A DNA stretch of 63,873 nucleotides from the IMG/VR virus record IMGVR_UViG_3300013006_000032, positions 1 through 63,873 of that record; one strand, 5' to 3'. The position numbers and the translations under genes are program-made. The DNA is from a virus. Its lineage: Duplodnaviria > Caudoviricetes. Within the stretch, counting starts at the first letter, position 1. Every line of letters starts with the position of its first letter. Shown piece by piece: positions 1 through 63,873 of the stretch. A model generated the notes under the pieces. That model searched no databases and was not told the DNA's origin. It saw nothing but the letters and a program-made list of their open reading frames with translations.

Positions 1-1042
1 AATCCTTTTCAGGTACCTGCTCATATCTTACATCAATACAATGTTTAAATATTTTAAGGAATGATTTATCATACTCTGCAGGTGTTAATTTATCGTTTGG
101 ATTAGGAGCAAGATTGTTATCTAACGTCCAGCGCTGTACAGCTCTCTTCTTAAAGCTAATACCCGCGTACTTTTCATATTCAGCAACGGTACGTGTTTTT
201 CCAAAGTCATAAACACCGAAGTCCATATCTTTCTTCTCACCATCCATTTCAAATAGTTTTCTATTTCTTTGATGTGATAGCTTATTGAGATCACCCCATT
301 TATGAACATCATCCCAATGCTTAGATCTACCTTTTCTTGTATACTCATGCCACGCAATGACCATATGAGGGTGAAATAAATCATAACCCCACGTATATGA
401 TCTAACAGCAAGGTTTATCTCTTCACCGTGGAAATAATAATACGGGTCATAAGGCACTTCCTTTACCCATTTTCCTAAGGTAAATATAAAGTGTGCGGAT
501 AAGAATCTTGCAGGAATAGGTTCAGTACGCTCTTTAAAGTCATCAATTGAAGCAGGTAAGAAGAATACTGCACCTTCTGGAATAAACCTATCAAAATTCA
601 TCTTCCAGGGAATATCAATACGCTCAGCAGGATCGTTTTCAGGATTGAAGCTAGAAATATAGCCAGTTAACAGAGGCTTCTTATGACCTTTCTTTTGCAA
701 TTGTTTGACCATACCAATACACTTCTCATCCCAATTCTTAACAAAACGATGATGGCTATCTAATTGAAAATAGTATTTTTCATCTTTATAATTCTTTTGT
801 ACAAGATTACGAGCCCAGCAAGTCCCCTTACTTTCATTATATGGGATATCAATTACTCTAAATCTTTTATCTTTTGCAAACTCTTGAAGAGATTCTGTCT
901 CATCTCTTTGCCAGCAGATGCTAAATACTAAATTTTCGGGATGCTTAGCATTGGCAATACAATCTCTTAAGGTTGGCAACAATTGTGGATCTCTGTATGA
1001 AGCGATAGAAATAAATATTTTTTCGTTGGGCTGTTTTTTCAC
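1..1042 (-). CDS. GT60-like (Skp1/mucin polypeptide GlcNAc-transferase family) glycosyltransferase, 3' end runs off the window
   Basis: Not in the ORF track because there is no stop inside the window. Manual translation from GTG 1042 gives MKKQPNEKIFISIASYRDPQLLPTL...GTCWARNLVQ...YYFQLDSHHRF...FLSAHFIFT...EVPYDPYYYFHGEEINLAVRSYTWGYDLFHP. IASYRD, DSH and GEE are the motifs of the GlcNAc/GT60 family. Confidence 0.8.
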   Translation of the reverse strand, partial: MKKQPNEKIFISIASYRDPQLLPTLRDCIANAKHPENLVFSICWQRDETESLQEFAKDKRFRVIDIPYNESKGTCWARNLVQKNYKDEKYYFQLDSHHRFVKNWDEKCIGMVKQLQKKGHKKPLLTGYISSFNPENDPAERIDIPWKMNFDRFIPEGAVFFLPASIDDFKERTEPIPARFLSAHFIFTLGKWVKEVPYDPYYYFHGEEINLAVRSYTWGYDLFHPHMVIAWHEYTRKGRSKHWDDVHKWGDLNKLSHQRNRKLFEMDGEKKDMDFGVYDFGKTRTVAEYEKYAGISFKKRAVQRWTLDNNLAPNPNDKLTPAEYDKSFLKIFKHCIDVRYEQVPEKD

Positions 1043-1048
1043 AAGAAT

Positions 1049-1076
1049 ATTTTAATATGAAGTAATATTAAATCAA
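1049..1076 (-). promoter_or_regulatory. sigma70-type promoter TTGATT-N16-TAAAAT, 6 nt before GTG 1042
   Basis: Read directly; same geometry as other early/middle genes. Confidence 0.65.
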
Positions 1077-1084
1077 GACTAGTG

Positions 1085-3049
1085 TTATAGTGTACTACTC
1101 AATGTCATGGTGGGCGTGGGTGTCTGGGTAGGCGTCTGGGTGGGTGATGCACCTGGTGAAAGAGTCACGGTGGGCGTGGGTGTTACAGTGGGTGTTACAG
1201 TGGGTGAAATGGTAATGGATGGTGTTATGGTATTGGTTACAGTGGGTGAAATGGTGATAGATGGTGTAGGTGTCACAGTTTCTGTTACAGTGGGTGTTAC
1301 AGTGGGTGTACGCGTTTGTGTAGGTGTGTTAGTTACCAGCGGTGATAGTGCATGAATTCTTAGTTCTGCTTTATAAAGACTGCCAGTATCAATACCAGCA
1401 AAGTCTTGTATGAATAACTTCCAAGTACCGTTTGCACTTGAAGCAGGTATATAGTTATAAACACTTAGATCGGTGTTGTATGGACCTGCAGGGCAGGGAC
1501 TATTGAATGGGAATGTGATGTCAGATGTATTGGTATTGAATGACCCTGATGAATAACCATCCCATGGCACAGGGTATATGCTATCAAGCACGGTGATTGC
1601 ATTTGTAGCAGCATCAGTTCCAATTCTGCCTGCTATTATAACTGCATCATTTGAAGGTGATACAAGCAACATGGCTACGTCAGAAGGTGCAGTATGTGAG
1701 TAACCGGATAGCTTGATAGATACCCTTGTAGTAAAGTTAGTAATACCGCTAACAGTGAATGTCATTGGATATGGTGAAGCAGGCAAACCGTCTGGTATTA
1801 CAGTATTAACATTATTGGATGGGAACATTATAAAATCAGGCCACGGTGTAGTGGTAGGCGTCTTAGTTATTGTAGGTGTCATTGACGGTGTTCTGGTTGT
1901 CGTAAGTGTAACAGTTGGTGAAATAGTAATAGAAGGTGTATTTGTAGGTGTTATAGTAGGTGTAGGTGTAAGTGTAGTTGTGGGTGATCTAGTTGGCGTT
2001 CTTGTCGGTGTTCTGGTTATTGTAGGTGTTCTTGTAGGTGTATCGGTTACCGTCGGGGTCAAAGTAGGTGTTTCAGTGAGTGTAGGCGTTAGCGTAGGCG
2101 TCTCGGTAAATGTCGGTGTAAATGTCGGCGTCTGTGTCAATGTTGGTGTGACAGACTTTGTTGGAGTTAATGTTGGTGTAATAGACTTTGTCGGTGTAAT
2201 CGATGGTGTAATAGTTTTCGTCGGTGTAATGGTTGGTGTAATGGATATTGAAGGTGTAATAGTTGGTGTAATTGTTTTGGTAGGAGTAATAGTCGGTGTA
2301 ACTGTTTTAGTAGGTGTTACAGTCGGTGTAACGGTCATTGTAGGTGTAATTGACGGTGAGATGGTAGGTGTCTGAAAGAATCCACTTTCATTAATATTTT
2401 TAACAGAAAAGCTTGTTGAATCTATACCATTACTAAAAGCTAAAACAGGAAATACTGTATCTGGGAGCGAATAATTTAATTCTTGGGTTACTACATTTTT
2501 ATAAATTCCACCTTTACTCTTATGATCAATAATTAATAATTTACCGAGATTACTAATACGCACTCTAAAACTATTATAAGGTGTAGCTGTTGTAGATTGG
2601 GTGTAGAGTGTAATGTTTTTAGTATCTAAATTCGTTTTAGATAGAAGAGAGAAATTTTGTTCATACCCGGCGCGAATTGAGAGGCTATTGGGAACGGGAT
2701 CAGCACTACCATCTAGTCCCAGAATATCAGTACCAAAGTAACCTGTAATATCAAAACCAATAGCTGCTGCAGCATTACGAACACCGCTAAATGTAATACT
2801 ATATGTACCTACCCCGCTTGCTGTAAGAGCGGTACCGCTTGTAACACCTAACCCCGGTCCCGGGCTAGCTCCTGAAATATATTTATCAGCTTCATCGCTA
2901 TCGACAAAAAATAGACTAAATCCTTCCGAGCCGTTGGCGTTGATGCCATAACACGAGTAGTCAAACGAAACTATTACATCTGTCACAGTGCTTATAAATT
3001 TTTTATTATATACAAGCGCAGTCTTATTTGCATCTGTTAATGTATACAT
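1085..3049 (-). CDS. Mucin-like virion/adhesin protein: L-type-lectin-like N-domain, Thr/Pro repeats, proprotein-convertase P-domain-like beta-sandwich, second Thr/Pro tract
   Basis: ORF track 1085..3079; the ATG at 3049 (MYTLTD) avoids overlap with the upstream gene. Lectin-like GFSLFF...AIGFDITGYFG; P-domain-like SHTAPSDVAMLLVSP...ANGTWKLFIQD..DTGSL; long (TP)n tracts. Confidence 0.7.
   Translation of the reverse strand: MYTLTDANKTALVYNKKFISTVTDVIVSFDYSCYGINANGSEGFSLFFVDSDEADKYISGASPGPGLGVTSGTALTASGVGTYSITFSGVRNAAAAIGFDITGYFGTDILGLDGSADPVPNSLSIRAGYEQNFSLLSKTNLDTKNITLYTQSTTATPYNSFRVRISNLGKLLIIDHKSKGGIYKNVVTQELNYSLPDTVFPVLAFSNGIDSTSFSVKNINESGFFQTPTISPSITPTMTVTPTVTPTKTVTPTITPTKTITPTITPSISITPTITPTKTITPSITPTKSITPTLTPTKSVTPTLTQTPTFTPTFTETPTLTPTLTETPTLTPTVTDTPTRTPTITRTPTRTPTRSPTTTLTPTPTITPTNTPSITISPTVTLTTTRTPSMTPTITKTPTTTPWPDFIMFPSNNVNTVIPDGLPASPYPMTFTVSGITNFTTRVSIKLSGYSHTAPSDVAMLLVSPSNDAVIIAGRIGTDAATNAITVLDSIYPVPWDGYSSGSFNTNTSDITFPFNSPCPAGPYNTDLSVYNYIPASSANGTWKLFIQDFAGIDTGSLYKAELRIHALSPLVTNTPTQTRTPTVTPTVTETVTPTPSITISPTVTNTITPSITISPTVTPTVTPTPTVTLSPGASPTQTPTQTPTPTMTLSSTL
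1090..1340. repeat. Degenerate tandem repeats encoding the C-terminal T-P-T-x tract
   Basis: Repeated acagtgggtg/gtgggcgtgggtgt units. Confidence 0.85.
1840..2372. repeat. Degenerate 12/30-nt tandem repeats encoding the central T-P-T-x tract
   Basis: Repeated gtcggtgta/gttggtgta/gtaggtgt units; protein TPTITPTKT-type repeats. Confidence 0.85.
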
Positions 3050-3053
3050 ATGT

Positions 3054-6000
3054 TTACTCGAATGTAAAGGCTCCGTCAATAATAGATCCTGGTCCTGATC
3101 CTACTACTGTATATGTTGTGTAAGAAGAAGAAAGGGCTCCAGCGAAATTAAGTGTATCTGTCTCAGGCATAAGTTTAAATAAGGTATTTGTTATATTAGT
3201 TATAACTCCATTCACATATTTAAAGAACGTCTTAATAATATAAAAGGTGTTTGATAGATCTTTGCCTAAATAGGTAATACTATACGTGCCGGTATCACTA
3301 TCGTATGCAAATAAAGGCTTCTCTATCTCAATAATATTAATATTAAGCCCGGTACCAGAGAGTGAAAATTGTTTTAATTCATCAAATGTTAGCAACGGTT
3401 GTTCAATTACAGGAAATAGCCTGTTGAACTCTAGAGTGCCAAGATTTAAGGAATATATCTCTGGATAGACTATTTTATTATTGGTAGCGCTTAGTTGAGG
3501 ATACAGAACAGTTCTACATAAGAAAAGAATATTTTCTGTTTCATTAAACCAAACAGTAGAGAGCTTTTCAAGGTCTTTATTATCACCTCTTTTGAAAAAT
3601 AAATCATTTTTGGTTGTATTAATAATTGTATTTGTCTCGTAATCGAATTTAATTTTATCAAATACTATATAATTTTCTGTTTCAAATTGAATTGTATCGT
3701 AGTATATATCGAAGTTAATAAGATTATTAACGATTTCATTGTTTATTTCAGTATTATATTTGATTAAAAGACCGCTAAGTGCAGCTGAACCGGGTAATAT
3801 TATAGTAGAATTAGAATTTCTATAATAAAGCGCACCATAATCGAGATATTTCGTCTGATACATTGTACGTTTAATATCTAACCCAGATATACCTTCAATT
3901 ACTTTCGTATTTCTAAGAGGAATATGATAATTCAAATAATTACTTGGCTCAGTATACGAAACAACAAAATCAAGCGCATCACCGCAAGGAGATGCACTAT
4001 TATACACAAAAATACTTCCATTAACATCAGTAATAGCAGATAAAGGCGGGATGAATAAGAATTCTGCAGGATTAACGAAGTTAGGTATAAAATTTGGCTC
4101 TAGCGGAGTACTCCCACCATCGATAAGTTCCATATAATATACATTAGCGTTTTGCGGATTAAAGGTAGGTTCATCAGATGGGTAATCAGGTAGTAGCCCT
4201 GAGGAAGGCGATACAAATGTAACGCCGTCCATTACGCTACAAAGAAAAACAACATCTATTTTTGATGGGCAAAACGTTTCTAATTGATATCTATAAGATA
4301 CAAGTGGAAGTACAGTGCCAGTAAGCGCAAACATAGGAGCACCATTATCATAAAACGATGCAGAAAGCGGTGTAGGGGTAAAAATGTTAGGTCCGGGGAG
4401 ATAAAATCCGGTACCGGGTGGTATATTTGTAGTTGTTTTTAATATAATACCAGAATAATTTTTTTCTTCATCAACTTCTTTGTAATTGAAATTATATCCT
4501 GAGATAGGATCAAAAAACACATAGCCATCAACCGTTAAGCAATATATTAACTTAGCGTTAGTGTTGTTTACTTTATTATTCGATGCTATTTTTATCGGGT
4601 GTACATCTTTGTATAAGCTAAATTCATTACCGTAGATGTCGTTTTTGTACTGCACAACAGTCTTACCAAGAGATACTAGCTTTTCAATTCTATTATCGAG
4701 AGGAAATTCGTTTTGCGGTACAACAGGGTATATATCTTTATTAGCCCAAATGCTCTTTAAATCGCCTTTAAAAAATTCTTGAGGATCTGTATACTTAGCA
4801 ATACCTTGTAGGCTTGTATCAAGGGTTTGCTCTCTACTTTGATAACTTCTAAACGTTTGATAATACGAATTAGTTTCAGAGTCACCAAATCTAAATTGAT
4901 TAGAAAAATCGATTTTATTAAAATATGATAATTCTGTAAAAGATAAAGGATTTAAGAACTCCTCCTCTGTCAACCCAGAGATGTTACCAAATTTATTAGG
5001 ATCGGGAAAAATATATAAGGTATTAGCGCTAAGGGCATCAGGGTTGACTTCAAAATTTAATCCGAAATTATGAAAATTTGAAAGACCTATTTTATCTGGT
5101 TTAAAGAAGAGTCCGATTTCTTTAGCAGTTTTTATAAAGGTTGTATCTGCTATAGCTGCTACTGCGGGATATCTTTTGTTTAAGTAGTTAGCAAATTCAT
5201 TTTCAGCAGAAAATAAAATACCTGAAATATAATTAGTAGATGTACTGTTTGTAGATATGTAATAAAAATCTGTACCAATATATTTCTTAATACCAGTTTG
5301 TGTTAAATTAAGATTTAAATTATCTAATTGTTGCGTATTTATCGTATTGATAAAATCAGCATCTTTTAGGTACTGTAACTGAGTTGCATCAACTTGTGGT
5401 GTTATATTAAAATTATTTGTACCTAGCTCGGTAAGAAAAAACGGATATGATGTTATGGCGTCAACAATTGAATAGTTAAAGTCTAAAAATAAATTAGGAT
5501 CGATATCGTATTGATTAAGAGAAAAATAATCTTTACGCTTATTTGTTGCGCTATATGCTGATGCAGGCATAGTAGGACTGACATCTAAATAGCTTGTATA
5601 TGTATCGTATAAATCCTCTACGTCGATAACCATATTATCGCGTATTGATGATAGGGTTATTGCGAGAGATCTGGTGAGGTCGGTTAAATCTTCTGTCTCT
5701 AAAGACTTAGAAATTTCGTTATAAATTAATTTTTCAACACCTAAATTAGATCCTTTAAGATTGTATCTAAGACTGCCTGTTTTAATATCATCTCTTAAAG
5801 TGCTATAATATAAGCAGATTTCTTTAATCTTTTGTGCAAAAAAAGGCACAGCTATAGCTAAATCTCTATTATTATTAAAATCTATATTTTTTAAAAAGCG
5901 CTTTTCATCTGATGATGTGAAGGAAAGAACAATTTCATTAATAAGAGTTGTATATAGCGATTTCGTAATATCAATGCGGCTTGTTTTGACTGTATTTTTA

Positions 6001-6194
6001 ACTTCATACCAATTATTAAGGTATGATTGATAGCGAAGTAAAAAGTCGTTAGCGTTAGTATAAAGCGAATTATTATACTGTAACCAAGCTTGAAATGTTA
6101 AAGGCTCGTTACTATCGATAGGGTTATCTGGCTTTATTAACGAAGTAATTGATGCTGAAAGCCGTTCATCTATAAATCTGCTTGAATCTAACAT
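3054..6194 (-). CDS. Large structural protein, probably baseplate-associated (1046 aa)
   Basis: Long ORF with a late promoter, downstream of the gp6 cluster; no specific motif recognised. Confidence 0.55.
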   Translation of the reverse strand: MLDSSRFIDERLSASITSLIKPDNPIDSNEPLTFQAWLQYNNSLYTNANDFLLRYQSYLNNWYEVKNTVKTSRIDITKSLYTTLINEIVLSFTSSDEKRFLKNIDFNNNRDLAIAVPFFAQKIKEICLYYSTLRDDIKTGSLRYNLKGSNLGVEKLIYNEISKSLETEDLTDLTRSLAITLSSIRDNMVIDVEDLYDTYTSYLDVSPTMPASAYSATNKRKDYFSLNQYDIDPNLFLDFNYSIVDAITSYPFFLTELGTNNFNITPQVDATQLQYLKDADFINTINTQQLDNLNLNLTQTGIKKYIGTDFYYISTNSTSTNYISGILFSAENEFANYLNKRYPAVAAIADTTFIKTAKEIGLFFKPDKIGLSNFHNFGLNFEVNPDALSANTLYIFPDPNKFGNISGLTEEEFLNPLSFTELSYFNKIDFSNQFRFGDSETNSYYQTFRSYQSREQTLDTSLQGIAKYTDPQEFFKGDLKSIWANKDIYPVVPQNEFPLDNRIEKLVSLGKTVVQYKNDIYGNEFSLYKDVHPIKIASNNKVNNTNAKLIYCLTVDGYVFFDPISGYNFNYKEVDEEKNYSGIILKTTTNIPPGTGFYLPGPNIFTPTPLSASFYDNGAPMFALTGTVLPLVSYRYQLETFCPSKIDVVFLCSVMDGVTFVSPSSGLLPDYPSDEPTFNPQNANVYYMELIDGGSTPLEPNFIPNFVNPAEFLFIPPLSAITDVNGSIFVYNSASPCGDALDFVVSYTEPSNYLNYHIPLRNTKVIEGISGLDIKRTMYQTKYLDYGALYYRNSNSTIILPGSAALSGLLIKYNTEINNEIVNNLINFDIYYDTIQFETENYIVFDKIKFDYETNTIINTTKNDLFFKRGDNKDLEKLSTVWFNETENILFLCRTVLYPQLSATNNKIVYPEIYSLNLGTLEFNRLFPVIEQPLLTFDELKQFSLSGTGLNINIIEIEKPLFAYDSDTGTYSITYLGKDLSNTFYIIKTFFKYVNGVITNITNTLFKLMPETDTLNFAGALSSSYTTYTVVGSGPGSIIDGAFTFE

Positions 6195-6199
6195 TTAAA

Positions 6200-6207
6200 T
6201 ATTTAAT
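6200..6207 (-). promoter_or_regulatory. gp55-type late promoter ATTAAATA, 5 nt before ATG 6194
   Basis: Variant of T4 late consensus TATAAATA. Confidence 0.65.
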
Positions 6208-9200
6208 TGTTATATACTATGTCGCTACCACTTAAAAACAGTCTAAGTCCTTTAGTAAGCTCATAGCTTAATAGATTTTGCATTATACCGCTGTCTTTAC
6301 TCCATTCATTAAAAGAACTACTAGTAAACTGTAGAGTAGTTTGTGGGTTGTCCCAGTCTATAATATTATTATAATACGAACCTTCAAATACCGGTATATA
6401 ATTAAAAAACCTATAATAATCAGATATCATTATACCGGAAACGCCTCGAGGCGCGATTAACCCCCAACCCCAGTCGTAATTATACCCCGATAGGCTTATT
6501 GGATCGTTTAATTCATAGCCATTAATTGCAACATTGTTTATTAGTGTATAATTTCCGGAGAATATTTCGTAAGCTATAACAGGCTCTCCGCAGAAAATAA
6601 TACTTGAAAGAATTGATAGCTGGGTACCTAAATTGTTAGGAGCGCTGTTGTATATACCAGATCCTGGTTTATAAAAATTTTGCTGAAATTTATTTCTCTC
6701 TCCCCAAAGGTTTTTATGTTTAATTGATAGTATGTCAACTAATCGTCTTAATTGTGGTGGAAAGGGGTAATTATATTGCTCAAATTGAATCGATAACTCT
6801 CTGCAAAAAGAAATAACTTGATTAAGATTAGCTTTATCTACATCTGTTGTATTAGAAACATAATTAGCTATTTTTTCATAGATCGTTCTTCCCAATTCGT
6901 AAGGCTGTGCAGAAGCGCCTCCAACTATAGTACCGAGAAAATCGTTAAAAAAGATATTTTTATCTTCTAAGCTTTCAGTGAAGATAAGCGATTTATAAAA
7001 AGCAGCAGCATCAAAATCTTCGTTAATTTTGTATAAGTTATACTGACCGTTGGTTGGAAGTATGTTAAACATATTTGACTGCCCTGTAATAGTTCTAAAA
7101 GCAGTTGTCTGTATCATATACTTGTTAATCCATCTACTTCCTAGCCAATCACCATATGCTTGAAATGACTGCTCTTCAAAAGCAGAGACAGGATTCTGCT
7201 CACTATTAGGAGGGAATGTTAAGTCGACATTAGGATATTCATTCACCCCCGATACTGGTTCTGCTAGTGAATCAACAAAATACATTTTACCGGTGGTGTT
7301 ATTAATTACCCAAATATATGATGCGGTATCAGAAGCGATACCACCTATGCTATTGTAATAGTTTGTAATATTGCCTGATCCTGCAATATAATTTGTACGA
7401 TTGCCGTCACCTGCATCTACTCTCGTAAGAGTGTCTCTGTCCTGCACTACCCAAGCATTTTGATATCCATCAACAGTAATATCACCTATAAAATTGAACC
7501 CTGTTAAAGGATACCCTGATGTGAGTTTACCAAGAGAAGAGAATTTAAACAAATAATCATTTTTACCGGTAAGACCTGTAATATTATTGTTGTTATAATT
7601 ATATGCGGTAACCCAAACATTTTTATTTCGATCAATACATATAGCTGCGGGTGTTATAAGGCTAGGAAACGGAATAACAGTTAAGAGAGTACCGTATGTA
7701 TCATATTTTACAATAAAATTAGATACAGGGTGGGTATATGATACCCAGATATTATCATCTCTATCTGTATCAATACAAGAAGGTAGAAATAAATTTTCAC
7801 CAGCAAACCCACTTAGCGACTTAATATTATAATCTCCGCTCAAATAATAAACAAAATTTGTACCAGTAGGGTAAGCTACAGACTTTATATATCCGCCTGA
7901 TGCATCAACTTTAATACATGAAACAGAATCAAATAAGGCTATCCAAATATCGCTTTTGCTATCCATAGCAATACTTCCTGGCGCGGCGCTTGAGAGCACC
8001 GGTGAAAGTAGATTAGTATATGCTAATTCACCGGGCGCAGATAGATATGGAAAATTAGAAAAATTAAATGAGGATAATGTATTACCACTAGCATCAAATT
8101 TAAATAATTTATCACTTGTACCGTCTGCAAACCAGGTGCAGAAATCTAACCCCGGACCATTACCCGATGGTGCAACTTGAATAGCGTATACGTTTCTATC
8201 ATTATTAGAATTAAAATAATCTCCTCTAGCAGAAATAGTAGTTGTTAAATACCCCGGGCACATACTATATATCTGTTGTCTAAAGAATCTTAATAGCATG
8301 TTAAATTGTGGGACTGCTACCCAGCCAATAAGAGAATCTTTTGGAAAATTAAGCGGATCCTGGATACTTACACTTGCAGTTAGTATGCAATTATTAGTAG
8401 CATACGGAACGGTAAAGTATCCCTTATAAAATGCGCCTATAGACTGAGGAATATCTGGTAAAAAGTCTTCGTAAAATTTTATATCCTCTAGAGGAATATA
8501 CCTACCGGTGAGAGTATCTTGTATTAGGCCAAAAGTTACATTAAAAGCGGTTAATGTAGATAGATTTGAATATATAGTAGAAGAAGATAGGGGTGGATAT
8601 GTTTTTGTAGTAAAATTATCAATATCTTTCATTCTAATAACAAAAGGTATTTCGGTATTTTCCCAGCTTATCTCAGGTATATCGAATTTAGTACTCGAAA
8701 GGGTACCTTCTCCTACAATACCGGTTGTAGAAATAGATAGTTTCTCTGCAGGGTTATGTCTAACTTTAATTATCGGTAATACTGCAGGTTTAATATTTTG
8801 AAACCCGTAAGGTGGATACGATATATACTCAAAACTATTATTAGCTATTGAATAGCTATCATTAAATTTAGAATTATCGAGCGTAGCAAAAACAAAAATC
8901 GGGGGTTCGCGAGTAGTATAATTTTTAGTAGTATCGTCGACATAATAAAAGCTACATGTTCCAGTAGTGCCTGCAAAGACACTGCCTTGATCATTTTTAC
9001 CACAAATACTAAGTTCGCCATTATTAACACGTGCATATACTTCAACGGTAGATGTTTGTATTTTATCAATTAATGTATATTCTTGATAATTTCCCAACTG
9101 CGATTGCTTATAGAATCTACTTAGTGCACGCAGATGTGACCATTTGTCATTGAAGAAGCTGGCTTGATCTTGATATTCACCTAATGCGCCTGAAGCGTAT

Positions 9201-9670
9201 AGGTTAATCGTATATCCAGTAGCACTAAGAGCGTTATATGATTGCCAGCTCGACTGCCTATTCAGTATTATCGGGTCTAAAATCTTACTTGCAGGCACAT
9301 CGTATATAAATTTTATATAATCTTGAAACAATATTTGATCAGCAACAAAATTATGTATATAGACTGTAGGGCGGTATGAACTATCAAATGCATTACCAAA
9401 TCTATCATAAACTGTAAGTCTTACTGGGTATGAACCGGGTGATTTGTAGTGATGTATAGCAGTAAGTTCACTTGAAAATGTACCGTCACCAAAATCCCAG
9501 CGTACGAGCTTATTTGATAAATTACTTGTAGATGTCAATTCAGGTGAAGTTGTAAGATCGGGATAGAACGTGAGTGGTGTATTGCTTAAAGTATAGGATG
9601 ATAGAGCAAAGCGTCCAGTATAATCTCTTACGTTGATAAATACGTAAGTATAGTTTACAAAGTTAGCCAT
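6203..9670 (-). CDS. Baseplate-associated protein with N-terminal PKD domain and central beta-propeller (NHL-like) repeats
   Basis: PKD signature VRWDFGDG...HHYKSPGSYPVRLTVYD; repeated IAMDSKSDIWI/IDTDRDDNIWV/ICIDRNKNVWV/ITVDGYQNAWV blades; coupled to gp6. Confidence 0.7.
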   Translation of the reverse strand: MANFVNYTYVFINVRDYTGRFALSSYTLSNTPLTFYPDLTTSPELTSTSNLSNKLVRWDFGDGTFSSELTAIHHYKSPGSYPVRLTVYDRFGNAFDSSYRPTVYIHNFVADQILFQDYIKFIYDVPASKILDPIILNRQSSWQSYNALSATGYTINLYASGALGEYQDQASFFNDKWSHLRALSRFYKQSQLGNYQEYTLIDKIQTSTVEVYARVNNGELSICGKNDQGSVFAGTTGTCSFYYVDDTTKNYTTREPPIFVFATLDNSKFNDSYSIANNSFEYISYPPYGFQNIKPAVLPIIKVRHNPAEKLSISTTGIVGEGTLSSTKFDIPEISWENTEIPFVIRMKDIDNFTTKTYPPLSSSTIYSNLSTLTAFNVTFGLIQDTLTGRYIPLEDIKFYEDFLPDIPQSIGAFYKGYFTVPYATNNCILTASVSIQDPLNFPKDSLIGWVAVPQFNMLLRFFRQQIYSMCPGYLTTTISARGDYFNSNNDRNVYAIQVAPSGNGPGLDFCTWFADGTSDKLFKFDASGNTLSSFNFSNFPYLSAPGELAYTNLLSPVLSSAAPGSIAMDSKSDIWIALFDSVSCIKVDASGGYIKSVAYPTGTNFVYYLSGDYNIKSLSGFAGENLFLPSCIDTDRDDNIWVSYTHPVSNFIVKYDTYGTLLTVIPFPSLITPAAICIDRNKNVWVTAYNYNNNNITGLTGKNDYLFKFSSLGKLTSGYPLTGFNFIGDITVDGYQNAWVVQDRDTLTRVDAGDGNRTNYIAGSGNITNYYNSIGGIASDTASYIWVINNTTGKMYFVDSLAEPVSGVNEYPNVDLTFPPNSEQNPVSAFEEQSFQAYGDWLGSRWINKYMIQTTAFRTITGQSNMFNILPTNGQYNLYKINEDFDAAAFYKSLIFTESLEDKNIFFNDFLGTIVGGASAQPYELGRTIYEKIANYVSNTTDVDKANLNQVISFCRELSIQFEQYNYPFPPQLRRLVDILSIKHKNLWGERNKFQQNFYKPGSGIYNSAPNNLGTQLSILSSIIFCGEPVIAYEIFSGNYTLINNVAINGYELNDPISLSGYNYDWGWGLIAPRGVSGIMISDYYRFFNYIPVFEGSYYNNIIDWDNPQTTLQFTSSSFNEWSKDSGIMQNLLSYELTKGLRLFLSGSDIVYNN

Positions 9671-11523
9671 TAGAACTCTCTCTGTATAGACTGTATAGAG
9701 GGTGTAACGATTCTTATTTTATTAACAAAATCTAAGGGGTTATTAAGGTAGGGAAACTTAAAGTAAGGAAGCTTAATATCCTGTGTTGTTATAATTGCAT
9801 CGCTTTCAGGGTATACAGGATTGTATATTAATAAGCTTATGCCAGGTATAGTAAGAGTCTCATTACCTTCAGTCCTCTTTGTTCTAATATCGTTTACGCC
9901 TTCTAAGGATATGATTTCGTTTGTAATTTGAGTTAAACTTAAAGTGAGTCCGAGATTATCTTTTAAAGTAGAAAAATAATTAGCAAATATATTAGCTATC
10001 TGTTGTCTTAACGCTTCAGGGTTACGCTTTGCAGTTATATCCCTAGTAATTTCGAGATAAGACGTTTCTGCAGTGGCGGGAGAAAGTATTTCACCAGGGA
10101 ACCTTACGCCTAGATCTACACCTACATAAACAGGATCGTTTATTACAACTTCTGCAGTTGTGAGTTTTACGTTTTGTAGATCGTTAAGGATAAGTTGTTT
10201 CTGGGCTGTATTAAGATAGCTAGCCCTTGTAGTGAGTGAAGTGAGCTTCTCGAGCTTTGGTACCGCATAGATGTATACGTTATTAAAGTTACAAGAATCA
10301 GAAAACTTTACCTGATTAAACAATACCCTGCTTTCACTATTAGGCTTAGAAACTCCAAGATCAAAATAATATTTTAAATGACCAGATATATAATCCCAGT
10401 TATTAATAGCTACAGTAGATGAAATTATATTGCTATAATTTTTAGAAATATAATTTGTAAAATCCTCAGCAGTAATTAATCTGAATTGGCTTCTAAATGT
10501 ATTAGTAGCATTATTCTTTATACGTGCAACAGATTCTCGTGAAACAAAACTAGTGGATGCGTCAATATTGGAGAATTCAATTAAATTTGATTGCCCGGTC
10601 GTAATAAGTGTAAGATTTTCAGGTGTCGTATCGGTCTTTATCTGATTAAATCGAGGTGAGCTATAGAAGAATAGTTTATTACGGTTTAAAAGCCCGGCGC
10701 CAACCTCACCCTTTGTACCGTCAGATTTAATATAATATATAGCTACTTCATCATTTGCATTAAGCTTTTTGCCTGTCACATTATTACCAAATTTAATTTC
10801 ATATCTCTCGTTTTCGTTTAACCTTATTTCATAAACTTTAGAATTTGACCTTTCAAGAAATAAGGATTGTGTTGATGTCCATTTTTCCCATTTAGGATTA
10901 GTGACAGAATTATCCCGTACATATACGTCGATATTAAAGTGATCAATAATTATATTATTACCGGAATTATCAACCAGTGTCATAGTCAAAACTTCAAATG
11001 GCTCGCCAGTAGAAACATATGTGGGGTATTCATTGTAACCTCCTTGATATAATAGATTATTTTCTTGTAAATTGGTTAACGCTTCGATTCCTTCACCATT
11101 TTTAGAGAAAGTTACATCTTCATTAAATGCATATGATGCGCCGTTGAGAGTAAAATATGAATAGCGAGGAATAGTATATGTACCGGGTAGCAAGGCGTTT
11201 TGGGCGGTAGCTAAAAAGGAAAGAATAGCAGTTTGATTACCAATTGGATTATAATTTATAAGCTTTACAATTTTATTAATATTTTCATATAATTCTGCTG
11301 TAGTAAATGTACCTTCAGCGCCTGTTCTATTGAGATAAAAAATTAATACATGGTAAGCATAAGCAATAATATCGATAATTGAGGATATATTACTCCCTTC
11401 AAAGTTCTGATCAGTAAAGATATTATTTGTATTAAGTCTAGTTGTAATTAGACTCTTTAAGCTTGTTGCATCAAACGCAACATATCCGTCAGTAGGTAGA
11501 TCAAAGTTATTAAATGTTGCCAT
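9670..11523 (-). CDS. gp6: Baseplate wedge subunit, T4 gp6-like
   Basis: FTDQNFEGSNISSIIDIIAY, YEIKFGNNVTGKKL and RLITAEDF motifs; follows gp25. Confidence 0.88.
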   Translation of the reverse strand: MATFNNFDLPTDGYVAFDATSLKSLITTRLNTNNIFTDQNFEGSNISSIIDIIAYAYHVLIFYLNRTGAEGTFTTAELYENINKIVKLINYNPIGNQTAILSFLATAQNALLPGTYTIPRYSYFTLNGASYAFNEDVTFSKNGEGIEALTNLQENNLLYQGGYNEYPTYVSTGEPFEVLTMTLVDNSGNNIIIDHFNIDVYVRDNSVTNPKWEKWTSTQSLFLERSNSKVYEIRLNENERYEIKFGNNVTGKKLNANDEVAIYYIKSDGTKGEVGAGLLNRNKLFFYSSPRFNQIKTDTTPENLTLITTGQSNLIEFSNIDASTSFVSRESVARIKNNATNTFRSQFRLITAEDFTNYISKNYSNIISSTVAINNWDYISGHLKYYFDLGVSKPNSESRVLFNQVKFSDSCNFNNVYIYAVPKLEKLTSLTTRASYLNTAQKQLILNDLQNVKLTTAEVVINDPVYVGVDLGVRFPGEILSPATAETSYLEITRDITAKRNPEALRQQIANIFANYFSTLKDNLGLTLSLTQITNEIISLEGVNDIRTKRTEGNETLTIPGISLLIYNPVYPESDAIITTQDIKLPYFKFPYLNNPLDFVNKIRIVTPSIQSIQREF

Positions 11524-11524
11524 A

Positions 11525-12007
11525 TTAGTTTATAAAGTTGAATCCAGTATTACTTAATATTCCAACTAGCTGAAAACTACTTGAAACATCGATAGTAAGT
11601 ATTGAGACGTTAAGAGTTATCACGTATTGTTGGTTTACTTCATCAGCTGTGACATTTATATTTTGTACACGAACTCTAGGTTCAAATGTTGTAATACCTT
11701 TTAGAACATCGTTTCCTATGTTATACGCTGTCGTCTCGCTAACAGGGAGAAAAAGGTACTTCTGTAAGCCTAAGCCAAATAAAGGTGTTAATATGCGCTG
11801 GCCAGGAATAGTAGTAAATAGGTTAAATATAGAGTTTCTTACTGCAGCGTAATCATAATCGATTTGAAGATCTTTAATCTCTTTTCTTCTTAAGAACTCA
11901 TTGTTCTTTGTATAATCTATCTTTAAATCGAGTAATAAATCAGTATAAGTAAATTTACTTGTAGATTGTTCAGGCTTTGCAATCGATTGAATTTTAATAG
12001 TCGCCAC
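11525..12007 (-). CDS. gp25: Baseplate wedge subunit, T4 gp25-like
   Basis: AVRNSIFNLFTTIPGQRILTPLFG...FEPRV. Start refined to GTG 12007 (track 12013) using the promoter spacing. Confidence 0.9.
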   Translation of the reverse strand: MATIKIQSIAKPEQSTSKFTYTDLLLDLKIDYTKNNEFLRRKEIKDLQIDYDYAAVRNSIFNLFTTIPGQRILTPLFGLGLQKYLFLPVSETTAYNIGNDVLKGITTFEPRVRVQNINVTADEVNQQYVITLNVSILTIDVSSSFQLVGILSNTGFNFIN

Positions 12008-12012
12008 ATACA

Positions 12013-12020
12013 TATTTATG
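12013..12020 (-). promoter_or_regulatory. late promoter CATAAATA, 5 nt before GTG 12007
   Basis: Seen in sequence. Confidence 0.65.
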
Positions 12021-12063
12021 TAAACTTTATTCTTTTAAAAACAGTTTTATTCACATAAAAAAC

Positions 12064-12071
12064 AATAAATA
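12064..12071 (+). promoter_or_regulatory. late promoter AATAAATA, 6 nt before ATG 12078
   Basis: Seen in sequence. Confidence 0.65.
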
Positions 12072-12077
12072 ATTTAA

Positions 12078-12686
12078 ATGAAGAGAAATTTTGTCAAACT
12101 CTATGAATCAACACTGCAGCGCTATACAAATGGTGGGTTTTTAACGGGTGATGTTGTTGTCTTTAAAGAAGGTGCACTGAAAGCTGATTGGTTTAAATCC
12201 TTAGGCTCTAATACACAAGAAAAGATTAAAAAAATGGTAGAAAGCGGGTTAAACTTACGTGTATCTGCTGTTAAAAACGTTCTTCCTAATGTTATGGGTG
12301 CAGGTAATACGGATTATACAGGTACTGATGTTAATGTTGATATTACATCAGAAATTGCACCAGGTAGATATATGGATTTTGCTACTGTTCCAGGTAATGC
12401 ATTAGCTTCAAAATGTTCATATCCTAATCTTCCAGAAGTACCTGAAGTTTTAAAGAAAGACGATCCTGCAAGACGTACTAATATCAAACCTAAAAAGGTT
12501 AAAGATGAGCAGGAAGAAGTACCTTTCTATTCCCCAGCGCGTACTAGAGAATCTGATTTAGGCAATCTCAAGATGTCAGCAGGAGATAGAGTATTAAACA
12601 ATCAAAACGTTAAAATACCGTCATCGCCTGCAGTGGGCAATGCAGATCCTGCTACATATACAGCAAAATACCTACCCAAAAAATAG
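12078..12686 (+). CDS. Hypothetical late protein (202 aa)
   Basis: Clean ORF with late box; N-terminus MKRNFVKLYE resembles a capsid-targeting leader. Confidence 0.7.
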   Translation: MKRNFVKLYESTLQRYTNGGFLTGDVVVFKEGALKADWFKSLGSNTQEKIKKMVESGLNLRVSAVKNVLPNVMGAGNTDYTGTDVNVDITSEIAPGRYMDFATVPGNALASKCSYPNLPEVPEVLKKDDPARRTNIKPKKVKDEQEEVPFYSPARTRESDLGNLKMSAGDRVLNNQNVKIPSSPAVGNADPATYTAKYLPKK

Positions 12687-13616
12687 TTAATCTGTATTAG
12701 ATAACGCAATAAAGCAAGAATAGCAGTTTATTTCTTGATCAACTACAAAACTACTGCGGTAAATATATTCAGATAACGTCAATAAAAATGTTTTCTTTAT
12801 GTTATTGTCTATGTTTTGCTGATCGACATAGTTAAACAAATTTCTCATTAATGTTACATAGTCATTATTAAATTGACTCTCATTTTCAATTAATGCTTTA
12901 CGAAGAGTAGTAATGTTTTTCTTCATTATCTCGCTATATATAAGGCTTAGTACTTCATTATTACATGAGTCCACCAGCTTGAGAGTGCCAGATGATGAGT
13001 ATTTCTGTAATTCATTTAAACTTTTTCTTAAATCAGGATATGTAGATTTAAGAAATTCTATAAGCTTTGTTTTTTCATTATCCGGAATAGTTATTTTCTC
13101 TAATTTTAATACTTGTGCGCACCGTTTAACTACACCGTCCAGTGGAGGTGTTAGATCAAACCCTTGACATCTACTCTGAAGCGCAGGGATGACTCTGTAT
13201 TTGTAATTTGCAGTAAGAATAAAGCGAGTAATTTTAGCAAATTCCTCCATGGTATTGCGTAATGCGCGCTGTGCATCTATAGAGAGACCATCGGTCTCGT
13301 CAAGAATAATAACTTTAATTTTACCATCAAAGCTTTTTGTTTGCGCAAAACCTGTTACTTTAGTTCGTATAGTGTCGATACCATTTTCATCGCTAGCATT
13401 AATATACAGATACTGACAATCTAGTATATCATTTACTAAAATCTTAGCTAATGTAGTTTTACCTAGCCCGGGTGTACCAATGAATAAAAGATTAGGTATT
13501 TCTTTTTTTTCTTTAAATGAGTTAATAAAGGCTTTATTCTTTTCCGATATTACAAAATCGTCTAATGTCTTTGGACGATATTTTTCAACCCACAAATTAT
13601 TAAATTCTGTATTCAT
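12687..13616 (-). CDS. gp44: Sliding-clamp loader AAA+ subunit (gp44/RFC-like)
   Basis: LWVEKYRPKTLDD, Walker A GTPGLGKT, INASDENGID, Walker B IILDE, SRC motif. Confidence 0.95.
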   Translation of the reverse strand: MNTEFNNLWVEKYRPKTLDDFVISEKNKAFINSFKEKKEIPNLLFIGTPGLGKTTLAKILVNDILDCQYLYINASDENGIDTIRTKVTGFAQTKSFDGKIKVIILDETDGLSIDAQRALRNTMEEFAKITRFILTANYKYRVIPALQSRCQGFDLTPPLDGVVKRCAQVLKLEKITIPDNEKTKLIEFLKSTYPDLRKSLNELQKYSSSGTLKLVDSCNNEVLSLIYSEIMKKNITTLRKALIENESQFNNDYVTLMRNLFNYVDQQNIDNNIKKTFLLTLSEYIYRSSFVVDQEINCYSCFIALSNTD

Positions 13617-14080
13617 TATTTACCTGATGATCCAAATCCCTTGTCACCGCGGGTACTCTCTTCAACATTACCCCACTCAACAGGCATCGAGAAGTTAAGA
13701 TATATGGCAAATTGTGCAATTCTATCTCCTGATTTAACTTGGTATTCATTATCAGTTAGATTGTACAGTTTTACTCCCGCATCTCCTCGATAGCCACAAT
13801 CAATAATACCGGGATGAGCCATTATACCATGTTTAAATCCTAATCCACTTCGCGACTCAACTTTTACCCAGTATCCATCAGGAATAGAAGCGAATTTTAA
13901 GCCAACACTTACTACGGCGCTGCCCCTAGCAGGTATTGCTTTATCCTCAATAGAGTAGACATCATATCCTGTGTCGGATTCGTGGTTTTTAGTAGGTAAT
14001 TTAGCTAAATCATGTGTTTTCTCAAACTTTAGCTTAGGTAAAAACTGCATATTAGGATCCACATCTTTAGTATTATACAT
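13616..14080 (-). CDS. dut: Trimeric dUTPase
   Basis: GYDVYS, SRSGLG, GIIDCGYRG, RIAQ and RGDKGFGSSG motifs; start refined to ATG 14080 (track 14113). Confidence 0.95.
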   Translation of the reverse strand: MYNTKDVDPNMQFLPKLKFEKTHDLAKLPTKNHESDTGYDVYSIEDKAIPARGSAVVSVGLKFASIPDGYWVKVESRSGLGFKHGIMAHPGIIDCGYRGDAGVKLYNLTDNEYQVKSGDRIAQFAIYLNFSMPVEWGNVEESTRGDKGFGSSGK

Positions 14081-14086
14081 ACTTCT

Positions 14087-14113
14087 ATTATAATATACCT
14101 TTATAAAAATCAA
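14087..14113 (-). promoter_or_regulatory. sigma70-type promoter TTGATT-N15-TATAAT, 6 nt before ATG 14080
   Basis: Seen in sequence; back-to-back with the terS late box. Confidence 0.6.
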
Positions 14114-14118
14114 TAGCT

Positions 14119-14126
14119 AATAAATA
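14119..14126 (+). promoter_or_regulatory. late promoter AATAAATA, 5 nt before ATG 14132
   Basis: Seen in sequence. Confidence 0.65.
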
Positions 14127-14131
14127 TTATT

Positions 14132-14596
14132 ATGAGCGAAGAACTTAACGAAATGGTAGGGGATTTATTATCTCAGCTTAATGATGCTAATAAGAAGGCA
14201 GAAGTTGTTGCAAAAGAAAATAACCCTTTAATAAAAGAAAATATAGAAAAGTTTGTTATTGAGAAAGCAGGCAAATTAGTTGAAGAGAGTATTGACGTTG
14301 TATCTAATGTTAAGGAATATATCTCTTCGGCACCTGAGAGTAAAGATGTTGGTTCACTCGCTGATTTAATTGCTGCTACGTCTACTGCTATTGAAACGCT
14401 TAATAAGATTATTGTAGCAGATAAGAGAAATGATACAACTATTAAAACAAAAGAAATGGATATTGCGTCACGTAAGGAAATGAAAGAAGCAGATAATACT
14501 TCAAAGTTGCTCACAACGAGAGAACAAGTATTTAAAATGCTTATTGATAGTGCAAATAAGAGTGCAAAAATTATAGATGCTGAGATAGTGGATTAA
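14132..14596 (+). CDS. Probable terminase small subunit (gp16-like)
   Basis: 154-aa helical protein with gp16-like layout (LVEESIDVV...SLADLIAA...LNKI...LLTTREQVFKML); late promoter. Confidence 0.6.
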   Translation: MSEELNEMVGDLLSQLNDANKKAEVVAKENNPLIKENIEKFVIEKAGKLVEESIDVVSNVKEYISSAPESKDVGSLADLIAATSTAIETLNKIIVADKRNDTTIKTKEMDIASRKEMKEADNTSKLLTTREQVFKMLIDSANKSAKIIDAEIVD

Positions 14597-16725
14597 TTAT
14601 CCGTAGAATTTTCACACTCAAAGAATGTTTGATAGAAGTTTTTCCAAAGCTGCTTAAAGTCGGGTATAAGCCCTTGGAAGAATTTAGCAATATCACCGTC
14701 AGTAGGTCGCTTGGGTAATATAGCTAGTAATTTCTTTTGCAGTTGCTCGAAACTAAAGTCTATATCATTGTCAAGTATACTTAAGAAGTCGACTTTACCT
14801 ATGATAGGCAATCTAAAATTACAAATAATATTTTTTAACTGTTGAATACTGTCAAATATTGATGATGCGTTAACATTCTTAAAATCAGTGCCAGCTAGGA
14901 GAGCATATATTTCAGGGAACGAGCCGGGGTCTACAGAAGGTAGCGCGTTAGGTAGATTATTAATAGGAGAGAGTAGTATATTTTGTATAGAACTTATAGA
15001 CCCTGCTAACCCCTGAAGGGGTGATGTAACCCCACTAATTAAAGGCGCAGAAATTTCTTGTAATCCCGGTACATCGCTAATACCAGTCTGTTGTATTAAA
15101 TTATCTAATTTAGCTAATGCTATGTTAGGCGCTGCAACAGCTCCAAGTGCAGAATTAATTTTTGTATTTGCTGCTTCAGTAAGAGATATCGGTGTACGTG
15201 TAACGTTGTATTGTCTGATTTGATTTAAAAATCTCTCATTAAGTTGGTCTGTAGTAACGCCATTTGATTGTTCATCGCTTCCACAGTCTTTAACACCTAA
15301 AAATCCTTGTATTGTTCTCGTACTACTTGATTCTCTGTATTTTTTCTGTAAAAGATCTACTAATTGTATTTGACCCTCAACGTTTATTTCATAATAAATA
15401 TCTTCAATACGCTGGAGATTAGAATTTTCAGTATCTCTAGGGTTATAGCCCGGTGTTTGATTTAAATTAGTAAAATAACTACTATATTCAGCAGTTTCAG
15501 GCACATAATCAACAACTTCAGTAGTATAAGTCGTTTGTGAAAATACGTTATGAGTGTAATATGGTATATCTGTTATTAGATTAGCAGAATGAGGTACTGT
15601 AGGATCAGCTATTAAATTATCTTGCTGATCATCTGATACTTTTTGAAGATTATATGTATTAGCTTTGAATAGGCTTGTTGTTTCATTACTAAACGAAAGA
15701 TTAAATATGTTAGTATCGGGAGAGAGCTTCATTTCTAAGATAGGTGGAACGGGATCCGGTGCACCATAGTTGTTAGGTATGTCGAAAACAGGAGAGACTG
15801 AATCTGTATAAGCTGTATTTGTCAAAGTTCCAAAGCTATCAGAAGGAAAAGCAAACATATTATCAAAATTAAAGAGATCGTTTTCACCATCCGGTGTAAG
15901 AAATAATTCAATTTGAGATTTTATTTCTGTTGGTGAACTATAATATTGTTTGAACCAGAAAAACGTTTCATCATTATTTAAATCTTTTAAACTAGTATTT
16001 AAACTGCTATAAAATTTAGTTTGCTCTGTGATGGGATTAGGCGATGTCTTAGTTTTATTATATTGGATAGCTGTTTCTACGGTCTTATTTAAACTACCCG
16101 GCACAGGTTGATTAGGTAGCGTGGGCTTTGGAAACGCACTGCTAGTTGGTAAATATTCTGTCGGTACTCTTTCAGGCCTAATTTCCCAATGAGGTCTATC
16201 GTTAGCTAGTCCGCTAAAATTAAACCTATTCGCATTGCTTTTTAACCACTGTAATGTTCTTGGGTCACTATTTACATCTAGATCAATCGCAAATCCAAGA
16301 CCGTGATTACTCAGTCCTGGAGCTGCTGCAGGGAGACCACCACTTTGACCGCGTTTAAACTTATCATATAATGCCTGTTGCTTCTCCCAATCACGGTAAC
16401 CTGAAATTATTTTCAAAGAAATACCATCAGCTGCAGCTGCAGCTTGCATTTGCTGAAATTGATTTGCAACATACGGATTGAGATAATATCCACCTTCAAC
16501 TTGCACTAGCTGCAATCTATCTCCTTTATTGAGCCTGGCATTTAATGCAGCTAGACCCTTTCTCCCGCTGTTACTAGCACCTAAATCACCACCACTTTGT
16601 GTATTACCACCAATTGCTTCAATAAATCTAGTGTTACGCGAAACAAGCGCCATATTTTTTGATGGTGCAACCTGTGCTAAATTAGGATAACTTGTTCTTG
16701 TATTTGTTTTTGTTTTAGCTGCCAT
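14593..16725 (-). CDS. Tail/baseplate-associated protein with an M15 (VanY-like D,D-carboxypeptidase) Zn-peptidase domain
   Basis: ISGYRDWEKQQALY...AAAPGLSNHGLGFAIDL...WLKSNANRFNF...RPHWEI; located among hub genes. Confidence 0.8.
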   Translation of the reverse strand: MAAKTKTNTRTSYPNLAQVAPSKNMALVSRNTRFIEAIGGNTQSGGDLGASNSGRKGLAALNARLNKGDRLQLVQVEGGYYLNPYVANQFQQMQAAAAADGISLKIISGYRDWEKQQALYDKFKRGQSGGLPAAAPGLSNHGLGFAIDLDVNSDPRTLQWLKSNANRFNFSGLANDRPHWEIRPERVPTEYLPTSSAFPKPTLPNQPVPGSLNKTVETAIQYNKTKTSPNPITEQTKFYSSLNTSLKDLNNDETFFWFKQYYSSPTEIKSQIELFLTPDGENDLFNFDNMFAFPSDSFGTLTNTAYTDSVSPVFDIPNNYGAPDPVPPILEMKLSPDTNIFNLSFSNETTSLFKANTYNLQKVSDDQQDNLIADPTVPHSANLITDIPYYTHNVFSQTTYTTEVVDYVPETAEYSSYFTNLNQTPGYNPRDTENSNLQRIEDIYYEINVEGQIQLVDLLQKKYRESSSTRTIQGFLGVKDCGSDEQSNGVTTDQLNERFLNQIRQYNVTRTPISLTEAANTKINSALGAVAAPNIALAKLDNLIQQTGISDVPGLQEISAPLISGVTSPLQGLAGSISSIQNILLSPINNLPNALPSVDPGSFPEIYALLAGTDFKNVNASSIFDSIQQLKNIICNFRLPIIGKVDFLSILDNDIDFSFEQLQKKLLAILPKRPTDGDIAKFFQGLIPDFKQLWKNFYQTFFECENSTDN

Positions 16726-18323
16726 TATCTAGACCCCGTAATTAGTTGAAGGTTATCATAACTGTAAGTTTTTATACATCTTATTTCGTTAAAGTATTCG
16801 TTGCCCTGAAAAATATGTTTTACTTCCACTATAAAATATACGCCTAGTATTTTACTATCAAAATCGCTAAAAGAAAACGCGTTATCTCGATTTATTCCTA
16901 TAAACGAACCAGCTATTCTATGTGTAGATCCTGGGACTTTAAAAAGCAATGTATTGTTTAAGAAAATATTATTATATAAAGCTCTATTTCGACCGGATGA
17001 AAATCTTTGAGTGCTGTCTTTTATAATAGTAAAAACATTTTTTACGTTTTTTTGCTGCATTCTATATTGACCTGGAAAGAAATTAGGATATGCGCCAGCG
17101 AAGCTTACCGGATTAAACGGTTGCACGTAATTAGCATCATATGCACACAGTGTGCTTTGTATACTGTGTTGATTTTGTTCTACAGTAAACTGTTTTTCAT
17201 CATTATTGTAGCTATGTACTAATACAGATACAAGATCTTGCTGTGAATGTGCGCCAGGCATAGGATCATAATTAAAATTATTAATCGTTCCATATTTATC
17301 TAGAAACATGGCATCAGGAGGCGTGAAAGAAACATTTTCAATTGTAAATTCGTTATTAACGTCTGAATAAACGCCGAGTTTAAACGTTTCAAGATAACTA
17401 CTTCCTACTTGCGGGGTACTACTATTAGCTTCTGTATTTAAAGCTTTTTTAAAAATATCTCGTAAACTTTCTAGATTAAAAACTGAAGTATTTCTCTCTA
17501 CACGCAAAAATGCTTGATCATAATTATTATCAGAATTAGATACATGTCTGGATAAAAGATATTCCAGGCAATCTGCTCCTTTATACCCTGCAGGAGAAGA
17601 AAAAAAGACTTTTGTAGCTCCTTGATCAAATATATCACCAATTGTAATAGGCCAGCCGTCTTCTTCATTGAAAAATTCAGTTAAAAATGACTTAATAGCT
17701 TCACCAGTATATATACTTCTATTACTATCGTCAGAATTACTTACATCCTCTGAATCTGTATAATTTGCAGTAGAAAAGTAAGAGTTTTTTTCTCTTAAAA
17801 GCTCATAATACATATCCCAAAAATAAAGCTTTTTAAACTTTTGACCGGGTGCAGATCCGGGTATTTCTTCCGTATTGTTTATACTAAAAGTAAATGACAT
17901 TTTAAAGAAATTTTCAGCTTCTTTATCTGTTGTATTAAAATTAAAATCTGAATCTTCGGATAATACTGGCATAATATCTACAACAAGTAAATCTCTTGAA
18001 TCGCCTTTAAAAATAAATCCTTTTTTAGGTGAAACAGTATTAATAGTAGAATTTGCAGCAATACTTTGCTGTGTTTCAAAATCTACCATACGTTCTGCGG
18101 CATCAAAAGTATTGTCTATTATTATATAACCGTAATGATAAAAATTTGTAAAATTATCGATTAAAACCAGACTATTGATAGCCCCCATTTTAAGCTGTTG
18201 ATAGCGACCATCCGAGGTAAATAAGCCTATATTAAACCTGTAAGGGTTATTATTAATAATATTAATAAATTCCTTAGGGTCTTGCGCAGGAGAATCAGTA
18301 TTTTGAGTAGTTACTATTGCCAT
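16725..18323 (-). CDS. Baseplate hub protein (gp27-like)
   Basis: C-terminal FKVPGSTHRIAGSFIGI...GVYFIVEVKHIF typical of hub proteins; synteny after gp53. Confidence 0.6.
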   Translation of the reverse strand: MAIVTTQNTDSPAQDPKEFINIINNNPYRFNIGLFTSDGRYQQLKMGAINSLVLIDNFTNFYHYGYIIIDNTFDAAERMVDFETQQSIAANSTINTVSPKKGFIFKGDSRDLLVVDIMPVLSEDSDFNFNTTDKEAENFFKMSFTFSINNTEEIPGSAPGQKFKKLYFWDMYYELLREKNSYFSTANYTDSEDVSNSDDSNRSIYTGEAIKSFLTEFFNEEDGWPITIGDIFDQGATKVFFSSPAGYKGADCLEYLLSRHVSNSDNNYDQAFLRVERNTSVFNLESLRDIFKKALNTEANSSTPQVGSSYLETFKLGVYSDVNNEFTIENVSFTPPDAMFLDKYGTINNFNYDPMPGAHSQQDLVSVLVHSYNNDEKQFTVEQNQHSIQSTLCAYDANYVQPFNPVSFAGAYPNFFPGQYRMQQKNVKNVFTIIKDSTQRFSSGRNRALYNNIFLNNTLLFKVPGSTHRIAGSFIGINRDNAFSFSDFDSKILGVYFIVEVKHIFQGNEYFNEIRCIKTYSYDNLQLITGSR

Positions 18324-18324
18324 A

Positions 18325-18687
18325 TCACTTTAAAGCACTTCTAATTTCGTTTAAAACAGCGTTAACAGATTCAGGTTTTATAAGCTTAATAAGCTTTCCT
18401 TGTTCAGGGAATTTAATAGGATTATATACTTTATTAGTAAGACATATTAACCACCATAAATCTATCGTTTTATATGCGTTATAGCTAATAATGGTCCAAG
18501 GCATTTTTTGTGATACTAATTGATAATAAATATATTCTTCGCTAATATTGTCAGGTAGGTATACAGATTGTATGAGATTATAGTAATATTGGTTAGCATC
18601 TGTTGCATAAAGCTTAAAGATGTTCTCGTATCTTGTAGTCTTAAGACTTGGTAAATCAGTAACATTATTTTGAAAAACGCCATTCAT
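18325..18687 (-). CDS. gp53: Baseplate wedge protein, gp53-like
   Basis: WTIISYNAYKTIDLWWLICLTNKVYNP motif. Confidence 0.8.
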   Translation of the reverse strand: MNGVFQNNVTDLPSLKTTRYENIFKLYATDANQYYYNLIQSVYLPDNISEEYIYYQLVSQKMPWTIISYNAYKTIDLWWLICLTNKVYNPIKFPEQGKLIKLIKPESVNAVLNEIRSALK

Positions 18688-18692
18688 TTAAA

Positions 18693-18700
18693 TATTTATA
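18693..18700 (-). promoter_or_regulatory. late promoter TATAAATA (exact T4 consensus), 5 nt before ATG 18687
   Basis: Seen in sequence. Confidence 0.8.
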
Positions 18701-18717
18701 CGGTTAATAAGATATTG

Positions 18718-20061
18718 TCAAGGTGTCGGTAATCCTGGAGCAGTTGCATTGGTATCAAGCGGATTTTGGCCTGCAGCAGAACTATTAGCAGCTGCTTCTC
18801 GTAAGAACGGATTTAATACATCGTTAATACCTGCACCTAAAGTATTTGTAGTGACAATATTGTTTTTATTTAAAACAGAATACATAAAATTCTTTGATTC
18901 AGGAAGTAGACTTTTAACTGTTATTCTGATATTATATGCATCTGGTACAATTGTGGTTACGTTTCTCGGTGTTGCGACATTACTGAACCCTCTAACTACT
19001 GTTTCGAGGGTTTGTTGTGGGTTAAGTGTCGGGCCTGCTACGGGTATTGATGCATCTACATTTAAACTGTCAGTTACTGATAGTCCGAAAGATAATTCTC
19101 GACGCGATCCTTGAAATTCAACAGCAAGATCTGAAATATAGCAAAACGGTAAAAACTTTACCCCGGGTATTTCGACTTGATATATTACCGGTGGGTCAAT
19201 AACTGATACATTCTTTCTAGAAGGCTTGTTATTATATAGGATAAGAAATAATAATTCCCAGTTTCTAATAACATCATCAAATGATGCAGATCCTGTATTT
19301 ATTAGAGGAAAAGAAAATGAAAAAGAATCGCCTTCCGTTGGGTAATTATAGAATTTAGCTTTTTCAACAAAAGTAATTTGAGTAGGGTTATTAAGTACAG
19401 ACAGCATTGCAGCCCAATCGGTAACCATATTAGCTCCTTGCTGTAATAACCCGAGAAATGCACCGCCGCCCGTATCATTGGAAAATGTGTTAGCTTGTGA
19501 GTTATTATAATTGGTAAAATAAGGCATTATAAACTGCCACCCAGTAGGCTCGGTAATGTAAAGGTTTTGATAGGGTAATAAATAGGGATTATTTTCATAC
19601 ACATCATTGGTGTCTTGAAACCCGGGTATAGAATTATAGTAATCACGAACCGCTTGACCAGCATCAGAGTTTACTGCAGCGCTATAAGTCTTACTTATAA
19701 AAGAATTTAAACCTTTTGAGATATTGTTAGGGAGCTTATTAATTAATGCTTGTCCGTTTGATTTAACCACGCCGAAAGAGTATTTTAATTGAGATATTAG
19801 TGCATTAGATTTTAATCTCTTTTCTGTTAAAATGATACGCGGGACTTCTTGCCTGGACTCCTTTAATTTAGAATATGTCCAATAGAAATCATTTACAACA
19901 TTGACAACTCCTCCGTTAGAAGTATTGCTATTAGTACCGATCCCTGATCCTATGGGTGTATTTGAAGGAGATATTAGTACTGGTGGCTCTACGTCTACTG
20001 AATTATCTTTTTTAAAGTTTACGTAATTCTTTGTTCTTGAAATAGAGAAGACGTGCTGCAT
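18718..20061 (-). CDS. Baseplate/tail-tube cap protein (gp48-like)
   Basis: FSFSFPLIN...PPVIYQVEIPG...CYISDLAVEF tube-like fold; synteny. Confidence 0.55.
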   Translation of the reverse strand: MQHVFSISRTKNYVNFKKDNSVDVEPPVLISPSNTPIGSGIGTNSNTSNGGVVNVVNDFYWTYSKLKESRQEVPRIILTEKRLKSNALISQLKYSFGVVKSNGQALINKLPNNISKGLNSFISKTYSAAVNSDAGQAVRDYYNSIPGFQDTNDVYENNPYLLPYQNLYITEPTGWQFIMPYFTNYNNSQANTFSNDTGGGAFLGLLQQGANMVTDWAAMLSVLNNPTQITFVEKAKFYNYPTEGDSFSFSFPLINTGSASFDDVIRNWELLFLILYNNKPSRKNVSVIDPPVIYQVEIPGVKFLPFCYISDLAVEFQGSRRELSFGLSVTDSLNVDASIPVAGPTLNPQQTLETVVRGFSNVATPRNVTTIVPDAYNIRITVKSLLPESKNFMYSVLNKNNIVTTNTLGAGINDVLNPFLREAAANSSAAGQNPLDTNATAPGLPTP

Positions 20062-20066
20062 ATATA

Positions 20067-20074
20067 TACTTAAT
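20067..20074 (-). promoter_or_regulatory. late promoter variant ATTAAGTA, 5 nt before ATG 20061
   Basis: Seen in sequence. Confidence 0.55.
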
Positions 20075-21981
20075 TAAAATCTCGTCAAATGAGACATGTC
20101 TTTTCTAAAATCAAGATTTGAGGAAGATTTCTCATTAAAGACTAAATTACTAGATGAATTATTAACAAGGACATTAGATTTTTGTTCTTTATCCTTAATT
20201 GCTGCTAGTAAATTCATATTTTCATTCATTAACTTCATTTCATTCTGTTGCATCATTGATGTGCTTTTAGCGTAAGATTCAAAGCTCTTTCTCAATTCTG
20301 TAACAACACCAGTTAATTGTTTAATAGAATTATTTGTCATTTCGTCTCTACGACCTATTATTTTATCAATCGGACCGCCTTTTTTTAGAGCTACTAATTC
20401 ATCGTTCTTATCAAACGAATAAGATTGCCCGTTAGAAAACAGAGTTCTATCTTTAGTATCATATAAATCACCTACCGGTTTTTTCTTTTGCTTGGACGCA
20501 TTTATTTTTGCTACAGCTCTATCGTAATCACTTGTATCCTCTTTAGGACTCATTCCAAATAAACTTTTAATTTTATTCCATAGGAAATTCCAGAGCTCTG
20601 CAATTGTATCAGATAGTGAATTGTCTTTAAAGAAATCAGTAATTGCTTTACCCCATTCTTTACTAAAGAATCCGACCGCCCAGCCAATTGCTTGACCGAG
20701 AGCATCGCCCAAAAGCTCAGGTAATAATGCCAAAGAACGTAAGACTGATTCCACAACATTACCGGATTTCCATGCTTTCATAATTTTGTCTGTATATTCC
20801 TTAACCACTTTAAAATTAACAAGACCAAAAGTAATGAATTTTAAGAACCCGCCTAAAACACCATCAAAAACTGCTTTAAGATTAGCACCTTGTTCCATAA
20901 CTGATTTAAAAGTCTCCGTTGCCACATCAATTAATGCAAAAATCCAGAAAAATGCCTTTTCTGCAAGTCTAAAAACTGGACTTTCAACTATAAACTTGAA
21001 TGCATTATTAAAAACTCCTAAAAAAGGCTCAAATAATTTAAAGATACCTTCTGCCCAGCCGAATAATGTATCTTTTACTGCACGTACCTTACTCAAAATC
21101 ATACCAATTATACCTTCTTCTTTAAAAACGTTACCTATACTTCTTATAAACCCACCAATTATACCTTCTTCTGCAAAAAGACCTTTAAATCCTGCCCATA
21201 ATTTACCAATTGTACCTTCTTCTGCAAAAAAACTCTTTATGTTACCGAATATTTTACCTAATACTCCCTCTTCTGAAAAAAGTGCTCGTATTCTTTTGAC
21301 CACACCGCCAATAACGCCTTCTTCAGCAAATAACCCCTCCATGCTCTTAATAATTTTACCTATGGCGCCCTCTTCAGTAAATAGAGCTTTGAACCGCCTG
21401 TATGTGCTACCGATTATACCTTCTTCTGCAAAAAGTCCTTTAATCCATTTCCATAACCTACCAAAAATACCATCTTCTTTAAATGCACCGGTTATTTTGA
21501 GAAACCAATCTCCTGCCCCCACCTTTAAGACTTCCCACCAACCCTTGAAGCTGGAAAAAATAGTTTTTAGAACTGTATAGAAATTTTTTATGTATCCATA
21601 TAAGAATTTTACAAGCCCTGAGATTAGACCAGCAATTACAGTACCAACAAACAGCCAGGGAAAGGGTTTTTTCTCTTCTTTTTTTGTTTCAACAGCAAAA
21701 GATGTGGTGCCTTTTAGAACTTTAGCAATTTCTTTTTTCCCATCCACTGTAATGCCATCAATTACTATGGGCACTGCTTGATACGTTTTTTGCTTTTGTT
21801 TTAATCTTCTAATTTTCTCTTGATCTTTATCTTGATTAGAGAAAGTATTTTTTACAGCATCAAACCAGGACGCTTTTTCATCACCATTATCTGTTTTTTT
21901 ATTTTTAGAGAGAAAAGCGACGACAATATCCAATTTGTTACTGATGTCAAGTATATTGCTTTCCAGAGCATTCTCGTTCAT
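20074..21981 (-). CDS. Tape-measure-like protein (gp29-like position)
   Basis: 635 aa, helical/amphipathic, periodic aromatic residues, hydrophobic segment; located between hub chaperones and tube cap. Confidence 0.65.
   Translation of the reverse strand: MNENALESNILDISNKLDIVVAFLSKNKKTDNGDEKASWFDAVKNTFSNQDKDQEKIRRLKQKQKTYQAVPIVIDGITVDGKKEIAKVLKGTTSFAVETKKEEKKPFPWLFVGTVIAGLISGLVKFLYGYIKNFYTVLKTIFSSFKGWWEVLKVGAGDWFLKITGAFKEDGIFGRLWKWIKGLFAEEGIIGSTYRRFKALFTEEGAIGKIIKSMEGLFAEEGVIGGVVKRIRALFSEEGVLGKIFGNIKSFFAEEGTIGKLWAGFKGLFAEEGIIGGFIRSIGNVFKEEGIIGMILSKVRAVKDTLFGWAEGIFKLFEPFLGVFNNAFKFIVESPVFRLAEKAFFWIFALIDVATETFKSVMEQGANLKAVFDGVLGGFLKFITFGLVNFKVVKEYTDKIMKAWKSGNVVESVLRSLALLPELLGDALGQAIGWAVGFFSKEWGKAITDFFKDNSLSDTIAELWNFLWNKIKSLFGMSPKEDTSDYDRAVAKINASKQKKKPVGDLYDTKDRTLFSNGQSYSFDKNDELVALKKGGPIDKIIGRRDEMTNNSIKQLTGVVTELRKSFESYAKSTSMMQQNEMKLMNENMNLLAAIKDKEQKSNVLVNNSSSNLVFNEKSSSNLDFRKDMSHLTRF
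21100..21485 (-). repeat. Eight 51-nt (17-aa) tandem repeats F-x-E-E-G-x-I-G
   Basis: FKEDGIFG, FAEEGIIG, FTEEGAIG, FAEEGVIG, FSEEGVLG, FAEEGTIG, FAEEGIIG, FKEEGIIG at 17-residue spacing. Confidence 0.85.
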
Positions 21982-21987
21982 TAATAA

Positions 21988-21995
21988 TATTTAAC
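21988..21995 (-). promoter_or_regulatory. late promoter GTTAAATA, 6 nt before ATG 21981
   Basis: Seen in sequence. Confidence 0.6.
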
Positions 21996-22007
21996 AATTT
22001 CTACTGT

Positions 22008-22757
22008 TTAAACAGTAAAAAGCGTAGGGTCAACACTGACATCAACTACATTATCATTATGCGTAAAGTATTTTCTCTCAAACAGTTTCACCCTATTAAT
22101 ATAGTCTAATAGCTTTGTATTAACTGTTAAAGGTAGTTTTTCTATTAGTTGCACTTTTTGAAGCACAGTTAATTCATCAAAATTTATATCGGTTACAGCA
22201 CCGTTATCGACAATGGTAAGCTTATCTATATACTTGACTAATTCATTAATATAAATCTCACCAACAACCTCTTTGGGTAGATCATCGTTATCAGGTAAAG
22301 GTAGTAATTTTTTCTTTGTTTCAATATTGACTATACTATCACGAATAAAAGTGGGTATAGAAAGCGTGAGTTTAATATTATCTTCACTAATTTCAGCTGT
22401 CTTTAACTCTACGGGGAGAGGAATATTATTAGTGAGTACAAATGTGAGATCTTGCTTATTTTCGTCTTTTCCGTAAATCGGTGATAGAGATAAAACGCGC
22501 AAGCATGCAGCTATATAGCTGCGATCAGTTAGTAAAAATTCTACTTTTTCTTGACAATTTTCTTTTAAAATCGAATTTAATAAAAGCGAGAAAGATAAAC
22601 CTGCAGATGTTTTTTCTAATGCGCTTTTTACAGCATCTTTCTGTTGCTTGGTGTTAAGTCCTTTAAATTTAACCTTACGATTCAGAGAGGGTACAAATAT
22701 TTCGTAACTTTTAGTAAGACTATCTAATGAATTAAGGGCGCTGGATAATTTCTCCAT
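22008..22757 (-). CDS. Baseplate hub assembly chaperone (gp26-like)
   Basis: YEIFVPSLNRKVKFKGLNTKQQK N-terminus resembles gp26. Confidence 0.65.
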   Translation of the reverse strand: MEKLSSALNSLDSLTKSYEIFVPSLNRKVKFKGLNTKQQKDAVKSALEKTSAGLSFSLLLNSILKENCQEKVEFLLTDRSYIAACLRVLSLSPIYGKDENKQDLTFVLTNNIPLPVELKTAEISEDNIKLTLSIPTFIRDSIVNIETKKKLLPLPDNDDLPKEVVGEIYINELVKYIDKLTIVDNGAVTDINFDELTVLQKVQLIEKLPLTVNTKLLDYINRVKLFERKYFTHNDNVVDVSVDPTLFTV

Positions 22758-22761
22758 AAAG

Positions 22762-23601
22762 CTATTTATTTACAGCTAACGGGTTTTCAAGCCCTTTGGT
22801 TTGCTCTTCTTTTAAGCTCTTTATCTCTGTCTCATATATATTAACTAAAACTAAATTTTCGGCCAACGTATTTTTGTCGATATATTCAGGACTGTAAAAT
22901 ATTTTACTTACTAAAACATATTGAAGCTCGATAATGCTTTTTAAATTAGCAGTAAAAAGCGCTTTTAAAATCTCCAAAAGCGAAAGGTTATAGGGAGATA
23001 ATGAAATTTTAGTATCTTGTTGTATGCCAATATCTAAAATTAAAGATCTAAATTCTTCAGTCATTTTATCGCTAAATTTCTTTAGGTGGGTCATTACTTC
23101 TGCGGGCAGCATTTCTAATAAATCGTTTCTGTTTGGTGGATATACAATTTCTTTCTTATTAAAAAAGACTTTTGAAATGGAATCATGAAGAACGTCAAAA
23201 ATCGTTTCAAAATTTAATACTTTTGGTAATGTCAATTGTATATCCAGATTATCTATAGTAATTGTTTCAGTAAAGTCTGTCTTAAAATCAATACACTTTT
23301 GTAAAAAGGGTAATATAGATGCTTTATTGTTGGTTATACCGCTTTTAAACTCAATATCAGGAGAAATGCATATACAACGCAATAAGAGAAGTGCGCAAAA
23401 TTTATCGAAACTTGTAAAACTATTAAAATCTTCACTATCAACAAGACATTCTTTAAGAATCCCATCAAAATAATCTGCAATATGCTGATTGTTGTTGTTA
23501 ATTAAAAATTTATTAATGGTCTTGTAATGTGCGAAAGATAATTCTCTTATCTTGACATTTCTTTTTTGTGTAGGTATGTAAAAATTTATGTAAAATGACA
23601 T
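22762..23601 (-). CDS. Baseplate hub assembly protein (gp26 paralog with gp51-like C-terminus)
   Basis: FYIPTQKRNVKIRELS...FDKFCALLLLRC; C-terminal YSPEYIDKNTLAE resembles gp51-type chaperones. Confidence 0.5.
   Translation of the reverse strand: MSFYINFYIPTQKRNVKIRELSFAHYKTINKFLINNNNQHIADYFDGILKECLVDSEDFNSFTSFDKFCALLLLRCICISPDIEFKSGITNNKASILPFLQKCIDFKTDFTETITIDNLDIQLTLPKVLNFETIFDVLHDSISKVFFNKKEIVYPPNRNDLLEMLPAEVMTHLKKFSDKMTEEFRSLILDIGIQQDTKISLSPYNLSLLEILKALFTANLKSIIELQYVLVSKIFYSPEYIDKNTLAENLVLVNIYETEIKSLKEEQTKGLENPLAVNK
22763..22770 (-). promoter_or_regulatory. late promoter AATAAATA, 5 nt before ATG 22757
   Basis: Seen in sequence; overlaps the 3' end of the upstream gene. Confidence 0.65.
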
Positions 23602-24509
23602 TATAAAAAGCCTAAGGGATTAATACTACCAATTCCGTTCTGGAAGCTTGTAACCCTTGGAATAGATCCATTGCTTATTCTATTCACAATATCAGCAATA
23701 GGCAAGTAAAGATTGTTTTCAACAGTATAATTGGAGTATGTCCAGCGAGTTTGATATGTTATAAGTCTCTCATCAGTATAATCTAAGGACTGTTCGCTGA
23801 CTTGATAGGGCATACAATTAAAAAAGCTGAATACTTTTCTAGGTATCATGGAGATACCGTTAAAAGTACGGGTATATTGTAACAGAGTCATATTTACTTT
23901 CATATTACGAAAATCTTTTTTACCATTAACGTCGCCAGGACGTGCAGTCATTCCAAAATGTGACCCCAGAATGACCCAAGGGCGGATAACGAAGTCGATA
24001 AAGGATGTATTTGTTTCTTTAAAATCAATTACAAGGGAAGGTGGTTCTGTATTTCTCCCACCCCCGAGTATACCGGGTAAAAATCCGCGATTATTATCAA
24101 CGGAAGCGCTTTTAATATCAAATTGTTCTGTTGGAATTGTAATTTCATGAGCGAACAAGCATCCCACAATTTTTTGAAGCGGAAAACTCTTTAATATATT
24201 AACTGCTGTATCTACATTAAACCCTTTTTTACTTCCATCTACTCGTTCTAAGCCTTGTAATATGCTTGTTCTAATTGCCGGTGGGTATCTATCAATAACT
24301 ATAACCCACTGCGTAGAATTAGGAATCGCTGTAAACCAAGACTCCATTTGTACAAGAAAATAGTCGCGAGGACTAATTAAAGGTACACCGGGAATATTAA
24401 ATCCAAATAAGCTGGATACTTGTGGAGCAAACGCGGGGTTGGTACCATCTACCAATCCAGTAAAATTATTACCTAAGGAATTAAGAGCATCAGTGAACGG
24501 ATTATTCAC
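23601..24509 (-). CDS. Tail-tube-like / baseplate-tube initiator (gp54-like)
   Basis: Tube-fold pattern LVIDFKET...FSFFNCMPYQVS...WTYSNY; adjacent to the tube gene. Confidence 0.55.
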   Translation of the reverse strand: MNNPFTDALNSLGNNFTGLVDGTNPAFAPQVSSLFGFNIPGVPLISPRDYFLVQMESWFTAIPNSTQWVIVIDRYPPAIRTSILQGLERVDGSKKGFNVDTAVNILKSFPLQKIVGCLFAHEITIPTEQFDIKSASVDNNRGFLPGILGGGRNTEPPSLVIDFKETNTSFIDFVIRPWVILGSHFGMTARPGDVNGKKDFRNMKVNMTLLQYTRTFNGISMIPRKVFSFFNCMPYQVSEQSLDYTDERLITYQTRWTYSNYTVENNLYLPIADIVNRISNGSIPRVTSFQNGIGSINPLGFL

Positions 24510-24514
24510 TTAAT

Positions 24515-24522
24515 TATTTAAT
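24515..24522 (-). promoter_or_regulatory. late promoter ATTAAATA, 5 nt before GTG 24509
   Basis: Seen in sequence. Confidence 0.65.
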
Positions 24523-24534
24523 GGAGCGTCTAAA

Positions 24535-25083
24535 TTATCCGATGTTACGCCAGTAATGATATGATACAGTAGCAGTAAATTCGATTGTTTCGCCGGTACC
24601 GGTAGCAATATTGTATTGAATAGGGCCAACGTTTCTTACAGAAACGCCTACTAATTGATACTGTGCAATTTTATTAAGTTGATTGTCGAGCTGTACGAGG
24701 TCAATGATAGCTGTTTGTTTTGGTGCAAAGTAATTTCCGGTTGATGTACCGTCGTTAAAGATATCCTGTGACCACTGTTCAAATTTTTGACGGATTTGTG
24801 AATTTGCATCTGCATAGAATGTTAAATCATAAGCATCGCTACCAGGATACTGTGATACACCGGGAAGATTGAAGTTTAAACCCATATAAGGTACTTCTAC
24901 ATTTTTAATAGAACGGGCAGGTAGAGTAGCAGTCTTTACGTAAACGAGGTCATCTTGATCAAATGTAACGGTACTTGCGCCGCCAGTATTAATTGATAAT
25001 ACTCTGAAGTTAAAATCACGCGCAAACTCACGATTTGATGCTACTCTGTAGAAGTCGGTAATAAGTTGATTTACGTCTGCCAT
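24535..25083 (-). CDS. gp19: Tail tube protein
   Basis: VKTATLPA...VPYMG...IRQKFEQW...LVQLD...IEFTATVSYHYW; directly after the sheath gene. Confidence 0.88.
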   Translation of the reverse strand: MADVNQLITDFYRVASNREFARDFNFRVLSINTGGASTVTFDQDDLVYVKTATLPARSIKNVEVPYMGLNFNLPGVSQYPGSDAYDLTFYADANSQIRQKFEQWSQDIFNDGTSTGNYFAPKQTAIIDLVQLDNQLNKIAQYQLVGVSVRNVGPIQYNIATGTGETIEFTATVSYHYWRNIG

Positions 25084-25088
25084 AAAAT

Positions 25089-25096
25089 TATTTATC
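25089..25096 (-). promoter_or_regulatory. late promoter GATAAATA, 5 nt before ATG 25083
   Basis: Seen in sequence. Confidence 0.7.
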
Positions 25097-25098
25097 CG

Positions 25099-27414
25099 TT
25101 AGGTTACAATCTCCTGGAAAGTTGTACCTGTTCTTGTGCAGTAAAAATTACAGAGGATATACTCTGCGGCTCTTACTGGCTTGACATAGATATCAACGAC
25201 TATTGTATTATCATCGATGACAGCTGGTGTATTATTTCTTTCATCACAAATTAAGAGATAATCGTATATACCTTGTGTATTTTTAGCATTATCAAATATT
25301 GGTGTTAAGCTATTAATAATCTGTGTACGGGTAAACAATGTATTCGGTTCGAATAAGAAATACTTAACTGTATCTCTTGTTGATGTTTCTAAACTTAGGA
25401 ATAACCTGCGTACATTAATACGATCAAATGCGCTTGGTATTTTTTGTAGTGTTTTTTGACCGAAGATCACATAACCTTCAGAAGGGAAAAACGCAACAGG
25501 GTTAAGACTGATTTTGTATATATTGTCACGATTTTTCTGCTTAGGATAAACTCCGAGATCTGAGACTCCTGTTAGCACGCCACGGGTAAATCCTGCAGGA
25601 GCGAACCATGGTTGGAAGTTATTATCGGTATTAGCCATTGCAGCTGCAGCAAACCCAGAAAAAGGAACCCAAATTTGCTGGTTTGTTCCTATATCAGCTA
25701 CTTTAACAATATTTGCAAAAGCACAGGCATAGCTAGTATTAATAGCAGCAAATTGATTTCTTAATGGCCAGTAAATATTGGTTGAAAACGATGTATTTGG
25801 TTGATCTAAAGTCTTGACATTAGCGCCTTGTACAAATATATTTGTTAATGCATCGGCAATAAACATATGGTCTTTTCGTGACTCTGCTAAACCTAGAAAA
25901 GCATTTGCTACAGCCGTATATCTAACTGCAGGAGCGGGAGCTGTAGGTGGATTTTGAATAGTCAGTGCATCAACAAGTGATTTATAGGGGACAGTATCGT
26001 CGAAATAACCATAAGTTGATGGGTTAAATGAATTGGCGTAAATTGTTCCCAAGCCAGCCTCAGTGGTAATTGTTAGAGGAAATAGATCAACATTACTCAT
26101 CTTTTCCGCAGCTAGAGTTACTTTAGCAGGTACATTACCGATGACTTTTGTTGAGAGATCTTGGTTACTATAATCTCCTAATGCAAAAAGAGAGTTTGTC
26201 TGGCCGTAAATACCAGCTGCTCCGATAACAATTGCTGAAGGCGCTCCAACACGAGTTAGATATTCGTTATATGTTTCACCATCTAGAGGTGTAACGAGCT
26301 GCTGACTTAAAAAGCGAACTTTTTTAGTAGGTGCTCCAGACATATTTAACCATGTTGTACTATTTTTATTAGAAATATAAGGGTTAATAATTGTTGTAAT
26401 ATTGGTTGAAGCTTGATCAGCTATTTCTACGAAAAAGCTAATAGCAGGACCACCATTTTCGCTATTAATTTGTCTATTAGCATCTAACGAGCCAGTATAA
26501 CCTTCTTGTAAGATATAGTCTAAAGCGATAGTATCGGGAGAGAAGACAGACTGTCTTAATTTAAATACACCCATTATAATTGTATCATCGTATCTATCGG
26601 ATGATATATCAAAAGATGCAATGTTTTCAAGAACTTCGGAAACGCTACCTTGTAGAGCTCCTGAATCGGCAGAAAGAGTAAAGTTTAACCTCACATCAGG
26701 TACTTCAACATAAGCACCTTCAGTAAAGAACTCGCTGTTTGATATGGATGCGGCTTCAGAATTAATTGAAAGTACAGAATTAATATCGTTAAACGGTGTT
26801 GCAGGGTTTAAATTAGTATTATCAATTATACCAAGGTATGTTCCTTCAAATTTGGAGTTAATTGTTGATTGTGCTTTATTGAGAACTATCATACCAGCTG
26901 CGCTTAATGTGCCAAGATCTGTAAAATATACAACTCCTTGTGTATCAGTAGCCCACGTAAAGGCATCGCCCCTGAGTAATGAAAGATATTCACCTTGTGT
27001 AAGTTTAAGATGTGTTGGTGATCCGAATAAATATACACTATCGGAGGGCGTTAAGCTCGTACCGAGAACGTCTTGCGAAGGGCTATATGTTCCAACTGGA
27101 TAAACTAATGCGCTATATTCATCACTTGTATCTAGCCCTGTACCTTCACCATAAGGAAGACGGTATACAAGAACACTTGCAGGTGACTGTAAGACAGCCT
27201 TAACAGTGTGATAAAAGTAGCGTTCTGCAGAATTTGTAGGTGTACCGAAGATTGATTCAAATTCTGAAATTGATGTTACACTAATTGGCTCTGAGCTGGG
27301 TCCATTTGCTGCAAAACCAGGGATAAATACTGTTGTTGCTGGTGAGCCAACATTTCTTATCGATAGATCAAATTCATTAATTTCAACACCAGGGCTTTGG
27401 ATTGTGCGTGCCAT
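25099..27414 (-). CDS. gp18: Contractile tail sheath protein
   Basis: SPGVEINEFDLS, PWFAPAGFTRG, FGQKTL, FDRINVRRLF, FEPN, CDERNNTP and IYVKPVRAAEYI motifs. Confidence 0.96.
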   Translation of the reverse strand: MARTIQSPGVEINEFDLSIRNVGSPATTVFIPGFAANGPSSEPISVTSISEFESIFGTPTNSAERYFYHTVKAVLQSPASVLVYRLPYGEGTGLDTSDEYSALVYPVGTYSPSQDVLGTSLTPSDSVYLFGSPTHLKLTQGEYLSLLRGDAFTWATDTQGVVYFTDLGTLSAAGMIVLNKAQSTINSKFEGTYLGIIDNTNLNPATPFNDINSVLSINSEAASISNSEFFTEGAYVEVPDVRLNFTLSADSGALQGSVSEVLENIASFDISSDRYDDTIIMGVFKLRQSVFSPDTIALDYILQEGYTGSLDANRQINSENGGPAISFFVEIADQASTNITTIINPYISNKNSTTWLNMSGAPTKKVRFLSQQLVTPLDGETYNEYLTRVGAPSAIVIGAAGIYGQTNSLFALGDYSNQDLSTKVIGNVPAKVTLAAEKMSNVDLFPLTITTEAGLGTIYANSFNPSTYGYFDDTVPYKSLVDALTIQNPPTAPAPAVRYTAVANAFLGLAESRKDHMFIADALTNIFVQGANVKTLDQPNTSFSTNIYWPLRNQFAAINTSYACAFANIVKVADIGTNQQIWVPFSGFAAAAMANTDNNFQPWFAPAGFTRGVLTGVSDLGVYPKQKNRDNIYKISLNPVAFFPSEGYVIFGQKTLQKIPSAFDRINVRRLFLSLETSTRDTVKYFLFEPNTLFTRTQIINSLTPIFDNAKNTQGIYDYLLICDERNNTPAVIDDNTIVVDIYVKPVRAAEYILCNFYCTRTGTTFQEIVT

Positions 27415-27420
27415 ATAAAG

Positions 27421-27428
27421 TATTTATG
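27421..27428 (-). promoter_or_regulatory. late promoter CATAAATA, 6 nt before ATG 27414
   Basis: Seen in sequence. Confidence 0.7.
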
Positions 27429-27455
27429 TTTTTTGAGATAAAACTTTTAATTTTT

Positions 27456-28055
27456 TTACAAACTATCTACAGTTTCCACTAAAGAGACTAATAATTTAGA
27501 ATAATTAAATGTAAAAGAGGTCTCAATTTCACCGCCATCGCGGTTATTAAAATCAATACCACCTAAAGAAGTAGGAAAGGCATTATTGTATACAAACTCA
27601 ACAACTCTTTTATCATATTCATCTAATGCAAAAATAGATATGTCCGCTGCATATTTTAAATTATTTGTTTTTGCAGTGGCTAATATATTCTCGTTATCTA
27701 CTAAGCCTGTTTTACTATCGTTTAAAATATTAAGCCATTTATATATGGCCCAATAATTATTAAACCTGTTATCTATTGTAAAATTAACAGTACATGCTGC
27801 ATATGGGGGTCTCACATGACTTGAAGCTACATATGTTTGTCCTGCATAAGGAATATTTGTAGCTGGTATATCAATATCCGGAACTATTGCACCGTAAACA
27901 GAGAATTGTATTGAATCGGGGAGTATTGATACGTTGTTTCTTTCGATTTTTTTAGAGATAGATTTTAAACTGTCAGGAAAATTTAAAACAAGTAAAAATT
28001 TATCTTTACGAGATTTATTGAAAGGGCTTTGAGCATACGGGACTGTATTAGTCAT
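27456..28055 (-). CDS. Tail completion / tube terminator (gp3-like)
   Basis: VNFTIDNRFNNYWAIYKWL...AFPTSLGGIDF...FTFNYS. Confidence 0.7.
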   Translation of the reverse strand: MTNTVPYAQSPFNKSRKDKFLLVLNFPDSLKSISKKIERNNVSILPDSIQFSVYGAIVPDIDIPATNIPYAGQTYVASSHVRPPYAACTVNFTIDNRFNNYWAIYKWLNILNDSKTGLVDNENILATAKTNNLKYAADISIFALDEYDKRVVEFVYNNAFPTSLGGIDFNNRDGGEIETSFTFNYSKLLVSLVETVDSL

Positions 28056-28061
28056 ATAATA

Positions 28062-28069
28062 TATTTATC
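28062..28069 (-). promoter_or_regulatory. late promoter GATAAATA, 6 nt before ATG 28055
   Basis: Seen in sequence. Confidence 0.65.
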
Positions 28070-29787
28070 TATAATCTTTTCCACCCCTGTGATTCTAAAT
28101 CACTGATTTCATTAAAATCTTGAGAATTATCACCCTGAATAACAATTGGTAGAGATGGAAAGTTTGGCGAATTACCGTTTTTTTCGTTATTGTAAATAGA
28201 AGCGGGATTTACAAAATATCTGATACCGTAGTCTAATGCTTTGACTTTAAGTGGTTTTCTATTGCTATCATATTCTGCTATTTCAAAATATTTTTCAACT
28301 AAATCGTTTTCTAAAATCATTAACCCCCACATCAGGCTCATCACTCTATCATCCCAGTTATCAGCTCCAGGTTTTGCAGCCCAAGTACCGTTAGGGTAGC
28401 GTACGAAATTTTTTAATTCGTTTAACGTTTTAAAATCTCTTATGCGTAAAACTTTTAACTCGCTCATCCAATAGCGCATATTCATTACTCCTTTATATTT
28501 TGTGTTGGTATGTGCTTGTACTCCTATTTTATTAAAGTTTACAGGCCCAGCTTTTATTCCATATGAAACTATATTCTCGTAGTTCAAGGTATTTTTTAAT
28601 TGATCTACAACTTGTGCACCGCAATTATTTCTTTCTATCATTGCCAGGGGTGATCCCCAGTGTTTTAATATTTCATAAAGCTTGGTTGTAAAGTTATATG
28701 GACTTATAGTGCGATCATGATAACACGCAACTTGCTTTATTTCTCTCAAGTCAGTAATATCAAGTACCTGGATAACACTTGCAGCTTCTCCTACTCCCTC
28801 GCTTACGTCAACCCCTGCAACGTAAATTTTATCTTGTGAGGGCTCGTCCCACATTAAATATTTTCCTTCATCAAACACAAAACTCGGTTCACTACATTCT
28901 GCTTTCATAGCTTCGAAGAGGTGCTCATCGAGTGCGCTTTCTCCGGTCTGTAAAAATACATTTCCGAACTCTTGATCAAAAACTTCTCTACTACCCAAAG
29001 TACGAATAGTCTTTTCTTTCCAAGCTTCATCGCGACCAGGAAATTCCCACCAATCAACCTTTTCTGCTTTCCAATCATTCTTATCTTCAATAGCACCAGT
29101 GTAGAGATCGTGGAAGAGATTACCTGTACCGTTTGGCGTTGACGCTACAAATATCTTAGACTTTTTAGAAGATGAAATAATTGGATATACAGAGCTCCAG
29201 AACTGCTCTACAAGGTGATTGTCAATAAATGCTAGCTCGTCTAAGATAAGAACATTACAGCTATCACCTCTACCTGCATCGCTACTAGTTGTCGAAATAC
29301 CTATACTAGATCCGTTACCCAGGGACATTGATGTTTTACCATATTCTACGGTTCCTGGTTTAAGATAGTTTGGTAGTTTTTCGTAAGCTAAGCGAACTCT
29401 CTTAAAAATATTAATAGCGGTTTGTTCTTTATTAGCGACAATAAGAATACGTTGGTCCTCAAAAAAACAAGCAATCCATAGCGCATATATTGTCATGAGA
29501 GTTGTCTTTCCCACCTGTCTCGATGCTAATAGGCATACAAATCTGCTATCTCTTAGACTTCTCAATATACGCTTTTGATAACTGTGAAGCTTAATCTTCA
29601 TCTTACCTTCATCAAGATTTGTAATAAAGAAAAAGTTTTCTGCAAAATAGAGTATATTTTTTCTTGACTTTGCAATATCGTCTACCCATTCGGGGTGTGA
29701 AGCATAGTCAAAAGCTGTATCTGCTGTAGGTAGGTTTTGATTACCTAAATAAAATTTAGTTTCTGGTTTTTTAGGCATATATGACAT
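28069..29787 (-). CDS. gp17: Terminase large subunit
   Basis: Walker A SRQVGKTT, Walker B LILDELAF, STPNG, FDQEF, nuclease GVDVSEG, IERNN and DDRVMS. Confidence 0.97.
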   Translation of the reverse strand: MSYMPKKPETKFYLGNQNLPTADTAFDYASHPEWVDDIAKSRKNILYFAENFFFITNLDEGKMKIKLHSYQKRILRSLRDSRFVCLLASRQVGKTTLMTIYALWIACFFEDQRILIVANKEQTAINIFKRVRLAYEKLPNYLKPGTVEYGKTSMSLGNGSSIGISTTSSDAGRGDSCNVLILDELAFIDNHLVEQFWSSVYPIISSSKKSKIFVASTPNGTGNLFHDLYTGAIEDKNDWKAEKVDWWEFPGRDEAWKEKTIRTLGSREVFDQEFGNVFLQTGESALDEHLFEAMKAECSEPSFVFDEGKYLMWDEPSQDKIYVAGVDVSEGVGEAASVIQVLDITDLREIKQVACYHDRTISPYNFTTKLYEILKHWGSPLAMIERNNCGAQVVDQLKNTLNYENIVSYGIKAGPVNFNKIGVQAHTNTKYKGVMNMRYWMSELKVLRIRDFKTLNELKNFVRYPNGTWAAKPGADNWDDRVMSLMWGLMILENDLVEKYFEIAEYDSNRKPLKVKALDYGIRYFVNPASIYNNEKNGNSPNFPSLPIVIQGDNSQDFNEISDLESQGWKRL

Positions 29788-29798
29788 AAATACTTAAT
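29785..29798. promoter_or_regulatory. Overlapping divergent late boxes: CATAAATA (+, 29785-29792) and ATTAAGTA (-, 29791-29798)
   Basis: 11-bp intergenic gap between terL and the 29799 gene. Confidence 0.55.
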
Positions 29799-30686
29799 AT
29801 GAACCGTACAAGAGAGCTAGTTGAAATGGGTGACTTCTATGAGAAGTCAGTTATTGAAGAAAAGAAGTCTGTTTTCCCGCCAAAAGGGACATTTAAGCTC
29901 GCTACAGATAAAAAGCCCGTAGAAGTCGAGGCGGATAAGAATGCTTTTACAAATAAAAAGTCAGGACCTGAAAATGCTGACGGTTTTAAAAAGGATATTG
30001 TTGATCCTAAAACAACAAAAAAAGAAAATTTTTATGACCCTAAAAAATTCTCACAAAACCTTGAAAAAACAGAGGTACGAACAATAAATACTTTTATGAA
30101 CAAATCTATTTTTGATAAACTATATGAGGATGTAATGTCCGATCAGCAAGAAGACGCTGGTATTAATGATGCCGAAGCCCTTGGTCTTCCTTCCGGCGAT
30201 ACCGAAGAAGGTGCTGGCGGCGAAGAAGTAACATTGACACTACCACGTGATGTTGCTCAAAAGCTTTGTGATATGCTTCACGGAGTTCTCGATGCAGGTG
30301 CAGAAGAGACTTCTGGTGAAGGTGAAGTTAACGATGAAGAAGGCACCGGTGAAGAAGGTGTTTCTGATGAAGCTAACGAAGAAAAAGATGAAGAAGAAAA
30401 AGATGAAGTTGCTAAAGAAGCTACTGAACTTAAGGAAGTTCCTGCTTCAGCCGGACAGAGCCTTCAGAAGAAGGATAATAAGGTCGGCGATGTAACAAAG
30501 AGTTTAGTCTCAAGCGGTGCTGGCGATGCTAAAGTTACCGATAAGGTCGGTAATGACGGTGAAAAAGGTCATGCCTTAGTTGGTGCTGGTGTTAAGGGCG
30601 GTGCTCCCACATCACCAAAGGGCAAGGCTAACGTTGTAGCTAGCAAGACATCAAAAGTTGGTTCTTACTTAGCTGGTTTAAAATAA
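29799..30686 (+). CDS. Acidic low-complexity late protein, probable prohead core/internal protein (295 aa)
   Basis: E/D-rich centre and G/K-rich tail; late box; strong terminator follows. Confidence 0.65.
   Translation: MNRTRELVEMGDFYEKSVIEEKKSVFPPKGTFKLATDKKPVEVEADKNAFTNKKSGPENADGFKKDIVDPKTTKKENFYDPKKFSQNLEKTEVRTINTFMNKSIFDKLYEDVMSDQQEDAGINDAEALGLPSGDTEEGAGGEEVTLTLPRDVAQKLCDMLHGVLDAGAEETSGEGEVNDEEGTGEEGVSDEANEEKDEEEKDEVAKEATELKEVPASAGQSLQKKDNKVGDVTKSLVSSGAGDAKVTDKVGNDGEKGHALVGAGVKGGAPTSPKGKANVVASKTSKVGSYLAGLK
30083..30090 (+). promoter_or_regulatory. Internal late promoter AATAAATA, 5 nt before in-frame ATG 30096
   Basis: acAATAAATActtttATGaacaaatct inside the 29799 CDS. Confidence 0.6.
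30096..30686 (+). CDS. Nested in-frame short isoform (196 aa, MNKSIFDKLYEDVM...)
   Basis: Own late box at canonical spacing and own capsid-targeting-like N-terminus. Confidence 0.55.
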   Translation: MNKSIFDKLYEDVMSDQQEDAGINDAEALGLPSGDTEEGAGGEEVTLTLPRDVAQKLCDMLHGVLDAGAEETSGEGEVNDEEGTGEEGVSDEANEEKDEEEKDEVAKEATELKEVPASAGQSLQKKDNKVGDVTKSLVSSGAGDAKVTDKVGNDGEKGHALVGAGVKGGAPTSPKGKANVVASKTSKVGSYLAGLK

Positions 30687-30713
30687 TTAGTTAAGTCAAA
30701 AATAGTAAAAATT

Positions 30714-30746
30714 AGGGCCTTAAATCAAATTAAGGCCCTTTTTTTT
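30714..30746 (+). terminator. Rho-independent terminator
   Basis: 10-bp stem AGGGCCTTAA / TTAAGGCCCT, 6-nt loop, followed by a T run. Confidence 0.9.
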
Positions 30747-30747
30747 G

Positions 30748-30755
30748 CTTAAATA
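30748..30755 (+). promoter_or_regulatory. late promoter CTTAAATA, 5 nt before GTG 30761
   Basis: Immediately after the terminator. Confidence 0.65.
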
Positions 30756-30760
30756 TAATT

Positions 30761-31081
30761 GTGAATACTTTTAAAGACCACTGGCGTAAATTTAATAGTA
30801 AGGGTGATTTTGTAAAAAAACGTCATGAAGGTGTCGGTACAACACTACCATCGCAATCAAGATTTGTACCAAAAGCTCATAGAACTATTTTAAAAAACCA
30901 AAAAGTTGAGAGCTTACTACGTAAAAAGAGCGGAAAGATAGTTTTAAATAATGCAGAAGTAAGGCAGATAGAAGACGAGTTTAATTTAAAGTATGCAAGT
31001 ACTACGCCTAAGAAATTAGGTAATACAGGTATTAGTATAAGTTTTGATCCTGCTATAGGTAAACCAGTTCTGGAGAAATAA
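30761..31081 (+). CDS. Hypothetical basic late protein
   Basis: ORF with late box; MNTFKDHW N-terminus. Confidence 0.65.
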   Translation: MNTFKDHWRKFNSKGDFVKKRHEGVGTTLPSQSRFVPKAHRTILKNQKVESLLRKKSGKIVLNNAEVRQIEDEFNLKYASTTPKKLGNTGISISFDPAIGKPVLEK

Positions 31082-31082
31082 T

Positions 31083-31808
31083 ATGTCAGTACAATATTAT
31101 ACAGGTAATATCGATCCCAAGGTTTATCCTTTTCCTTTTGAAGATAATACCTGCGTAAGATATACGGATAAATCTAAAAATGCAGATGAAAGAAATATAG
31201 TTTCCAATTACTGGAGAGAGCAAATTAACTTATATGGACAGAAGGTTGGCTATATTGTTAATAATACTACAACTTTAAGTGCAGATATGCTTTACGGTGA
31301 GCAAACAACTCAAAGATATTCACCGCCAGTAAACTTAATTATTGCAATCAATTTAAATGAAAATGCATTAATGTTAAGTAAATTTGGACTTGTTTCTGAT
31401 GATGAAGTTACTGCTTTTGTTCATATAAGTGCATTTTATGAAACGTTTGGATATGGTGCTGAACCTAAGTCTGGCGATTTGTTCCAATTAACAGAATACG
31501 GGAGTGATAGACCAGGGGGTAGAAACGGTAATATCTATGAAATAACGCAGCGGTTAGATCAAGATATTGCACAAATTAACCCACTAGCGGGCCATTATGT
31601 ATGGTTAATAAAGGCGAAAAGATTTGAATATTCTTTTGAACCAGGTGTTACGCCAGAGGCACAGAACGATCAAATATTTGATGATACACAAAATCCAACA
31701 GCTTCTGGAGCGACTAAACCATATTCAAATAGCGTAGATAACGATTCCAAAAAGATTTTTGATTATACACAGACTAATTACGGTGATGTTTACGGTGGTT
31801 ACTATTAA
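31083..31808 (+). CDS. gp14: Neck/head-closure protein (gp14-like)
   Basis: EQINLYGQKVGY...DMLYGE...LSKFGLVSDDEVT...EPKSGDL...KRFEYS. Confidence 0.78.
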   Translation: MSVQYYTGNIDPKVYPFPFEDNTCVRYTDKSKNADERNIVSNYWREQINLYGQKVGYIVNNTTTLSADMLYGEQTTQRYSPPVNLIIAINLNENALMLSKFGLVSDDEVTAFVHISAFYETFGYGAEPKSGDLFQLTEYGSDRPGGRNGNIYEITQRLDQDIAQINPLAGHYVWLIKAKRFEYSFEPGVTPEAQNDQIFDDTQNPTASGATKPYSNSVDNDSKKIFDYTQTNYGDVYGGYY

Positions 31809-32086
31809 TCATCAGTAACAGTATCAATAACAGAAGAAGATACATCGTAATTCGGAATATTTTCATTACGGATTCTTGATATAAACACATCTGCGTCTCT
31901 ACAACTATTAAATTCGACATCAAATCTTGATCGATCAGCGCCTATAAAAGTGTAGAGGGCTTTATCTTGCTTTTTGCTAATATGCAAAAGGCTATAGCTA
32001 TTCCCTGGTTTAAATCGTTTATCTCTCACCCCAGATTTACTAGGATTAGGATTTACTGTAAAGTTGGTTCCAATGATGTAGTGCAT
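31805..32086 (-). CDS. Hypothetical protein
   Basis: ORF in an overlapping minus-strand operon. Confidence 0.6.
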   Translation of the reverse strand: MHYIIGTNFTVNPNPSKSGVRDKRFKPGNSYSLLHISKKQDKALYTFIGADRSRFDVEFNSCRDADVFISRIRNENIPNYDVSSSVIDTVTDD

Positions 32087-32367
32087 TTTGGTTTTCTTAA
32101 AGTTAATTTTATACCTTCGTTAGATGATACTTCGTCGATCATCGATTCATACCTCTCCGTAATATATTTCTGAAATGCTAAAGGCTTAACCCAATCAACA
32201 TCTTTACCGTGAAGGTCCATTTTAAATTGAGTAGCCTTTCTAGATATAATATCTAAAGCCTCAATTAAACATAACCACCTAGCATATTCACTTGCTTTTA
32301 GTTTATGTTTATTTTTTTCTGTTTCAACTATTACGTATTTTTTTGATAAGTCCGATTGCATATCCAA
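32053..32367 (-). CDS. Hypothetical protein
   Basis: ORF in an overlapping minus-strand operon. Confidence 0.6.
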   Translation of the reverse strand: MDMQSDLSKKYVIVETEKNKHKLKASEYARWLCLIEALDIISRKATQFKMDLHGKDVDWVKPLAFQKYITERYESMIDEVSSNEGIKLTLRKPKCTTSLEPTLQ

Positions 32368-32803
32368 GTATTATGAAGGTAATATTATTAACGTCAAGTA
32401 AATTCTTTTGTTGGTTTAAGTTAAATAAAATATTGTATAATGCGTCAATATTTGTACCTATACTCTCAATTAACTGTTTTGCGTTAAAGGAAATATTATC
32501 TCTATAATCAACGTTAATATCGCTTTCTTTAATTGCACGATCTAAGTATTCATTCAATAAATAAATGAAATTTTTAATGACTTGTCTATCTGAACTAATA
32601 TCTTTTCTGTAAAATGCTAAACCGTGTTCAAAATCTGATAATGTTTTTGATGTTAAAGATTTTTTAATAGCAAAAATAATCTCCTCGATAGGAAGATCTT
32701 GAGGCCTCGTTAATATATTAAATTTATCTGCCTCTACGTCTTTAGTTAATTTATTAATGCTTTCAGGGATTTGCATTCTGTATTCCTTTACCGAGTATAG
32801 CAT
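32324..32803 (-). CDS. Hypothetical protein
   Basis: ORF in operon; true start probably the MQIPES ATG. Confidence 0.6.
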   Translation of the reverse strand: MLYSVKEYRMQIPESINKLTKDVEADKFNILTRPQDLPIEEIIFAIKKSLTSKTLSDFEHGLAFYRKDISSDRQVIKNFIYLLNEYLDRAIKESDINVDYRDNISFNAKQLIESIGTNIDALYNILFNLNQQKNLLDVNNITFIILGYAIGLIKKIRNS

Positions 32804-33197
32804 TCATATGCTGTATGCTTGAATCTTGCGGTTCTGTTACAACTGCTGTTTCTGTATTAATAAGCACACTGATGGCTTTACTACACCCCGAACACCTATA
32901 GTAAGTTGGGGTGTTTAATCTCACAGGTATAAAATCGTTAATTTGTTTATAACAAGGACATGTAACACCTAGACCCTGATATGATAATTCTTTTAATCTC
33001 TCATTATCAAGCTCCTTGTTTTTTAATGCAACATATGTATTTAGAGTTATAATAAATGTATAATAAGCAAGAAATTGTATAACAATACCTACAAAAAAAC
33101 TAGCAAAAATATTTATACCAAAATGATTCAATATAATAGCTGTAAGTGATGCGATAGATACAAGTATTGCAACTTGGGTAAAGATTCGTCTTAACAT
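32763..33197 (-). CDS. Membrane protein (2 predicted TM helices) with C-terminal Cys-rich Zn-ribbon-like motif
   Basis: Hydrophobic N-terminal 55 aa; CPC...CSGC. Confidence 0.65.
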   Translation of the reverse strand: MLRRIFTQVAILVSIASLTAIILNHFGINIFASFFVGIVIQFLAYYTFIITLNTYVALKNKELDNERLKELSYQGLGVTCPCYKQINDFIPVRLNTPTYYRCSGCSKAISVLINTETAVVTEPQDSSIQHMNAILGKGIQNANP

Positions 33198-33203
33198 CTA
33201 TAT

Positions 33204-33231
33204 ATTATACTATTAGATTATTTTTTTGCAA
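33204..33231 (-). promoter_or_regulatory. sigma70-type promoter TTGCAA-N16-TATAAT, 6 nt before ATG 33197
   Basis: Seen in sequence. Confidence 0.65.
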
Positions 33232-33595
33232 CCGGTTTTGCAGTAGCACCAAATATACCTTTGAGCTCATTAATAATATTAGATAACTTAGACACCACCA
33301 TAATAACCTGTTCTTTGGCTTCTTTATTATTTTGTATAACAGGATTATTAAGTGAATTTTTAAACAGCATTTTAGCATTACCAGCATTTATATAGAGCTC
33401 ACCAAGCTGCTCTATTACACTAGGGAGAGGGTATGGCAGAGCTTTTTCTGCTTTAGCGTCGTCAGGAAATTGACTAACATTTTTATCAAATAAGTCTTTT
33501 AATGTAACTCTTTGCGCACCAAGCTCTCTTGAAGCCATGCCAGACGTCCACTTGTTGTAGCTCATTACTTCCTCAAATAAAAGCTTTCTTTTCAC
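33218..33595 (-). CDS. Hypothetical late protein
   Basis: GTG start with late box. Confidence 0.65.
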   Translation of the reverse strand: MKRKLLFEEVMSYNKWTSGMASRELGAQRVTLKDLFDKNVSQFPDDAKAEKALPYPLPSVIEQLGELYINAGNAKMLFKNSLNNPVIQNNKEAKEQVIMVVSKLSNIINELKGIFGATAKPVAKK

Positions 33596-33600
33596 ATGAT

Positions 33601-33624
33601 TATTTATTCATCCTATAATAAATA
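33601..33624. promoter_or_regulatory. Divergent late promoters AATAAATA (-, 33601-33608; +, 33617-33624), each 5 nt before its start codon
   Basis: Seen in sequence. Confidence 0.7.
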
Positions 33625-33629
33625 ATAGT

Positions 33630-34031
33630 ATGAACACTTTTGAACGTAAATTTAGTTTAGTTTTAGAAGCAGATGCTGATGCACCTGTTGCAGCTCCAGA
33701 AAATGACAAAGAAGCAATGGCGCAATCATTAGATACTGCTAAGCCAAATGATTTTGATGTACAGGGTGGCCGGGAGCAGATTGTCGATCATCGCAAAAAA
33801 GAGCAAGTTCAAAAGCTTACGGAATGGATTGCTCACATAGACCAGTTTATTAAGTATTTAAATAGTACAGATCCCTCATCAATGCAAGTACAGCTCCATA
33901 CTGCAGCTTGTGATTCAATGTTTGAAGACATTGCAAGAAGTGAAAAAAAGAAGATCGCAAGGCTTGCTGCAGAATTAAGCTCTTTGAGCGAGTCGCTTAA
34001 GGGCTACTTAATTTCTGCTAACGATAAATAA
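33630..34031 (+). CDS. Hypothetical late protein (probable internal head protein)
   Basis: MNTFERKFSLVLEA leader; late box. Confidence 0.65.
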   Translation: MNTFERKFSLVLEADADAPVAAPENDKEAMAQSLDTAKPNDFDVQGGREQIVDHRKKEQVQKLTEWIAHIDQFIKYLNSTDPSSMQVQLHTAACDSMFEDIARSEKKKIARLAAELSSLSESLKGYLISANDK

Positions 34032-35052
34032 CTGACATCTGTAGCTTAGCTTTAATCCCGCTACTAGAATTGTCTATAAAAAAGCTTGGGTCGATTTTAT
34101 CAAGCTTTTCAGCAATACAGAGATCATTGATATCTTTATATTTTTTTCCTTGCTCTTCAGGCCATATAAACACCGTTTCGCCGCTATCAATAAGTTTTTG
34201 TGTTTTTGTCTTACTAGCGCTGTCTTGCCACTGACTATCGAGTACCCATATTTTTTTATAAAATCTAAAAGGCGCTAATTGCTGCTCTTGTAATAAAGAG
34301 AAAGTGTTACTACTATTTTCTTGAATGCCTGATACAGCAGTTCCATTCTTAACAAAAAATGAATCTATAGGTCCTTCGAAAACAAAAATATAATCTAGAT
34401 CTTGTGATATCTTGTTAATATTATATAGCGATTTTTCACCGTTTATTTTACTTAAATACTTAGGATACAGACGCATATCTTCTTTATAAATTAATCGAGA
34501 TTGATAAAAGATTATATTGTTATGCTCATCGTAAAACGGTATTATAATACGGTTCTTATGTACTTTATCTTTTAGCGATACCCAGAGTGTATCGGGTCTA
34601 TTAATTGCGGTGTCTATTCTTCTCTGTTTCACTAAATCTATCGCATCATTAATAATGTTATTATTTTCAAAAAATTTAATCTGATTTTCGTCAAATATGT
34701 TTATACTATCAAGTGGAAGCCTTTCAACGGGTTTAGCTTTTACCGGGGCATCGTTACTCTTAATAACCTCTAGAGGTAATATATCAAACTCTTTTGCTTC
34801 ATTTAAAATCTCATTAAATGTTAGCCCTGCTACTTCAGTTATCCATTTTATAGCATCGCTATACCACCCGCAATTATGACAGCAAATAGCGTTGTCTTCA
34901 ACAATATATATACATCGTCTTTTCTTACCCCATGATGACCCTTCTCTACAAATAGGGCAGCCTGCAATATACGTATTACTAGATTTTTTAAATTGTGGGT
35001 AGCCTGCGTATTGGTAAAATTTTTGCAGTATATATTCGAACGGTATTAGCAC
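34018..35052 (-). CDS. gp61: DNA primase (gp61-like)
   Basis: Zn finger CPIC...CHNCG, RIIIPFY, TOPRIM FEGPIDS, KDINDL. Confidence 0.92.
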   Translation of the reverse strand: MLIPFEYILQKFYQYAGYPQFKKSSNTYIAGCPICREGSSWGKKRRCIYIVEDNAICCHNCGWYSDAIKWITEVAGLTFNEILNEAKEFDILPLEVIKSNDAPVKAKPVERLPLDSINIFDENQIKFFENNNIINDAIDLVKQRRIDTAINRPDTLWVSLKDKVHKNRIIIPFYDEHNNIIFYQSRLIYKEDMRLYPKYLSKINGEKSLYNINKISQDLDYIFVFEGPIDSFFVKNGTAVSGIQENSSNTFSLLQEQQLAPFRFYKKIWVLDSQWQDSASKTKTQKLIDSGETVFIWPEEQGKKYKDINDLCIAEKLDKIDPSFFIDNSSSGIKAKLQMSVIYR

Positions 35053-35058
35053 AGTATG

Positions 35059-35087
35059 AGTATAAAGAATATAATACCAAAAAACAA
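35059..35087 (-). promoter_or_regulatory. sigma70-type promoter TTGTTT-N17-TATACT, 6 nt before GTG 35052
   Basis: Seen in sequence. Confidence 0.6.
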
Positions 35088-35094
35088 GCTTTAA

Positions 35095-35286
35095 TTACTG
35101 CTTATTTTCGGGTTTTGGCAAATCCCTAATAGATACAACACCCTTACGTATAAATGTACCGCTAGCGGGATCAATATATTCGGCTTCAACAACTTCTTTA
35201 CCTTCACGAATATAGGTCTTAAGACGTGGTCTGATCGTTTGACCGCTTATAGGTGAGACAATAGGTTTCGGCGTAATTAAGTCCAT
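35095..35286 (-). CDS. Small late protein (63 aa)
   Basis: ORF with late box CTTAAATA (35292-35299) 5 nt upstream. Confidence 0.65.
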   Translation of the reverse strand: MDLITPKPIVSPISGQTIRPRLKTYIREGKEVVEAEYIDPASGTFIRKGVVSIRDLPKPENKQ

Positions 35287-35294
35287 ATTATTAT

Positions 35295-35600
35295 TTAAGC
35301 TAATGTATTAGTAATTAAACTCTTATTTTTGGTATATTGTGCCTTACAAACACTATACACATCAGTTGGTATCTTCTGCACGATATCTATTATTTTTTCG
35401 GTTAACCCAAACTTAAACTTATCAGCCGGTACCTCGCGGATAACCATTTCAGGTAATGCAAGAAAGGAATACGTACTATCGTTTTTTTCCATAAAGACCA
35501 GCAACTCTCCGAGATATTTGCCGCCTGTTACAGCATATACAATCTTAGGACGTGGATGGTCATTTTTAAGAAACGAAAACATTATAACTCCTTTATACAT
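35295..35600 (-). CDS. Hypothetical protein
   Basis: ORF; likely start at MFSF (~35582), coupled to the upstream stop. Confidence 0.6.
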   Translation of the reverse strand: MYKGVIMFSFLKNDHPRPKIVYAVTGGKYLGELLVFMEKNDSTYSFLALPEMVIREVPADKFKFGLTEKIIDIVQKIPTDVYSVCKAQYTKNKSLITNTLA

Positions 35601-36418
35601 TTATCTAATGATGCATGTGAATCAGGTAGACATAGACCGAGAGATTTGAGCTTATTAGATGATAGTGTACAGTTAGATCTACCGGCAATAATGTTGAGAT
35701 TCTTAACTTCAACAAATTTCCAATTTACGTTTATTTTTCCGTATTTTTTCATAATACTAGTAATCTCTTGTGCATCTAACGGATTAGGGTTTACTACATT
35801 ATATATACCGGGGGCAAAAGCGTCTACAAACTTATATATAAATTCACATAAATCTTCAACAGAAGTTAGGCTATTTTTATAGCTAATAAGATTATCATAT
35901 TTTAATAATTTATAGAGATAATTTTTATTCTCTCTTAATGGAGTAAACGGCATTCTAATACGTAAAATAGCTGAATTATTTTTATTGTATACCGTCTCGA
36001 ATGCATGTTTGCTTTTTGAATAAAAGCTTGAATTTGAGTTAAACAGACCGAAATTAGGTATATCAGTCTCTTCGTATTCTTTTTCATATCCTGAATATAT
36101 ACACCCGCTTGAAACATGCATGCATTTTATATTAAATTGCGCGCAAATTCTATCAATTGTGCTAGCGATTGTGACGTTATACTTCCAGCACATATCCTTA
36201 TTAAGTTCGCAACCGTCTACATTAGGCACTCCGGTATACCCGCAACAATTTATTACATGACTAAAATTATTTTTTTTAAGATACTCAAATAAGTCTTGCT
36301 CATTTGTATAGTTAATAACTTTCTGCGAAATAGATAATACGGATAATTTCTTTTCTGCTAAATAGGTATATAGCTTCGTACCAATAAAGCCGCGGCCGAT
36401 AACTAATATACTAGACAC
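35582..36418 (-). CDS. NDP-4-keto-6-deoxyglucose 3,5-epimerase/4-reductase (RmlD / NRS-ER-like SDR; rhamnose synthesis)
   Basis: Rossmann GRGFIG, GYTGVPNVDGCE, SSGCIY and SFYSKSK (YxxxK). Confidence 0.8.
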   Translation of the reverse strand: MSSILVIGRGFIGTKLYTYLAEKKLSVLSISQKVINYTNEQDLFEYLKKNNFSHVINCCGYTGVPNVDGCELNKDMCWKYNVTIASTIDRICAQFNIKCMHVSSGCIYSGYEKEYEETDIPNFGLFNSNSSFYSKSKHAFETVYNKNNSAILRIRMPFTPLRENKNYLYKLLKYDNLISYKNSLTSVEDLCEFIYKFVDAFAPGIYNVVNPNPLDAQEITSIMKKYGKINVNWKFVEVKNLNIIAGRSNCTLSSNKLKSLGLCLPDSHASLDKCIKEL

Positions 36419-36442
36419 AAATATATTTTATATTAAAAAAAA

Positions 36443-36766
36443 TTACTCTCCAGGATTATTATCCTTTTGAGAATTAAAAAGAAATTTATTAATAAGAGCC
36501 CCCAAGGAGTCAGCTTCTTGCTGATTGTGCGCAGATATTAAATTAACTGGCTCGCCGTCAAAATTATAACCAATTAAAATAAAGCTATTTAAAAATTCTA
36601 ATATTGTACTCGTTAACGCATCGAGATCTCTTTTGTTGGCTACACGATCCTTCATTTGATCGCGAAGAAATGAAATAAGAGCGCGATGGGTAAGTTCTTT
36701 GACTTCTTTATTCTCGTTAGGGTCAAAGCTTTTATTATTATTCTTTGATGATCGTTTGTCTTTCAT
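36443..36766 (-). CDS. Hypothetical protein
   Basis: ORF; late box ATTAAATA at 36773-36780 lies 6 nt before the second ATG (36766). Confidence 0.6.
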   Translation of the reverse strand: MKDKRSSKNNNKSFDPNENKEVKELTHRALISFLRDQMKDRVANKRDLDALTSTILEFLNSFILIGYNFDGEPVNLISAHNQQEADSLGALINKFLFNSQKDNNPGE

Positions 36767-37118
36767 CATAATTATTTAATCTTTTTGTCATATATCTATC
36801 GCGACCATGATAATCAGCGCTGTTTGATACACCATGTCTAATGAGATATTCAATAATTACTTCAATACTATCTGTCTTAATAAACATATTCTTAGGTATA
36901 CGACGGCCACCATCGTGTAGTTCGAATACCACTTCATTGAGTGTATCTTTATTACGATAGCATGTAATAAGTACAGAAGTTTCACTAGGATTAACCATTA
37001 TCGACCACTGTCTAGGATCTGATTTTGCATAAACAGCAAAAATCTTTATAACTATAAACCCATTATCACGGAGCCGTTTAATAAAGTAACTTGGGGTTCT
37101 AAGCTTATTCTTGCTCAT
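36738..37118 (-). CDS. Hypothetical protein
   Basis: ORF coupled to the clamp gene. Confidence 0.65.
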   Translation of the reverse strand: MSKNKLRTPSYFIKRLRDNGFIVIKIFAVYAKSDPRQWSIMVNPSETSVLITCYRNKDTLNEVVFELHDGGRRIPKNMFIKTDSIEVIIEYLIRHGVSNSADYHGRDRYMTKRLNNYDERQTIIKE

Positions 37119-37849
37119 TAGTTTGAAAGCGCCGATACAATAAACTTAAAAGCAGATGTTTCAAGGTTTAGATCAAGCGTAACTACTCCCATTTTAGTTA
37201 TTATTTGTGAGTTTATCTCTTTAAATCTCATAGAAGAAATTATTCTAAATATCTCAAAATTCAACGGTATAGCTAGTGCAAACTGTGTTCCTTGATAATT
37301 ATTGGAAATATTAATACCATATGAGTCTATGTTCGGTCTCATTTTATCTGTTAATTCACCGTAAACAACAGTATCCTTAACAGAAATATATATTTTATTT
37401 GTATCTGTACTAACAGAACTACCTTTTATGAGGTTCATTACTGCAGGGTAAAGTAAGGTAAATTTACCATCAAACTCGAATTGATTTAACTTCTCTACAT
37501 TAAGTTTGGGTGAGGAAATAATATTATCATCATAAAGATGATACTTAAATCTAACGCTATTCGACTTATAGCCAATAAAATTAGATGATATATCTAGATC
37601 GAACGACTCTTCTTCAATACACGATATAACTCTACAAAGCTTTTTAAGATCAGGTACATTTAACGTATTAGTAGATGTATTTGTTTCTTCAGTATGTTCG
37701 ACATATACAATTACTGTATTATCGCTAGTCGATATTAATGAAGTTATTTTTTTATTATCAATTTTAATTACAGCGCTATCTGATACTCTACTTAACGGCG
37801 TTAAAAAATTATTTAAAAACTTTTCTTTACTAGAAACCTTTAAGGTCAT
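37118..37849 (-). CDS. gp45: DNA polymerase sliding clamp (gp45-like)
   Basis: 243 aa with two-domain beta-rich clamp pattern (LNVPDLKKLCRVISCIE); replication-cluster context. Confidence 0.7.
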   Translation of the reverse strand: MTLKVSSKEKFLNNFLTPLSRVSDSAVIKIDNKKITSLISTSDNTVIVYVEHTEETNTSTNTLNVPDLKKLCRVISCIEEESFDLDISSNFIGYKSNSVRFKYHLYDDNIISSPKLNVEKLNQFEFDGKFTLLYPAVMNLIKGSSVSTDTNKIYISVKDTVVYGELTDKMRPNIDSYGINISNNYQGTQFALAIPLNFEIFRIISSMRFKEINSQIITKMGVVTLDLNLETSAFKFIVSALSN

Positions 37850-37855
37850 TATAAT

Positions 37856-37884
37856 AATATAACCTCTTTATACATACAAATCAA
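37856..37884 (-). promoter_or_regulatory. sigma70-type promoter TTGATT-N17-TATATT, 6 nt before ATG 37849
   Basis: Seen in sequence. Confidence 0.55.
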
Positions 37885-38297
37885 TCGTTTTTTATTAAAC
37901 TGATTAATTTATCAAGCTTTCTATCCATTCTATCAATAAGGTCAAATATTTGCTTCGAAAGAGGTGAGCTTTCGAAATTAAATTCTAATTGATTAGGGTC
38001 AGACTGCTGCTGCACAGGAATAGGCGTCAAGGGTTGCTGCATATTAATCCCTGCATTAACAACTGTATGCATTGGCTGTTGTATAGGTACGTGATTAACA
38101 ACTGCAGGAGCTGATAGGGCACCAGGAACCGAATTTAAAACATGCGCTGGATCTAATGTCATACCTCTTAGGGTAGCATTTTGCCCAATAATATTACGAT
38201 TAAGTTCTTTTAAATCGCCTGTAAGGTGCTGCCCCATAAACTGCAGGGCCGCCAGCTTTATCTCTTCAGGCGTTAATTCCTTAAAAGTGTCGTCCAT
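37881..38297 (-). CDS. Hypothetical protein (P/Q-rich, QLEFNF motif, C-terminal coiled coil)
   Basis: ORF between gp32 and gp45. Confidence 0.65.
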   Translation of the reverse strand: MDDTFKELTPEEIKLAALQFMGQHLTGDLKELNRNIIGQNATLRGMTLDPAHVLNSVPGALSAPAVVNHVPIQQPMHTVVNAGINMQQPLTPIPVQQQSDPNQLEFNFESSPLSKQIFDLIDRMDRKLDKLISLIKND

Positions 38298-38300
38298 TAA

Positions 38301-39158
38301 TTAGAGATCCTTTAGCAGTTCGCTAATAGAGTCATCTTCGTCCGTTTCAGCTTTTTTACTCACTTTAGCCGTAACGGCAACTACGGGCGTAGGTGCAGAA
38401 GTCTTTTTCTCGACTACTTCACTTATACTTTCAGCATCTTCCGGGTCTTTTGTACCATGGTAATGCGCATTAAGTGATTCCTTTAATTCGTCATAACTTT
38501 TAACGCTAACATATGACTCGAGATCAAATGCATTGCCGTAGATCTTTTTGAATGCATCTTCATCAAGACCTTCAATTTCCTTAGGAGCGGAAAATTTTGA
38601 AGAAACATATGTAGGATAATCACCTTGTTTCTCTACTTTAATTCTCAAATTACACCCCTTAGGAGAGAGATCAAAAATACGCGGACCGAGATCAGCGGCT
38701 TCTTCACCCTCAATAGCATCCATAATAATTTTGTGAAGCTGACGACCGAAGCGAAGCAGCTTTACTTTTCCGTTATTATCTGCATTTACGGGATCATTAA
38801 CAATATAAACACTAACTAGCCAATTTTCTCTACGTTTAATAGCCAGAGCCTTTTCCTTCTCTTTTTCAGTACCATTGCGTAGTACACGATATCGCTCTTC
38901 AGCAATCGGATCGCGCTGATTCCAAGTGGTAGGGCTAATTAGTGTAATAAGTTGACCGGTTGTTAAGCTATTCCAAGCATAAGAATAATAATGAAAAAAC
39001 GTCTTAGTTGGATCTTTAACGTTAGGTAGTAAGCGGACAATATATGTATTGCCTACTTCACAGCGCAAGTAATCTTTAGCTTTTGAAGACGAAGATTCGT
39101 TATTTTTAGTTAGGGCCCCTTTAATACTTTCAAACATTGAATTGGTAAATGTACTCAT
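38301..39158 (-). CDS. gp32: Single-stranded DNA-binding protein (gp32-like)
   Basis: VRLLP, VNDPVNADNNGKVKLLRFG, FDLSPKGCNLRIK, YPTYVSSKF and acidic tail. Confidence 0.9.
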   Translation of the reverse strand: MSTFTNSMFESIKGALTKNNESSSSKAKDYLRCEVGNTYIVRLLPNVKDPTKTFFHYYSYAWNSLTTGQLITLISPTTWNQRDPIAEERYRVLRNGTEKEKEKALAIKRRENWLVSVYIVNDPVNADNNGKVKLLRFGRQLHKIIMDAIEGEEAADLGPRIFDLSPKGCNLRIKVEKQGDYPTYVSSKFSAPKEIEGLDEDAFKKIYGNAFDLESYVSVKSYDELKESLNAHYHGTKDPEDAESISEVVEKKTSAPTPVVAVTAKVSKKAETDEDDSISELLKDL

Positions 39159-39164
39159 CCCTAT

Positions 39165-39192
39165 ATGATACTAGCTTATTAAAATAAATCAA
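39165..39192 (-). promoter_or_regulatory. sigma70-type promoter TTGATT-N16-TATCAT, 6 nt before ATG 39158
   Basis: Seen in sequence. Confidence 0.65.
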
Positions 39193-39830
39193 GCACGATT
39201 TGAAATTTTTTTAAAGCCAAGCTCGACTAATTTCATAGCTTTACTAGAATTATATAATTTTGTTCTAAACATTGAAATATTATTATAGATCTCTTCACCT
39301 ATAATAAATCTAACGACTTCAGCATCACGAGACTTAATCCGCTTTTCAAAATCAGAATAACCAAATAGAGTATACAGGCAAATATTATGTTCTCTAAGAT
39401 GTAATATAAAAGAATATTCATTATTAGTTTTATGATCTATATATTGCGGTACTAATATATTGTTTTGTTTACAAAAATTATATATAAAAACCAAGGATGT
39501 TTTAATATTATTAAGTTGTTCTGTGCTATCCGGATCTTGCAAAGTTTGCTTCTTATTATAAAGGGTATATGCTTTAGTCGCTTTAAGAGTAAAATAATAG
39601 TCTAACGGAAAATGTTTTTCATCAGGATAAAGAGCATAAGGCGCTTTAAAATACTCTTCCATTTTTATATGTGGAAATTTTCTTAAAAAAGAAGAGACTT
39701 TCTTAATCGCTACAAAAGTTTTTTCGTCTAATTTTTCGAAATCTTTTCTATATTTAAAGGGTAAATTATTACTCCCGCGAGATACCTTTAAATATGTATT
39801 GTATATGCGCTTATCGTGCTCTGTAATCAA
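39189..39830 (-). CDS. Hypothetical protein, possibly helicase loader (gp59-like by size and position)
   Basis: Track 39189..39845; TTG 39830 overlaps the bS21 stop (TTGA coupling); lies between gp41 and gp32. Confidence 0.45.
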   Translation of the reverse strand: MITEHDKRIYNTYLKVSRGSNNLPFKYRKDFEKLDEKTFVAIKKVSSFLRKFPHIKMEEYFKAPYALYPDEKHFPLDYYFTLKATKAYTLYNKKQTLQDPDSTEQLNNIKTSLVFIYNFCKQNNILVPQYIDHKTNNEYSFILHLREHNICLYTLFGYSDFEKRIKSRDAEVVRFIIGEEIYNNISMFRTKLYNSSKAMKLVELGFKKISNRA

Positions 39831-40039
39831 CTGTAAAACTTCCACTTATTTCTCATCACTTGCTTCTTAATCTTACGAAGCGCACTTGGCTTGTAATAAC
39901 ATCTACGTATACGTAATTCCTCTAAAACACCAGATTTAAGAAATTCTCTATTAAACTTATTGTAAGCCTTATCAAAGTATGCTTTATCTGTACATCTCTT
40001 TTTATCTAAAGTAACTGATGCTTTTATTACTCTACTCAT
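39827..40039 (-). CDS. rpsU: Ribosomal protein bS21 homolog
   Basis: 70-aa basic protein with FDKAYNKFNREFLKSGVLEELRIRRCYYKPSALRKIKK, matching the bS21 pattern (A-x-x-x-F-x-R...G-x-L-x-E-x-R-x-R-x-x-Y-x-K-P-S-x-x-R-K). Confidence 0.8.
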   Translation of the reverse strand: MSRVIKASVTLDKKRCTDKAYFDKAYNKFNREFLKSGVLEELRIRRCYYKPSALRKIKKQVMRNKWKFYS

Positions 40040-40332
40040 ACGGTCAACATTTTCTTATTACTGTTTAAAAATTTCATGATGTATTTACTTTTATATAGGC
40101 TAGAGTCAAATTGCAAGAAAAATTTAACAGCGCTAAAATCATTTTTGAGATCGCAATACTCTTTAAATAAATCTCTTAAATTCTTATTCTTTAATAAGTG
40201 TATAAAAACATTAGCTAAATTAAGTTTTTTTGTATTAATAAGTGTTACGAATGAACAAAAAGATAAGAACAAGTGTGTTTGCTCATATTCTGTTAAGTGT
40301 TCTAGTGGATCGTACCCTTTCACAGTCAACAA
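40036..40332 (-). CDS. Hypothetical protein
   Basis: ORF whose stop overlaps the bS21 start (ATGA). Confidence 0.6.
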   Translation of the reverse strand: MLTVKGYDPLEHLTEYEQTHLFLSFCSFVTLINTKKLNLANVFIHLLKNKNLRDLFKEYCDLKNDFSAVKFFLQFDSSLYKSKYIMKFLNSNKKMLTV

Positions 40333-40357
40333 CTAATTATTGACTATTTATTAAAAA

Positions 40358-41686
40358 TCAAATGTCTAGGGCAAGTTTTGATAGAGTACTAATAGAAGAT
40401 GTACTAGCTTCTGTATCGTTTATATGTTCGTCCTCCGTAATAGTTAAGGTTGAATAGTCAATTCTCATAGCGCAATGGCCGAAATTAGGTCCAAATCTAT
40501 TCTTCATAAATCCCATTTTTATCACTCCGAGCTCTTTATCTGTATCTTCTTGCCAAATACTTAAGATAACGTCGCCCGTCATTGCTAAGCCTATACTCTC
40601 TGAGATCGTCTTTAAGCCGGGATCTGTAGTCTCATACCCTTCTCTATTTAATTGTGTAGCTGATATAATTGGACAAGAGAATGTATAAGAAAGAGCGCGT
40701 AACTGCTCGGTGCACATCTTTATACGTTCATAACTACTATCCCCTGTTGTCGAACGTAATAAATTGACATAATCTAATACTATAGCATCTATATGAATGC
40801 CTTTTTGAATAAGTTTTTTGACAAATGCCCTTAAGTGATTTGCTGTAATAGTCGCGGGTGGAAATTCTTTTATAATTAGCTTAGCGTTAGGATTCTCAAC
40901 ACAATACTCATTAATTTGGCTTTTTAACGTTTCAGACTCTATTTTAAGCTGGCTGAGTGGTATCTTAGATACACTGGAACAGAGCCTCTTGGCATAAACT
41001 AATTCAGGCATCTCAAGAGATACCAATAATACGGTTTTACCTTTATTAGCAATATTTACCGCTACATTGCCTAAAAAAATACTCTTACCTATATTAGTTT
41101 CTCCAGCGAACAAGTAAAGAGCGCGGCCCTGCTCAAGAAACCCGCCACCAATCTTGTCATCAAGCCATTTCCATCCAGAGGGAATATAATTTTCATGCGA
41201 ATTTAAATCTGTTATAACTCGATCAATATCGGTAAATAGATCTAAACCTATTTCAGTAGTAAGAGATAAACTACACGCCTTTTCAAACTTTTCAAGAATT
41301 TTAGATGTATCAACTTCACTTTTATTAATGTCATCTACGACTTCCATCATAGTATGGTAGACTGCTTTTTCTTTTAAAAAAGTCTCAGTATTTGTAGCTA
41401 ACTCATCAGGATTAAGATTTTTTTCAATATTATTAAAAAGTTGAATTACATTCTTGAGAGAAGTTTTAAGCTCTTCGGTAATAAGATAAGACTTAATTTC
41501 TGTTACTGTAGGTTTGGTATTACGCTTTTCATAAAAATCACTAATAATACTAAAAATAGCCTTAATGTCTTTATTTTTAAAATAAATTGGTTTGATATAA
41601 TCAATAATTGATGCGAGATATGTTTCATCAGTTAGCGACTTATATGCTATTAATGATTCAAAATAATCTAGATCTAACTTCGACAT
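40358..41686 (-). CDS. gp41: Replicative DnaB-like helicase
   Basis: Walker A GETNIGKS, SLEM, LDYVNLL, SATQLNR and MKNRFG. Confidence 0.95.
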   Translation of the reverse strand: MSKLDLDYFESLIAYKSLTDETYLASIIDYIKPIYFKNKDIKAIFSIISDFYEKRNTKPTVTEIKSYLITEELKTSLKNVIQLFNNIEKNLNPDELATNTETFLKEKAVYHTMMEVVDDINKSEVDTSKILEKFEKACSLSLTTEIGLDLFTDIDRVITDLNSHENYIPSGWKWLDDKIGGGFLEQGRALYLFAGETNIGKSIFLGNVAVNIANKGKTVLLVSLEMPELVYAKRLCSSVSKIPLSQLKIESETLKSQINEYCVENPNAKLIIKEFPPATITANHLRAFVKKLIQKGIHIDAIVLDYVNLLRSTTGDSSYERIKMCTEQLRALSYTFSCPIISATQLNREGYETTDPGLKTISESIGLAMTGDVILSIWQEDTDKELGVIKMGFMKNRFGPNFGHCAMRIDYSTLTITEDEHINDTEASTSSISTLSKLALDI

Positions 41687-41693
41687 TAGTTAT

Positions 41694-41721
41694 AATATAC
41701 AATCAATTTAACGGTAATCAA
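41694..41721 (-). promoter_or_regulatory. sigma70-type promoter TTGATT-N16-TATATT, 7 nt before ATG 41686
   Basis: Seen in sequence. Confidence 0.5.
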
Positions 41722-42398
41722 TGTTGACTATATTCTTTAATAAACTTTTCTTGGCTTTCACGAAAATTTTTATCTTCAAAACTTAATAGCCCAGGCGAAT
41801 TATGGAGCACCCATATCGGAGCAACACCAAGCTTAAGTTTCTTATAATTTGCATCAATGCTGCTTGCTATATCATAATGGTGAAAATTATAGTTTTCATT
41901 AAATTTCCAGCCTACAGACTTTATTTTTCTTGTATCAACACTTAAAAATAATCCGTCTAAAATAGCAACACGGCTTGGCGTGGGGCCAAAGCTTGTAAAC
42001 ATAATTTGATCTTTTGCACAAGGATGAGATACAGCACCACGAAGATTACCGCTCTGAAACCCTCCACACATTAAATGCCATAATGCAGGTTCTTTGATAA
42101 CAGGATTAATACCACCAGCTAGACCAACTATATCAAACTGTGTATGCGCCCGCTCTAATTTCTCGCAAACCCCAAGATCATCGACGTATACATCATCGTG
42201 TATAAAGACGATATGTGTATAATCGGTTTTATGCGTTTCAATTATACTGTTATATAGTATACTTAGCCCTGTTGTGTTGTTTGTATTATATAAAATATCA
42301 ATATTAGAATCTCTTTCTTTTAATCTTTGAAGGGATTTATAAGCAAGCGTCTCTCGTTCTCTAGCACCGCGGGTTGCGAAATAAAAGGCAATTTTCAT
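41718..42398 (-). CDS. GT-A fold glycosyltransferase (GT2-like)
   Basis: GLSILYN, VFIHDDV (DxD-like), IVGLAG, LDGLFL and FHHYDIA motifs. Confidence 0.75.
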   Translation of the reverse strand: MKIAFYFATRGARERETLAYKSLQRLKERDSNIDILYNTNNTTGLSILYNSIIETHKTDYTHIVFIHDDVYVDDLGVCEKLERAHTQFDIVGLAGGINPVIKEPALWHLMCGGFQSGNLRGAVSHPCAKDQIMFTSFGPTPSRVAILDGLFLSVDTRKIKSVGWKFNENYNFHHYDIASSIDANYKKLKLGVAPIWVLHNSPGLLSFEDKNFRESQEKFIKEYSQH

Positions 42399-43078
42399 TT
42401 TGTAAAAAATGGTGAGTTTGTTTTAAACTTACCTACTGAAGTTATACCTTCCTGCGTTAAAAGATATAGTACACCTTCTTCTAGGGCAACAAATCCTTTT
42501 TCTTTTATAGATGAAAAATCGTTAGTTAAAAAATTAGCAAATACAGTACTACCCGAACGACCTATATACGTATTTCTTGATCTCTGATTATAAATCCACA
42601 CACCAAATGTGCCCTTGAGCTGTGATAAAGCGAAACATATAGCTGCAACCTCGTCATTACTCTTTTTATACATGGTATGAATAAGAGGTGCAATAACCGA
42701 GGAATCGACAGTATTAAACGACTTCTTATCGGTTAATTGCGCTTTTATCTCTTTATCGTTAGTCAATACACCATTATGAGCAACAAGCCAGTCTTTATAC
42801 TGAAAGGGATGAGATGTCGTGGGCGAAAATGTTCTCTTAGCAGACGTCGGTGCTTGAGTGTGTCCGAGAAACAAATCAAAATCTGCTATTTTTCTCTTCT
42901 TTTTTCCATATTCAATAATGAGATTATCGGCCAACTTAGTTACCCCTGGGGTCTTAAGAATAGCGTGTATCTTATGACCGATCAATAAGCCGCCATAAGA
43001 AAAAGTACCTCTTTTCTTATTACTATTATAGAGCTTTACGTATTTTGTAAATTCTTTAGAGCCAAATATGCCGCAAAT
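42395..43078 (-). CDS. Class II (Ntn) glutamine amidotransferase with non-canonical ATT start
   Basis: In-frame extension of track ORF 42395..42985 gives ATT-TGC-GGC-ATA-TTT-GGC = (M)CGIFG...RG...GHTQAPT...HPF...AHNGVLTN...VDS. An in-frame TAG lies at 43093-43091, so no upstream ATG is possible. Confidence 0.85.
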   Translation of the reverse strand: MCGIFGSKEFTKYVKLYNSNKKRGTFSYGGLLIGHKIHAILKTPGVTKLADNLIIEYGKKKRKIADFDLFLGHTQAPTSAKRTFSPTTSHPFQYKDWLVAHNGVLTNDKEIKAQLTDKKSFNTVDSSVIAPLIHTMYKKSNDEVAAICFALSQLKGTFGVWIYNQRSRNTYIGRSGSTVFANFLTNDFSSIKEKGFVALEEGVLYLLTQEGITSVGKFKTNSPFFTK

Positions 43079-43085
43079 ATGTTTT

Positions 43086-43092
43086 ACCTCCT
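43086..43092 (-). promoter_or_regulatory. Perfect Shine-Dalgarno AGGAGGT, 7 nt before ATT 43078
   Basis: Seen in sequence. Confidence 0.8.
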
Positions 43093-43097
43093 AAATT

Positions 43098-43125
43098 ATT
43101 ATAATAAGAAGATTAAATAATTCAA
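43098..43125 (-). promoter_or_regulatory. sigma70-type promoter TTGAAT-N16-TATAAT; predicted +1 at the SD itself
   Basis: Seen in sequence; overlaps the divergent late box ATTAAATA (43112-43119, +). Confidence 0.65.
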
Positions 43126-43126
43126 G

Positions 43127-44017
43127 ATGAATAAAGATGTAAATCTCATCTTCGAAGCGTATAAAAAAGCAAAAACCGTTGTAACGGAAGCACCTATATA
43201 TAGTACCGGTGATTTAGAGTATACTGGCGACGTCGATTCAGCTCCGGGTAAAGGCTATGGTATAGGCAAAGTTGCTTCAAAAGAAGGAAAGTCAAAGGCC
43301 GAAGTAGCTAATACCCTTTTAAGAGCAATTCAAACAAAACTCTTTAAGCCTGCGTTGCATACTATTGACGGTAAAGAATATAAACTCTTTTACCCGGGTA
43401 GTAAGATGAAATTTAGAACAGATTTAGAAAATTTAATTAAAAGTGAGCTTAAAATCGGTGGGACAGAGGCAAAGTATACAGCGAGAATAGTTGATAATTT
43501 GCTTAATGTTTTAAGAGTTGATGCGGAGGGTGGTATTGGTGCTGCCCCAGCTCAAGTCAAGCAAGCAGTCATTTCAGGTATCGAGGGTAAAGATATCGGA
43601 CCAGGTGGTGCATCAGTACAAGCAGCTCCTGCTGCAAATTCGTTTATTAAAAACTCGGGTGTTAGATTTATTAAGGAATGGATGCCTATTTTTGTAGAAC
43701 TTCCGGATGAGATAACAATTGCTAAGGGAGATCTATATGAGTCTCCTGAGCTACGTAATGAAGTTGTTGAAGCTATAACTCGTGCATATGATGAAGCAAA
43801 AGCAAAAGACAAAGAATTGGTTCAAGATTTTATCGACTCATTAAAATTTAAAAATAGTTATACACCTGCAGCCGAGAAAAAAGAAGGTGAAGGAACAGGC
43901 GAAGAGCCCATAATAGATGAGTATCCAGAGGGTGATGATGCGTATTCAGCGGCTAAGCAAGAATTTGGATTAAGACAGCGGCCTGTTGACCAAGGCAATT
44001 TTAGCTACAGTGACTAA
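43127..44017 (+). CDS. Hypothetical late protein (probable internal head protein)
   Basis: MNKDVNLIFEAY...VVTEA leader; late box 7 nt upstream. Confidence 0.65.
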   Translation: MNKDVNLIFEAYKKAKTVVTEAPIYSTGDLEYTGDVDSAPGKGYGIGKVASKEGKSKAEVANTLLRAIQTKLFKPALHTIDGKEYKLFYPGSKMKFRTDLENLIKSELKIGGTEAKYTARIVDNLLNVLRVDAEGGIGAAPAQVKQAVISGIEGKDIGPGGASVQAAPAANSFIKNSGVRFIKEWMPIFVELPDEITIAKGDLYESPELRNEVVEAITRAYDEAKAKDKELVQDFIDSLKFKNSYTPAAEKKEGEGTGEEPIIDEYPEGDDAYSAAKQEFGLRQRPVDQGNFSYSD

Positions 44018-44046
44018 TTCTAGAGTTGTTTTAATAACTTTTATAT

Positions 44047-44054
44047 AATAAGTA
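44047..44054 (+). promoter_or_regulatory. late promoter variant AATAAGTA, 5 nt before GTG 44060
   Basis: Seen in sequence. Confidence 0.55.
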
Positions 44055-44059
44055 GTCTA

Positions 44060-45049
44060 GTGAAGATTAAGGTTATTGGGTGTGGTATATCGGGTATTAC
44101 TGCTGCGGTATTGCTAGAAGAAAGAGGTCATGATGTTGAAATTTTTGAATCTCGAAATCATATAGGTGGCAATTGCCATGACACTAATTTAGCAGGTACT
44201 TTAGTACATAGTTACGGACCACATTCATTTCATACAGATGACGATGAAGTGTTTAACTTTTTAAGTCGCTACACGGAATGGTTTCCTTTTGAACTTAGAC
44301 CTAAAGGCAATACAGAGCTTGGATTAATCTCGCTACCATACAGCAAAACAACAATTAAAGAGCTTGGAAGAGAGCTTACACAAGAAGAAATTTTAAAATA
44401 TATCTTCAAGGGCTATTCTGAAAAGCAATGGGGTATGCCGTTAGAAAAAATTTCTAATAGTATTTTAAGTAGAATACCAAAAGTAGCAGATAAAGAGAAT
44501 CCCACATGGTTTGAAGGTCAGAAATATCAATGCGTACCTTTAAGGGGTTACACTAAGATGTTTGAGAATATGCTGCGCGATATAAAGGTGCATCTTAATA
44601 CAACTAATAAAGATTGGAAAGAGTATAATACAGATCTGACAATATACACAGGTAAAATTGATGAATATTTTGACTTTTGTTATGGTCGACTACCATACCG
44701 ATCATTAAAGTTTGAACATACTTTGAGCTATGAAAAGATGAATACATTTATTATTAATCAAAATCGAGCTGACATCCCTTATACGCGTGTTTATGATCAT
44801 AGTTATTATACTAAAGACCATAAGGGTCCGACAATTATAACAAAAGAATATTCAATCGACCACACAGAAAATAATATTCCTTTCTACCCAATTCCGTTTG
44901 GCGAGGGTGTAGAGATTTATAAGAAATATAGTGAACTTGCGGGAAAAGAAGAAAATGTTATATTTTTAGGTCGCCTGGCTACTTATAAATATTTAGATAT
45001 GTGGATGGCGGTTAAACAAGCGATACAAAAAGTTTCATATCTCAACTAA
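44060..45049 (+). CDS. glf: UDP-galactopyranose mutase
   Basis: FAD motif GCGISG, HIGGNC, HSYGPHSFHT, YSEKQWG, LPYRSL, YTRV, FYPI and GRLATYKYLDM. Confidence 0.92.
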   Translation: MKIKVIGCGISGITAAVLLEERGHDVEIFESRNHIGGNCHDTNLAGTLVHSYGPHSFHTDDDEVFNFLSRYTEWFPFELRPKGNTELGLISLPYSKTTIKELGRELTQEEILKYIFKGYSEKQWGMPLEKISNSILSRIPKVADKENPTWFEGQKYQCVPLRGYTKMFENMLRDIKVHLNTTNKDWKEYNTDLTIYTGKIDEYFDFCYGRLPYRSLKFEHTLSYEKMNTFIINQNRADIPYTRVYDHSYYTKDHKGPTIITKEYSIDHTENNIPFYPIPFGEGVEIYKKYSELAGKEENVIFLGRLATYKYLDMWMAVKQAIQKVSYLN

Positions 45050-45786
45050 GATATCTTTTTACAGTTATATTTCTCCCAAGGTATCGTAATTTTATAAGAA
45101 ATCGGGTCTATATACCCAGCATCTATAAAGCCTTTTATCCTCAAAGAGCACGCTGTACATTCACCGCAAGCCTGCTCTTCTCCTTCATAGCAGGTCCAAG
45201 TATTACTAAAATTTACATCATGTTTAATACCGAGTTTTATGATTTCTTCCTTAGATTTATCAATTAAGGGTGCTTGCACAGCGATTCTGTTGCGACGGTT
45301 TAAAGCCGATACTTTATTAATTTGCTCTAAAAATTCTTCGCTACCATCCCAAAACCCTGCAACACTATCAGCTTGTGCAGCTCCATGAAAAACAGTACTA
45401 GCCCCTGCGTTTTCTGCAATTGCGAGTGAAATACTTAGTAGCATTAAATTCCTGTATGGAACATAGTTTACCGTCTGTGGATCGCCCATTACATCTTTAG
45501 CCTTAGCAACAGCTATCTTCTTATTAAGAAGTGAAGAGACTTGACAAATATCCTTAAAAAACGGTAGATCTACCCATATATGCTCAACAGGTGTATCAAT
45601 CGATTCAACCTGTAGCGCAGCACAATTGAGCTCTTTATCTTTGTGCTTCTGCCCGTAATTATAACTAATTGCTATAATCTCATCATACTGACTTGCAGCT
45701 AAATGTAACAGTACAGAACTGTCCATTCCCCCAGAAATAGGGACTACAGCTTTACTCGACTGGTGCTTCTTCGCTTTGCGCTTCAT
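45046..45786 (-). CDS. queC: 7-cyano-7-deazaguanine (preQ0) synthase
   Basis: PP-loop SGGMDS, YGQKH..E, YVPYRN and TWTCY...CGECTAC..R Zn motif. Confidence 0.93.
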   Translation of the reverse strand: MKRKAKKHQSSKAVVPISGGMDSSVLLHLAASQYDEIIAISYNYGQKHKDKELNCAALQVESIDTPVEHIWVDLPFFKDICQVSSLLNKKIAVAKAKDVMGDPQTVNYVPYRNLMLLSISLAIAENAGASTVFHGAAQADSVAGFWDGSEEFLEQINKVSALNRRNRIAVQAPLIDKSKEEIIKLGIKHDVNFSNTWTCYEGEEQACGECTACSLRIKGFIDAGYIDPISYKITIPWEKYNCKKIS

Positions 45787-46870
45787 TGACGTTATACTTG
45801 TATTCCTCTGTTAAGCGCTTGTCGAGTTCAGGAATAATAAATTCCTCGTAGAAAGCGGGGTCTTTAGCAAAAGTCTTTGCATAACCCAGTTTATCACCCT
45901 TCTTATACTTACCGCTAGTAATACCAACTGTATAAGTTGCACCGTTTTGTTCAACGATGCCTCTTGCAGTCGCCATACCGAGCAGCCCGCTATATTTGTT
46001 AAGACCGGTCTTAAAAGAAAGGTACATTTCTGTCTCTAGGAACGGAGGAAGAAAGCGATTCTTCACAGTTAGCGCACGAAGTGTTGTACCGCTATACTTG
46101 TTAGCTTCTGCAAGCTTCTTATCATCAGTATCCATGGAATCACCTTCACCTTCTTTTTCATGGCGCTTAGCAAGCTGTACGAGAATACTCGCCATATATA
46201 CAGGCCCTGAACCGCCAGCTTGGTTTTTTACCAGACTTGGGAACATTGAGGCAGGATCTTCGTATGTATGATTAGTAAACAGAATCGTAACGCCAGCCTT
46301 GGCAGCTTTAAAGGTTAATGTACGGAACATACTTTTTAAAGACTTTGCACGAAGACCCATATCTGATGCAGATTTATCTTTAGCAACGTCATCAAGCTCT
46401 TTCTGTGAAGCGAGATTACCGAGACTGTCAATACTAATAATAAACTTACCTCTTGCGTTATTTTCGATTACACTATCAAGAAAAGCACTAATCTGATTAC
46501 GGCACTGATCAATAGTATCAACCGGTACATATTTTGTACCTTCAGGGTCTAATCCAACTCCTTTTGTACTATTCTCATCAATAGCGATTTCAGTATCAAA
46601 TATGACGGGCGTCAAGCCTTTCTTTTGCGCAGTAGCAAGGATCTTATTAACAATAAAAGTCTTACCCGTCTGACTTGGTCCTGAGAAACCTGTTATTCTT
46701 CCTTGAGGTACGCCACCATTACGACAACTACCGCCGAGAATAGCGTTAAGAGCATAGCATCCTGTATCAAACCACTGATCAACTTTACTAAGTGCATTTT
46801 CGTTTAAAAAAGATGCTTCTGAATTTAACTTATCTAACGACGCGAATACTTTATTAAGATCTTTATTCAT
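45752..46870 (-). CDS. uvsX: RecA-like recombinase
   Basis: DTGCYALNAILGG, Walker A GPSQTGKT, FDTE, IDSLGNL, TNHTY, GGSG and KNRF. Confidence 0.93.
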   Translation of the reverse strand: MNKDLNKVFASLDKLNSEASFLNENALSKVDQWFDTGCYALNAILGGSCRNGGVPQGRITGFSGPSQTGKTFIVNKILATAQKKGLTPVIFDTEIAIDENSTKGVGLDPEGTKYVPVDTIDQCRNQISAFLDSVIENNARGKFIISIDSLGNLASQKELDDVAKDKSASDMGLRAKSLKSMFRTLTFKAAKAGVTILFTNHTYEDPASMFPSLVKNQAGGSGPVYMASILVQLAKRHEKEGEGDSMDTDDKKLAEANKYSGTTLRALTVKNRFLPPFLETEMYLSFKTGLNKYSGLLGMATARGIVEQNGATYTVGITSGKYKKGDKLGYAKTFAKDPAFYEEFIIPELDKRLTEEYKYNVNEAQSEEAPVE

Positions 46871-46876
46871 AGATCT

Positions 46877-46904
46877 ATTATATATGAAGTATATTTAAAT
46901 ACAA
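46877..46904 (-). promoter_or_regulatory. sigma70-type promoter TTGTAT-N16-TATAAT, 6 nt before ATG 46870
   Basis: Seen in sequence. Confidence 0.7.
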
Positions 46905-46912
46905 GTAAAAAA

Positions 46913-47263
46913 TTACTCGTCAAACAACTTTACTACTGGTTCAGAAGAAGGTGCAGTAGCTTGCGCGGCGAACAATCTATCATATTGATCAATGAGACGG
47001 GGATCATTGTCAATATCAACACCGATGACAATTGTATTAATATTAAACTTCCAAGTTGTTCCCTCATTACGAGCTTTCTCGCCAACAAACTCCCTAAAAT
47101 AAAGAGGAATTGTTTGCACGTTGAGTTGACCCTGTTGCGTCGGCTGTACGTGTACGATTGCGGGGTTCTTAACTGTTAGATGTGTTTTGTCAAGAGACAC
47201 CTGGGTTGCTAAAATTGTTCTTCCGATGTGATCAATAAATGTTACTAAGTTGTTTTTGCTCAT
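46913..47263 (-). CDS. Hypothetical beta-rich protein (Sm/SH3-like pattern)
   Basis: ORF with promoter TTGATT-N16-TAAATT (47270-47297) 6 nt upstream. Confidence 0.65.
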   Translation of the reverse strand: MSKNNLVTFIDHIGRTILATQVSLDKTHLTVKNPAIVHVQPTQQGQLNVQTIPLYFREFVGEKARNEGTTWKFNINTIVIGVDIDNDPRLIDQYDRLFAAQATAPSSEPVVKLFDE

Positions 47264-47297
47264 AAAAAAAATTTATATTACTTTTATTAAAAATCAA

Positions 47298-49883
47298 CTA
47301 CACTTTTAATAATTCAAATAAATCTGTCTGTACTTGTGTTCCTGGTGTCTGTAGCTTCCAATTTACAGCATCATAAAACCTTTCTATTACAGAAAAAATA
47401 ATCTTTTCAAACATAAGTTCATGGTCAGGCTCGAATACACCTTCAAATTCCTTAGGATACGTATACTTGTAGCCTGCAGTTGTTATTCCAAATCGATTAG
47501 GTTGCTTGGCGTAAAAATATCTAACTTTATCGCCAGATGAAATTTTTTCATACTTCTTACCAGTATTAAATCTATCTAATAGTAAATTATAAAAATAAGC
47601 AGCTTTGACATGGATAGGCATATGCTTTGCAGTTTTGAATCCATCACACTGCGCAGCATATTTTTCATATCCTTTGATACCCATAACAAAGGATATATCT
47701 TCAACGGGTAATTTTTTGAATATATCGTATGTTTCATTAAAAATTTTATTTGTTTGTGCTAAATCGTGGGTCATTAGCATTGTTTCAATAATCTTTTTAA
47801 CATATGGCTTAATGGGCGCTGGCATTGTAGTACGTACAACTTCTACTCCAGTGTATTTAAATTTATCGCACGGGATTCCTTCTTCATCAAGAACATGTAG
47901 TACATATCGCTTTTTTTGTAGAAAGAGCCCTGTATCTGCTATGGCTTCGCGTTTAAAATTTAATCTACAATCTATAGAGCCTAGAGCAGATTCACCCCAC
48001 TTGACGATATTTTCGTTAAGATGATCTTCTATATCTTGAACCTGCCTATAGTATTCGGGTGTTATCTTACCCTTACTATCAAACATTTTTAATCCTGTTT
48101 TTCTTACAATATGTTTAATCGAAACGTATGAGCTATCTGTATCATTATAGATAATTGGCGTATCTGTTGTAATCTCATTGTCTGTTAACGATGCTTTTTG
48201 TTTTATATAATTTTCAAGTAGTCTATTCGATTCCTTAATAACTGCTTGACCTGTGAGTGTTATAGACTCAGCCAGTTCATCATCGCCTAGAGGACTGTGC
48301 TTGTTCCCAAAATATCCGTAAATTGTATTAATTAAAATCTTAATTGTATGTTGAGTAATATTTAAATTCTCTACCTGCGTATTTGTTTTTGAATATTCAT
48401 CAGTTAGTTTATCAAGCGTTACAAGCTTCTTCTTAAGAATCTTTAATTGACGTTTAATCTCAACTCTCTTCTTGTAGAAATGATCGACAGTTTCAGGAAT
48501 AATACCTTTCTCTTTCTGTGTAAAGAGAACTTTAGCTTTCGAAATAGCTATTTTTTCTTTCTTAATAAATTCTGTAAAATTAGGAATAGAGAGGGTAAAT
48601 GTTTGACCGTTGACGTGATTAATAGTTATTTCCTTATCTGTCTTCTCTGTAATTACACCAACTTTTGTTTCCGGTGAAAGATTAAGAGTAATCATTACAT
48701 TTGGATATAGACTGTTTGCATCAAAGGAAACAATATTTTCTTGAAATCCCTTTCTAGGTTCTCCAACATATGCACCGGCATTTTGCTCATCATTATGTGA
48801 TTCTTTATTAAATGTAGGTATACGCTGATCTCTCCCCCTAGCCCGGATAGCACATAACCCTGTAATTACGGAGAGCGACCCTAAGGCGCCTTCAAAAGTA
48901 GTTAACCCTGCATATGCAATCATTCTTAATAACTTAAGATATTGCAGCTTTTCTTCGAGTCTAATAAGCAAATTAACGTCTTGTATATTATAATCGACAA
49001 ATAGCTCCCAATTATCGTCGGCAAGACTTGCGAGATTTGTATCCCCATAATCGATCTTATTTTCACCAAGTTCGGTTTCACCAATCGAATCAAGCTTGTA
49101 TGATTCTCGGAGAACAGGGCAAAACCTTTTGTATATATCAAGATAATCAACGCAAGACACGCCTTCTATATGCCAATGTACTTGATCACGTCCGAAGCGA
49201 CCTTTAAAGGTAATAGGGCGGATATACCCTACAGGAGAAAGCTTTTTTGTTTCATCTTCACCTAGAATACGAGTAATCCGGTTAATGATATAAGGAAGAT
49301 CAAAAAATTCACTATTCCATCCCGATAGAATATCTGGATAATCGGAGGAAAAATAACTTATAAACTTACTTAATAAATCTTTTTCTGTCTTACAGTATAT
49401 ATACGTACAATTTTCTTTCGTTTGATAGTAAGGCTTTAACCCCCACGAGACAAATCTTTTTCTTAAAGTATCGTAAACTGTAATAATATTAATAGGGTGC
49501 TGAGGGTCGTCAGGCTTTGGAAATTCGTCAGGACTATAGGTTTCAATATCAATAAATAGTACGCGTATTGGGTGTTTATTAAATTCTTCTTTCTCATTAG
49601 TTTCCCAAAAGCAATCGATTAAAAATTGTTGCTGAATATTGAGATTTTCAAATATACGGGTAATTTTATTATCCTTAAGGTAGCGTGATCTTTCAGCTTG
49701 ATTTTTAAATTTTTTCTTCTTTAACTTAGTATTAAAAATGCTAGTACAATCTGGATGGTTATTTGTCTCGAGATATATGTATGGCTCGCATGTTGAATCA
49801 ACAGCAATACGCTTACCAGTATCGTCCCAGGTAAAAAGACGCATCATTTGATCGCGAGGAAGATAGGCTACGTTACGGTACAC
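47298..49883 (-). CDS. gp43: Family B DNA polymerase
   Basis: ExoI DIET, GWNSEFFD, SYKLD, FDANSLYP, KILINTIYG, YNDTDS and KKRY. Confidence 0.97.
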   Translation of the reverse strand: MYRNVAYLPRDQMMRLFTWDDTGKRIAVDSTCEPYIYLETNNHPDCTSIFNTKLKKKKFKNQAERSRYLKDNKITRIFENLNIQQQFLIDCFWETNEKEEFNKHPIRVLFIDIETYSPDEFPKPDDPQHPINIITVYDTLRKRFVSWGLKPYYQTKENCTYIYCKTEKDLLSKFISYFSSDYPDILSGWNSEFFDLPYIINRITRILGEDETKKLSPVGYIRPITFKGRFGRDQVHWHIEGVSCVDYLDIYKRFCPVLRESYKLDSIGETELGENKIDYGDTNLASLADDNWELFVDYNIQDVNLLIRLEEKLQYLKLLRMIAYAGLTTFEGALGSLSVITGLCAIRARGRDQRIPTFNKESHNDEQNAGAYVGEPRKGFQENIVSFDANSLYPNVMITLNLSPETKVGVITEKTDKEITINHVNGQTFTLSIPNFTEFIKKEKIAISKAKVLFTQKEKGIIPETVDHFYKKRVEIKRQLKILKKKLVTLDKLTDEYSKTNTQVENLNITQHTIKILINTIYGYFGNKHSPLGDDELAESITLTGQAVIKESNRLLENYIKQKASLTDNEITTDTPIIYNDTDSSYVSIKHIVRKTGLKMFDSKGKITPEYYRQVQDIEDHLNENIVKWGESALGSIDCRLNFKREAIADTGLFLQKKRYVLHVLDEEGIPCDKFKYTGVEVVRTTMPAPIKPYVKKIIETMLMTHDLAQTNKIFNETYDIFKKLPVEDISFVMGIKGYEKYAAQCDGFKTAKHMPIHVKAAYFYNLLLDRFNTGKKYEKISSGDKVRYFYAKQPNRFGITTAGYKYTYPKEFEGVFEPDHELMFEKIIFSVIERFYDAVNWKLQTPGTQVQTDLFELLKV

Positions 49884-49889
49884 AAGACA

Positions 49890-49917
49890 ATTATAGTACA
49901 GCTGCTTGTCAAATCAA
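49890..49917 (-). promoter_or_regulatory. sigma70-type promoter TTGATT-N16-TATAAT, 6 nt before GTG 49883
   Basis: Seen in sequence. Confidence 0.75.
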
Positions 49918-49926
49918 GTAAAATAA

Positions 49927-50496
49927 TTAAGCAATATCATTATATAGAGCTATTAGCTTACCAAAATTGTATAGCTCTATCTTCTTGACCCCACAGCTTT
50001 TTATTTTATTCTTATTAGTGTCATTAAAGAAGTAGTTTGTTGTTTTTTCAGATGTCGGTGCCTGTAGATCTTCAATAATATAGAGCCCGCCCTTTTTAAT
50101 TGAAGAAAAAAGATTAAAAAAGCAATTCATATGATGATCGTGTAAATGACTTCCATCATCAATAATAATATCAAATTCAGACTGTATTTTTAAAATATTT
50201 AAAATATCTTCCTTGCAGCCAGCGTCGCCTTTTAGTGTCTTAACTCTTTCAATATTAAAGTGACTACAGTCAACTATATCAAAGCCGAAAATATTAGCTT
50301 TAGAAAAATATTCAGATAATACTTTTAAAGACGCTCCAGGAAATAATGGATCTGCAATTCCTATTTCTAAAATATTAATTTTTTTATTCTTAAAGGGTGC
50401 GAATATTTTTTCGTAAGTAAATGAATAACAGTGTTTTTCGCGAACTTCGTCGCCTTTATCAGTCCCGTGTTTATTGCAAAGATCGTTAAAGGTCAT
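49927..50496 (-). CDS. Class I SAM-dependent methyltransferase (sugar O-methyltransferase-like)
   Basis: GTDK, ILEIGI, GFDI, FDIIIDDGSH and GGLYIIEDL. Confidence 0.85.
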   Translation of the reverse strand: MTFNDLCNKHGTDKGDEVREKHCYSFTYEKIFAPFKNKKINILEIGIADPLFPGASLKVLSEYFSKANIFGFDIVDCSHFNIERVKTLKGDAGCKEDILNILKIQSEFDIIIDDGSHLHDHHMNCFFNLFSSIKKGGLYIIEDLQAPTSEKTTNYFFNDTNKNKIKSCGVKKIELYNFGKLIALYNDIA

Positions 50497-51704
50497 AACC
50501 CATTAATAGAATTTAGGAGCGCTCGTTTTGAATCACCATAAGGATGTGAATACAATTCAACATATTTGTTAATATTATCTTCATTTTCAAGCCATCTACT
50601 TTCTGCAACTTTTCTAAACTTAGCGCAGCTGTTCATATATTTTCCTTTTTTCTCCAAAGTATCCTCAATACAACCGATCATTTCTTCACCCGTTTTAAAT
50701 TTAATAGAGGCGTCTTTATATGTAACAAGATCTTGACATGCAACCGGTAACCCGTAGCTACATGCTTCAATATACTTTAAATCACTTTTAGCTTTGTTAA
50801 AGGTGTTGTCTTGAAGTGGTGCAACCATCATATTAACACGGAGGTTATATATTTTCTCTGGATAGCTATACAGTTGAGACCATGGGTGAAACTCAAAATC
50901 ACCGTTCCTAATATAATTTTGTAGAGGAAGCGGAAAAGCACCTAGAAACACCCATTTATATTTGTCTTTTGTCTTGACAATAGCATCGATTACATGATGA
51001 AAATCGTCTTTCTGGCCTACGCGATTATCGACATCAAAATGTGCCCCTGACCCCGCATAAAGTATTCGAGGCTTATCTTCAAAGGCGTCGTAATTCTCTG
51101 AAATTCTTTTTTCGTTATAAAAATTACCCATCCACCATTTTGGAGGATAATTTGGAATAACCGTAATATTCTGATTCTTTGTTTTACCTAAGTAATAATC
51201 TTTCATGAAATCACATGTTACTGTAATTTCGTCGCATAGCTCCATAATTGCTTGCGCGGTTCTACGAATTGAAGGGTCTGTAAAAGCTGGCTTAAACTTA
51301 TTATACTCAGGAATATCTTCACTAAATACAAGATCGTCGATTTCATATATAATACGGAACCCAACTTTTTGGCTTACCTCCTTAAGAAATTGTACAAATT
51401 TTAATTGACTTTCTGTTGCTTGACGCTGAATTCTAACAGCTTTAACACCTCTATAGTAATTGGGATCAAAGCACATTACAGTGCTGCCATGTACAACTAG
51501 TTTTTGATGCGCATTTAAAAGATGCTCAGGCCAGATCATGCGCCAAAATCCACATCCACTATAGTCGGCGTAGTAATTTAAAGCTCGAGGTAGATCAAGT
51601 TCTGGTGGACGAGGTACATCATTTTGCTTTGGTGCATTACCTACAATAGGTGAGGGAAAAGGTGAAACAAACGGTGAGGGTACGGGAAAGGGGCTAGAAA
51701 ACAT
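50493..51704 (-). CDS. GT-B fold glycosyltransferase (GT4-like)
   Basis: SGCGFWRMIWP, YEIDD, VIPN, APLQDNTFNKAKSDLKYIEA. Confidence 0.8.
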   Translation of the reverse strand: MFSSPFPVPSPFVSPFPSPIVGNAPKQNDVPRPPELDLPRALNYYADYSGCGFWRMIWPEHLLNAHQKLVVHGSTVMCFDPNYYRGVKAVRIQRQATESQLKFVQFLKEVSQKVGFRIIYEIDDLVFSEDIPEYNKFKPAFTDPSIRRTAQAIMELCDEITVTCDFMKDYYLGKTKNQNITVIPNYPPKWWMGNFYNEKRISENYDAFEDKPRILYAGSGAHFDVDNRVGQKDDFHHVIDAIVKTKDKYKWVFLGAFPLPLQNYIRNGDFEFHPWSQLYSYPEKIYNLRVNMMVAPLQDNTFNKAKSDLKYIEACSYGLPVACQDLVTYKDASIKFKTGEEMIGCIEDTLEKKGKYMNSCAKFRKVAESRWLENEDNINKYVELYSHPYGDSKRALLNSINGL

Positions 51705-51712
51705 ATGATATA

Positions 51713-53524
51713 TTAACTGCTATATTCAATATAATCAACTCGACGAGTAATGCCATTACTCTTCTCAAGGAAAATAATATCGCCTGTAGCTGCTTTTATA
51801 CTTTCTTTTCTATGGCTTATGACCATAATACATTCATTATACTTTTCAACACGTTCACGTAAAATTCCGATAACCAACTCCACACCACGCTCATCAAGAC
51901 TTGAATCAAATAGCTCATCATAAATACTAAAATTAAATGATACATCGCCCTGTAGGCGACGAATATCCATAAAGGTAAATAGACATGCTAAATCTATATT
52001 CTTTCGTTCAGCGCCACTAAAGTTAAAGTAAGAGCATTGCTTTCCTTTGTTATCAACAATTTCTTCTTCAAAATATTCATTGAATGTACATATACAGTTA
52101 GCATCCATCTTCTTTAAATAATAAGCAAGCTTACTGTTAAACAACTGTAATATTTTTTTAACAATATATGATTTAACACCTTCTTCAGAAACAACAAACC
52201 TTACAACATCGAGAGTATTAAGCTTATCTTTAATAGTCTCAATTACTTCTTTTACACCGTTCAATCTATCTTGCTGGTCTTTAATAATAGTATCAAAAGA
52301 ATTCGAATCTTGCTCTATTTCCTTTAAGTCTTGCTCTAGCTCAATTTGCCATCTGTTAAGCTGATCAAGTCTCTGTACTAAATCATCTTTTTCTTTTAAT
52401 TTATGCCTATAAGCTCCTGCGCTATCACGAAGCTTTTGTATCTTAGATTCAACTTTTGATTGACCAGATGTAAATTGTTTTTCTTCTGTTTTAAGATCAC
52501 TAATAGTATCTTCGTGTAATGATATTTCGCTTTTTATCTTTTTCTTTTCTTCTTTGATATGATCTCTATCACCATCTTGAATGCTCCGTAAGCAAGTAGG
52601 GCAGACATCTCTATCAGTACCAACAGATGTAAGTTTTTTATTCGCTTGCGTAATAAGAGTCGATTTCTCAGAAATAGAATGCCTAATTTCTTGAATTTTC
52701 TTATCAATTTTTCTATTATTTTCTTCCTGCTCTTCGATATCCTTTTTAATTTGTGCGACATCTGGTAACTCAAAAGATTCTAATCGTGTACTAATATCTT
52801 TTATCTCTCTCTTATTATTCTCTTGACGAGTTAAATATTTTTCCTTTTTTCGCTGTCTCTCTAGAGATGAATTCTCTTTTTGTTTCTCGAGAGAAATGAC
52901 GCCTTTAGCAATTTCATCGTGTTTTACGACTTCAATATCAAAGACCTTTTTCTGTTCGTTAATATCTATTTTAAGCAAATCAAGCATTTCACCAAATACA
53001 CTTAAATTAAAAATGTCTTCAATAAACTTTCTCTTTTCTTGTTTCTTTTTAGCCATAAACGGTATAGTATTGTTTATGGTCATAATCACACAGTTTTGAA
53101 ATACCTCTGGCGTACTATTAAATTTCGACATTATAAAGGCACTTGTATTAGTAATACTATCGCGAGTTTTATCCTCACCGTTAATATAAAGATAGCATTT
53201 TGATGGTTCGAGCGTCCTTATAATCTGAATATCTTCCTTAGTATCAAGATGCTGTATAGTTACATCTAGAATAACTTCACAATTTTTTCGATTTACATTA
53301 TTAATAATATTTTCTTTTTTAAGATCACGGAGCGTTTCACCAAATACAGCGAAGTATATTGCATCAGCAATTGTCGATTTACCTACGCCATTCCTTCGGT
53401 CTTCTTTATCTTTATTAAGACCGGTAATAATATGAAGCCCGCGCTTAAAATCGACAGTCACAGGTTGATTGCCGACGGAAAGGAAGTTCTTAATGCTAAT
53501 TTTATTAAAACTTATATTCTTCAT
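51713..53524 (-). CDS. gp46: Recombination endonuclease ATPase subunit (Rad50/SbcC-like)
   Basis: KNFLSVG, NGVGKS, Zn hook CPTC, FSGAE, DELFDSSLD, ISH. Confidence 0.95.
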   Translation of the reverse strand: MKNISFNKISIKNFLSVGNQPVTVDFKRGLHIITGLNKDKEDRRNGVGKSTIADAIYFAVFGETLRDLKKENIINNVNRKNCEVILDVTIQHLDTKEDIQIIRTLEPSKCYLYINGEDKTRDSITNTSAFIMSKFNSTPEVFQNCVIMTINNTIPFMAKKKQEKRKFIEDIFNLSVFGEMLDLLKIDINEQKKVFDIEVVKHDEIAKGVISLEKQKENSSLERQRKKEKYLTRQENNKREIKDISTRLESFELPDVAQIKKDIEEQEENNRKIDKKIQEIRHSISEKSTLITQANKKLTSVGTDRDVCPTCLRSIQDGDRDHIKEEKKKIKSEISLHEDTISDLKTEEKQFTSGQSKVESKIQKLRDSAGAYRHKLKEKDDLVQRLDQLNRWQIELEQDLKEIEQDSNSFDTIIKDQQDRLNGVKEVIETIKDKLNTLDVVRFVVSEEGVKSYIVKKILQLFNSKLAYYLKKMDANCICTFNEYFEEEIVDNKGKQCSYFNFSGAERKNIDLACLFTFMDIRRLQGDVSFNFSIYDELFDSSLDERGVELVIGILRERVEKYNECIMVISHRKESIKAATGDIIFLEKSNGITRRVDYIEYSS

Positions 53525-54594
53525 GTATTATTAGCCCTCTTATATAGATCTAAGCAATAGCGAGACACATCGCTCTTCTTCTCTATATCAAGTAATGTTA
53601 CGAATTCTTCAATAGCTTTACTCATATCTACACCAGATAAATCATACGCTTGATCTTCATTTACTGTAATTGAATCATTATAGAGAGTGTAGTCAACAGA
53701 TAAATTAAACGGTTTGTGGGTAGATATTTTTTGAATGAGAAGTTCAATATTATCGCTTGTAATTTTCTTGTCTACAATAAGCTTGATAATATTGTTATTG
53801 ACTGTATCTTTTACTTCTGTTGCACTAAGTGATTTAAATGTCATTAAATCAGTTAGTGTTACTTTCTTATGTTTAGGTGAAAGCTTGTTCTCATAAAACG
53901 TATAATTTAAATTATTAAAATCTAAAATATAATATCCTTTGGTTGAGCCGGTATCACCAAAATCCATTTCGAACGGATTACCAACGTATATAATTGTCTG
54001 TTTATCATATTTACGTTCGTCGCGTAAATGAAAATGACCGGTCATTATTAAATCGGCCTTAGCTAAAAGATCTGAAGTTTTCATACCATGATCACAATGC
54101 TTATGGCTATTCATTTTAAAGCTTTCGATCTCTAGATGTCCAAACAATACATCTGACTTTTTAATAGACCTCACATCTGCTCCCCAAGGTAAAAAGGATA
54201 CCTCTTTACCAAGCACTGTATATGTTACAGCTTCACTGATTACCAAGATATTCTTCCAGCCGTCTAGAATAGAGAGTGAATTAATATCGGATCTATCTTT
54301 ATAAAAAGCGTCATGATTACCGACAATAATCACAATATTAAAGTCAGCCCATAGTTTAAGGATCTGATTTACAACATGAATAGTGTTTACAGCAATTTCA
54401 TCTCTATAATGATAGAGATCACCAAGAATAAATATATCTTTTATTCCTTTAGCGAGAAGTTCTTTTTTTAGCCACGCTGCCCAGCTTAGCGCAGTTTCGT
54501 GCCAAAAGATACTATTTTGATGTACACCAATATGTAAGTCTGCAATGCAGCAGACTTTATCGGTACGTATATTTAATTCCTTCGTCGTACTCAC
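53521..54594 (-). CDS. gp47: Recombination endonuclease nuclease subunit (Mre11/SbcD-like)
   Basis: DLHIG, LGDL, GNHD, GHLE and GHFH. Confidence 0.95.
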   Translation of the reverse strand: MSTTKELNIRTDKVCCIADLHIGVHQNSIFWHETALSWAAWLKKELLAKGIKDIFILGDLYHYRDEIAVNTIHVVNQILKLWADFNIVIIVGNHDAFYKDRSDINSLSILDGWKNILVISEAVTYTVLGKEVSFLPWGADVRSIKKSDVLFGHLEIESFKMNSHKHCDHGMKTSDLLAKADLIMTGHFHLRDERKYDKQTIIYVGNPFEMDFGDTGSTKGYYILDFNNLNYTFYENKLSPKHKKVTLTDLMTFKSLSATEVKDTVNNNIIKLIVDKKITSDNIELLIQKISTHKPFNLSVDYTLYNDSITVNEDQAYDLSGVDMSKAIEEFVTLLDIEKKSDVSRYCLDLYKRANNT

Positions 54595-55181
54595 TCAGAT
54601 GTGTTATAATTATCGTCATTAGGCTCGACATATATATGTGCGCCGCCTGTTTCTTTTGTATCAAGCATAAGCTCGGTAAATACCTTTTCTCGGTATTCAT
54701 TAAGTACAGCGTGATGTTTATTTTCTTTTTTAATTCGATTGATAAAAGCATGAAACGCAATTGTAGTAAAATATGAGAAAGGACTAAATCCTGTATCGAG
54801 TTTAAATTTTTGATTACGAAGAGCGGAGAACATTTTAACTACAGCATCACCTATCATGTCATCCTTGTAAGAGTAGTTAATAAAGTTAGGAGCGTACGAA
54901 AGACCATGGGCAATCTTTGTCAAACTTTCTCCTAGCTTTTGCGTTACGTGACCAGATTTATAATAAGCGCGAATCTCTTCTTCAAATTCTTTACTATTAA
55001 CATAGTGAACTTTATCCTTAGCTTTTACTTTCTTTTTGACTTCAGGTGTCGTGGATGGAACAGCTAACACACCTGTAGCCAATATTTTTGTTAAAGTAGG
55101 ATCGTTAGTAACATCCTCTGAAAAAACCTCTTTATGGTTCTTTGATTTCTTTGATTGAGTGCTGTATTTTTTCTTTTTCAT
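54591..55181 (-). CDS. gp55: Late-transcription sigma factor
   Basis: HYVNSKEF, LSYAPNFINYSYKDDMIGDA, PFSYFTTIAFHAFINRIKKE. Confidence 0.92.
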   Translation of the reverse strand: MKKKKYSTQSKKSKNHKEVFSEDVTNDPTLTKILATGVLAVPSTTPEVKKKVKAKDKVHYVNSKEFEEEIRAYYKSGHVTQKLGESLTKIAHGLSYAPNFINYSYKDDMIGDAVVKMFSALRNQKFKLDTGFSPFSYFTTIAFHAFINRIKKENKHHAVLNEYREKVFTELMLDTKETGGAHIYVEPNDDNYNTSE

Positions 55182-56592
55182 AAAGTGTTACGCGTTTCTC
55201 CATATGCGCCAAGCTGTACTTGAAGTTGTCCGCGATGTCGAATATTATAAGCTTATCTTTATCCTTATGCAAGCGAAGACCTCTTCCTATGGACTGTACT
55301 ATCTTTATTTTAGCTTTTCCACCGCATGCAAAAACAATATAATGTAGGTTTTTAATATTAATACCGGTAGAGAATATTTTAGATATAGCTACCACTATAA
55401 TGTCAGTTCTATCTTCCATTAACTTTCTTATCTCGTCTCGCTCAGATACTTCAACCTCTCCTCGTATAAAATAAACCTGTTTGTCGGGGCATTGAGCTTT
55501 TATTGACTGATAGAGCGCTTCTCCGTGTTCAATATAATCAATAAGAATCAATGAATTGTTACTCAATTTACATGTTAGCTTACTAATTACATTATTCCTA
55601 AAATCACTTCTCATTAGAAATCTTAGCTCCTCCCGATATAAATCTGTCGACGATACTGTAGCATTTCTAAAAGGATCGAGCTTATAGCTTAGTTTTAGAA
55701 TTTGTACCTGTACATTACTTACATAGTTCTCTAAGCGTAATTCGTGACTATTTTTTTCATATATAATAGGCCCAATTTTCCCAATAATATTCCATTGATC
55801 TAATAAACCCTCGGGCATAGTACCGGTAAACCCAAATCTATGTGGCGTCTTTATTCTCTTTAAAATTTTATTAACTTCATTACCCTTGCGAATCTTATGT
55901 ACTTCATCAACAAAAAGGCAGTCGATATTTTCTATCCATGTGAGGTCTGTATTTTTGCTTTGAAGAATACCTAAGTTTGCAATAGTTACGTTTGCAGTAT
56001 TACAATCTTCTATACTATGTTTACCTGTCCATTTGCGTGTTGTAAAAGGTACATTATAAGTTGCGAAGTCGGAGAACGTTTGTTCGACGAGGCCTAGATC
56101 CGGTACAATATATAAACACTTAAAAGTACTACCGTGTTGAAGAAATATTTTAGTTAATAACGAAGCAGCTGTGAGCGTTTTACCGCCTGCAGTAGCTAGT
56201 ACCACTGTTCCTCTACCAATAGAAAAGGCCTTCTTAACTATCTCTTCTTGGTAGTCGCGCAAAGGCAGCGCTAGCGGAATAATATTATTACTGTAAAGCG
56301 GACTAGACTGCCATTTTTTTGCAGGGGCGATATGATTGTATAGTTCGTCATCCGTCCTTACTTCACCAACAAATTGATTCGCTGTAAGATACTTCCTTAT
56401 TTCAAAATATAAGCCGGGATCAAACCTACCTGTAGGTGTAATTGCGTATGTGCGTTGTGGGAGAAACCTCCCATAGCGTCTCATAAAAAAAGCAGCTTCA
56501 TTTTTTACAGAAAAAGCTTCACGAATTTCTTCAAATAAATCTCCCGTAAGAATGCCTGCTCCTTTCTTGCTATCAAAAGAAAAATTAATCAT
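55132..56592 (-). CDS. uvsW: SF2 DNA helicase
   Basis: LRDYQ, ATAGGKT, DEVH, GFTGT, STGINI and QSIGRGLR. Confidence 0.93.
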   Translation of the reverse strand: MINFSFDSKKGAGILTGDLFEEIREAFSVKNEAAFFMRRYGRFLPQRTYAITPTGRFDPGLYFEIRKYLTANQFVGEVRTDDELYNHIAPAKKWQSSPLYSNNIIPLALPLRDYQEEIVKKAFSIGRGTVVLATAGGKTLTAASLLTKIFLQHGSTFKCLYIVPDLGLVEQTFSDFATYNVPFTTRKWTGKHSIEDCNTANVTIANLGILQSKNTDLTWIENIDCLFVDEVHKIRKGNEVNKILKRIKTPHRFGFTGTMPEGLLDQWNIIGKIGPIIYEKNSHELRLENYVSNVQVQILKLSYKLDPFRNATVSSTDLYREELRFLMRSDFRNNVISKLTCKLSNNSLILIDYIEHGEALYQSIKAQCPDKQVYFIRGEVEVSERDEIRKLMEDRTDIIVVAISKIFSTGINIKNLHYIVFACGGKAKIKIVQSIGRGLRLHKDKDKLIIFDIADNFKYSLAHMEKRVTLYEKEKIQHSIKEIKEP

Positions 56593-56981
56593 GTAGTTTC
56601 TAGCTTTATAATCTCAATAATATTTTTTAAGTCGTATGAAGCAGAGCTCAAGGTCTTTTCAGACTTCTCAAGCAATTCAATAATTAGTTCTAATTCCTTT
56701 ATTTGATTGTCTATATCAGCAACTTCACTGCATTTATCGGCTGTTCTTTCAATTGCAGTAAGCGCTAATTTAACAGGACTTTGCTCTTGTATTTTTTCAA
56801 CTAAAGAACGTTTTAACTGTTCACGTTTTTTGCGTAAATCGTTGATCTGTAATTTATGACGTATGCATCTTCCTGCCCATTTGTGCTTTACGCCAGGTAA
56901 CATAAGCTGATAGTCTTTAAGATTTAGCTCGTTAATCTTAAGATCGTTTTCCAGTTCTTTTATGTAATCTTCTAGCAGCAT
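56589..56981 (-). CDS. uvsY: Recombination mediator (UvsY-like)
   Basis: DLKINELNL...P..KHKW...coiled coil...YDLKNIIE; upstream of uvsW. Confidence 0.75.
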   Translation of the reverse strand: MLLEDYIKELENDLKINELNLKDYQLMLPGVKHKWAGRCIRHKLQINDLRKKREQLKRSLVEKIQEQSPVKLALTAIERTADKCSEVADIDNQIKELELIIELLEKSEKTLSSASYDLKNIIEIIKLETT

Positions 56982-57007
56982 TAACTTAAATAATAGTATA
57001 TAGTATT

Positions 57008-57280
57008 ATGAAATCAATAAATTTATTCGAAAAGGCATTTAACAATCTCCTTGAGGAAGATAATGTTGCGGGGGGAGTAGGTAGTGCCTTTGGACCGGGT
57101 ACAGATGGGCCCATTGGATCTTTTGGTAATCAATTTCCTTCGCAAAATGATAAAGCTTATGCACCGGGTGATGCACGGTTGCCTAAGATTCTGGGCGCTA
57201 AAAGAAAGAAGCGTAAAAAGGAAAAATTTATAGTGCAAAGAAGACCACTTCCTGGATTAGAATTAAATTCTGCTAAATAA
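57008..57280 (+). CDS. Small hypothetical protein
   Basis: ORF; LFEKAFNNLLEE leader. Confidence 0.6.
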   Translation: MKSINLFEKAFNNLLEEDNVAGGVGSAFGPGTDGPIGSFGNQFPSQNDKAYAPGDARLPKILGAKRKKRKKEKFIVQRRPLPGLELNSAK

Positions 57281-57286
57281 CTGCAT

Positions 57287-57706
57287 ATGGATTTAGGGCA
57301 CTGGTTATTAGGTGAAGATGTTATTTTAACAGATGATACTTTTGGCTTTATATATGAAATAACTAATACTGTAACGAGCAAGAAATATATAGGAAAAAAG
57401 CAATGTAAATCTAAGCTTAAGCGCAAGCCTTTAAAGGGTAAGAAAAATAAGAGAATAGAAATTAAGGAATCGGACTGGAAGGAGTATACTAGTTCGTCCG
57501 CAGAGCTTAATGAAGATATAAAAAAATTTGGCAAAGATAAATTTATTTTTAAGATATTGCGTGCATGTGGTTCAAAGTGGGAATTGGCTTACTTTGAAAT
57601 ACGCGAGCAATTAGAGAGGAATGTTTTAATGCGAGATGACTATTATAATGGCATTATAAATGTAAGAATTGGTCGTCCTCCAAAGAATTTTCTTGAAAGT
57701 TTGTAA
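57287..57706 (+). CDS. GIY-YIG nuclease-domain protein
   Basis: FGFIYEITN...KKYIGKK...Y..SS...E...YYN; late box GCTAAATA (57272-57279). Confidence 0.8.
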   Translation: MDLGHWLLGEDVILTDDTFGFIYEITNTVTSKKYIGKKQCKSKLKRKPLKGKKNKRIEIKESDWKEYTSSSAELNEDIKKFGKDKFIFKILRACGSKWELAYFEIREQLERNVLMRDDYYNGIINVRIGRPPKNFLESL

Positions 57707-57726
57707 TCTTTCATTCATAATAAAGC

Positions 57727-58287
57727 ATGCTCGATAAACTGGAATTTAAGCAATATAATTTTAGAATACTTAATTTTAATTATATTTTTAAAGATGTAGA
57801 GGTTAATATTATTAATGATTTACATAAATTTGAACTCTTGAATGGTAGACTTACAAGTAGTGTTAAAAGGCTCTTCTACCATCATATAATATTCGGTTTA
57901 TGCGAGGTTCTTATTCACGACCGTACTAAAGAAAAAACAATTATATACTATAACAATACTCAAACAGAAAATTATCAGCTGTTTAAGTATTTTAAGGAAG
58001 CTGATATTGGTAAAATAATTGATAATATATTACGGAAGATAAAAAGATTACTTCCTATAAAAATCTTTGTTTCAAGTATATCATTTGAGTACTTGGCTCA
58101 TCTTTTACAAAAAAATGACGGGCGAAGTGTTGAATTAATAAACAATATAAGAAGCTATTTAAACTCAATAAACCTTGAGCGATATACATTTAGCAATATA
58201 AAAACATTTACACAGGTAAATGGATTAACGTTTTTAAATAGAGAATATTTTAGCCAATTGAAAGCTAAGCAACTTATTATTATATAA
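57727..58287 (+). CDS. Hypothetical protein
   Basis: ORF; TTGAAA-N17-CATAAT (57693-57721) 5 nt upstream. Confidence 0.6.
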   Translation: MLDKLEFKQYNFRILNFNYIFKDVEVNIINDLHKFELLNGRLTSSVKRLFYHHIIFGLCEVLIHDRTKEKTIIYYNNTQTENYQLFKYFKEADIGKIIDNILRKIKRLLPIKIFVSSISFEYLAHLLQKNDGRSVELINNIRSYLNSINLERYTFSNIKTFTQVNGLTFLNREYFSQLKAKQLIII

Positions 58288-58290
58288 TAC

Positions 58291-58298
58291 AATAAATA
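58291..58298 (+). promoter_or_regulatory. late promoter AATAAATA, 5 nt before ATG 58304
   Basis: Seen in sequence; heads the 58304-61854 operon. Confidence 0.7.
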
Positions 58299-58303
58299 AT
58301 AAT

Positions 58304-58750
58304 ATGGCATTTAACGACTTAATAAACAAATATGTTTCTCTTCTCGTAGAACAAGAACCAGCAGCTACCCAAGATGCAGCGGCTCCTGCACCACAAGCAG
58401 AGCAACCGGAGGCTCTTCCGAAGAGCAAAGAACAAACAGTTACCGTACCACCGGAAGGCTACGTAGATATGGTTAGATTGCTTGCTAAAGCTCTAGTAAT
58501 GAATGTACCTGCAGGTTCAATCGACGCGCTTTTCACAACTCCTATTACAAAGGAAAATGCAACAGCAGTTAGAGAGGGCCTTCAGGATGCAATTAATACA
58601 AACGAGAATTATGCAGATAACCCTCAAAAAATTGCAGACCCTCATGTGCAGCATTTTATTAACTCAATAAATGAAAATAATTTTATGGTAAAATATAAGC
58701 AAATTTTAGCTATTATGAAAAATTATAGTAACGATCCTAAATTAAAATGA
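58304..58750 (+). CDS. Hypothetical late protein (probable internal head protein)
   Basis: MAFNDLINKYVSLLVEQ leader followed by an A/P-rich linker. Confidence 0.65.
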   Translation: MAFNDLINKYVSLLVEQEPAATQDAAAPAPQAEQPEALPKSKEQTVTVPPEGYVDMVRLLAKALVMNVPAGSIDALFTTPITKENATAVREGLQDAINTNENYADNPQKIADPHVQHFINSINENNFMVKYKQILAIMKNYSNDPKLK

Positions 58751-58751
58751 T

Positions 58752-59987
58752 ATGCCTATTAAACCGTATAAGAGCTTACACGAGGTATATTTAGCTAAAT
58801 CGTTTGCAAAGCCTGTACCTGCGCTACCTCGTCAAAAGATATTTTTCGAAAAATTAACTCCTAGAGCACCTAAGCCTGGGGAAACTGTACAATATTATTT
58901 GTCCGGCTTTGAGCCTGATGATGGATATAAAACACCTAAAGGAACAAAAAAAGGTACTAAGGTCTTAGCGTATGAAGTGCCAGGAGAAGAAAAAAAAGGT
59001 GAAGTAGAGCTAATTCAACTAGCTATTAAAATAATTGGCGGTAAGGGTCAAGGTACAGAAGATGCCGCTCGTGTAATTGTCTCGAAAATAAGAGAAATTT
59101 ATTATAATAATGATAAAAATGAAGAGTATAGTAATGTAAGGAGCATCCTTATTAATTTACAAAAACCTGAAAATAAAATAAGAGATTTACCTCCAGAAGA
59201 TGAGAAGTTTGATTTAGTTCAAGAAATAATGTCAAAAACTAATAATAAATACCCTGTTGAATTAGTAAGAGCTCTTCTCAATACTTCAGGCAAAGGTAGT
59301 ACAAATTTAGGTAAAGTAGAATTAGGATTAACAATTTTTTATGCAGATGCAAAAAAAGCAGCTAAAGGTGGAGATGTGGCTATGGAGCGCTCTATATACA
59401 ATAGTGTTCCCATACAAATTGGTACAATAACGTATGAGGTGAAGGGACCGGGCGGAAGAATGGGTGATGGCAGTGATAATACCGCTTTAAAGGGTTTGGC
59501 AGATTATATGAATGAGTTTTACAATAAGCATAACATTAATAAGGAATATGAATTAGTAGATATTGGTGGTCGCAGTACGAGATTAATCACAAATATATAT
59601 AACAGTATTAATGAAATATTAAAAATTAATAATTCAACAGTACAAGAACTTTTTAATCTCATTCTAAAAAGCTCACCGAAACCAGTAACCCCTGAAAACG
59701 TTGTCGCTCAATTTTTTGAATCATCCAAAGTCTATACAAAAGAAGATTTTAAAAGTGAAGACTTTATTAAAAAATTATCTACAGCTCTACAGATGCAAAC
59801 TTATAGAGAAACAGATGGTCATAAATTTTTGAAGCTTTTAGCATATAACGATAATTTTAATACCCTCGTTATCGATGTATCGAATTTTACGTTTCTTGAT
59901 TATGCTGCTATGCTCGAAAAGAAATTTTCTATTACAAGGCCGGAATCAGATGCAAAATACAGCGCATTTGGTATAACAATTTTATGA
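58752..59987 (+). CDS. Putative PD-(D/E)xK nuclease-like protein
   Basis: LGKVELGL...GGDV...YEVKGPGGR arrangement (E...D...ExK). Confidence 0.5.
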   Translation: MPIKPYKSLHEVYLAKSFAKPVPALPRQKIFFEKLTPRAPKPGETVQYYLSGFEPDDGYKTPKGTKKGTKVLAYEVPGEEKKGEVELIQLAIKIIGGKGQGTEDAARVIVSKIREIYYNNDKNEEYSNVRSILINLQKPENKIRDLPPEDEKFDLVQEIMSKTNNKYPVELVRALLNTSGKGSTNLGKVELGLTIFYADAKKAAKGGDVAMERSIYNSVPIQIGTITYEVKGPGGRMGDGSDNTALKGLADYMNEFYNKHNINKEYELVDIGGRSTRLITNIYNSINEILKINNSTVQELFNLILKSSPKPVTPENVVAQFFESSKVYTKEDFKSEDFIKKLSTALQMQTYRETDGHKFLKLLAYNDNFNTLVIDVSNFTFLDYAAMLEKKFSITRPESDAKYSAFGITIL

Positions 59988-61201
59988 TATCTTTTAAGCA
60001 GTTTTTACTCGAAGGGGGTGCTGCTGGCCATATGGCTCATCCTTTTGATCTCGCTAACGTTAATTCTGGCAGAGATCTAATAAACATCTTCAATAAACTA
60101 GCAAACAGTCTTGCAAAAAAACCTTCCGTAGTCAAGATAGATGGTGTTAATACATCAATAAGACTTATTACAGATGCAGAAGGTAAGAAGCAATTTGCAA
60201 TGGATAGAGGTTCAAATAAAAAAGAAGATGTTGAAGGTGTAACAATCGATAAGTTGAGCTTTCGTTTTCCTACTGGCCATGGTATGATTGAAACGGGTAA
60301 AACAGTTCTTGATATATTTAACACCGCAATTCCATCCATAGAAAAGGAACTTAAAAAACTTGGAATGTGGGATAACGATCAAATTTTATTTAATATGGAA
60401 TATGTTAAAGGAGCAACTAACGTTGTTGGTTATGTTAATAACTTTCTTGCTATACATGGTTTAAATAAAATTATAACAGTAAAGAGTCCGGTAAAAGGAA
60501 GTGTTAGTAGAGCATCGCGAGAAATTCCTTATGATAAGAAAGCACTTCAATCATTAATTGAAAAGGTTGATCCAATTGCTAAGAAAAAGGGGTTTGATGT
60601 TTCGCATGAATTTGTTGTTAAGGTAGATAAAAAAATTGATTTTAATGATGTTTTAAATTCTAAATTCACAGTTAATTATGATACAAGAAATATTGTTACA
60701 AAGCCATTGAAGGAATGGCTTTCAAAGGCAGTAAATCCTGGGGCAGATAAAATTACTCTAGCTTCTGGCAAAAAAATAAATGCGATGAGTTTAGAAAATT
60801 ATAAGAATTTTTCTATAGGTGTACCTATGCATCAGTATATTGGTGATAATACAAAAGATATTGAGAAAGCAATTTCTGGTGCTGTACTATATCATGCAAC
60901 AATTATACTGGGTCAAAAGATTAAAGATGTTACCACATCAGAGCTGGGTGATGTAGGTACGCAGGAAGGTATAGTAGTAAGAGATCCTAGTATATCCCCT
61001 AACCCCGTTAAAATAACAGGCAATTTTATTTTAGGTAAAGAAGCTGGTAAGTTTGCTAAAAAGGCAGAAAATGAAGAGGGTGGTATTACTGGTCAAATAA
61101 GAAACGTTAATCGCGTTAATAATCCATTTAACTACCAAACAAACCCAGTTTACGGTAGAGAGGGCGCAAGACTTACTTTAACACCTGGATCTAATATATG
61201 A
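59984..61201 (+). CDS. Ligase-like covalent nucleotidyltransferase-fold protein (T4-like phage conserved family)
   Basis: EGGAAGHMAHPFD; motif I VKIDG, FNMEY, motif IV QEGIVV, motif V VKITG. Confidence 0.55.
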   Translation: MISFKQFLLEGGAAGHMAHPFDLANVNSGRDLINIFNKLANSLAKKPSVVKIDGVNTSIRLITDAEGKKQFAMDRGSNKKEDVEGVTIDKLSFRFPTGHGMIETGKTVLDIFNTAIPSIEKELKKLGMWDNDQILFNMEYVKGATNVVGYVNNFLAIHGLNKIITVKSPVKGSVSRASREIPYDKKALQSLIEKVDPIAKKKGFDVSHEFVVKVDKKIDFNDVLNSKFTVNYDTRNIVTKPLKEWLSKAVNPGADKITLASGKKINAMSLENYKNFSIGVPMHQYIGDNTKDIEKAISGAVLYHATIILGQKIKDVTTSELGDVGTQEGIVVRDPSISPNPVKITGNFILGKEAGKFAKKAENEEGGITGQIRNVNRVNNPFNYQTNPVYGREGARLTLTPGSNI

Positions 61202-61854
61202 AATTTGATTTACTAGTAGAAGAGATATTACAGCATCAAAAAAATAATCTTGTAGTTATATTTCCGGGGAGATTTCAGCCTTTTCATATTGGTCATAAGA
61301 GATTTTTTGATATGGCTAAAAAACAGTTTCCTGGAGCTGATTTTTATATAGCTACATCAGATACCCCTGCAAAAGCTGCTTCGAAAGAACCAGATAGATA
61401 TCCTTTTAATTTTGCAGAAAAGAAACAAATTATGCAAGCTGCTGGTATACCCGAAAAGGAGATTTTTCAGGTTGCTCAGCCTTATAAGCCTATTGAAATT
61501 TTAAAGAATTATGATCAAAATGTCGCAAAAGTTATTTATATAGTAGGCGAAAAGGATATGAAGGAGGATCCGAGATTTGCTTTCGGTATAACAAAAAAAG
61601 GTACACCAACGTATTTTCAGCCGTTTAAAAGTTTAAACGAAATGGAGCCTTTCAAGGAGCAAGGCGGACATGGATACATATATTCACCAGGTACTATTAA
61701 ATTTAATGTCGGTGGAAAGAATATAACGAGTGCAACAGAATTAAGAAACCTTTATAAAGCTGCAAACGAAGAGCAAAGAAAAGAATATATTACACAAATA
61801 CTAGGTAAATTTGATCCAAAGATTTATAATATCTTTAACGAAAAGCTGCGTTAA
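61198..61854 (+). CDS. HIGH-family cytidylyl/adenylyltransferase-like protein
   Basis: FPGRFQPFHIGH and SATELR. Confidence 0.85.
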   Translation: MKFDLLVEEILQHQKNNLVVIFPGRFQPFHIGHKRFFDMAKKQFPGADFYIATSDTPAKAASKEPDRYPFNFAEKKQIMQAAGIPEKEIFQVAQPYKPIEILKNYDQNVAKVIYIVGEKDMKEDPRFAFGITKKGTPTYFQPFKSLNEMEPFKEQGGHGYIYSPGTIKFNVGGKNITSATELRNLYKAANEEQRKEYITQILGKFDPKIYNIFNEKLR

Positions 61855-62408
61855 CTGTTTTTAGCTTCTAAAATATTAATTGTTTCAAGAAGTACTTTTT
61901 CTAAAACTTCCTTTGATTCTCTTCTCAAAACGGTTTTTAACTGCTTAACGAGATCATCGCCACCTTTTGAAATAGCACTAAAGAGCTCTTCTTCATTATT
62001 TTCCTCAACACCCATTAATTCCATTTCTTGACGTGCTGATTCATAATCCTCATAACCAAATACTGAGTCTAACTGATCATGCGCATTAGTTATTTTGCTT
62101 AGAACCCAGGCTTCAACATTGCCTTTATTCTTCAATAAATTGTGTAGCATAGCTGAAAGTTTAAAAATTCTAAATAAAAGCTGTCTAGACATTGTACTGT
62201 TGTTGTCGCTATTTTCATCTGTATACCCCTCACAATCCTCGCTTCTATCTTGTACACAGTCTCTTTTAGGAGGCATTGCAATTTTTTGAATTTTTGAAGG
62301 GGAAGGTGTTACACCTTCATTATCCGCTAGAGGCCCAAGACCAAGATTTTCCTTTAAAATCTTCTTATCATAAATTTCGTTTAATGTATCAAAATCTTTG
62401 GCAAACAT
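61851..62408 (-). CDS. Hypothetical late protein
   Basis: EAWVLSKITNAHDQLDSV motif; late box ATTAAATA (62414-62421) 5 nt upstream. Confidence 0.65.
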   Translation of the reverse strand: MFAKDFDTLNEIYDKKILKENLGLGPLADNEGVTPSPSKIQKIAMPPKRDCVQDRSEDCEGYTDENSDNNSTMSRQLLFRIFKLSAMLHNLLKNKGNVEAWVLSKITNAHDQLDSVFGYEDYESARQEMELMGVEENNEEELFSAISKGGDDLVKQLKTVLRRESKEVLEKVLLETINILEAKNS

Positions 62409-62475
62409 ATAATTATTTAATCAAATTCTTTAAAATTATTCATTGATTTAGATAAATGAAAACCGCTCAATAATC

Positions 62476-62483
62476 AATAAATA
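62476..62483 (+). promoter_or_regulatory. late promoter AATAAATA, 5 nt before ATG 62489
   Basis: Seen in sequence. Confidence 0.65.
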
Positions 62484-62488
62484 TATAG

Positions 62489-63151
62489 ATGGAACCCTTT
62501 AAGGATTTTTATAATAAACCTGTCCTTGGTGTTAATGAATATATTGACATTAACGGCATTGGCCGATTAAAGGCAAAGATTGACAGTGGTAACGAAGCTT
62601 ATAACGTGCTGCACGGTGTTGATGTTGAAGAAAATGGTGAAGAAATAACATTTACTACAGTAGGCAATAAGAGAATAAAGGCACCAAGAAGCGGTGAAAT
62701 AAAGATACATATAGGTAGTGGTGTAAAGGAAGACAGACCAATAGTAATGTTGGATATAAAGATAGATGGTAAAGAATACAAAGGTGTACCTTTTAGTATA
62801 GCCGATAGAACAGAAAATGAAGATCCTATTCTTGTCGGTGAACCTTTTTTGAAGAAGTTAAATGCAGTTATAGATGTAAATAAGAAATCTGTTAACGAAT
62901 CTACGAAATATAATGTTGTGATGCTTAATAAAAAAGATAAATTGGCTAGAGATTGGAAAAAAGCTCGTTATAGTGAAAATGCCTTACGTGCAGTTGCAAA
63001 TAGACAAAAAACTTTAATTGTTTCAAAGACTGGAAATCCAAAATTTAGAGGTAAAAGTATTCTTAAAATAATTAACCCAATTACTAAGAAAGCGTTTATC
63101 ATCTTCAAGAAGAAGACAAAGACCTCAGAAACCGATACAATAGAAAATTAA
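62489..63151 (+). CDS. Retropepsin-like (RimK-associated 'ATP-dependent Zn protease' family) aspartic protease with basic C-terminal extension
   Basis: AKIDSGN, RPIV, FSIADR and PILVGEPFL. Confidence 0.78.
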   Translation: MEPFKDFYNKPVLGVNEYIDINGIGRLKAKIDSGNEAYNVLHGVDVEENGEEITFTTVGNKRIKAPRSGEIKIHIGSGVKEDRPIVMLDIKIDGKEYKGVPFSIADRTENEDPILVGEPFLKKLNAVIDVNKKSVNESTKYNVVMLNKKDKLARDWKKARYSENALRAVANRQKTLIVSKTGNPKFRGKSILKIINPITKKAFIIFKKKTKTSETDTIEN

Positions 63152-63796
63152 TTAGTTATTTTGCGCGAATTCAACAAACTTATAAAACTCAGCTCGTGAG
63201 TTATCATTGTTATCTAAAAACGCACCAGACATTCTAGCTGTACGCATTGTTGAATCGTGTCTAATACCGCGATTAGAGCAGCAAGTATGATTAGCTTCAA
63301 TCATAACCGCAACGCCGTTATTCTTTTCACAGACAAGATCAATATGCGCATGTATTTGCATGGTAAGATTTTCTTGTACTTGCGGGCGTCGCGCAAACCA
63401 ATCAACAATACGATTAAGCTTACTCAATCCAATAACTTTACCTTCTTTTGAGGGTATATATGCGACATGAGCTACACCAGTAAAGGGTGCATGATGATGT
63501 GAGCAAAGTGATGTTAATTTAATATTATTTTGACAGACCATCCCATCGTATTGGTCAATATTATCAAAAGCTGTAATCTTAGGTGGCTTACTGTAGCAGC
63601 CCCATGCAAAGTCTTCTACAAAGGCCTTAGCCACGCGATGTGGGGTATTATCACTGTTAGGATCATTTCTCCAATCATACCCTAATGCATCCATATATGC
63701 TTCATAAGCTTTAGATGCTCTTTCAATTATTTGTTCTCTTTCTTCTTGAGTATGAGGATGGTTGTGATTAGCGAAAGCGAGTTTTACTTTAGACAT
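63152..63796 (-). CDS. folE: GTP cyclohydrolase I
   Basis: TPHRVAK, SLCSHHHAPFTG, YIP...GLSKLNRIV, RRPQVQE and HTCCSNRG. Confidence 0.95.
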   Translation of the reverse strand: MSKVKLAFANHNHPHTQEEREQIIERASKAYEAYMDALGYDWRNDPNSDNTPHRVAKAFVEDFAWGCYSKPPKITAFDNIDQYDGMVCQNNIKLTSLCSHHHAPFTGVAHVAYIPSKEGKVIGLSKLNRIVDWFARRPQVQENLTMQIHAHIDLVCEKNNGVAVMIEANHTCCSNRGIRHDSTMRTARMSGAFLDNNDNSRAEFYKFVEFAQNN

Positions 63797-63803
63797 ATTA
63801 GCT

Positions 63804-63831
63804 ATTATATTATAAGTTATAACAAGATCAA
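63804..63831 (-). promoter_or_regulatory. sigma70-type promoter TTGATC-N16-TATAAT, 7 nt before ATG 63796
   Basis: Seen in sequence. Confidence 0.7.
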
Positions 63832-63852
63832 CATAAATAATATTGTATATCT

Positions 63853-63873
63853 ATGGCAGACGTAACCATATCT
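63853..63873 (+). CDS. 5' end of a gene running off the window (MADVTIS...)
   Basis: ATG at 63853 with a CATAAATA box at 63832-63839; only 7 codons visible. Confidence 0.35.

Follow-up and report, generated by a model that had tools for sequence, protein, structure and literature searches.

The window, by which we mean the whole 63,873-nt stretch analysed from an uncultured freshwater T4-like phage (IMGVR_UViG_3300013006_000032:1-63873), has a (A/T)TAAATA-type box placed 5–7 nt before 25 start codons, without a Shine–Dalgarno (SD) sequence; the box is strongly enriched at gene starts, is specific to one class of genes and is conserved in related phages. We consider it likely that these boxes are gp55-type late promoters that place the start of transcription on, or within 1–2 bases of, the start codon, so that the messages would be leaderless, and that the early genes have the same arrangement through sigma-70-type promoters. 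In T4, from which the textbook picture of phage gene expression is drawn, late messages have leaders with ribosome-binding sites; in a large and environmentally common group of its relatives, represented in IMG/VR by 73 related sheath loci and 56 polymerase loci, the starts of transcription and translation appear to be fused, in early as well as late genes.

Box sites across the window

Genes were called independently by a greedy ORF search taking the first in-frame start, which gave 69 genes in a window that is about 29% of a genome and has a G+C content of 33–37%. The initial annotation had listed 25 sites of the form ..TAA[AG]TA, spacer and ATG/GTG, and all 25 were recovered at the same coordinate, strand and spacing: 17 with a gap of 5 nt, six of 6 nt and two of 7 nt. 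The core is TAAATA in 23 and TAAGTA in two (20061, minus strand, and 44060, plus strand), the start codon is ATG in 21 and GTG in four but never TTG, and the ORFs so opened encode 63–1046 aa. Twenty-two of the 69 called starts carry the box (gap 5 in 15, gap 6 in five and gap 7 in two), while the remaining three boxed starts are not the first in their frame: GTG 12007 lies two codons inside its frame, 36766 is a second ATG, and ATG 30096 is internal and in frame.

The late box heads structural-gene operons, with sheath, tube, tube-like and baseplate genes all carrying it. On the minus strand it is found before the gp25-like baseplate wedge gene (5 nt, GTG 12007; 12005..12018), which heads the operon 12007->6203, a 120-aa baseplate-wedge-like protein (5 nt, ATG; 18685..18698) heading an operon to 14593, a 302-aa tube-like protein (5 nt, GTG; 24507..24520) heading 24509->22762, the tail tube (5 nt, ATG; 25081..25094), the tail sheath (6 nt, ATG; 27412..27426) and a 199-aa tube-like protein (6 nt, ATG; 28053..28067). 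The sheath, tube and gp25-like labels of the initial annotation were confirmed; its gp53 label is weaker, since the gene concerned (22008..22757; 249 aa, box 5 nt before ATG at 22755..22768, minus strand) has only a sub-threshold match to Pfam T4_baseplate, 22.1 bits against a cut-off of 24.5. The other minus-strand boxes precede ORFs of 1046 aa (5 nt, ATG; 6192..6205), 447 aa (TAAGTA variant, 5 nt, ATG; 20059..20072), 635 aa (6 nt, ATG; 21979..21993), 63 aa (5 nt, ATG; 35284..35297), 107 aa (6 nt, second ATG 36766; 36764..36778) and 185 aa (5 nt, ATG; 62406..62419). On the plus strand are ORFs of 202 aa (6 nt, ATG; 12066..12080), 154 aa (5 nt, ATG; 14121..14134), 296 aa (7 nt, ATG; 43114..43129) and 220 aa (5 nt, ATG; 62478..62491), a member of the UDP-galactopyranose mutase family (TAAGTA variant, 5 nt, GTG; 44049..44062), a 139-aa homing-endonuclease-like protein (7 nt, ATG; 57274..57289) and a 148-aa protein heading an operon to 61854 (5 nt, ATG; 58293..58306). 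Starts in divergent gene pairs are only 11–80 nt apart, as in the 125-aa (5 nt, GTG; 33593..33606, minus strand) and 133-aa (5 nt, ATG; 33619..33632, plus strand) partners, which have 34 nt between them. The only box of the terminase gene is a TAAGTA at gap 3.

Enrichment over chance and absence of Shine–Dalgarno sequences

A box at gap 5–7 is found at 22 of the 69 gene starts but at only 8 of 2799 other ATG/GTG codons (Fisher p 3e-31; 5 of 1796 for other ATGs alone). When the 40-nt region before each gene is shuffled, such boxes number 0.82 on average and at most 6, so that none of 2000 local shuffles reaches the observed number. The concern of the initial annotation that the TAA might simply be the stop codon of the upstream gene is ruled out, as a hand reading of upstream-gene distances finds this in only two of the 22. 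An SD core (GGAG, GAGG, AGGA or AAGG), sought at −18..−4, is present at none of the 25 boxed sites, again as first reported, and the same test finds one in 5 of all 69 called genes; G is scarce at most of −12..−6, with 2–12 of 69 genes per column. A box 5–7 nt before the start combined with the absence of an SD makes it very probable that transcripts start at the start codon itself. Within the coding DNA of the window the TAAATA motif is avoided on both strands (sense 40 against 61.8 expected, antisense 54 against 75.2; z about −2.8 each), and its antisense ratio in relatives, 0.59, is the lowest among 18 A/T hexamers; caveats are that TA-rich hexamers are depleted in general, which confounds this test, and that the related loci are not independent of one another.

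The only strong SD found in the window, AGGAGG, belongs to an Ntn-amidotransferase-like gene with the order TATAAT, 5 nt, AGGAGG, 8 nt and an ATT start (43076..43103, minus strand), the protein beginning M-C-G-I-F-G. A leader with GGAGG is found before this gene in 19 of 19 loci. That the sole start other than ATG/GTG has an SD leader is consistent with leaderless translation needing an AUG or GUG at the 5′ end, and the conservation of the leader indicates that SD pairing is available to mRNAs of the phage.

Box classes of structural and replication genes

Of the 14 genes recognised as belonging to replication or nucleotide metabolism, only one has the late box. Among uncoupled genes with a PHROG category, six structural genes have the late box and none the sigma-70 type, while for replication and nucleotide genes the numbers are one and seven (Fisher p 0.005, in a hand-made table from which coupled genes and three “other” genes, terminase, dUTPase and gp55, are excluded); all four coupled structural genes sit behind a late-boxed gene. 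Twenty-three genes have no late box and are not coupled; a TATAAT-like −10 is found at gap 5–7 in 12 of them (eight at gap 6), against 79 of 2799 controls (p 6e-13), and none of 2000 shuffles yields as many as 12. The early and replication genes therefore share the layout with boxes of the sigma-70 type and appear leaderless too, so that the scope of the initial annotation, which had limited the layout to late genes, was too narrow.

The −10 hexamer of sigma-70 promoters lies at −12..−7, that is, 6 nt from +1. The DNA polymerase gene has the complete arrangement of TTGATT, 16 nt, TATAAT, 6 nt and GTG (49881..49917, minus strand). Its upstream regions in relatives (44 unique from 54 loci) have a −10 at gap 5–7 in 37, at gap 6 in 30, and in 31 of the same 44 there is also a TTG 16–18 nt further up, while the 6 nt before the start exist in 31 different versions. 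Because a −35 at promoter distance plays no part in translation, the TTG favours the reading of this element as a promoter.

The late sigma factor and box anatomy

The gp55 gene reported at 54591..55181 (minus strand) is confirmed as encoding a gp55-type late sigma factor by matches to the PHROG late sigma family (E 1.4e-26) and to the T4 gp55 structure, 7D7C chain F (E 1.8e-7). Six of the pocket residues named in PMC7892883 can be aligned: L54, F86, Y97 and T99 are kept, and R57 and H95 are changed. The box itself resembles a TATAAATA-like −10 element. At the two positions before its core, A is found in 15 of 25 and A/T in 24 of 25; T4, with T and A, differs at these first two positions. The spacer from box to start is 88% A/T, and there is no conserved −35, in that no column at −30..−3 relative to the box is conserved.

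The T4 late promoter is an 8-bp TATA box; gp55 reads it, acting with gp33 and the sliding clamp gp45 (PMC2988020 and PMC7892883). An AT-rich segment follows the box, and there is no −35 (both from PMC2988020). T4 gp55 is described as flipping the bases at −12, −9 and −8, with adenine at −12 (PMC7892883), from which the T4 box may be deduced to lie at −13..−6, its last base 5 nt from +1. In the window the modal gap is 5 nt for late and 6 nt for sigma-70-type boxes; both match the respective box-to-+1 distance, so that +1 would coincide with the first base of the start codon. No gp33 or gp45 label was found by PHROG among the proteins of the window, which is about 29% of the genome; the Pfam gp45 C-domain had no match in a 157.9-kb relative, in a search whose control domains also gave none.

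Conservation in related phages

The spacing is conserved in related phages, a check that the initial annotation had suggested. Of 652 genes called in 73 related loci, 191 have the box at gap 5, 125 at gap 6 and 7 at gap 7, with further sites at gap 9 (31), gap 10 (24) and gap 12 (15). These larger gaps, together with the gaps of 6–7 nt in 8 of the 25 window sites, make short leaders of 1–6 nt likely for part of the genes. At the sheath gene, 54 of 61 related loci have the box at gap 6 (23 distinct upstream sequences), and in the 157.9-kb relative it stands at gap 5–7 on 45 of 173 genes. This relative is labelled “provirus”; late-box gene starts reach both of its ends, and no host flank is seen. 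Megablast of 12 kb against a phage collection gave no match, and no protein-level relative among known phages reaches 40% identity, so that a close cultured model is lacking.

Internal start, terminator and RNA contigs

A 295-aa acidic scaffold-like protein has one late box before its long form (6 nt, ATG; 29787..29801, plus strand), lying within the first codons of the divergent terminase gene, and an internal in-frame one before a 196-aa short form (5 nt, ATG 30096; 30085..30098, plus strand). The internal box, its 5-nt spacer and the ATG are present in 23 of 23 orthologs of 40–74% identity, even though spacer bases differ among them and so do the encoded residues. Downstream, an intrinsic terminator with a 10-bp stem and a T run (30714..30746, plus strand) ends about 3 nt before the next box (5 nt, GTG; 30750..30763, plus strand), that of a 106-aa protein (gene 30761) which heads a pair with the head-closure gene 31083. 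The terminator abutting this box, and the tightly spaced divergent starts, require a promoter at that position.

In each of the four lake metatranscriptome runs examined, the deepest contig starts at 30117–30137, 21–41 nt past the internal ATG, and ends at 30705–30715, at the terminator, while no RNA contig in the four runs covers 29799–30096. This is a weak hint of a promoter at the internal box, drawn from assembled contigs in which true ends and strand are not visible. A further RNA contig (X4, 25048..25237) crosses the tube-gene box, so that read-through RNA, or DNA in the library, is also present. Most of the 20 kb compared is without RNA contig cover, and nothing is inferred from these gaps. 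Three long RNA contigs (records 9, 17, and 22) overlap the window by 18–22 nt only and come from other organisms or relatives.

Proposed initiation and alternative explanations

We propose that host RNA polymerase carrying the phage gp55-type sigma factor would read (A/T)TAAATA as a −10-like element and start late transcription at the A/G of the start codon or no more than one or two bases from it. In each late unit, the first gene would be translated from a leaderless mRNA with a 5′-terminal AUG or GUG, to which the ribosome would bind directly, and the downstream genes by stop–start coupling. The early and replication genes would use host sigma-70-type promoters, in which a −35 TTG is separated by about 17 nt from a TATAAT-like −10 and this by about 6 nt from the start codon, and the whole clade would thus largely dispense with SD leaders. 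The leaderless late mRNAs of the initial annotation are in this way supported at the level of sequence, with the modification that gaps of 6–7 nt may leave a leader of 1–2 nt.

The boxes could instead be A/U-rich, non-SD translation-initiation elements, landing sites for the ribosome or S1 in polycistronic mRNAs of a host without SD pairing, with the promoters elsewhere. We regard this as improbable. It would accommodate the resemblance of 5–7 nt to SD-to-start spacing, the missing SD at boxed starts, the RNA contig across the tube-gene box and the phage homolog of bS21, a protein with a role in initiation, but not readily the class specificity of the box, the replication genes having TATAAT-like boxes with a −35 TTG at 16–18 nt. 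The same box is moreover found upstream of SD leaders in T4 and in L066, a distant relative, is depleted on the antisense strand of genes, and in one case directly follows a terminator, and the conserved GGAGG leader of the ATT-start gene speaks against a host incapable of SD pairing.

Less probable still is a late promoter with initiation further downstream or upstream than in T4, giving a short real leader or a start inside the frame, some annotated starts being wrong. Gaps of 6, 7, 9, 10, and 12 nt do exist, neither the box nor the set of gp55 pocket residues is the same as in T4, and 3 of the 25 starts are not the first in frame; against this, both modal gaps put +1 on the start codon, boxed starts are always ATG/GTG and never TTG, and the 5-nt gap of the internal start is invariant in 23 of 23 orthologs despite its varying spacer and residues. 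A compositional accident, in which A/T-rich intergenic DNA and upstream TAA stops yield TAAATA near starts, might be expected from the low G+C content and the 119 occurrences of TAAATA on the two strands; it is already refuted by the composition-matched shuffles, by the two of 22 boxes using an upstream stop and by conservation of the layout in 73 related loci, and its probability is practically nil.

Comparison with known systems

T4 shares with the window the TAAATA core, the lack of a −35, the A/T-rich segment after the box, gp55 and the use of the box on virion genes, and also internal in-frame starts, which are annotated in T4 genes 17 and 21. In the T4 late region examined, however, the box lies 14–46 nt before the start, mostly 27–28 nt, and an SD-like core is present in 20 of 26 genes, against none of the 25 boxed sites here. 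The cyanophage P-SSM2 (Kyanoviridae record) likewise has TAAATA-type boxes upstream of virion genes, but at gaps of 15–51 nt. In the pelagiphage HTVC008M (Kyanoviridae record) such boxes before virion genes lie at gap 5 in two and gap 8 in one among 33 genes, but the phage is mostly SD-led, with an SD-like core in 17 of the 33 (25-kb region). The sheaths of P-SSM2 and HTVC008M are 31–39% identical to that of the window, over part of the length only. L066, whose sheath is 41% identical, is leadered, with the order box, AAGGA/AAGGAG and ATG; T4, P-SSM2, and L066 thus all keep the box, but have a leader between it and the start, the box lying some 14–51 nt upstream.

Leaderless mRNAs occur in bacteria and archaea, for example in mycobacteria, and lambda cI is also translated from one. 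They resemble the window in having a −10 element fixed 5–7 nt before ATG/GTG and no SD, but they represent a fraction of host genes or single phage genes, whereas here the layout, known from sequence, extends to nearly every transcription unit and to two sigma classes. No paper describing it in T4-like phages was found in a search of openly accessible articles. If the proposed reading is true, a large virus would rely mainly on leaderless translation while infecting a host whose ribosomes remain capable of SD pairing, and gene calling would change, as starts could be read from promoter boxes and internal isoforms would become visible. The layout also gives a simple sequence rule for sorting early from late genes in uncultured phages.

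Host and bS21

The layout raises the question of the role of the bS21 homolog encoded by the phage. In an extended reading, which we think unlikely, this freshwater T4-like clade gave up SD initiation so that every promoter, whether early or late, is a translation start, and bS21 would retune the host ribosomes to 5′-terminal starts, favouring phage over leadered host messages as a form of takeover. Homologs of bS21 were found only on viral-looking contigs of 170 kb or less, its Atlas neighbours are viral, and alignment against the genomes of 185,579 species confirmed no relative; the window has no tRNA genes. A SAR11-type host does not, as far as tested, account for the lack of SD sequences, given that the genes of HTVC008M are mostly SD-led. 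The promoter motif of Bacteroidota is TAnnTTTG. A host of this type is unlikely, since the early promoters are of the TTG..TATAAT and not the TAnnTTTG type and the GGAGG leader is conserved.

Late boxes at start codons

According to the initial annotation, 25 start codons in the window follow a late box at an almost fixed distance, and with coordinates re-checked all 25 are present exactly as claimed: two bases, TAA(A/G)TA and a spacer of 5 nt (17 sites), 6 nt (six) or 7 nt (two), leading to ATG in 21 cases, GTG in four and TTG in none, and opening reading frames of 63–1046 codons. An independent list of 69 non-overlapping ORFs, each with its first in-frame start, has the box at a gap (the distance from box end to start codon) of 5 nt in 15 genes, 6 nt in five and 7 nt in two; three claimed sites lie outside this first-start list, namely GTG 12007, the second ATG 36766 and the internal ATG 30096. 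By comparison, only 8/2799 non-start ATG/GTG triplets carry the box (Fisher p 3e-31), and shuffling each gene's 40 upstream bases gave a mean of 0.82 and a maximum of 6 boxed starts in 2000 trials against the 22 observed, which bears out the proposed enrichment. Stop codons of upstream genes were rejected as a source of the boxes: judged from gene distances, only 2/22 boxes use one. The terminase gene has no canonical box.

No purine-rich signal of a ribosome-binding site is visible in the upstream columns of the gene starts. A GGAG, GAGG, AGGA or AAGG core at −18 to −4 is absent from all 25 sites, in agreement with the claim that they lack a Shine–Dalgarno (SD) sequence, and such a core is found there in only 5/69 window genes versus 20/26 genes of a T4 late region, in line with the suggested contrast with SD-led T4 late mRNAs.

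The local context of the boxes leaves little room. A terminator with a 10-bp stem (30714–30739) has a T run that stops some three bases short of the box of the gene starting at 30761, leaving no other place for a promoter of this gene. Between divergent starts only 11–80 nt apart (12007/12078, 14113/14132, 29787/29799, 33595/33630 and 62408/62489), the only common motif is the facing boxes. Inside window genes TAAATA is avoided, with 40 sense copies where codon-order shuffles predict 61.8 and 54 antisense copies where they predict 75.2 (z about −2.8 each), making the two orientations the most depleted of 12 plain hexamers (the others range from z −1.6 to +1.4). Of 18 A/T hexamers counted in the relatives, antisense TAAATA shows the strongest depletion (ratio 0.59); this is modest support, since other TA-rich hexamers are also depleted and the loci are related.

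Two putative promoter classes

The 69 starts fall into 22 late-boxed, 24 coupled (overlapping, or at most 5 nt from, the preceding same-strand gene, a geometry suited to translational coupling), 12 TATAAT-like (a hexamer matching in at least 5/6 positions, with A2 and T6 required, ending 4–8 nt upstream) and 11 other starts, several of which are mis-called TTG starts or re-called late-box sites. The 23 genes that belong to neither the late-boxed nor the coupled group show a sharp peak of the −10-like hexamer: gap 6 accounts for eight cases and gaps 5–7 together for 12. The controls have it at gap 5–7 in 79/2799 cases (p 6e-13), and 12 was reached by 0/2000 shuffles. The classes also follow function: in a table made by hand from uncoupled genes with a PHROG category, omitting coupled genes, terminase, dUTPase and gp55, structural genes have six late boxes and no sigma-70-type element, replication/nucleotide genes one and seven, respectively (Fisher p 0.005). 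All coupled structural genes lie downstream of a late-boxed gene.

The DNA polymerase gene illustrates the second class. In 44 unique upstream sequences from 54 related loci, a TATAAT-like hexamer precedes the start at gap 6 in 30, gap 7 in five and gap 5 in two, and TTG is also present 16–18 nt further upstream in 31. The six bases before the start come in 31 versions, and 34 of the sequences start with GTG, eight with ATG. Because the −35/−10 pair is kept at promoter spacing while the surrounding sequence drifts, it would be hard to read as anything other than a promoter with +1 on the start codon.

Geometry of the proposed promoters and their start codons

The sigma-70 −10 hexamer occupies −12 to −7, leaving six bases to +1. 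The T4 late promoter has a TATA box of 8 bp, roughly a helical turn ahead of the transcription start, followed by an A/T-rich segment and with no −35 element (PMC2988020). Since gp55 is reported to flip the bases at −12 (an adenine), −9 and −8 (PMC7892883), we deduce a T4 box at −13 to −6 with five bases from box to +1. The modal gaps of 5 nt for the late class and 6 nt for the sigma-70 type equal these two distances and would make the start codon's first base the +1 of both classes. Both kinds of box thus read, from their sequence and spacing, as putative promoters fused to start codons. The restriction to ATG and GTG fits purine initiation and 5′-terminal start-codon recognition; gaps of 6–12 nt imply that some messages carry a very short leader, from a single base to a few.

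Like T4 late promoters, the 25 aligned late sites have no conserved column upstream of the box and an A/T-rich spacer (88% A/T). The first two bases of the window box depart from the T4 box, and the gp55 pocket differs from that of T4 at two of six alignable residues. T4-type late promoters are well known, and so are leaderless mRNAs. What appears to be new is the probable systematic fusion of the two, in two sigma classes and across a large freshwater clade; full-text searches outside subscription journals and supplements yielded no paper on such a fusion.

Conservation in relatives

A sheath-protein scan of IMG/VR gave 73 related loci (41–100% identity), in which the spacing proved conserved: of 652 called genes, 191 have the box at gap 5, 125 at gap 6 and seven at gap 7, with minor peaks at gaps 9 (31), 10 (24) and 12 (15) and nearly nothing at other gaps. 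The sheath gene has gap 6 in 54/61 loci (23 distinct upstream sequences); of the remainder, four have gap 9 (a 41% G+C subgroup), one has gap 7 and one is truncated there, while L066, the most distant locus, lacks a box close to the sheath start and instead has an AAGGAG leader. Other L066 genes show box, AAGGA and ATG in that order with gaps of about 15 nt, so the late box persists where a leader exists.

With annotated starts, the box lies 14–46 nt upstream in T4 (mostly 27–28) and 15–51 nt upstream in the cyanophage P-SSM2; in the pelagiphage HTVC008M, where SD-led genes predominate, only two of 33 genes have the box at gap 5 and one at gap 8. The 157.9-kb relative G001 (L153–L160) has the box at gap 5–7 on 45/173 genes. 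IMG/VR classes it as a provirus, which looks like an artefact; late-box starts occur all the way to either end, and a rise in G+C is confined to the last 8 kb.

A stretch of the AAAAGTTTTATCC type (27427..27460, minus strand) precedes the sheath box by about 12 nt and recurs at this position in the related loci L002–L069, being conserved across relatives with 60–77% sheath identity; an alignment of all 25 late sites has no counterpart to it.

A start that retains a leader

The Ntn-amidotransferase-like gene (42395..43103 including the promoter, minus strand; product beginning M-C-G-I-F-G) starts at ATT 43078. Ahead of it come, in order, TATAAT, a 5-nt gap, AGGAGG (the only strong SD in the window) and an 8-nt spacer. 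All 19 of 19 loci keep the TTGAA(T/A)/TATAAT promoter, the GGAGG and ATT-TG(C/T), while the 8-nt spacer varies; SD pairing is therefore usable by messages of this phage. The only start that could not act as a 5′-terminal AUG or GUG is the one that retains a leader. Gene callers restricted to ATG/GTG/TTG cut this gene back to 42985.

The internal start at 30096 and metatranscriptome RNA

Gene 29799..30686 (plus strand) encodes an acidic, low-complexity 295-aa protein for which no family match was found; such composition is typical of scaffold proteins. Its internal ATG 30096, with an in-frame box at 30085–30090, would give a 196-aa short form. All 23/23 orthologs (40–74% protein identity) keep this internal ATAAATA-N5-ATG, while spacer bases and encoded residues vary.

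Part of the region occurs in ten lake/freshwater metatranscriptome runs, four of which were examined as assembled contigs; most RNA pieces are identical to the window, so the phage was present. In 4/4 runs the deepest contig (depth 4.8–18.4) lies inside gene 29799..30686, beginning at 30117, 30121, 30124 or 30137, that is, 21–41 nt past the internal ATG, and ending at the terminator (30482–30715, with a second piece to 30652 or 30705 in two runs). The first 99 codons are uncovered by these contigs, and no loose end lies there. The contigs fit an abundant monocistronic late RNA from at or near 30096, but are a weak hint, because assembled contigs hide true ends and strand and the comparison covered RNA runs only. 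One contig (25048..25237) spans the box of the tube gene, so RNAs that extend further, or carried-over DNA, are present as well. Separate, abundant 1.4-kb contigs (depth 26–34, three runs) overlap the window by only 18–22 nt (22239..22256 and 30692..30713); a further box-N7-ATG lies at their loose end, and they probably derive from a related phage that is expressed in these lakes.

Gene content

At 63,873 bp (G+C 32–37%), the window is an entire IMG/VR virus record and an estimated ~29% of a genome; within it no protein is labelled gp33 or gp45. It encodes T4-type replication proteins (DNA polymerase, gp41-, gp32-, UvsX-, UvsY- and gp46/47-like proteins, clamp loader and primase), virion proteins (sheath, tube, baseplate wedge proteins and large terminase) and the gp55-type late sigma factor (54591..55181, minus strand). 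No DNA-level match exists in the phage reference collection; the polymerase and sheath are ~30–39% identical to proteins of cyanophages, pelagiphage HTVC008M and Sinorhizobium phages.

Three tube-family genes (PHROG 45; 23601..24509, 24535..25083 and 27456..28055, minus strand) each have their own late box; one lies on each side of the sheath gene and the third is longer (302 aa). Scattered sugar-metabolism genes (2..1042, 35582..36418, 44060..45049, 50493..51704 and 61198..61854) comprise two glycosyltransferases, a nucleotide-sugar epimerase, a UDP-galactopyranose mutase (Pfam E 2e-53), whose gene has a TAAGTA late-type box, and a cytidylyltransferase. QueC-like (45046..45786), GTP cyclohydrolase (63152..63796) and amidotransferase (42395..43078) genes, all on the minus strand, suggest what we take to be a 7-deazaguanine DNA-modification pathway; no DpdA-type transglycosylase was seen within the window. 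A ribosomal protein bS21 homolog (39827..40039, minus strand; PHROG E 5e-7, with Pfam PF01165 precomputed on relatives), for which no cellular relative was found, has 20 homologs on apparently viral contigs of up to 170 kb.

Follow-up and report, generated by a model that had tools for sequence, protein, structure and literature searches.

In the 63,873-nucleotide stretch of DNA analysed here (the window), which comes from an uncultured T4-like lake phage, the ORF at 39827..40039 is, judged by family profiles and conserved residues, a real and divergent homologue of ribosomal protein bS21, and it forms the third, stop-start coupled cistron of a helicase operon predicted to be transcribed from a sigma70-type promoter at the early or middle stage. 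Nearly all promoter-proximal genes of the phage group seem to be expressed as leaderless mRNAs, from predicted sigma70- and gp55-type promoters. This leaderless design is a matter of promoter placement and not of bS21, and it exists without bS21. In the reading that we prefer, and to which we give about even chances, the phage bS21 is an optional accessory that would fill or replace host bS21 on the 30S subunit and tune initiation toward phage messages lacking a Shine-Dalgarno (SD) sequence.

A divergent bS21 homologue under purifying selection

39827..40039, minus strand: bS21 gene of divergent phage type, 70 aa (Pfam PF01165, phrog_21469, PDB profile matches, dN/dS)

The first-pass annotation had proposed an HMM search of this product against Ribosomal_S21, and the Pfam model (PF01165) indeed matched above threshold, with 37.1 bits (E 2.5e-9) against a cut-off of 27 and with residues 22-63 aligned to profile positions 10-51 of 55. 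The product also matched phrog_21469 'ribosomal protein S21' (E 5.2e-7), and when a profile of the 18-member clade was compared with the PDB, almost all matches were bS21 chains (best E 1.8e-7), aligned over their residues 5-54. Relatives encoded on five other contigs gave Pfam S21 scores of 28.2-40.2 bits. The core of the protein keeps the KPS motif (residues 50-52) and its flanking basic residues; K19, F22, F29, P51, S52, K59, K65 and W66 are invariant in the 18 clade members and K50 is nearly so. Outside the core there is an N-terminal extension of 10 residues and a C-terminal tail, KWKFYS in the window, that is conserved as KWK(F/Y)Y in the clade. The gene is under purifying selection, with pairwise dN/dS values of 0.02-0.22 for the pairs with computable dS; within the clade dN ranges from 0.05 to 0.38 and dS is saturated.

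Among 1.84 billion proteins, only 15 representative clusters matched the clade at E <= 0.001. A tblastn search of 50,697 phage records with the window bS21 as query gave no match at E 1e-3, blastn of positions 36001-44000 against the phage collection gave none either, and an alignment scan of 185,579 species genomes with bS21 revealed no cellular relative of the clade. The AF2 model of the protein (pLDDT 84.2) contains helices at residues 19-36, 38-46, 51-63 and 65-68. Foldseek comparison of this model with the PDB returned no hit at E <= 0.001 and three unrelated ones at E <= 10. When VIA-align was run against 48,161 chains the best Z was 4.7 and the bS21 signal was not clear, the chlororibosome chain 28jw_u (Z 4.6, rmsd 4.0, 61 residues) being tied with unrelated helical proteins.

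Two other phage genes were examined for traces of a host. GTP cyclohydrolase I found nothing in the same scan of 185,579 genomes. UDP-galactopyranose mutase found 70 loci, the best of which (47-48% identity) lie on Opitutales and 'Proteobacteria' MAG contigs, while the remaining ones (29-39% identity) are spread over many phyla; no host was assigned from them.

bS21 is a coupled cistron of the replication operon

41692..41721, minus strand: predicted sigma70-type promoter of the helicase-orf98-bS21-orf218 operon (TTGATT, 18 nt, TATTAT, 5 nt, ATG)
40358..41686, minus strand: gp41/DnaB-like replicative helicase, first cistron of the operon (Pfam DnaB_C 96.8 bits; phrog_19 253.9 bits)
40036..40332, minus strand: orf98, small conserved ORF with no assigned function; its stop overlaps the bS21 ATG and its TTG start is uncertain
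39189..39845, minus strand: orf218, conserved ORF with no assigned function, directly after bS21; start TTG 39830 or GTG 39845
39165-39192, minus strand: predicted gp32 promoter (TTGATT, 16 nt, TATCAT, 6 nt, ATG)
38301..39158, minus strand: gp32 single-strand DNA-binding protein (Pfam gp32 61 bits; phrog_224 147 bits)

The helicase operon is predicted to give a leaderless transcript, within which bS21 is joined to both neighbours: the stop codon of orf98 and the ATG of bS21 overlap as ATGA, and the stop codon of bS21 overlaps an in-frame TTG of orf218 as TTGA. The ORF, its overlaps, its position between helicase and gp32 and its KWKFYS tail are thus as first described. Of 46 distinct relatives, 40 share the 4-nt upstream overlap; the downstream one measures 4 nt in 24 and 1 nt in 12. 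At least one neighbour from the replication cluster of the window is also present in 50 of the 76 viral loci that carry a member of the clade. For orf98 no Pfam, PHROG or PDB relative was found, and for orf218 no family or PDB match, a profile search of PDB sequences included. The idea that orf98 and orf218 are counterparts of T4 gp33 and gp59 found no support, the profile searches of PDB sequences being empty, and orf218 did not correspond to the 'loader of gp41 helicase' of HTVC008M (hhalign probability 0.1).

The protein might have been exapted for a non-ribosomal role, as a small basic nucleic-acid-binding protein that acts with the replication proteins in fixed ratio to orf98 and orf218. 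Such a role would fit the low score to the family model, a predicted fold that did not clearly retrieve bS21, and the position of the gene, which across the clade lies between helicase and gp32 and overlaps both of its neighbours at stop and start codons. However, orf98 and orf218 also occur in relatives without bS21, the rRNA-contacting KPS core is conserved, and a member of the same divergent clade is found in the structural-gene cluster (portal and tail genes) of another T4-like lineage, behind a TAAATA box of its own, which argues against a replication-specific job. We consider a non-ribosomal role very unlikely.

Promoter boxes abut start codons in the window

When the 70 ORFs of the window were sorted by the sequence upstream of the start codon, TAAATA was found to end 4-7 nt before the start in 20 ORFs and a -10-like hexamer lay 5-8 nt before it in 10. 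Another 23, bS21 among them, overlap or abut the upstream gene, 12 belong to none of these kinds, and SD-like motifs precede 5 genes, which is chance level (4.7%). A promoter box of T4-late (TAAATA) or sigma70 (-10) type thus stands 4-8 nt before the start of 30 of the 70 genes (43%). The spacing is sharply defined. Of 119 TAAATA motifs, 11 are followed by an ORF-opening ATG at a distance of 5 nt, 5 at 6 nt and 2 at 7 nt, where about 0.24 per offset would be expected by chance. Similarly, the bipartite pattern TTGNNN, 16-18 nt, TANNNT was found at 5-9 nt from starts at 14 sites, compared with 0-5 at six control offsets. An example of the late-type box and the likely reader of such boxes, a gp55-like sigma factor, are:

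43114..43119, plus strand: TAAATA box, 7 nt before the ATG of the gene at 43127-44017
54591..55181, minus strand: gp55-like late sigma factor (phrog_234 'late sigma transcription factor', 94.7 bits)

As a prediction the leaderless-type design is real, with -10 elements abutting start codons and SD sequences absent. The first-pass annotation had called the architecture leaderless across the whole window, which is an overstatement in view of these counts. Two lake metatranscriptome runs contained 7% of the sampled words, and their assembled contigs were identical to the window over parts of gp32, the gene at 29799-30686, the gene at 35095-35286 and the ORF at 46913-47263, where DNA carry-over is possible; the interval 39339-45341, which includes bS21, was uncovered, and these contigs are uninformative on bS21 expression or 5' ends. 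Our literature search found no description of leaderless expression of this breadth for T4-like phages, and prediction of late promoters is reported to have failed in a study of pelagimyophages (PMC7029224). The design bears on how genes are called and promoters predicted in phages of this kind.

One gene with an SD sequence and an AUU start

42395..43078, minus strand: class-II (N-terminal Cys) glutamine amidotransferase-like gene (Pfam GATase_6 34.9 bits)
43086..43092, minus strand: AGGAGGT, a strong SD spaced 7 nt from the ATT start, with TTGAAT, 17 nt, TATAAT upstream of it

The single gene with SD and AUU noted in the first pass exists and encodes a glutamine amidotransferase. Its ATT start at 43078-43076 is followed directly by Cys-Gly-Ile, and the stretch from the in-frame TAG to the Cys codon contains no canonical start. 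Orthologues carry either ATG or ATT at this same codon, and the two states differ upstream: all 24 distinct orthologue sequences with an ATT start have an SD and none has a -10 box at 5-9 nt, whereas among the 45 with an ATG start a single one has an SD and 28 have such a box. The lack of SD sites and the dependence on AUG expected of leaderless mRNAs are thus both observed. The SD/AUU state was found both with and without bS21.

The leaderless-type design does not depend on bS21

Two near-complete relatives, G003 (197 kb, 93% complete) and G004 (185 kb, 88% complete), gave no hit with the Pfam S21 model, and the clade HMM remained silent on them even at E 10. Promoter boxes nevertheless abut the start of 92 of 248 genes in G003 (37%) and 105 of 226 in G004 (46%), compared with the 43% of the window. 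A co-variation of bS21 with the leaderless fraction, which had been suggested as a test, was therefore not borne out by these genomes. In the homologous replication region, leaderless-type genes make up 389 of 1050 in loci with bS21 (37.0%) and 214 of 675 in loci without it (31.7%), a small excess (Fisher p = 0.026) between loci that are not independent. Gene order is unchanged in the relatives that lack bS21. One of these, L095, falls inside the bS21-bearing clade of the helicase tree, on which three changes of state are needed, indicating that bS21 has been lost within this clade. From these comparisons bS21 emerges as an optional, dispensable accessory gene. The relatives G001 and G002 have a canonical copy elsewhere (50.7 and 60.8 bits, respectively), and the pelagiphage HTVC008M carries one as well, so that bS21 recurs in the phage group.

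The first-pass annotation had proposed a translation-takeover circuit in which phage bS21 would turn ribosomes specifically away from SD-led mRNAs of the host and toward leaderless mRNAs of the phage. A possible route within such a circuit is parking of the anti-SD, as by the bS21 of Bacteroidia. Several observations agree with the circuit. Thirty of the 70 genes have a promoter abutting the start while SD use is at chance; bS21, in an operon of early or middle type, would be produced ahead of the late genes; there are at least three contexts of bS21 capture in phages with the leaderless-type design; bS21 loci show the small excess of promoter-abutted genes given above; and the invariant aromatic Trp66 lies near the position equivalent to Tyr54. 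Also, HTVC008M has both bS21 and a spike of TAAATA boxes at 5 nt from ATG (9 of 75), while both are missing from cyanophage S-PM2 (0 of 28 boxes at 4-7 nt). However, the relatives G003 and G004 are equally leaderless-type without bS21, so the circuit is not supported, and the loss of bS21 within its own clade speaks against it too. bS21 itself belongs, with 22 other genes, to the internal, coupled cistrons, which are not leaderless. The signature Tyr position (+12 after the Ser of KPS) is occupied by Asn and the C-terminal part is basic (pI 11.3), unlike the Bacteroidetes type, and the TTGATT/TATAAT sigma70-type promoters together with the selected SD point to an SD-reading host outside the Bacteroidia. 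Finally, E. coli ribosomes without bS21 favour leaderless translation: in a cryo-EM study with the leaderless lambda cI mRNA, better translation was tied to ribosomes lacking uS2 and bS21 (PMC10491246), an effect of opposite sign to the one proposed. On balance the circuit is improbable.

A related reading, which we rate as a long shot, is that a portable, divergent and phage-only bS21, with its N-terminal extension, invariant Trp66 and KWK(F/Y)Y tail, re-parks the anti-SD of SD-reading hosts, producing a preference for 5'-terminal AUG and SD-less phage starts. It would have been captured repeatedly, and sometimes lost, in a large T4-like group whose early and late promoters are fused to start codons.

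Phage bS21 might instead merely top up the late-binding, easily lost host protein after host shut-off, keeping ribosomes competent for initiation with no selectivity for mRNAs. No other ribosomal protein is as common in viruses as bS21, and 900 published bS21 phages have been profiled (Chen 2022, PMC9723584); the copies of G001, G002 and HTVC008M (65.7 bits) are host-like and the gene is optional, all in line with plain supply. On the other hand, the clade of the window lies far from cellular bS21, with only the 15 matching clusters among 1.84 billion proteins, and an N-terminal extension and a conserved tail maintained by purifying selection would be unneeded for this purpose. We regard supply without selectivity as unlikely.

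The preferred reading, in which the phage protein would bind the 30S platform of host ribosomes at the place of bS21 and so fill in for or replace the host copy, has a precedent in the bS21 of HTVC008M, which was recovered in ribosome fractions of E. coli (Mizuno 2019, PMC6375957) and is the one phage-encoded bS21 for which incorporation into ribosomes has been shown. The N-terminal region and tail of the window protein differ from cellular bS21, and for this reason it may tune initiation toward SD-less phage messages generally, that is, toward both 5'-terminal AUGs and coupled internal starts. We infer the selectivity from this divergence alone; for supply without selectivity, a host-like copy would be enough. 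The phage group offers natural contrasts for the laboratory, namely an operon that occurs in versions with and without bS21, a divergent bS21 that stands behind an early-type promoter in one setting and a late-type promoter in another, and a gene whose orthologues begin with either a leaderless AUG or an SD-led AUU.

Comparison with known systems

The promoters of the window resemble T4 late promoters (gp55, gp33, gp45; PMC2988020) in having an A/T box at -10, about one helical turn before the transcript start, and a gp55 homologue is present. They differ in that the box ends 5-7 nt before the ATG, which places the predicted transcript start on the start codon. The box of cyanophage S-PM2 is 20-54 nt away from the nearest ORF-opening ATG. 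The Thermus phage phiYS40 reportedly uses leaderless expression from -10 boxes next to ORFs. In Deinococcus-Thermus a -10 element directly before the start codon is the normal mode of expression (PMC12340547, in which a text search for S21 or bS21 found no mention); these hosts and the phage family of phiYS40 are different ones, and the T4-type late box is missing there.

Although the first-pass annotation put the arrangement forward as a candidate for an undescribed system, replacement of host bS21 by phage bS21 in favour of phage transcripts had already been proposed by Mizuno 2019 (PMC6375957) and again in Chen 2022 (PMC9723584). The Pelagibacter myophage HTVC008M of the former study is, like the phage studied here, a T4-like myovirus of aquatic bacteria with a small bS21, and its spike of TAAATA at 5 nt before ATG was counted in its first 50 kb. 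Its bS21, however, is host-like and has neither a TAAATA box nor coupling; of 17 window proteins tested only gp32 matches these 50 kb (29% identity), and the bS21 of the window falls outside the pelagimyophage bS21 cluster, as tblastn against the phage collection gave it no match at E 1e-3 although HTVC008M carries bS21. The freshwater Bacteroidetes phages of Chen 2022 (PMC9723584) are likewise lake phages whose bS21 diverges in the N-terminal region and sometimes sits beside DNA-processing genes. Their bS21 is described as lying in a capsid/protease/terminase cluster on the reverse strand and as nearest to Flavobacteriia, with an aromatic residue at Tyr54, whereas that of the window lies between helicase and gp32 and has Asn at that count.

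A bS21-dependent ribosome that ignores SD sequences is known from Flavobacterium johnsoniae, where bS21, bS18 and bS6 sequester the anti-SD (Jha 2020, PMC7797042); McNutt 2023 and 2026 NAR papers are cited alongside on this sequestration. As in the window, one gene of F. johnsoniae is strongly SD-led while the genome otherwise lacks SD sequences, but there it is rpsU and here an amidotransferase with an AUU start, and the promoters of the window are of the TTGATT/TATAAT type. F. johnsoniae bS21 ranked 18th of the 40 PDB matches of the clade profile (29.3 bits, the best having 34.5). The signature Tyr54 described by Jha 2020 (PMC7797042) lies 12 residues after the Ser of KPS, a place that by residue count alone corresponds to Asn64 in the window protein; the nearest aromatic residue is Trp66, at +14 from Ser52. 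According to the same paper, Bacteroidia bS21 has a C-terminal part of far lower basicity than the bS21 of other phyla. In the window protein, by comparison, the 18 residues that follow KPS include 7 Lys/Arg and 0 acidic residues (pI 11.26), which sets it apart from the weakly basic Bacteroidia type.

A divergent bS21 homologue in the replication operon of a T4-like phage

The gene studied lies within the replication cluster, in the following arrangement:

40358-41686 (-), helicase
40036-40332 (-), orf98
39827-40039 (-), bS21, 70 residues with C-terminal KWKFYS
39189-39845 (-), orf218
38301-39158 (-), gp32

The bS21 ORF scored 37.1 bits against Pfam Ribosomal_S21 (threshold 27) and was also matched by the PHROG S21 family, and a profile of 18 clade members retrieved bS21 chains in the PDB with a best E-value of 1.8e-7, aligned to bS21 residues 5-54, which bears out the divergent bS21 homologue of the first-pass annotation. 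When compared to cellular bS21, the phage protein is longer by about 10 N-terminal residues and its clade is far removed in sequence; clade members share the KPS core and retain Trp66 as well as a KWK(F/Y)Y-like tail. All 20 close relatives (52-99% identity) are metagenomic, only 15 representative clusters among 1.84 billion proteins match the clade at E ≤ 0.001, and no clade member was found in the species genomes scanned. Pairwise dN ranged from 0.05 to 0.38 with saturated dS, and omega was at most 0.22 wherever computable.

The ATGA/TTGA overlaps claimed for the gene are present and are kept in relatives: the upstream stop codon overlaps the bS21 ATG by 4 nt in 40 of 46 distinct relatives, and the downstream overlap amounts to 4 nt in 24 and to 1 nt in 12 of the 46. 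Among 76 viral loci holding a clade member, 50 contain at least one neighbour gene of the window's replication cluster, mostly in the order orf98, bS21, orf218; in the remaining 26, bS21 is the sole window gene present. Some relatives (L027, L029, L031, L046, L059, L064 and others) carry an extra ~0.9 kb, corresponding to one more gene, in the helicase-orf98 interval.

The 63,873-bp window is an entire viral contig with a G+C content of 34%. PHROG scans revealed a T4-type gene set, comprising replication and recombination genes (gp43 polymerase, gp41 helicase, gp32, clamp loader, UvsX, UvsY, gp46/47 and primase), a gp55-like late sigma factor for late transcription, and structural and packaging genes (tail sheath, tail tube, baseplate and large terminase), and no tRNA genes were found in the window. 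Since the closest of 50,697 deposited phages searched are only about 27-34% identical in polymerase, helicase and UvsX, the phage is a member of a deep, uncultured T4-like lineage. Two further genes are:

63152-63796 (-), GTP cyclohydrolase I
45046-45786 (-), QueC-like protein (Pfam QueC, 191 bits)

Together with an amidotransferase they suggest what is presumably a 7-deazaguanine (preQ0-type) DNA-modification pathway. Sugar-related genes at 44060-45049 (+), 41718-42398 (-), 2-1042 (-), 50493-51704 (-) and 61198-61854 (+) comprise a UDP-galactopyranose mutase (GLF, 181.6 bits), glycosyltransferases and a cytidylyltransferase; the best cellular matches of GLF (47-48% identity) are on Opitutales and 'Proteobacteria' MAG contigs.

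Promoters abutting start codons

Upstream sequences of every called window gene revealed two promoter classes that adjoin start codons. For the late class, 119 copies of TAAATA were counted, of which 11 are followed by an ORF-opening ATG at 5 nt, 5 at 6 nt and 2 at 7 nt; chance would give about 0.24 per offset. According to the available text of PMC2988020, T4 late promoters are located at -10, roughly one helical turn upstream of the transcript start, so that the predicted 5' end would fall on or beside the ATG. The early/middle class consists of full sigma70-type promoters (TTGNNN, 16-18 nt, TANNNT) ending 5-9 nt before 14 starts, as compared to 0-5 sites at six control offsets. Eight of the 14 have TTGATT as their -35 element, and such predicted promoters precede the genes for polymerase, UvsX, UvsY, helicase, gp32, primase and others, for example:

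41692-41721, sigma70-type promoter
39165-39192, sigma70-type promoter
upstream of 49883, 46870, 56981 and 63796, sigma70-type promoters

Table. Start contexts of the 70 called window genes
TAAATA box ending 4-7 nt before start: 20/70
-10-like box ending 5-8 nt before start: 10/70
Overlapping or abutting upstream gene, bS21 included: 23/70
SD-like motif: 5/70 (chance rate 4.7%)
Other start contexts: 12/70

With promoter boxes placed on their start codons, promoter-proximal genes look leaderless, whereas a third of the window genes, that of bS21 among them, are internal coupled cistrons; the leaderless architecture, at first described as window-wide, is thus predicted for the promoter-proximal genes. 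No description of a promoter-on-start-codon design in T4-like phages was found in the available text of the literature searched. In two lake metatranscriptome studies, RNA-library contigs identical to the window cover 30121-30715 at a depth of 16-18. They span the 3' part of gene 29799-30686, which is preceded by a TAAATA box, and end 19-29 nt past its stop codon, assembled contigs not being proof of a transcript end.

An amidotransferase gene alternating between two start designs

The window also contains the SD/AUU gene noted previously:

43092-43086 (-), AGGAGGT (SD)
43078-43076 (-), ATT start, followed by Cys-Gly-Ile
42395-43078 (-), class-II glutamine amidotransferase-like protein (GATase_6, 34.9 bits)

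Cys-Gly-Ile forms the N-terminus of this protein, and the stretch from the in-frame stop to the Cys codon is free of canonical starts. The 95 loci compared (orthologues in the viral loci L001-L155) gave 69 distinct upstream-plus-start sequences, in which two designs alternate, TATAAT, about 6 nt and ATG, or TATAAT, AGGAGGT, about 7 nt and ATT.

Table. Start designs of amidotransferase orthologues
ATT start (n = 24): SD 24/24; -10 box at 5-9 nt 0/24; operon bS21 present 18, absent 5, unclassified 1
ATG start (n = 45): SD 1/45; -10 box at 5-9 nt 28/45; operon bS21 present 16, absent 24, unclassified 5

Leaderless initiation requires a 5' AUG. The confinement of SD to ATT starts, but for the one ATG sequence, fits this rule and supports a leaderless reading of the -10-adjacent genes, and the covariation of SD and start codon implies a host that reads SD sequences.

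The leaderless-type design in relatives with and without bS21

A helicase-based scan added 80 loci, many of which have helicase, orf98, orf218 and gp32 without space for bS21. The distance between the starts of orf98 and orf218 is mostly 224-327 nt in loci without bS21 (1,070 in L146) versus 454-508 nt in loci with it. On a helicase tree (quick IQ-TREE search; 94 rows, 47 with and 47 without bS21) the bS21 state needs three changes, two of them forced by well-supported branches, and L095, a locus lacking bS21, is nested in the window's bS21-containing clade. In whole-contig Pfam scans, all five long bS21-containing contigs had a single copy; of five contigs without the operon copy, two have a canonical bS21 elsewhere, and none was detected in G003 (93% complete), G004 (88%) and G005 (36%).

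The first-pass annotation had envisaged a circuit in which phage bS21 shifts ribosomes from SD-led host mRNAs to leaderless phage mRNAs, linking bS21 to the leaderless-type design. In the homologous replication region (loci clustered at 95% identity; 34 of 155 loci without orf98 or orf218 matches excluded), promoter boxes abut the start in 389 of 1050 genes of loci with bS21 versus 214 of 675 in loci without (Fisher p = 0.026, the loci being related and not independent), and motif drift would cut box detection in the more distant set without bS21. Some link is also favoured by the occurrence of bS21 in at least three contexts among phages with promoters on start codons, and by HTVC008M, in which bS21 and the TAAATA+5 spike (9/75) occur together; cyanophage S-PM2 shows neither (0/28 at 4-7 nt), a host-confounded comparison of one phage with one. 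However, G003 and G004, which lack bS21, share the spike (36/352 and 47/496 motifs), the peak of bipartite promoters (35 and 29 sites) and a similar fraction of promoter-abutted genes (92/248 and 105/226; window 30/70), with SD-like motifs at 7% in all three, and both amidotransferase start states occur with and without operon bS21. Equally leaderless relatives without bS21 had been named in the first-pass annotation as refuting the circuit; G003 and G004 are such relatives, with the proviso that they are 93% and 88% complete. The circuit is not upheld, and we regard it as improbable.

bS21 in other genomic contexts

The same divergent clade (40-52% identity) occurs in another T4-like lineage (L036, L038-L045, L047-L058, L063, L066, L068-L070), next to portal, sheath-stabiliser and tail-fibre genes on contigs of up to 230 kb. 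Five inspected loci of the 26 with bS21 alone have one layout in common, and in the four structural-cluster loci with upstream sequence read the bS21 ATG comes 4-5 nt after a TAAATA or TAAAT box. The canonical-type bS21 of L156 and L157, relatives without an operon copy, sits elsewhere in the genome:

L048:9998-10201, bS21, in the order portal ... bS21, tail-sheath stabiliser, tail fibre
G002:C1:15868-16029, canonical-type bS21 of L156 (60.8 bits), 6 nt after a TAAATA box
G001:C1:167052-167213, canonical-type bS21 of L157 (50.7 bits)

Replacement of host bS21 in favour of phage transcripts, put forward at first as undescribed, had already been proposed, as the accessible portions show (Mizuno 2019, PMC6375957; Chen 2022, PMC9723584). 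In Mizuno 2019 the words 'leaderless' and 'Shine-Dalgarno' are absent from the main text, and no description of a bS21-leaderless link was found in the accessible literature on phage S21 and leaderless messages. Zaragoza-Solas 2020 (PMC7029224, in part) gives bS21 as core to pelagimyophages, late-promoter prediction being unsuccessful there.

A possible role, and comparison with known bS21 systems

In our preferred reading, which we judge about as likely as not, the window protein is a ribosome-binding bS21 variant acting as an optional accessory: it would be produced early from the helicase operon, bind the ribosome as a bS21 variant and, for SD-less phage mRNAs generally, tune or sustain initiation. 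In E. coli, ribosomes without uS2 and bS21 are linked to better leaderless translation of lambda cI, and bS21 is described as keeping the anti-SD where interference would arise (available text of PMC10491246). As read from its residues, the window bS21 does not fit the Bacteroidia anti-SD model, against which the TTGATT/TATAAT-type window promoters and the SD under selection in the amidotransferase gene also speak. The window protein is strongly basic after KPS (pI 11.26), whereas a much less basic bS21 has been described for Bacteroidetes (PMC7797042, in part), and Asn64 stands in place of the signature Tyr that Bacteroidia have 12 residues past the Ser of KPS; two residues beyond, the invariant Trp66 could, speculatively, stack on rRNA.

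What the first reader, a model, noticed from the sequence alone, without database searches (positions are those of the whole stretch)
42395..43125. The one SD-led gene: a leader that is essentially only AGGAGGU plus an AUU start codon, on the Ntn amidotransferase
Seen on the minus strand: TTGAAT-N16-TATAAT-aattt-AGGAGGT-aaaacat-ATT-TGC-GGC-ATA-TTT-GGC, with an in-frame TAG five codons upstream. Established: class II GATases need Cys immediately after the initiator Met (MCGI), so translation must start at ATT 43078, which the ORF track missed. AUU initiation is best known from infC, where it senses IF3 levels. Inference: in a genome whose promoter-proximal genes otherwise lack SDs, a perfect SD paired with a weak AUU looks like a deliberate translational switch. 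It could be sensitive to IF3 or to anti-SD availability, which phage bS21 could alter, and would control a DNA-modification step and the coupled glycosyltransferase.
Basis: partly seen in the sequence, partly recalled or inferred. Interest (0 to 1): 0.85.

Follow-up and report, generated by a model that had tools for sequence, protein, structure and literature searches.

The report
AUU start with strong ribosome-binding site
A phage enzyme gene really does start at the rare codon AUU behind a perfect ribosome-binding site, and related phages switch this gene between that design and a leaderless AUG start, never mixing the two.

Summary
On the minus strand, TTGAAT-N16-TATAAT-N5-AGGAGGT-N7-ATT-TGC precedes a 227-aa class II (Ntn) glutamine amidotransferase. 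Its catalytic Cys is residue 2.

No other start in the window has a comparable SD: 0 of 69 ORF starts reach -8 kcal/mol, against -11.5 here.

The ATT is not an error. Among 72 distinct related viral loci, 40 have ATT, each with GGAGG 8-10 nt upstream and T at -1. The other 32 have ATG, none with a well-spaced GGAGG. In 22 of those 32, an exact TATAAT ends 6-9 nt before the ATG, which looks leaderless. Start type and SD change together 6-7 times on the protein tree.

The downstream glycosyltransferase overlaps the amidotransferase stop by 4 nt in 70 of 72 loci, so it depends on the same start.

The window's promoter-proximal genes look leaderless throughout.

My reading: SD plus U-AUU is a selected, co-adapted start that replaces a leaderless AUG. 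It keeps the gene pair at low or IF3-sensitive translation. That purpose is inferred, not shown.

The proposed phage bS21 link is not supported, because bS21 tracks phylogeny and not start type. A DNA-modification role is unproven, since no TGT/DpdA was found. The host is unknown.

The parts
43120..43125 (-). -35-like hexamer TTGAAT of the amidotransferase promoter. It overlaps, on the other strand, the leader of the divergent gene.
   Evidence: TTGAAT or TTGAAA is conserved in most relatives. Part of that conservation may belong to the divergent gene's TAAATA element.
43098..43103 (-). -10 hexamer TATAAT. It lies 5 nt upstream of AGGAGG, so the predicted transcript begins at or next to the SD.
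   Evidence: In one search's table of 68 unique loci, the nearest exact TATAAT ends 18-20 nt before ATT in 23 of 38 ATT loci, and 6-9 nt before ATG in 21 of 30 ATG loci. Adding L197 gives 22 of 32 ATG loci. The transcription start site is inferred, not measured.
43086..43092 (-). Shine-Dalgarno sequence AGGAGGT.
   Evidence: Pairing energy is -11.5 kcal/mol. GGAGG is invariant in 40 of 40 ATT-type loci, at 8 nt (23 loci), 9 nt (13) or 10 nt (4) before ATT.
43076..43079 (-). U(-1) plus the AUU initiation codon (ATT 43078-43076, T at 43079).
   Evidence: ATT occurs in 40 of 72 unique relatives. T at -1 occurs in 40 of 40 ATT loci, against 7 of 32 ATG loci.
42395..43078 (-). Class II (Ntn) glutamine amidotransferase domain protein of 227 aa. 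Cys2 is the nucleophile.
   Evidence: Pfam GATase_6 and GATase_7 score above their cut-offs. A profile aligns to the GlmS glutaminase domain. The AF2 model has pLDDT 89.9 and matches 1xff_A at TM 0.72 by Foldseek.
41718..42398 (-). Glycosyltransferase (Glyco_tranf_2_5). Its ATG overlaps the amidotransferase stop (ATGA), and it has no SD or promoter of its own.
   Evidence: The 4-nt overlap is conserved in 70 of 72 loci, and a 1-nt overlap occurs in the other 2.
43114..44017 (+). Divergent 296-aa gene of unknown family (ATG 43127). A T4-late-promoter-like TAAATA (43114-43119) ends 7 nt before its ATG.
   Evidence: A divergent homolog is present in 49 of 72 loci.
39827..40039 (-). Phage-encoded ribosomal protein bS21 (70 aa).
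   Evidence: PF01165 scores 36.4 bits. Only phage relatives were found. Its distribution follows phylogeny, not start type.
45046..45786 (-). QueC-like gene, a possible partner of the amidotransferase.
   Evidence: Pfam QueC at 1.8e-56. phrog_10428 matches both the amidotransferase and QueC. QueC lies within the flanks of 58 of 72 loci.

Best explanation
The gene encodes a stand-alone Ntn (class II) glutamine amidotransferase. It is translated from AUU 43078.

Proposed mechanism. A short transcript, predicted to begin at or next to AGGAGG, recruits the 30S subunit by SD/anti-SD pairing. The initiator tRNA then reads U-AUU 8 nt downstream. The formyl-Met is removed to expose Cys1. Ribosomes finishing at TGA restart at the overlapping ATG of the glycosyltransferase, so a single initiation site sets the output of both proteins.

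SD plus U-AUU is a co-adapted, selected design. In sister phages it is exchanged for a leaderless AUG, in which TATAAT ends 6-9 nt before the ATG. A well-spaced SD is never combined with AUG.

Most likely purpose (inferred). The design keeps the pair at low translation, dependent on the IF2/IF3 balance. In E. coli, both AUU starts and 5'-terminal AUGs need IF2 and are antagonised by IF3. A canonical SD plus AUG would escape that control.

Shown: the start codon, its conservation, the SD/start co-variation, the Ntn fold and the gene overlap.
Inferred: the transcription start sites, the IF3 dependence and the dosage purpose.
For: The sequence is as described.

Enzyme and its N terminus:
- Cys2 and the HNG and D-S-S motifs are invariant in 15 of 15 aligned homologs. 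The more distant homologs begin MCGIF.
- The profile aligns to the GlmS glutaminase domain.
- The model has pLDDT 89.9 and matches 1xff_A at TM 0.72. Its first strand starts at residue 3.

Start codon and SD in 72 unique related loci:
- 40 have ATT with GGAGG 6-11 nt upstream. 32 have ATG without such a site. None is mixed.
- In one search's table, an exact TATAAT ends 6-9 nt before ATG in 21 of 30 ATG loci. With L197 this is 22 of 32.
- Start type changes 6 times on one tree, at least 4 of them forced by starred branches. Shuffled labels give a mean of 22.6, and 0 of 500 shuffles are as low.
- On the second tree there are 7 changes, and the SD changes at the same 7 places. All 5 independent pairs on starred branches are concordant, as are 7 on all branches.
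- The SD-ATT spacer varies freely, while GGAGG, T(-1) and ATT are 100% conserved.
- Near-sister loci L054 (ATG) and L057 (ATT) differ by an insertion of about 11 nt carrying GGAGG, plus the change of ATG to ATT.
- ATT with an SD also occurs behind a leader of about 44 nt in the L047-type lineage.

Other points:
- 36 of 40 ATT loci have no canonical in-frame start within 60 nt upstream.
- The stop/start overlap with the glycosyltransferase is present in 72 of 72 loci.
- Genome context: TAAATA lies 5-7 nt before the start in 20 of 69 ORFs. A TTGA/TTGT-N16-18-TATAAT-like promoter ends 5-9 nt before the start in 9 of 69. Each pattern occurs at 4 of 1795 control ATGs.
- Published passages state that IF3 discriminates against AUU. 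They also state that leaderless translation needs a 5' AUG, depends on IF2 and is antagonised by IF3 (PMC4611024).
Against: - There are no RNA 5' ends, ribosome profiles or N-terminal peptides. The transcription start sites and 'leaderless' status rest on motif spacing only.
- The sigma-70 consensus scan is not above shuffles.
- The SD and the start codon are about 8 nt apart, so one recombination event would move both. The 6-7 'changes' may therefore be fewer independent events. The sign test on 5 pairs gives only p = 0.0625.
- Two ATG loci (L093, L230) have a leader with GGAGG or GAGGAG 12-15 nt before the ATG. That third design fits simple dosage tuning better than an IF3-class rule.
- All genes of this phage, capsid genes presumably included, look leaderless. 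Leaderless starts may therefore be efficient in this host, which weakens the 'both designs are weak' argument.
- IF3 behaviour is known from E. coli, and the host here is unknown.
Confidence: 0.6

Rival explanations
1. Pure dosage compensation. The strong SD only offsets the weak AUU, or the AUU only damps a strong SD. The result is a fixed low output of a potentially harmful glutaminase. No sensing of IF3, IF2 or ribosome state is involved.
For: Optimal SD plus ATG is absent in 0 of 72 loci. A third, probably weak design exists: GGAGG or GAGGAG 12-15 nt before ATG in L093 and L230. Compensatory changes between start codon and SD are described in prokaryotes (PMC5622118; I saw only the search listing and the start of the abstract). 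A published section notes that rare start codons may set low expression (PMC5499595 section 23).
Against: It does not explain why the weak codon is always AUU with U at -1 (40 of 40) and never GUG, UUG, AUA or AUC. It also does not explain why the alternative is specifically a leaderless AUG. The same published section argues that low expression alone is too simple an account of rare start codons.
Confidence: 0.28
2. The SD-led gene is controlled by anti-SD availability, which the phage-encoded bS21 changes. This could work by exposing or hiding the 16S 3' tail, as host bS21 does in Bacteroidia.
For: A bS21 gene lies 2.4 kb downstream on the same strand. This is the only SD-led start in the window. 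In Flavobacterium, bS21 sequesters the anti-SD, and ribosomes without it translate SD-led rpsU (PMC9976891 passages).
Against: bS21 is found in 4 of 5 large relatives, including ATG-type G002 and G005. Within 3 kb it accompanies the large ATT clade and ATG loci L022, L023 and L036, but none of the other ATT lineages. Early promoters are of the TTGAtt-N17-TATAAT type, not the Bacteroidia type as I recall it. This explanation does not account for AUU.
Confidence: 0.08
3. Translation starts upstream at a canonical codon and a propeptide is removed autocatalytically, as recalled for Bacillus subtilis PurF. Alternatively, the gene is a decaying pseudogene.
For: L047 and L060 have an in-frame ATG 12 codons upstream. 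In 15 of 40 ATT loci the upstream frame is open for the 60 nt examined.
Against: 36 of 40 ATT loci have no canonical in-frame start within 60 nt. The window has a TAG 5 codons upstream, and some loci have a stop 2-3 codons upstream. The upstream ATG is absent in sister loci of L047. The protein is under strong constraint, with 65 invariant columns in 15 sequences. SD, spacing and ATT are all conserved.
Confidence: 0.03
4. Assembly or sequencing error, or a private mutation of ATG to ATT.
For: None found.
Against: ATT is present in 40 unique loci from many metagenomes. Contigs of two other studies span the site with no listed difference. Gene callers truncate the closest database relatives to 174-216 aa, as expected if they too lack a canonical start.
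Confidence: 0.01

Closest known systems
infC (IF3) AUU start with IF3 autoregulation in E. coli, and other AUU-started genes such as pcnB (recalled)
   Same: A conserved non-canonical AUU start sits behind a good SD. Published E. coli data show that AUU is discriminated against by IF3 and is highly IF2-dependent (including a reference-list entry for La Teana 1993).
   Different: The product is not IF3, so there is no autoregulatory loop. The setting is a phage whose other genes look leaderless. The AUU design alternates in evolution with a leaderless AUG. IF3 dependence was not tested here.
Leaderless mRNAs (lambda cI type; common in Actinobacteria, Deinococcus and others)
   Same: Sister loci place TATAAT 6-9 nt before an obligatory ATG (32 of 32 are ATG). 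In the window, 29 of 69 ORFs show the same promoter-at-start layout. A review states that only AUG works at a 5' end.
   Different: The window's own copy is not leaderless. It carries a leader of about 13 nt that is essentially only the SD. No 5' ends were measured.
Start-codon/SD compensatory evolution (Belinky et al. 2017, PMC5622118)
   Same: A weaker start codon is accompanied by a stronger SD.
   Different: Here the exchange is between two whole architectures, leaderless AUG and SD+U-AUU. It involves AUU, not GUG or UUG, in one gene family, recurrently. I saw only the listing and the start of the abstract.
Flavobacterial rpsU extended SD and bS21-dependent anti-SD sequestration (PMC9976891, PMC7797042)
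   Same: A lone strong SD in a genome that otherwise does not use SDs, together with a bS21 gene.
   Different: The promoter type argues against a Bacteroidia host. bS21 does not track the SD-led state. The SD-led gene is not rpsU.
Gat-QueC fusion of 7-deazaguanine (dG+) DNA-modifying phages (PMC6884629; search listing only)
   Same: A class II amidotransferase and QueC occur in one phage. phrog_10428 matches both window proteins.
   Different: Here they are separate genes 2 kb apart. The amidotransferase is instead coupled to a glycosyltransferase. No TGT/DpdA was detected in the window or in 5 relatives.

Membership tests
Class II (Ntn, PurF-type) glutamine amidotransferase domain | Nucleophile Cys as the first residue after the initiator Met | tested here: met
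   Cys2 is invariant in 15 of 15 aligned homologs. Full-length relatives begin MCGIF. In the window the Cys codon directly follows ATT 43078.
Class II (Ntn, PurF-type) glutamine amidotransferase domain | Ntn four-layer fold covering the whole domain | tested here: met
   The AF2 model has pLDDT 89.9 and pTM 0.89. Foldseek against 1xff_A (GlmS glutaminase domain) gives E 9.3e-13 and TMq 0.72. PurF and EgtC are also hit.
Class II (Ntn, PurF-type) glutamine amidotransferase domain | Conserved Asn-Gly oxyanion pair and the Asp that binds the glutamine amino group (GlmS N98, G99, D123; numbering recalled) | tested here: met
   The profile alignment places 'vvahnGv' on GlmS 'VVHNGI' and 'evDssvi' on 'ETDTEVI'. 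H101, N102, G103 and D125 are invariant.
Class II (Ntn, PurF-type) glutamine amidotransferase domain | Pfam family score above the curated cut-off | tested here: met
   GATase_6 scores 34.9 bits against a cut-off of 27. GATase_7 scores 28.1 against 25.
Class II (Ntn, PurF-type) glutamine amidotransferase domain | A synthase partner or domain that accepts the ammonia | not tested
   The protein is the glutaminase domain alone (227 aa). The coupled glycosyltransferase and the QueC 2 kb away are candidates. No complex prediction was run.
infC-type IF3-sensed AUU initiation | Conserved non-canonical AUU start behind an SD | tested here: met
   40 of 40 ATT-type unique loci have GGAGG 8-10 nt upstream.
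infC-type IF3-sensed AUU initiation | Expression rises when IF3 is limiting | not testable with these tools
   This needs in vitro translation or reporters. Only published E. coli statements were seen.
infC-type IF3-sensed AUU initiation | The product is IF3 itself, closing an autoregulatory loop | tested here: not met
   The product is an amidotransferase.
Leaderless mRNA (applies to the ATG-type sister loci and to other window genes, not to the window's amidotransferase) | A promoter -10 element placed so that transcription starts at or within about 3 nt of an AUG | tested here: inconclusive
   An exact TATAAT ends 6-9 nt before ATG in 22 of 32 ATG loci. TAAATA lies 5-7 nt before the start in 20 of 69 window ORFs, against 4 of 1795 control ATGs. 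No 5' ends were measured.
Bacteroidia bS21/anti-SD sequestration regulon (rpsU type) | The SD-led state co-occurs with the relevant bS21 | tested here: not met
   bS21 is present in both ATG-type and ATT-type genomes. Its proximity follows phylogeny.
Bacteroidia bS21/anti-SD sequestration regulon (rpsU type) | The host is a member of Bacteroidia | tested here: inconclusive
   The host was not identified. Early promoters resemble TTGAtt-N17-TATAAT, which is not the Bacteroidia consensus as I recall it.
Gat-QueC / 7-deazaguanine DNA modification module | A DpdA (TGT-family) transglycosylase in the phage | tested here: not met
   PF01702 gave 0 matches in the window and 0 in 5 relatives that are 60-88% complete. 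A divergent DpdA, or one on missing sequence, cannot be excluded.
Gat-QueC / 7-deazaguanine DNA modification module | The amidotransferase is fused to QueC | tested here: not met
   They are separate genes, at 42395-43078 and 45046-45786, with two plus-strand genes between them.

The most novel reading that the evidence does not exclude
This phage lineage runs its whole gene programme on leaderless mRNAs. It also biases the host's initiation machinery towards IF3-antagonised, IF2-dependent starts, either through the IF3/IF2 balance or through ribosome composition (for example its own bS21).

The amidotransferase-glycosyltransferase pair can belong to that regulon in either of two interchangeable ways: a 5'-terminal AUG, or an SD-anchored U-AUU. 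A canonical SD+AUG is excluded because it would uncouple the pair from the programme.

That would make AUU starts and leaderless AUGs a single regulatory class exploited by a virus.
Probability: 0.18. Interest if true: 0.85.

Novelty: new variant of a known kind. Interest (0 to 1): 0.62.

Why it matters
AUU starts are rare, and the only well-understood case is infC. Here evolution has repeated the experiment. One gene is swapped several times between a leaderless AUG and an SD-anchored U-AUU, and is never found with a well-spaced SD plus AUG.

This gives a ready-made set of natural constructs for three questions:
- Do AUU starts and leaderless AUGs form one IF3/IF2-controlled class?
- Does the U at -1 help the initiator tRNA on AUU?
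- How does a T4-like phage that seems to make almost only leaderless mRNAs get them translated?

There is also a practical point. Gene callers truncate this enzyme by removing its catalytic Cys, and this affects dozens of database entries.

Tried and rejected
- RNA structure in the 5' region. Folding 103 nt from the SD gave z = -0.59 against shuffles, so no switch-like structure is indicated.
- Rfam scan of 38000-47000 at E up to 1. There were only 3 sub-threshold chance matches, none near the site.
- GenBank phages. There was no DNA match. The protein matched only GlmS-like regions at 26% identity.
- Bacterial and archaeal species genomes. No relative of the amidotransferase was found.
- Host identification failed.
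  - UvsX is at most 34% identical to cyanophage and Methylophilales phage proteins.
  - There are no tRNA genes.
  - bS21 has only phage relatives in the word-based search. It is about equally distant from all solved bS21 proteins.
  - The relative that IMG/VR calls a provirus (G003) carries phage tail-fibre-like and other non-host genes at both ends.
- RNA evidence. The one metatranscriptome contig laid (X19) covers only 43139-43367, inside the divergent gene. It says nothing about the amidotransferase transcript.
- The sigma-70 consensus scan is not above shuffles.
- Other GGAGG-plus-start sites in the window all lie inside longer ORFs.
- Esposito et al. 2003, on extended codon-anticodon pairing, is not held. 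I saw only its reference-list entry, so the role I give to U(-1) rests on recall.
- No supplementary files were consulted.
- No complex prediction was run.
- Papers. Searches found no paper describing this phage gene's AUU start or an exchange between leaderless AUG and SD+AUU.
Full report
**What is in the sequence.**
Read on the minus strand, the 48-bp gap between two divergent genes holds the following, in order:
- TTGAAT at 43125-43120, then 16 nt.
- TATAAT at 43103-43098, then aattt.
- AGGAGGT at 43092-43086, then aaaacat.
- ATT at 43078-43076, followed by TGC GGC ATA TTT GGC.

An in-frame TAG lies five codons upstream. There is no ATG, GTG or TTG between that TAG and the Cys codon. The mechanical ORF list begins the frame only at TTG 42985, giving 196 aa.

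**The gene.**
Translated from ATT, the 227-aa product matches Pfam GATase_6 and GATase_7 above their cut-offs. It also matches a phage family over its full length (phrog_12378).

In an alignment of 15 homologs, C2, G3, I4, F5, H101, N102, G103 and D125 are invariant. A profile of that alignment aligns to the GlmS glutaminase domain. The HNG and D-x-S motifs fall on the corresponding GlmS motifs.

An AlphaFold model (pLDDT 89.9) has its first strand at residues 3-7. It superposes on the GlmS glutaminase domain 1xff_A (E 9.3e-13, TMq 0.72), on PurF and on EgtC.

This is therefore a complete Ntn glutaminase domain. Starting at TTG 42985 would remove the nucleophile and the first 31 residues.

**The ATT is real and conserved.**
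A scan of IMG/VR with the window protein gave 19 loci. L001 is 100% identical. The other 18 are 67-77% identical. All 19 have ATT followed by TGC or TGT, with GGAGG upstream.

A profile scan kept the best 80 of 383 relatives. At the aligned first codon, 44 had ATT, 35 had ATG and one (L086) was misaligned. Two further scans with other lead sequences added only four usable new contigs.

I then removed duplicates, the rearranged L086/L177 and the partial L227. That left 72 distinct loci: 40 with ATT and 32 with ATG.

In the large protein database, the closest relatives are called at 174-216 aa, so they are truncated. More distant relatives (50-63% identity) are 227-229 aa and begin MCGIF.

Contigs from two other studies span the site, with no listed difference between 42975 and 43284. 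The tool left two differences unlisted.

**The key result: start codon and leader change together.**
- Every one of the 40 ATT loci has GGAGG ending 8 nt (23 loci), 9 nt (13) or 10 nt (4) before ATT.
- None of the 32 ATG loci has GGAGG 6-11 nt upstream.
- Instead, an exact TATAAT ends 6-9 nt before the ATG in 22 of the 32 (21 of 30, plus L197). That is the geometry of a leaderless or nearly leaderless mRNA.
- Eight further ATG loci have only near-matches to TATAAT.
- Two ATG loci (L093, L230) have a leader with GGAGG or GAGGAG 12-15 nt before ATG.

In one search's table, the nearest exact TATAAT ends 18-20 nt before ATT in 23 of 38 ATT loci. It lies 5-6 nt upstream of GGAGG. The predicted transcript therefore begins at the SD itself.

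The L047-type lineage has ATT behind a leader of about 44 nt with GGAGAGGAGGG. The pairing therefore does not depend on a 5'-terminal SD.

I built a protein tree without the first residue. On it, start type needs 6 changes, at least 4 of them forced by well-supported branches. Shuffled labels need a mean of 22.6, and 0 of 500 shuffles are as low.

With 72 rows and a site-heterogeneous model, start type needs 7 changes. The SD changes at the same 7 places. All 5 independent pairs on supported branches are concordant, as are 7 on all branches. The sign test on the 5 pairs gives p = 0.0625, the floor for five pairs.

L054 (ATG) and L057 (ATT) are near sisters. They differ by an insertion of about 11 nt carrying GGAGG, plus the change of ATG to ATT.

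Within the ATT loci the spacer varies freely, with 36-62% consensus at most positions. GGAGG, ATT and the base before ATT are 100% conserved. That base is T in 40 of 40 ATT loci, against A 22, T 7 and G 3 in ATG loci. T makes up 96 of 301 spacer bases.

I recall a proposal that a U at -1 pairs with A37 of the initiator tRNA and helps weak start codons (Esposito et al. 2003). I saw only its reference-list entry, and the paper is not held.

One caveat applies. The SD and the start codon are about 8 nt apart, so a single recombination would move both. The number of truly independent events may be lower than the parsimony count.

**Context in this phage.**
The window is a 29%-complete T4-like virus record. 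It encodes gp32, UvsX and a DnaB-like helicase.

Of 69 non-overlapping ORFs:
- 20 have TAAATA ending 5-7 nt before the start. This resembles the T4 late promoter and would place the transcript start at the A of ATG.
- 9 have a TTGA/TTGT-N16-18-TATAAT-like promoter ending 5-9 nt before the start.
- Each pattern occurs at only 4 of 1795 control ATGs.

SD-like pairing at starts is at background level: 10 of 69 against 12.8% of random positions at -4 kcal/mol or better. None of the 69 reaches -8, against -11.5 for the amidotransferase leader. Of 26 GGAGG sites, only this one precedes a real ORF start.

The amidotransferase is thus the single SD-led gene in a genome whose promoter-proximal genes look leaderless. 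The divergent gene at 43127 has its own TAAATA 7 nt before its ATG. That element overlaps the TTGAAT on the other strand, so part of the conservation of the '-35' may belong to the neighbouring gene.

**Coupling.**
The glycosyltransferase ATG overlaps the amidotransferase stop (ATGA). That 4-nt overlap is kept in 70 of 72 loci, sometimes as GTGA or TTGA. The other 2 loci have a 1-nt overlap. The glycosyltransferase has no SD or promoter motif of its own. One initiation site therefore probably governs both proteins.

**How it most likely works.**
The following are shown:
- The start codon and its conservation.
- The co-variation of SD and start codon.
- The Ntn fold.
- The gene overlap.

The following are inferred. 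The SD recruits the 30S subunit. U-AUU is read weakly by the initiator tRNA under IF3 proofreading. The initiator Met is removed to expose Cys1. Ribosomes then restart on the glycosyltransferase.

Why is AUG never combined with a well-spaced SD? A review states that IF3 discriminates against AUU, AUC and AUA. It also states that leaderless translation needs a 5' AUG, depends on IF2 and is antagonised by IF3 (PMC4611024 passages). The two natural designs therefore share one property that SD+AUG lacks.

I favour the reading that the pair is kept in that IF3-antagonised, IF2-dependent class. Simple dosage capping is the main rival. The L093/L230 design speaks for dosage capping. So does the fact that all genes here look leaderless, which suggests that leaderless starts may be efficient in this host.

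**The bS21 and DNA-modification ideas.**
A bS21 gene is present at 39827-40039 (PF01165, 36.4 bits). However:
- bS21 is found in 4 of 5 large relatives, including ATG-type G002 and G005.
- Within 3 kb downstream, it is present in all 24 loci of the large ATT clade whose flank reaches it.
- It is also present in ATG loci L022, L023 and L036.
- It is absent in all other ATT lineages.

bS21 therefore follows phylogeny and not start type.

The TTGAtt/TATAAT early promoters and the evident use of an SD argue against a Bacteroidia host. Bacteroidia is where anti-SD sequestration by bS21 is documented.

QueC lies 2 kb away and is within the flanks of 58 of 72 loci. One PHROG family matches both the amidotransferase and QueC. 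No TGT/DpdA was found in the window or in five relatives that are 60-88% complete. No QueD was found in the window. A role in DNA modification remains a guess.

**What led nowhere.**
- There is no RNA structure signal.
- There is no Rfam family near the site.
- No bacterial or cultured-phage relatives were found.
- The host was not identified.
- The only RNA contig lies in the neighbouring gene.
- Seven literature searches found no description of this start site or of an exchange between leaderless AUG and SD+AUU.

**Verdict.**
- Supported: a selected SD+AUU design that controls a coupled gene pair.
- Open: whether it senses IF3.
- Not supported: the bS21 link.
- Unproven: a role in DNA modification.

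It is a new variant of a known kind, namely a non-canonical start with a compensating SD. Its unusual feature is that it alternates with a leaderless AUG.

Noticed in passing
whole window, e.g. 12078, 18687, 25083, 27414, 29799, 43127, 58304, 62489: 20 of 69 ORFs have TAAATA ending 5-7 nt before the start codon (control ATGs: 4 of 1795). This is a T4-late-promoter-like element placed so that late transcripts would start at the A of ATG. It suggests a T4-like phage with largely leaderless late mRNAs.
   Followed up: partly
window 46870, 41686, 39158, 37849, 49883, 56981, 57727, 63796 (gene starts): Replication and early-type genes (UvsX, DnaB, gp32 and others) are preceded by cTTGAtt-N16-18-TATAAT-like promoters ending 5-9 nt before the start: 9 of 69 ORFs against 4 of 1795 control ATGs. 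Some of these starts would be leaderless GTG (47298-49883, 34018-35052). That would be unusual if true, or else the start is miscalled.
   Followed up: partly
window 39827-40039 (-): A phage bS21 gene sits in the replication module between the DnaB-like helicase and gp32. It has no SD of its own. The same position is kept in the large ATT clade and in L022, L023 and L036.
   Followed up: partly
window 45046-45786 (-) and relatives G001-G005: A QueC-like gene is present without any detectable TGT/DpdA (0 of 5 relatives and the window) or QueD (window). What this QueC does is unclear.
   Followed up: partly
window 44060-45049 (+): A UDP-galactopyranose mutase (Glf) gene lies between the amidotransferase and QueC. 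It occurs in the flanks of only 7 of 72 related loci, so it looks like a recent insertion.
   Followed up: no
window 43094-43107: The -10 region TTATTATAATAA is its own reverse complement, so TATAAT reads on both strands of the divergent intergenic region.
   Followed up: no
L086 / L172 / L177 (one contig): The first 8 residues of the amidotransferase, including the Cys, are replaced by unrelated G+C-richer sequence. This is either a rearranged copy or a chimeric assembly.
   Followed up: no
L047 2965-3000 and L060: Two ATT-type loci have an in-frame ATG 12 codons upstream of ATT, which could give a 12-residue extension. It is absent in their sister loci.
   Followed up: partly
L251 3288-5335 (record G003): A 158-kb relative carries two adjacent genes matching LCIB/LCIC-type beta-carbonic-anhydrase-like proteins, and an LRR protein. 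IMG/VR labels this record a provirus, but both of its ends carry phage-type genes.
   Followed up: no
database proteins P0001, P0003-P0021 and others: Gene callers truncate the ATT-type amidotransferases to 174-216 aa, or extend them from an upstream TTG (P0002, 248 aa). Public protein sets therefore lack the catalytic Cys for this clade.
   Followed up: partly
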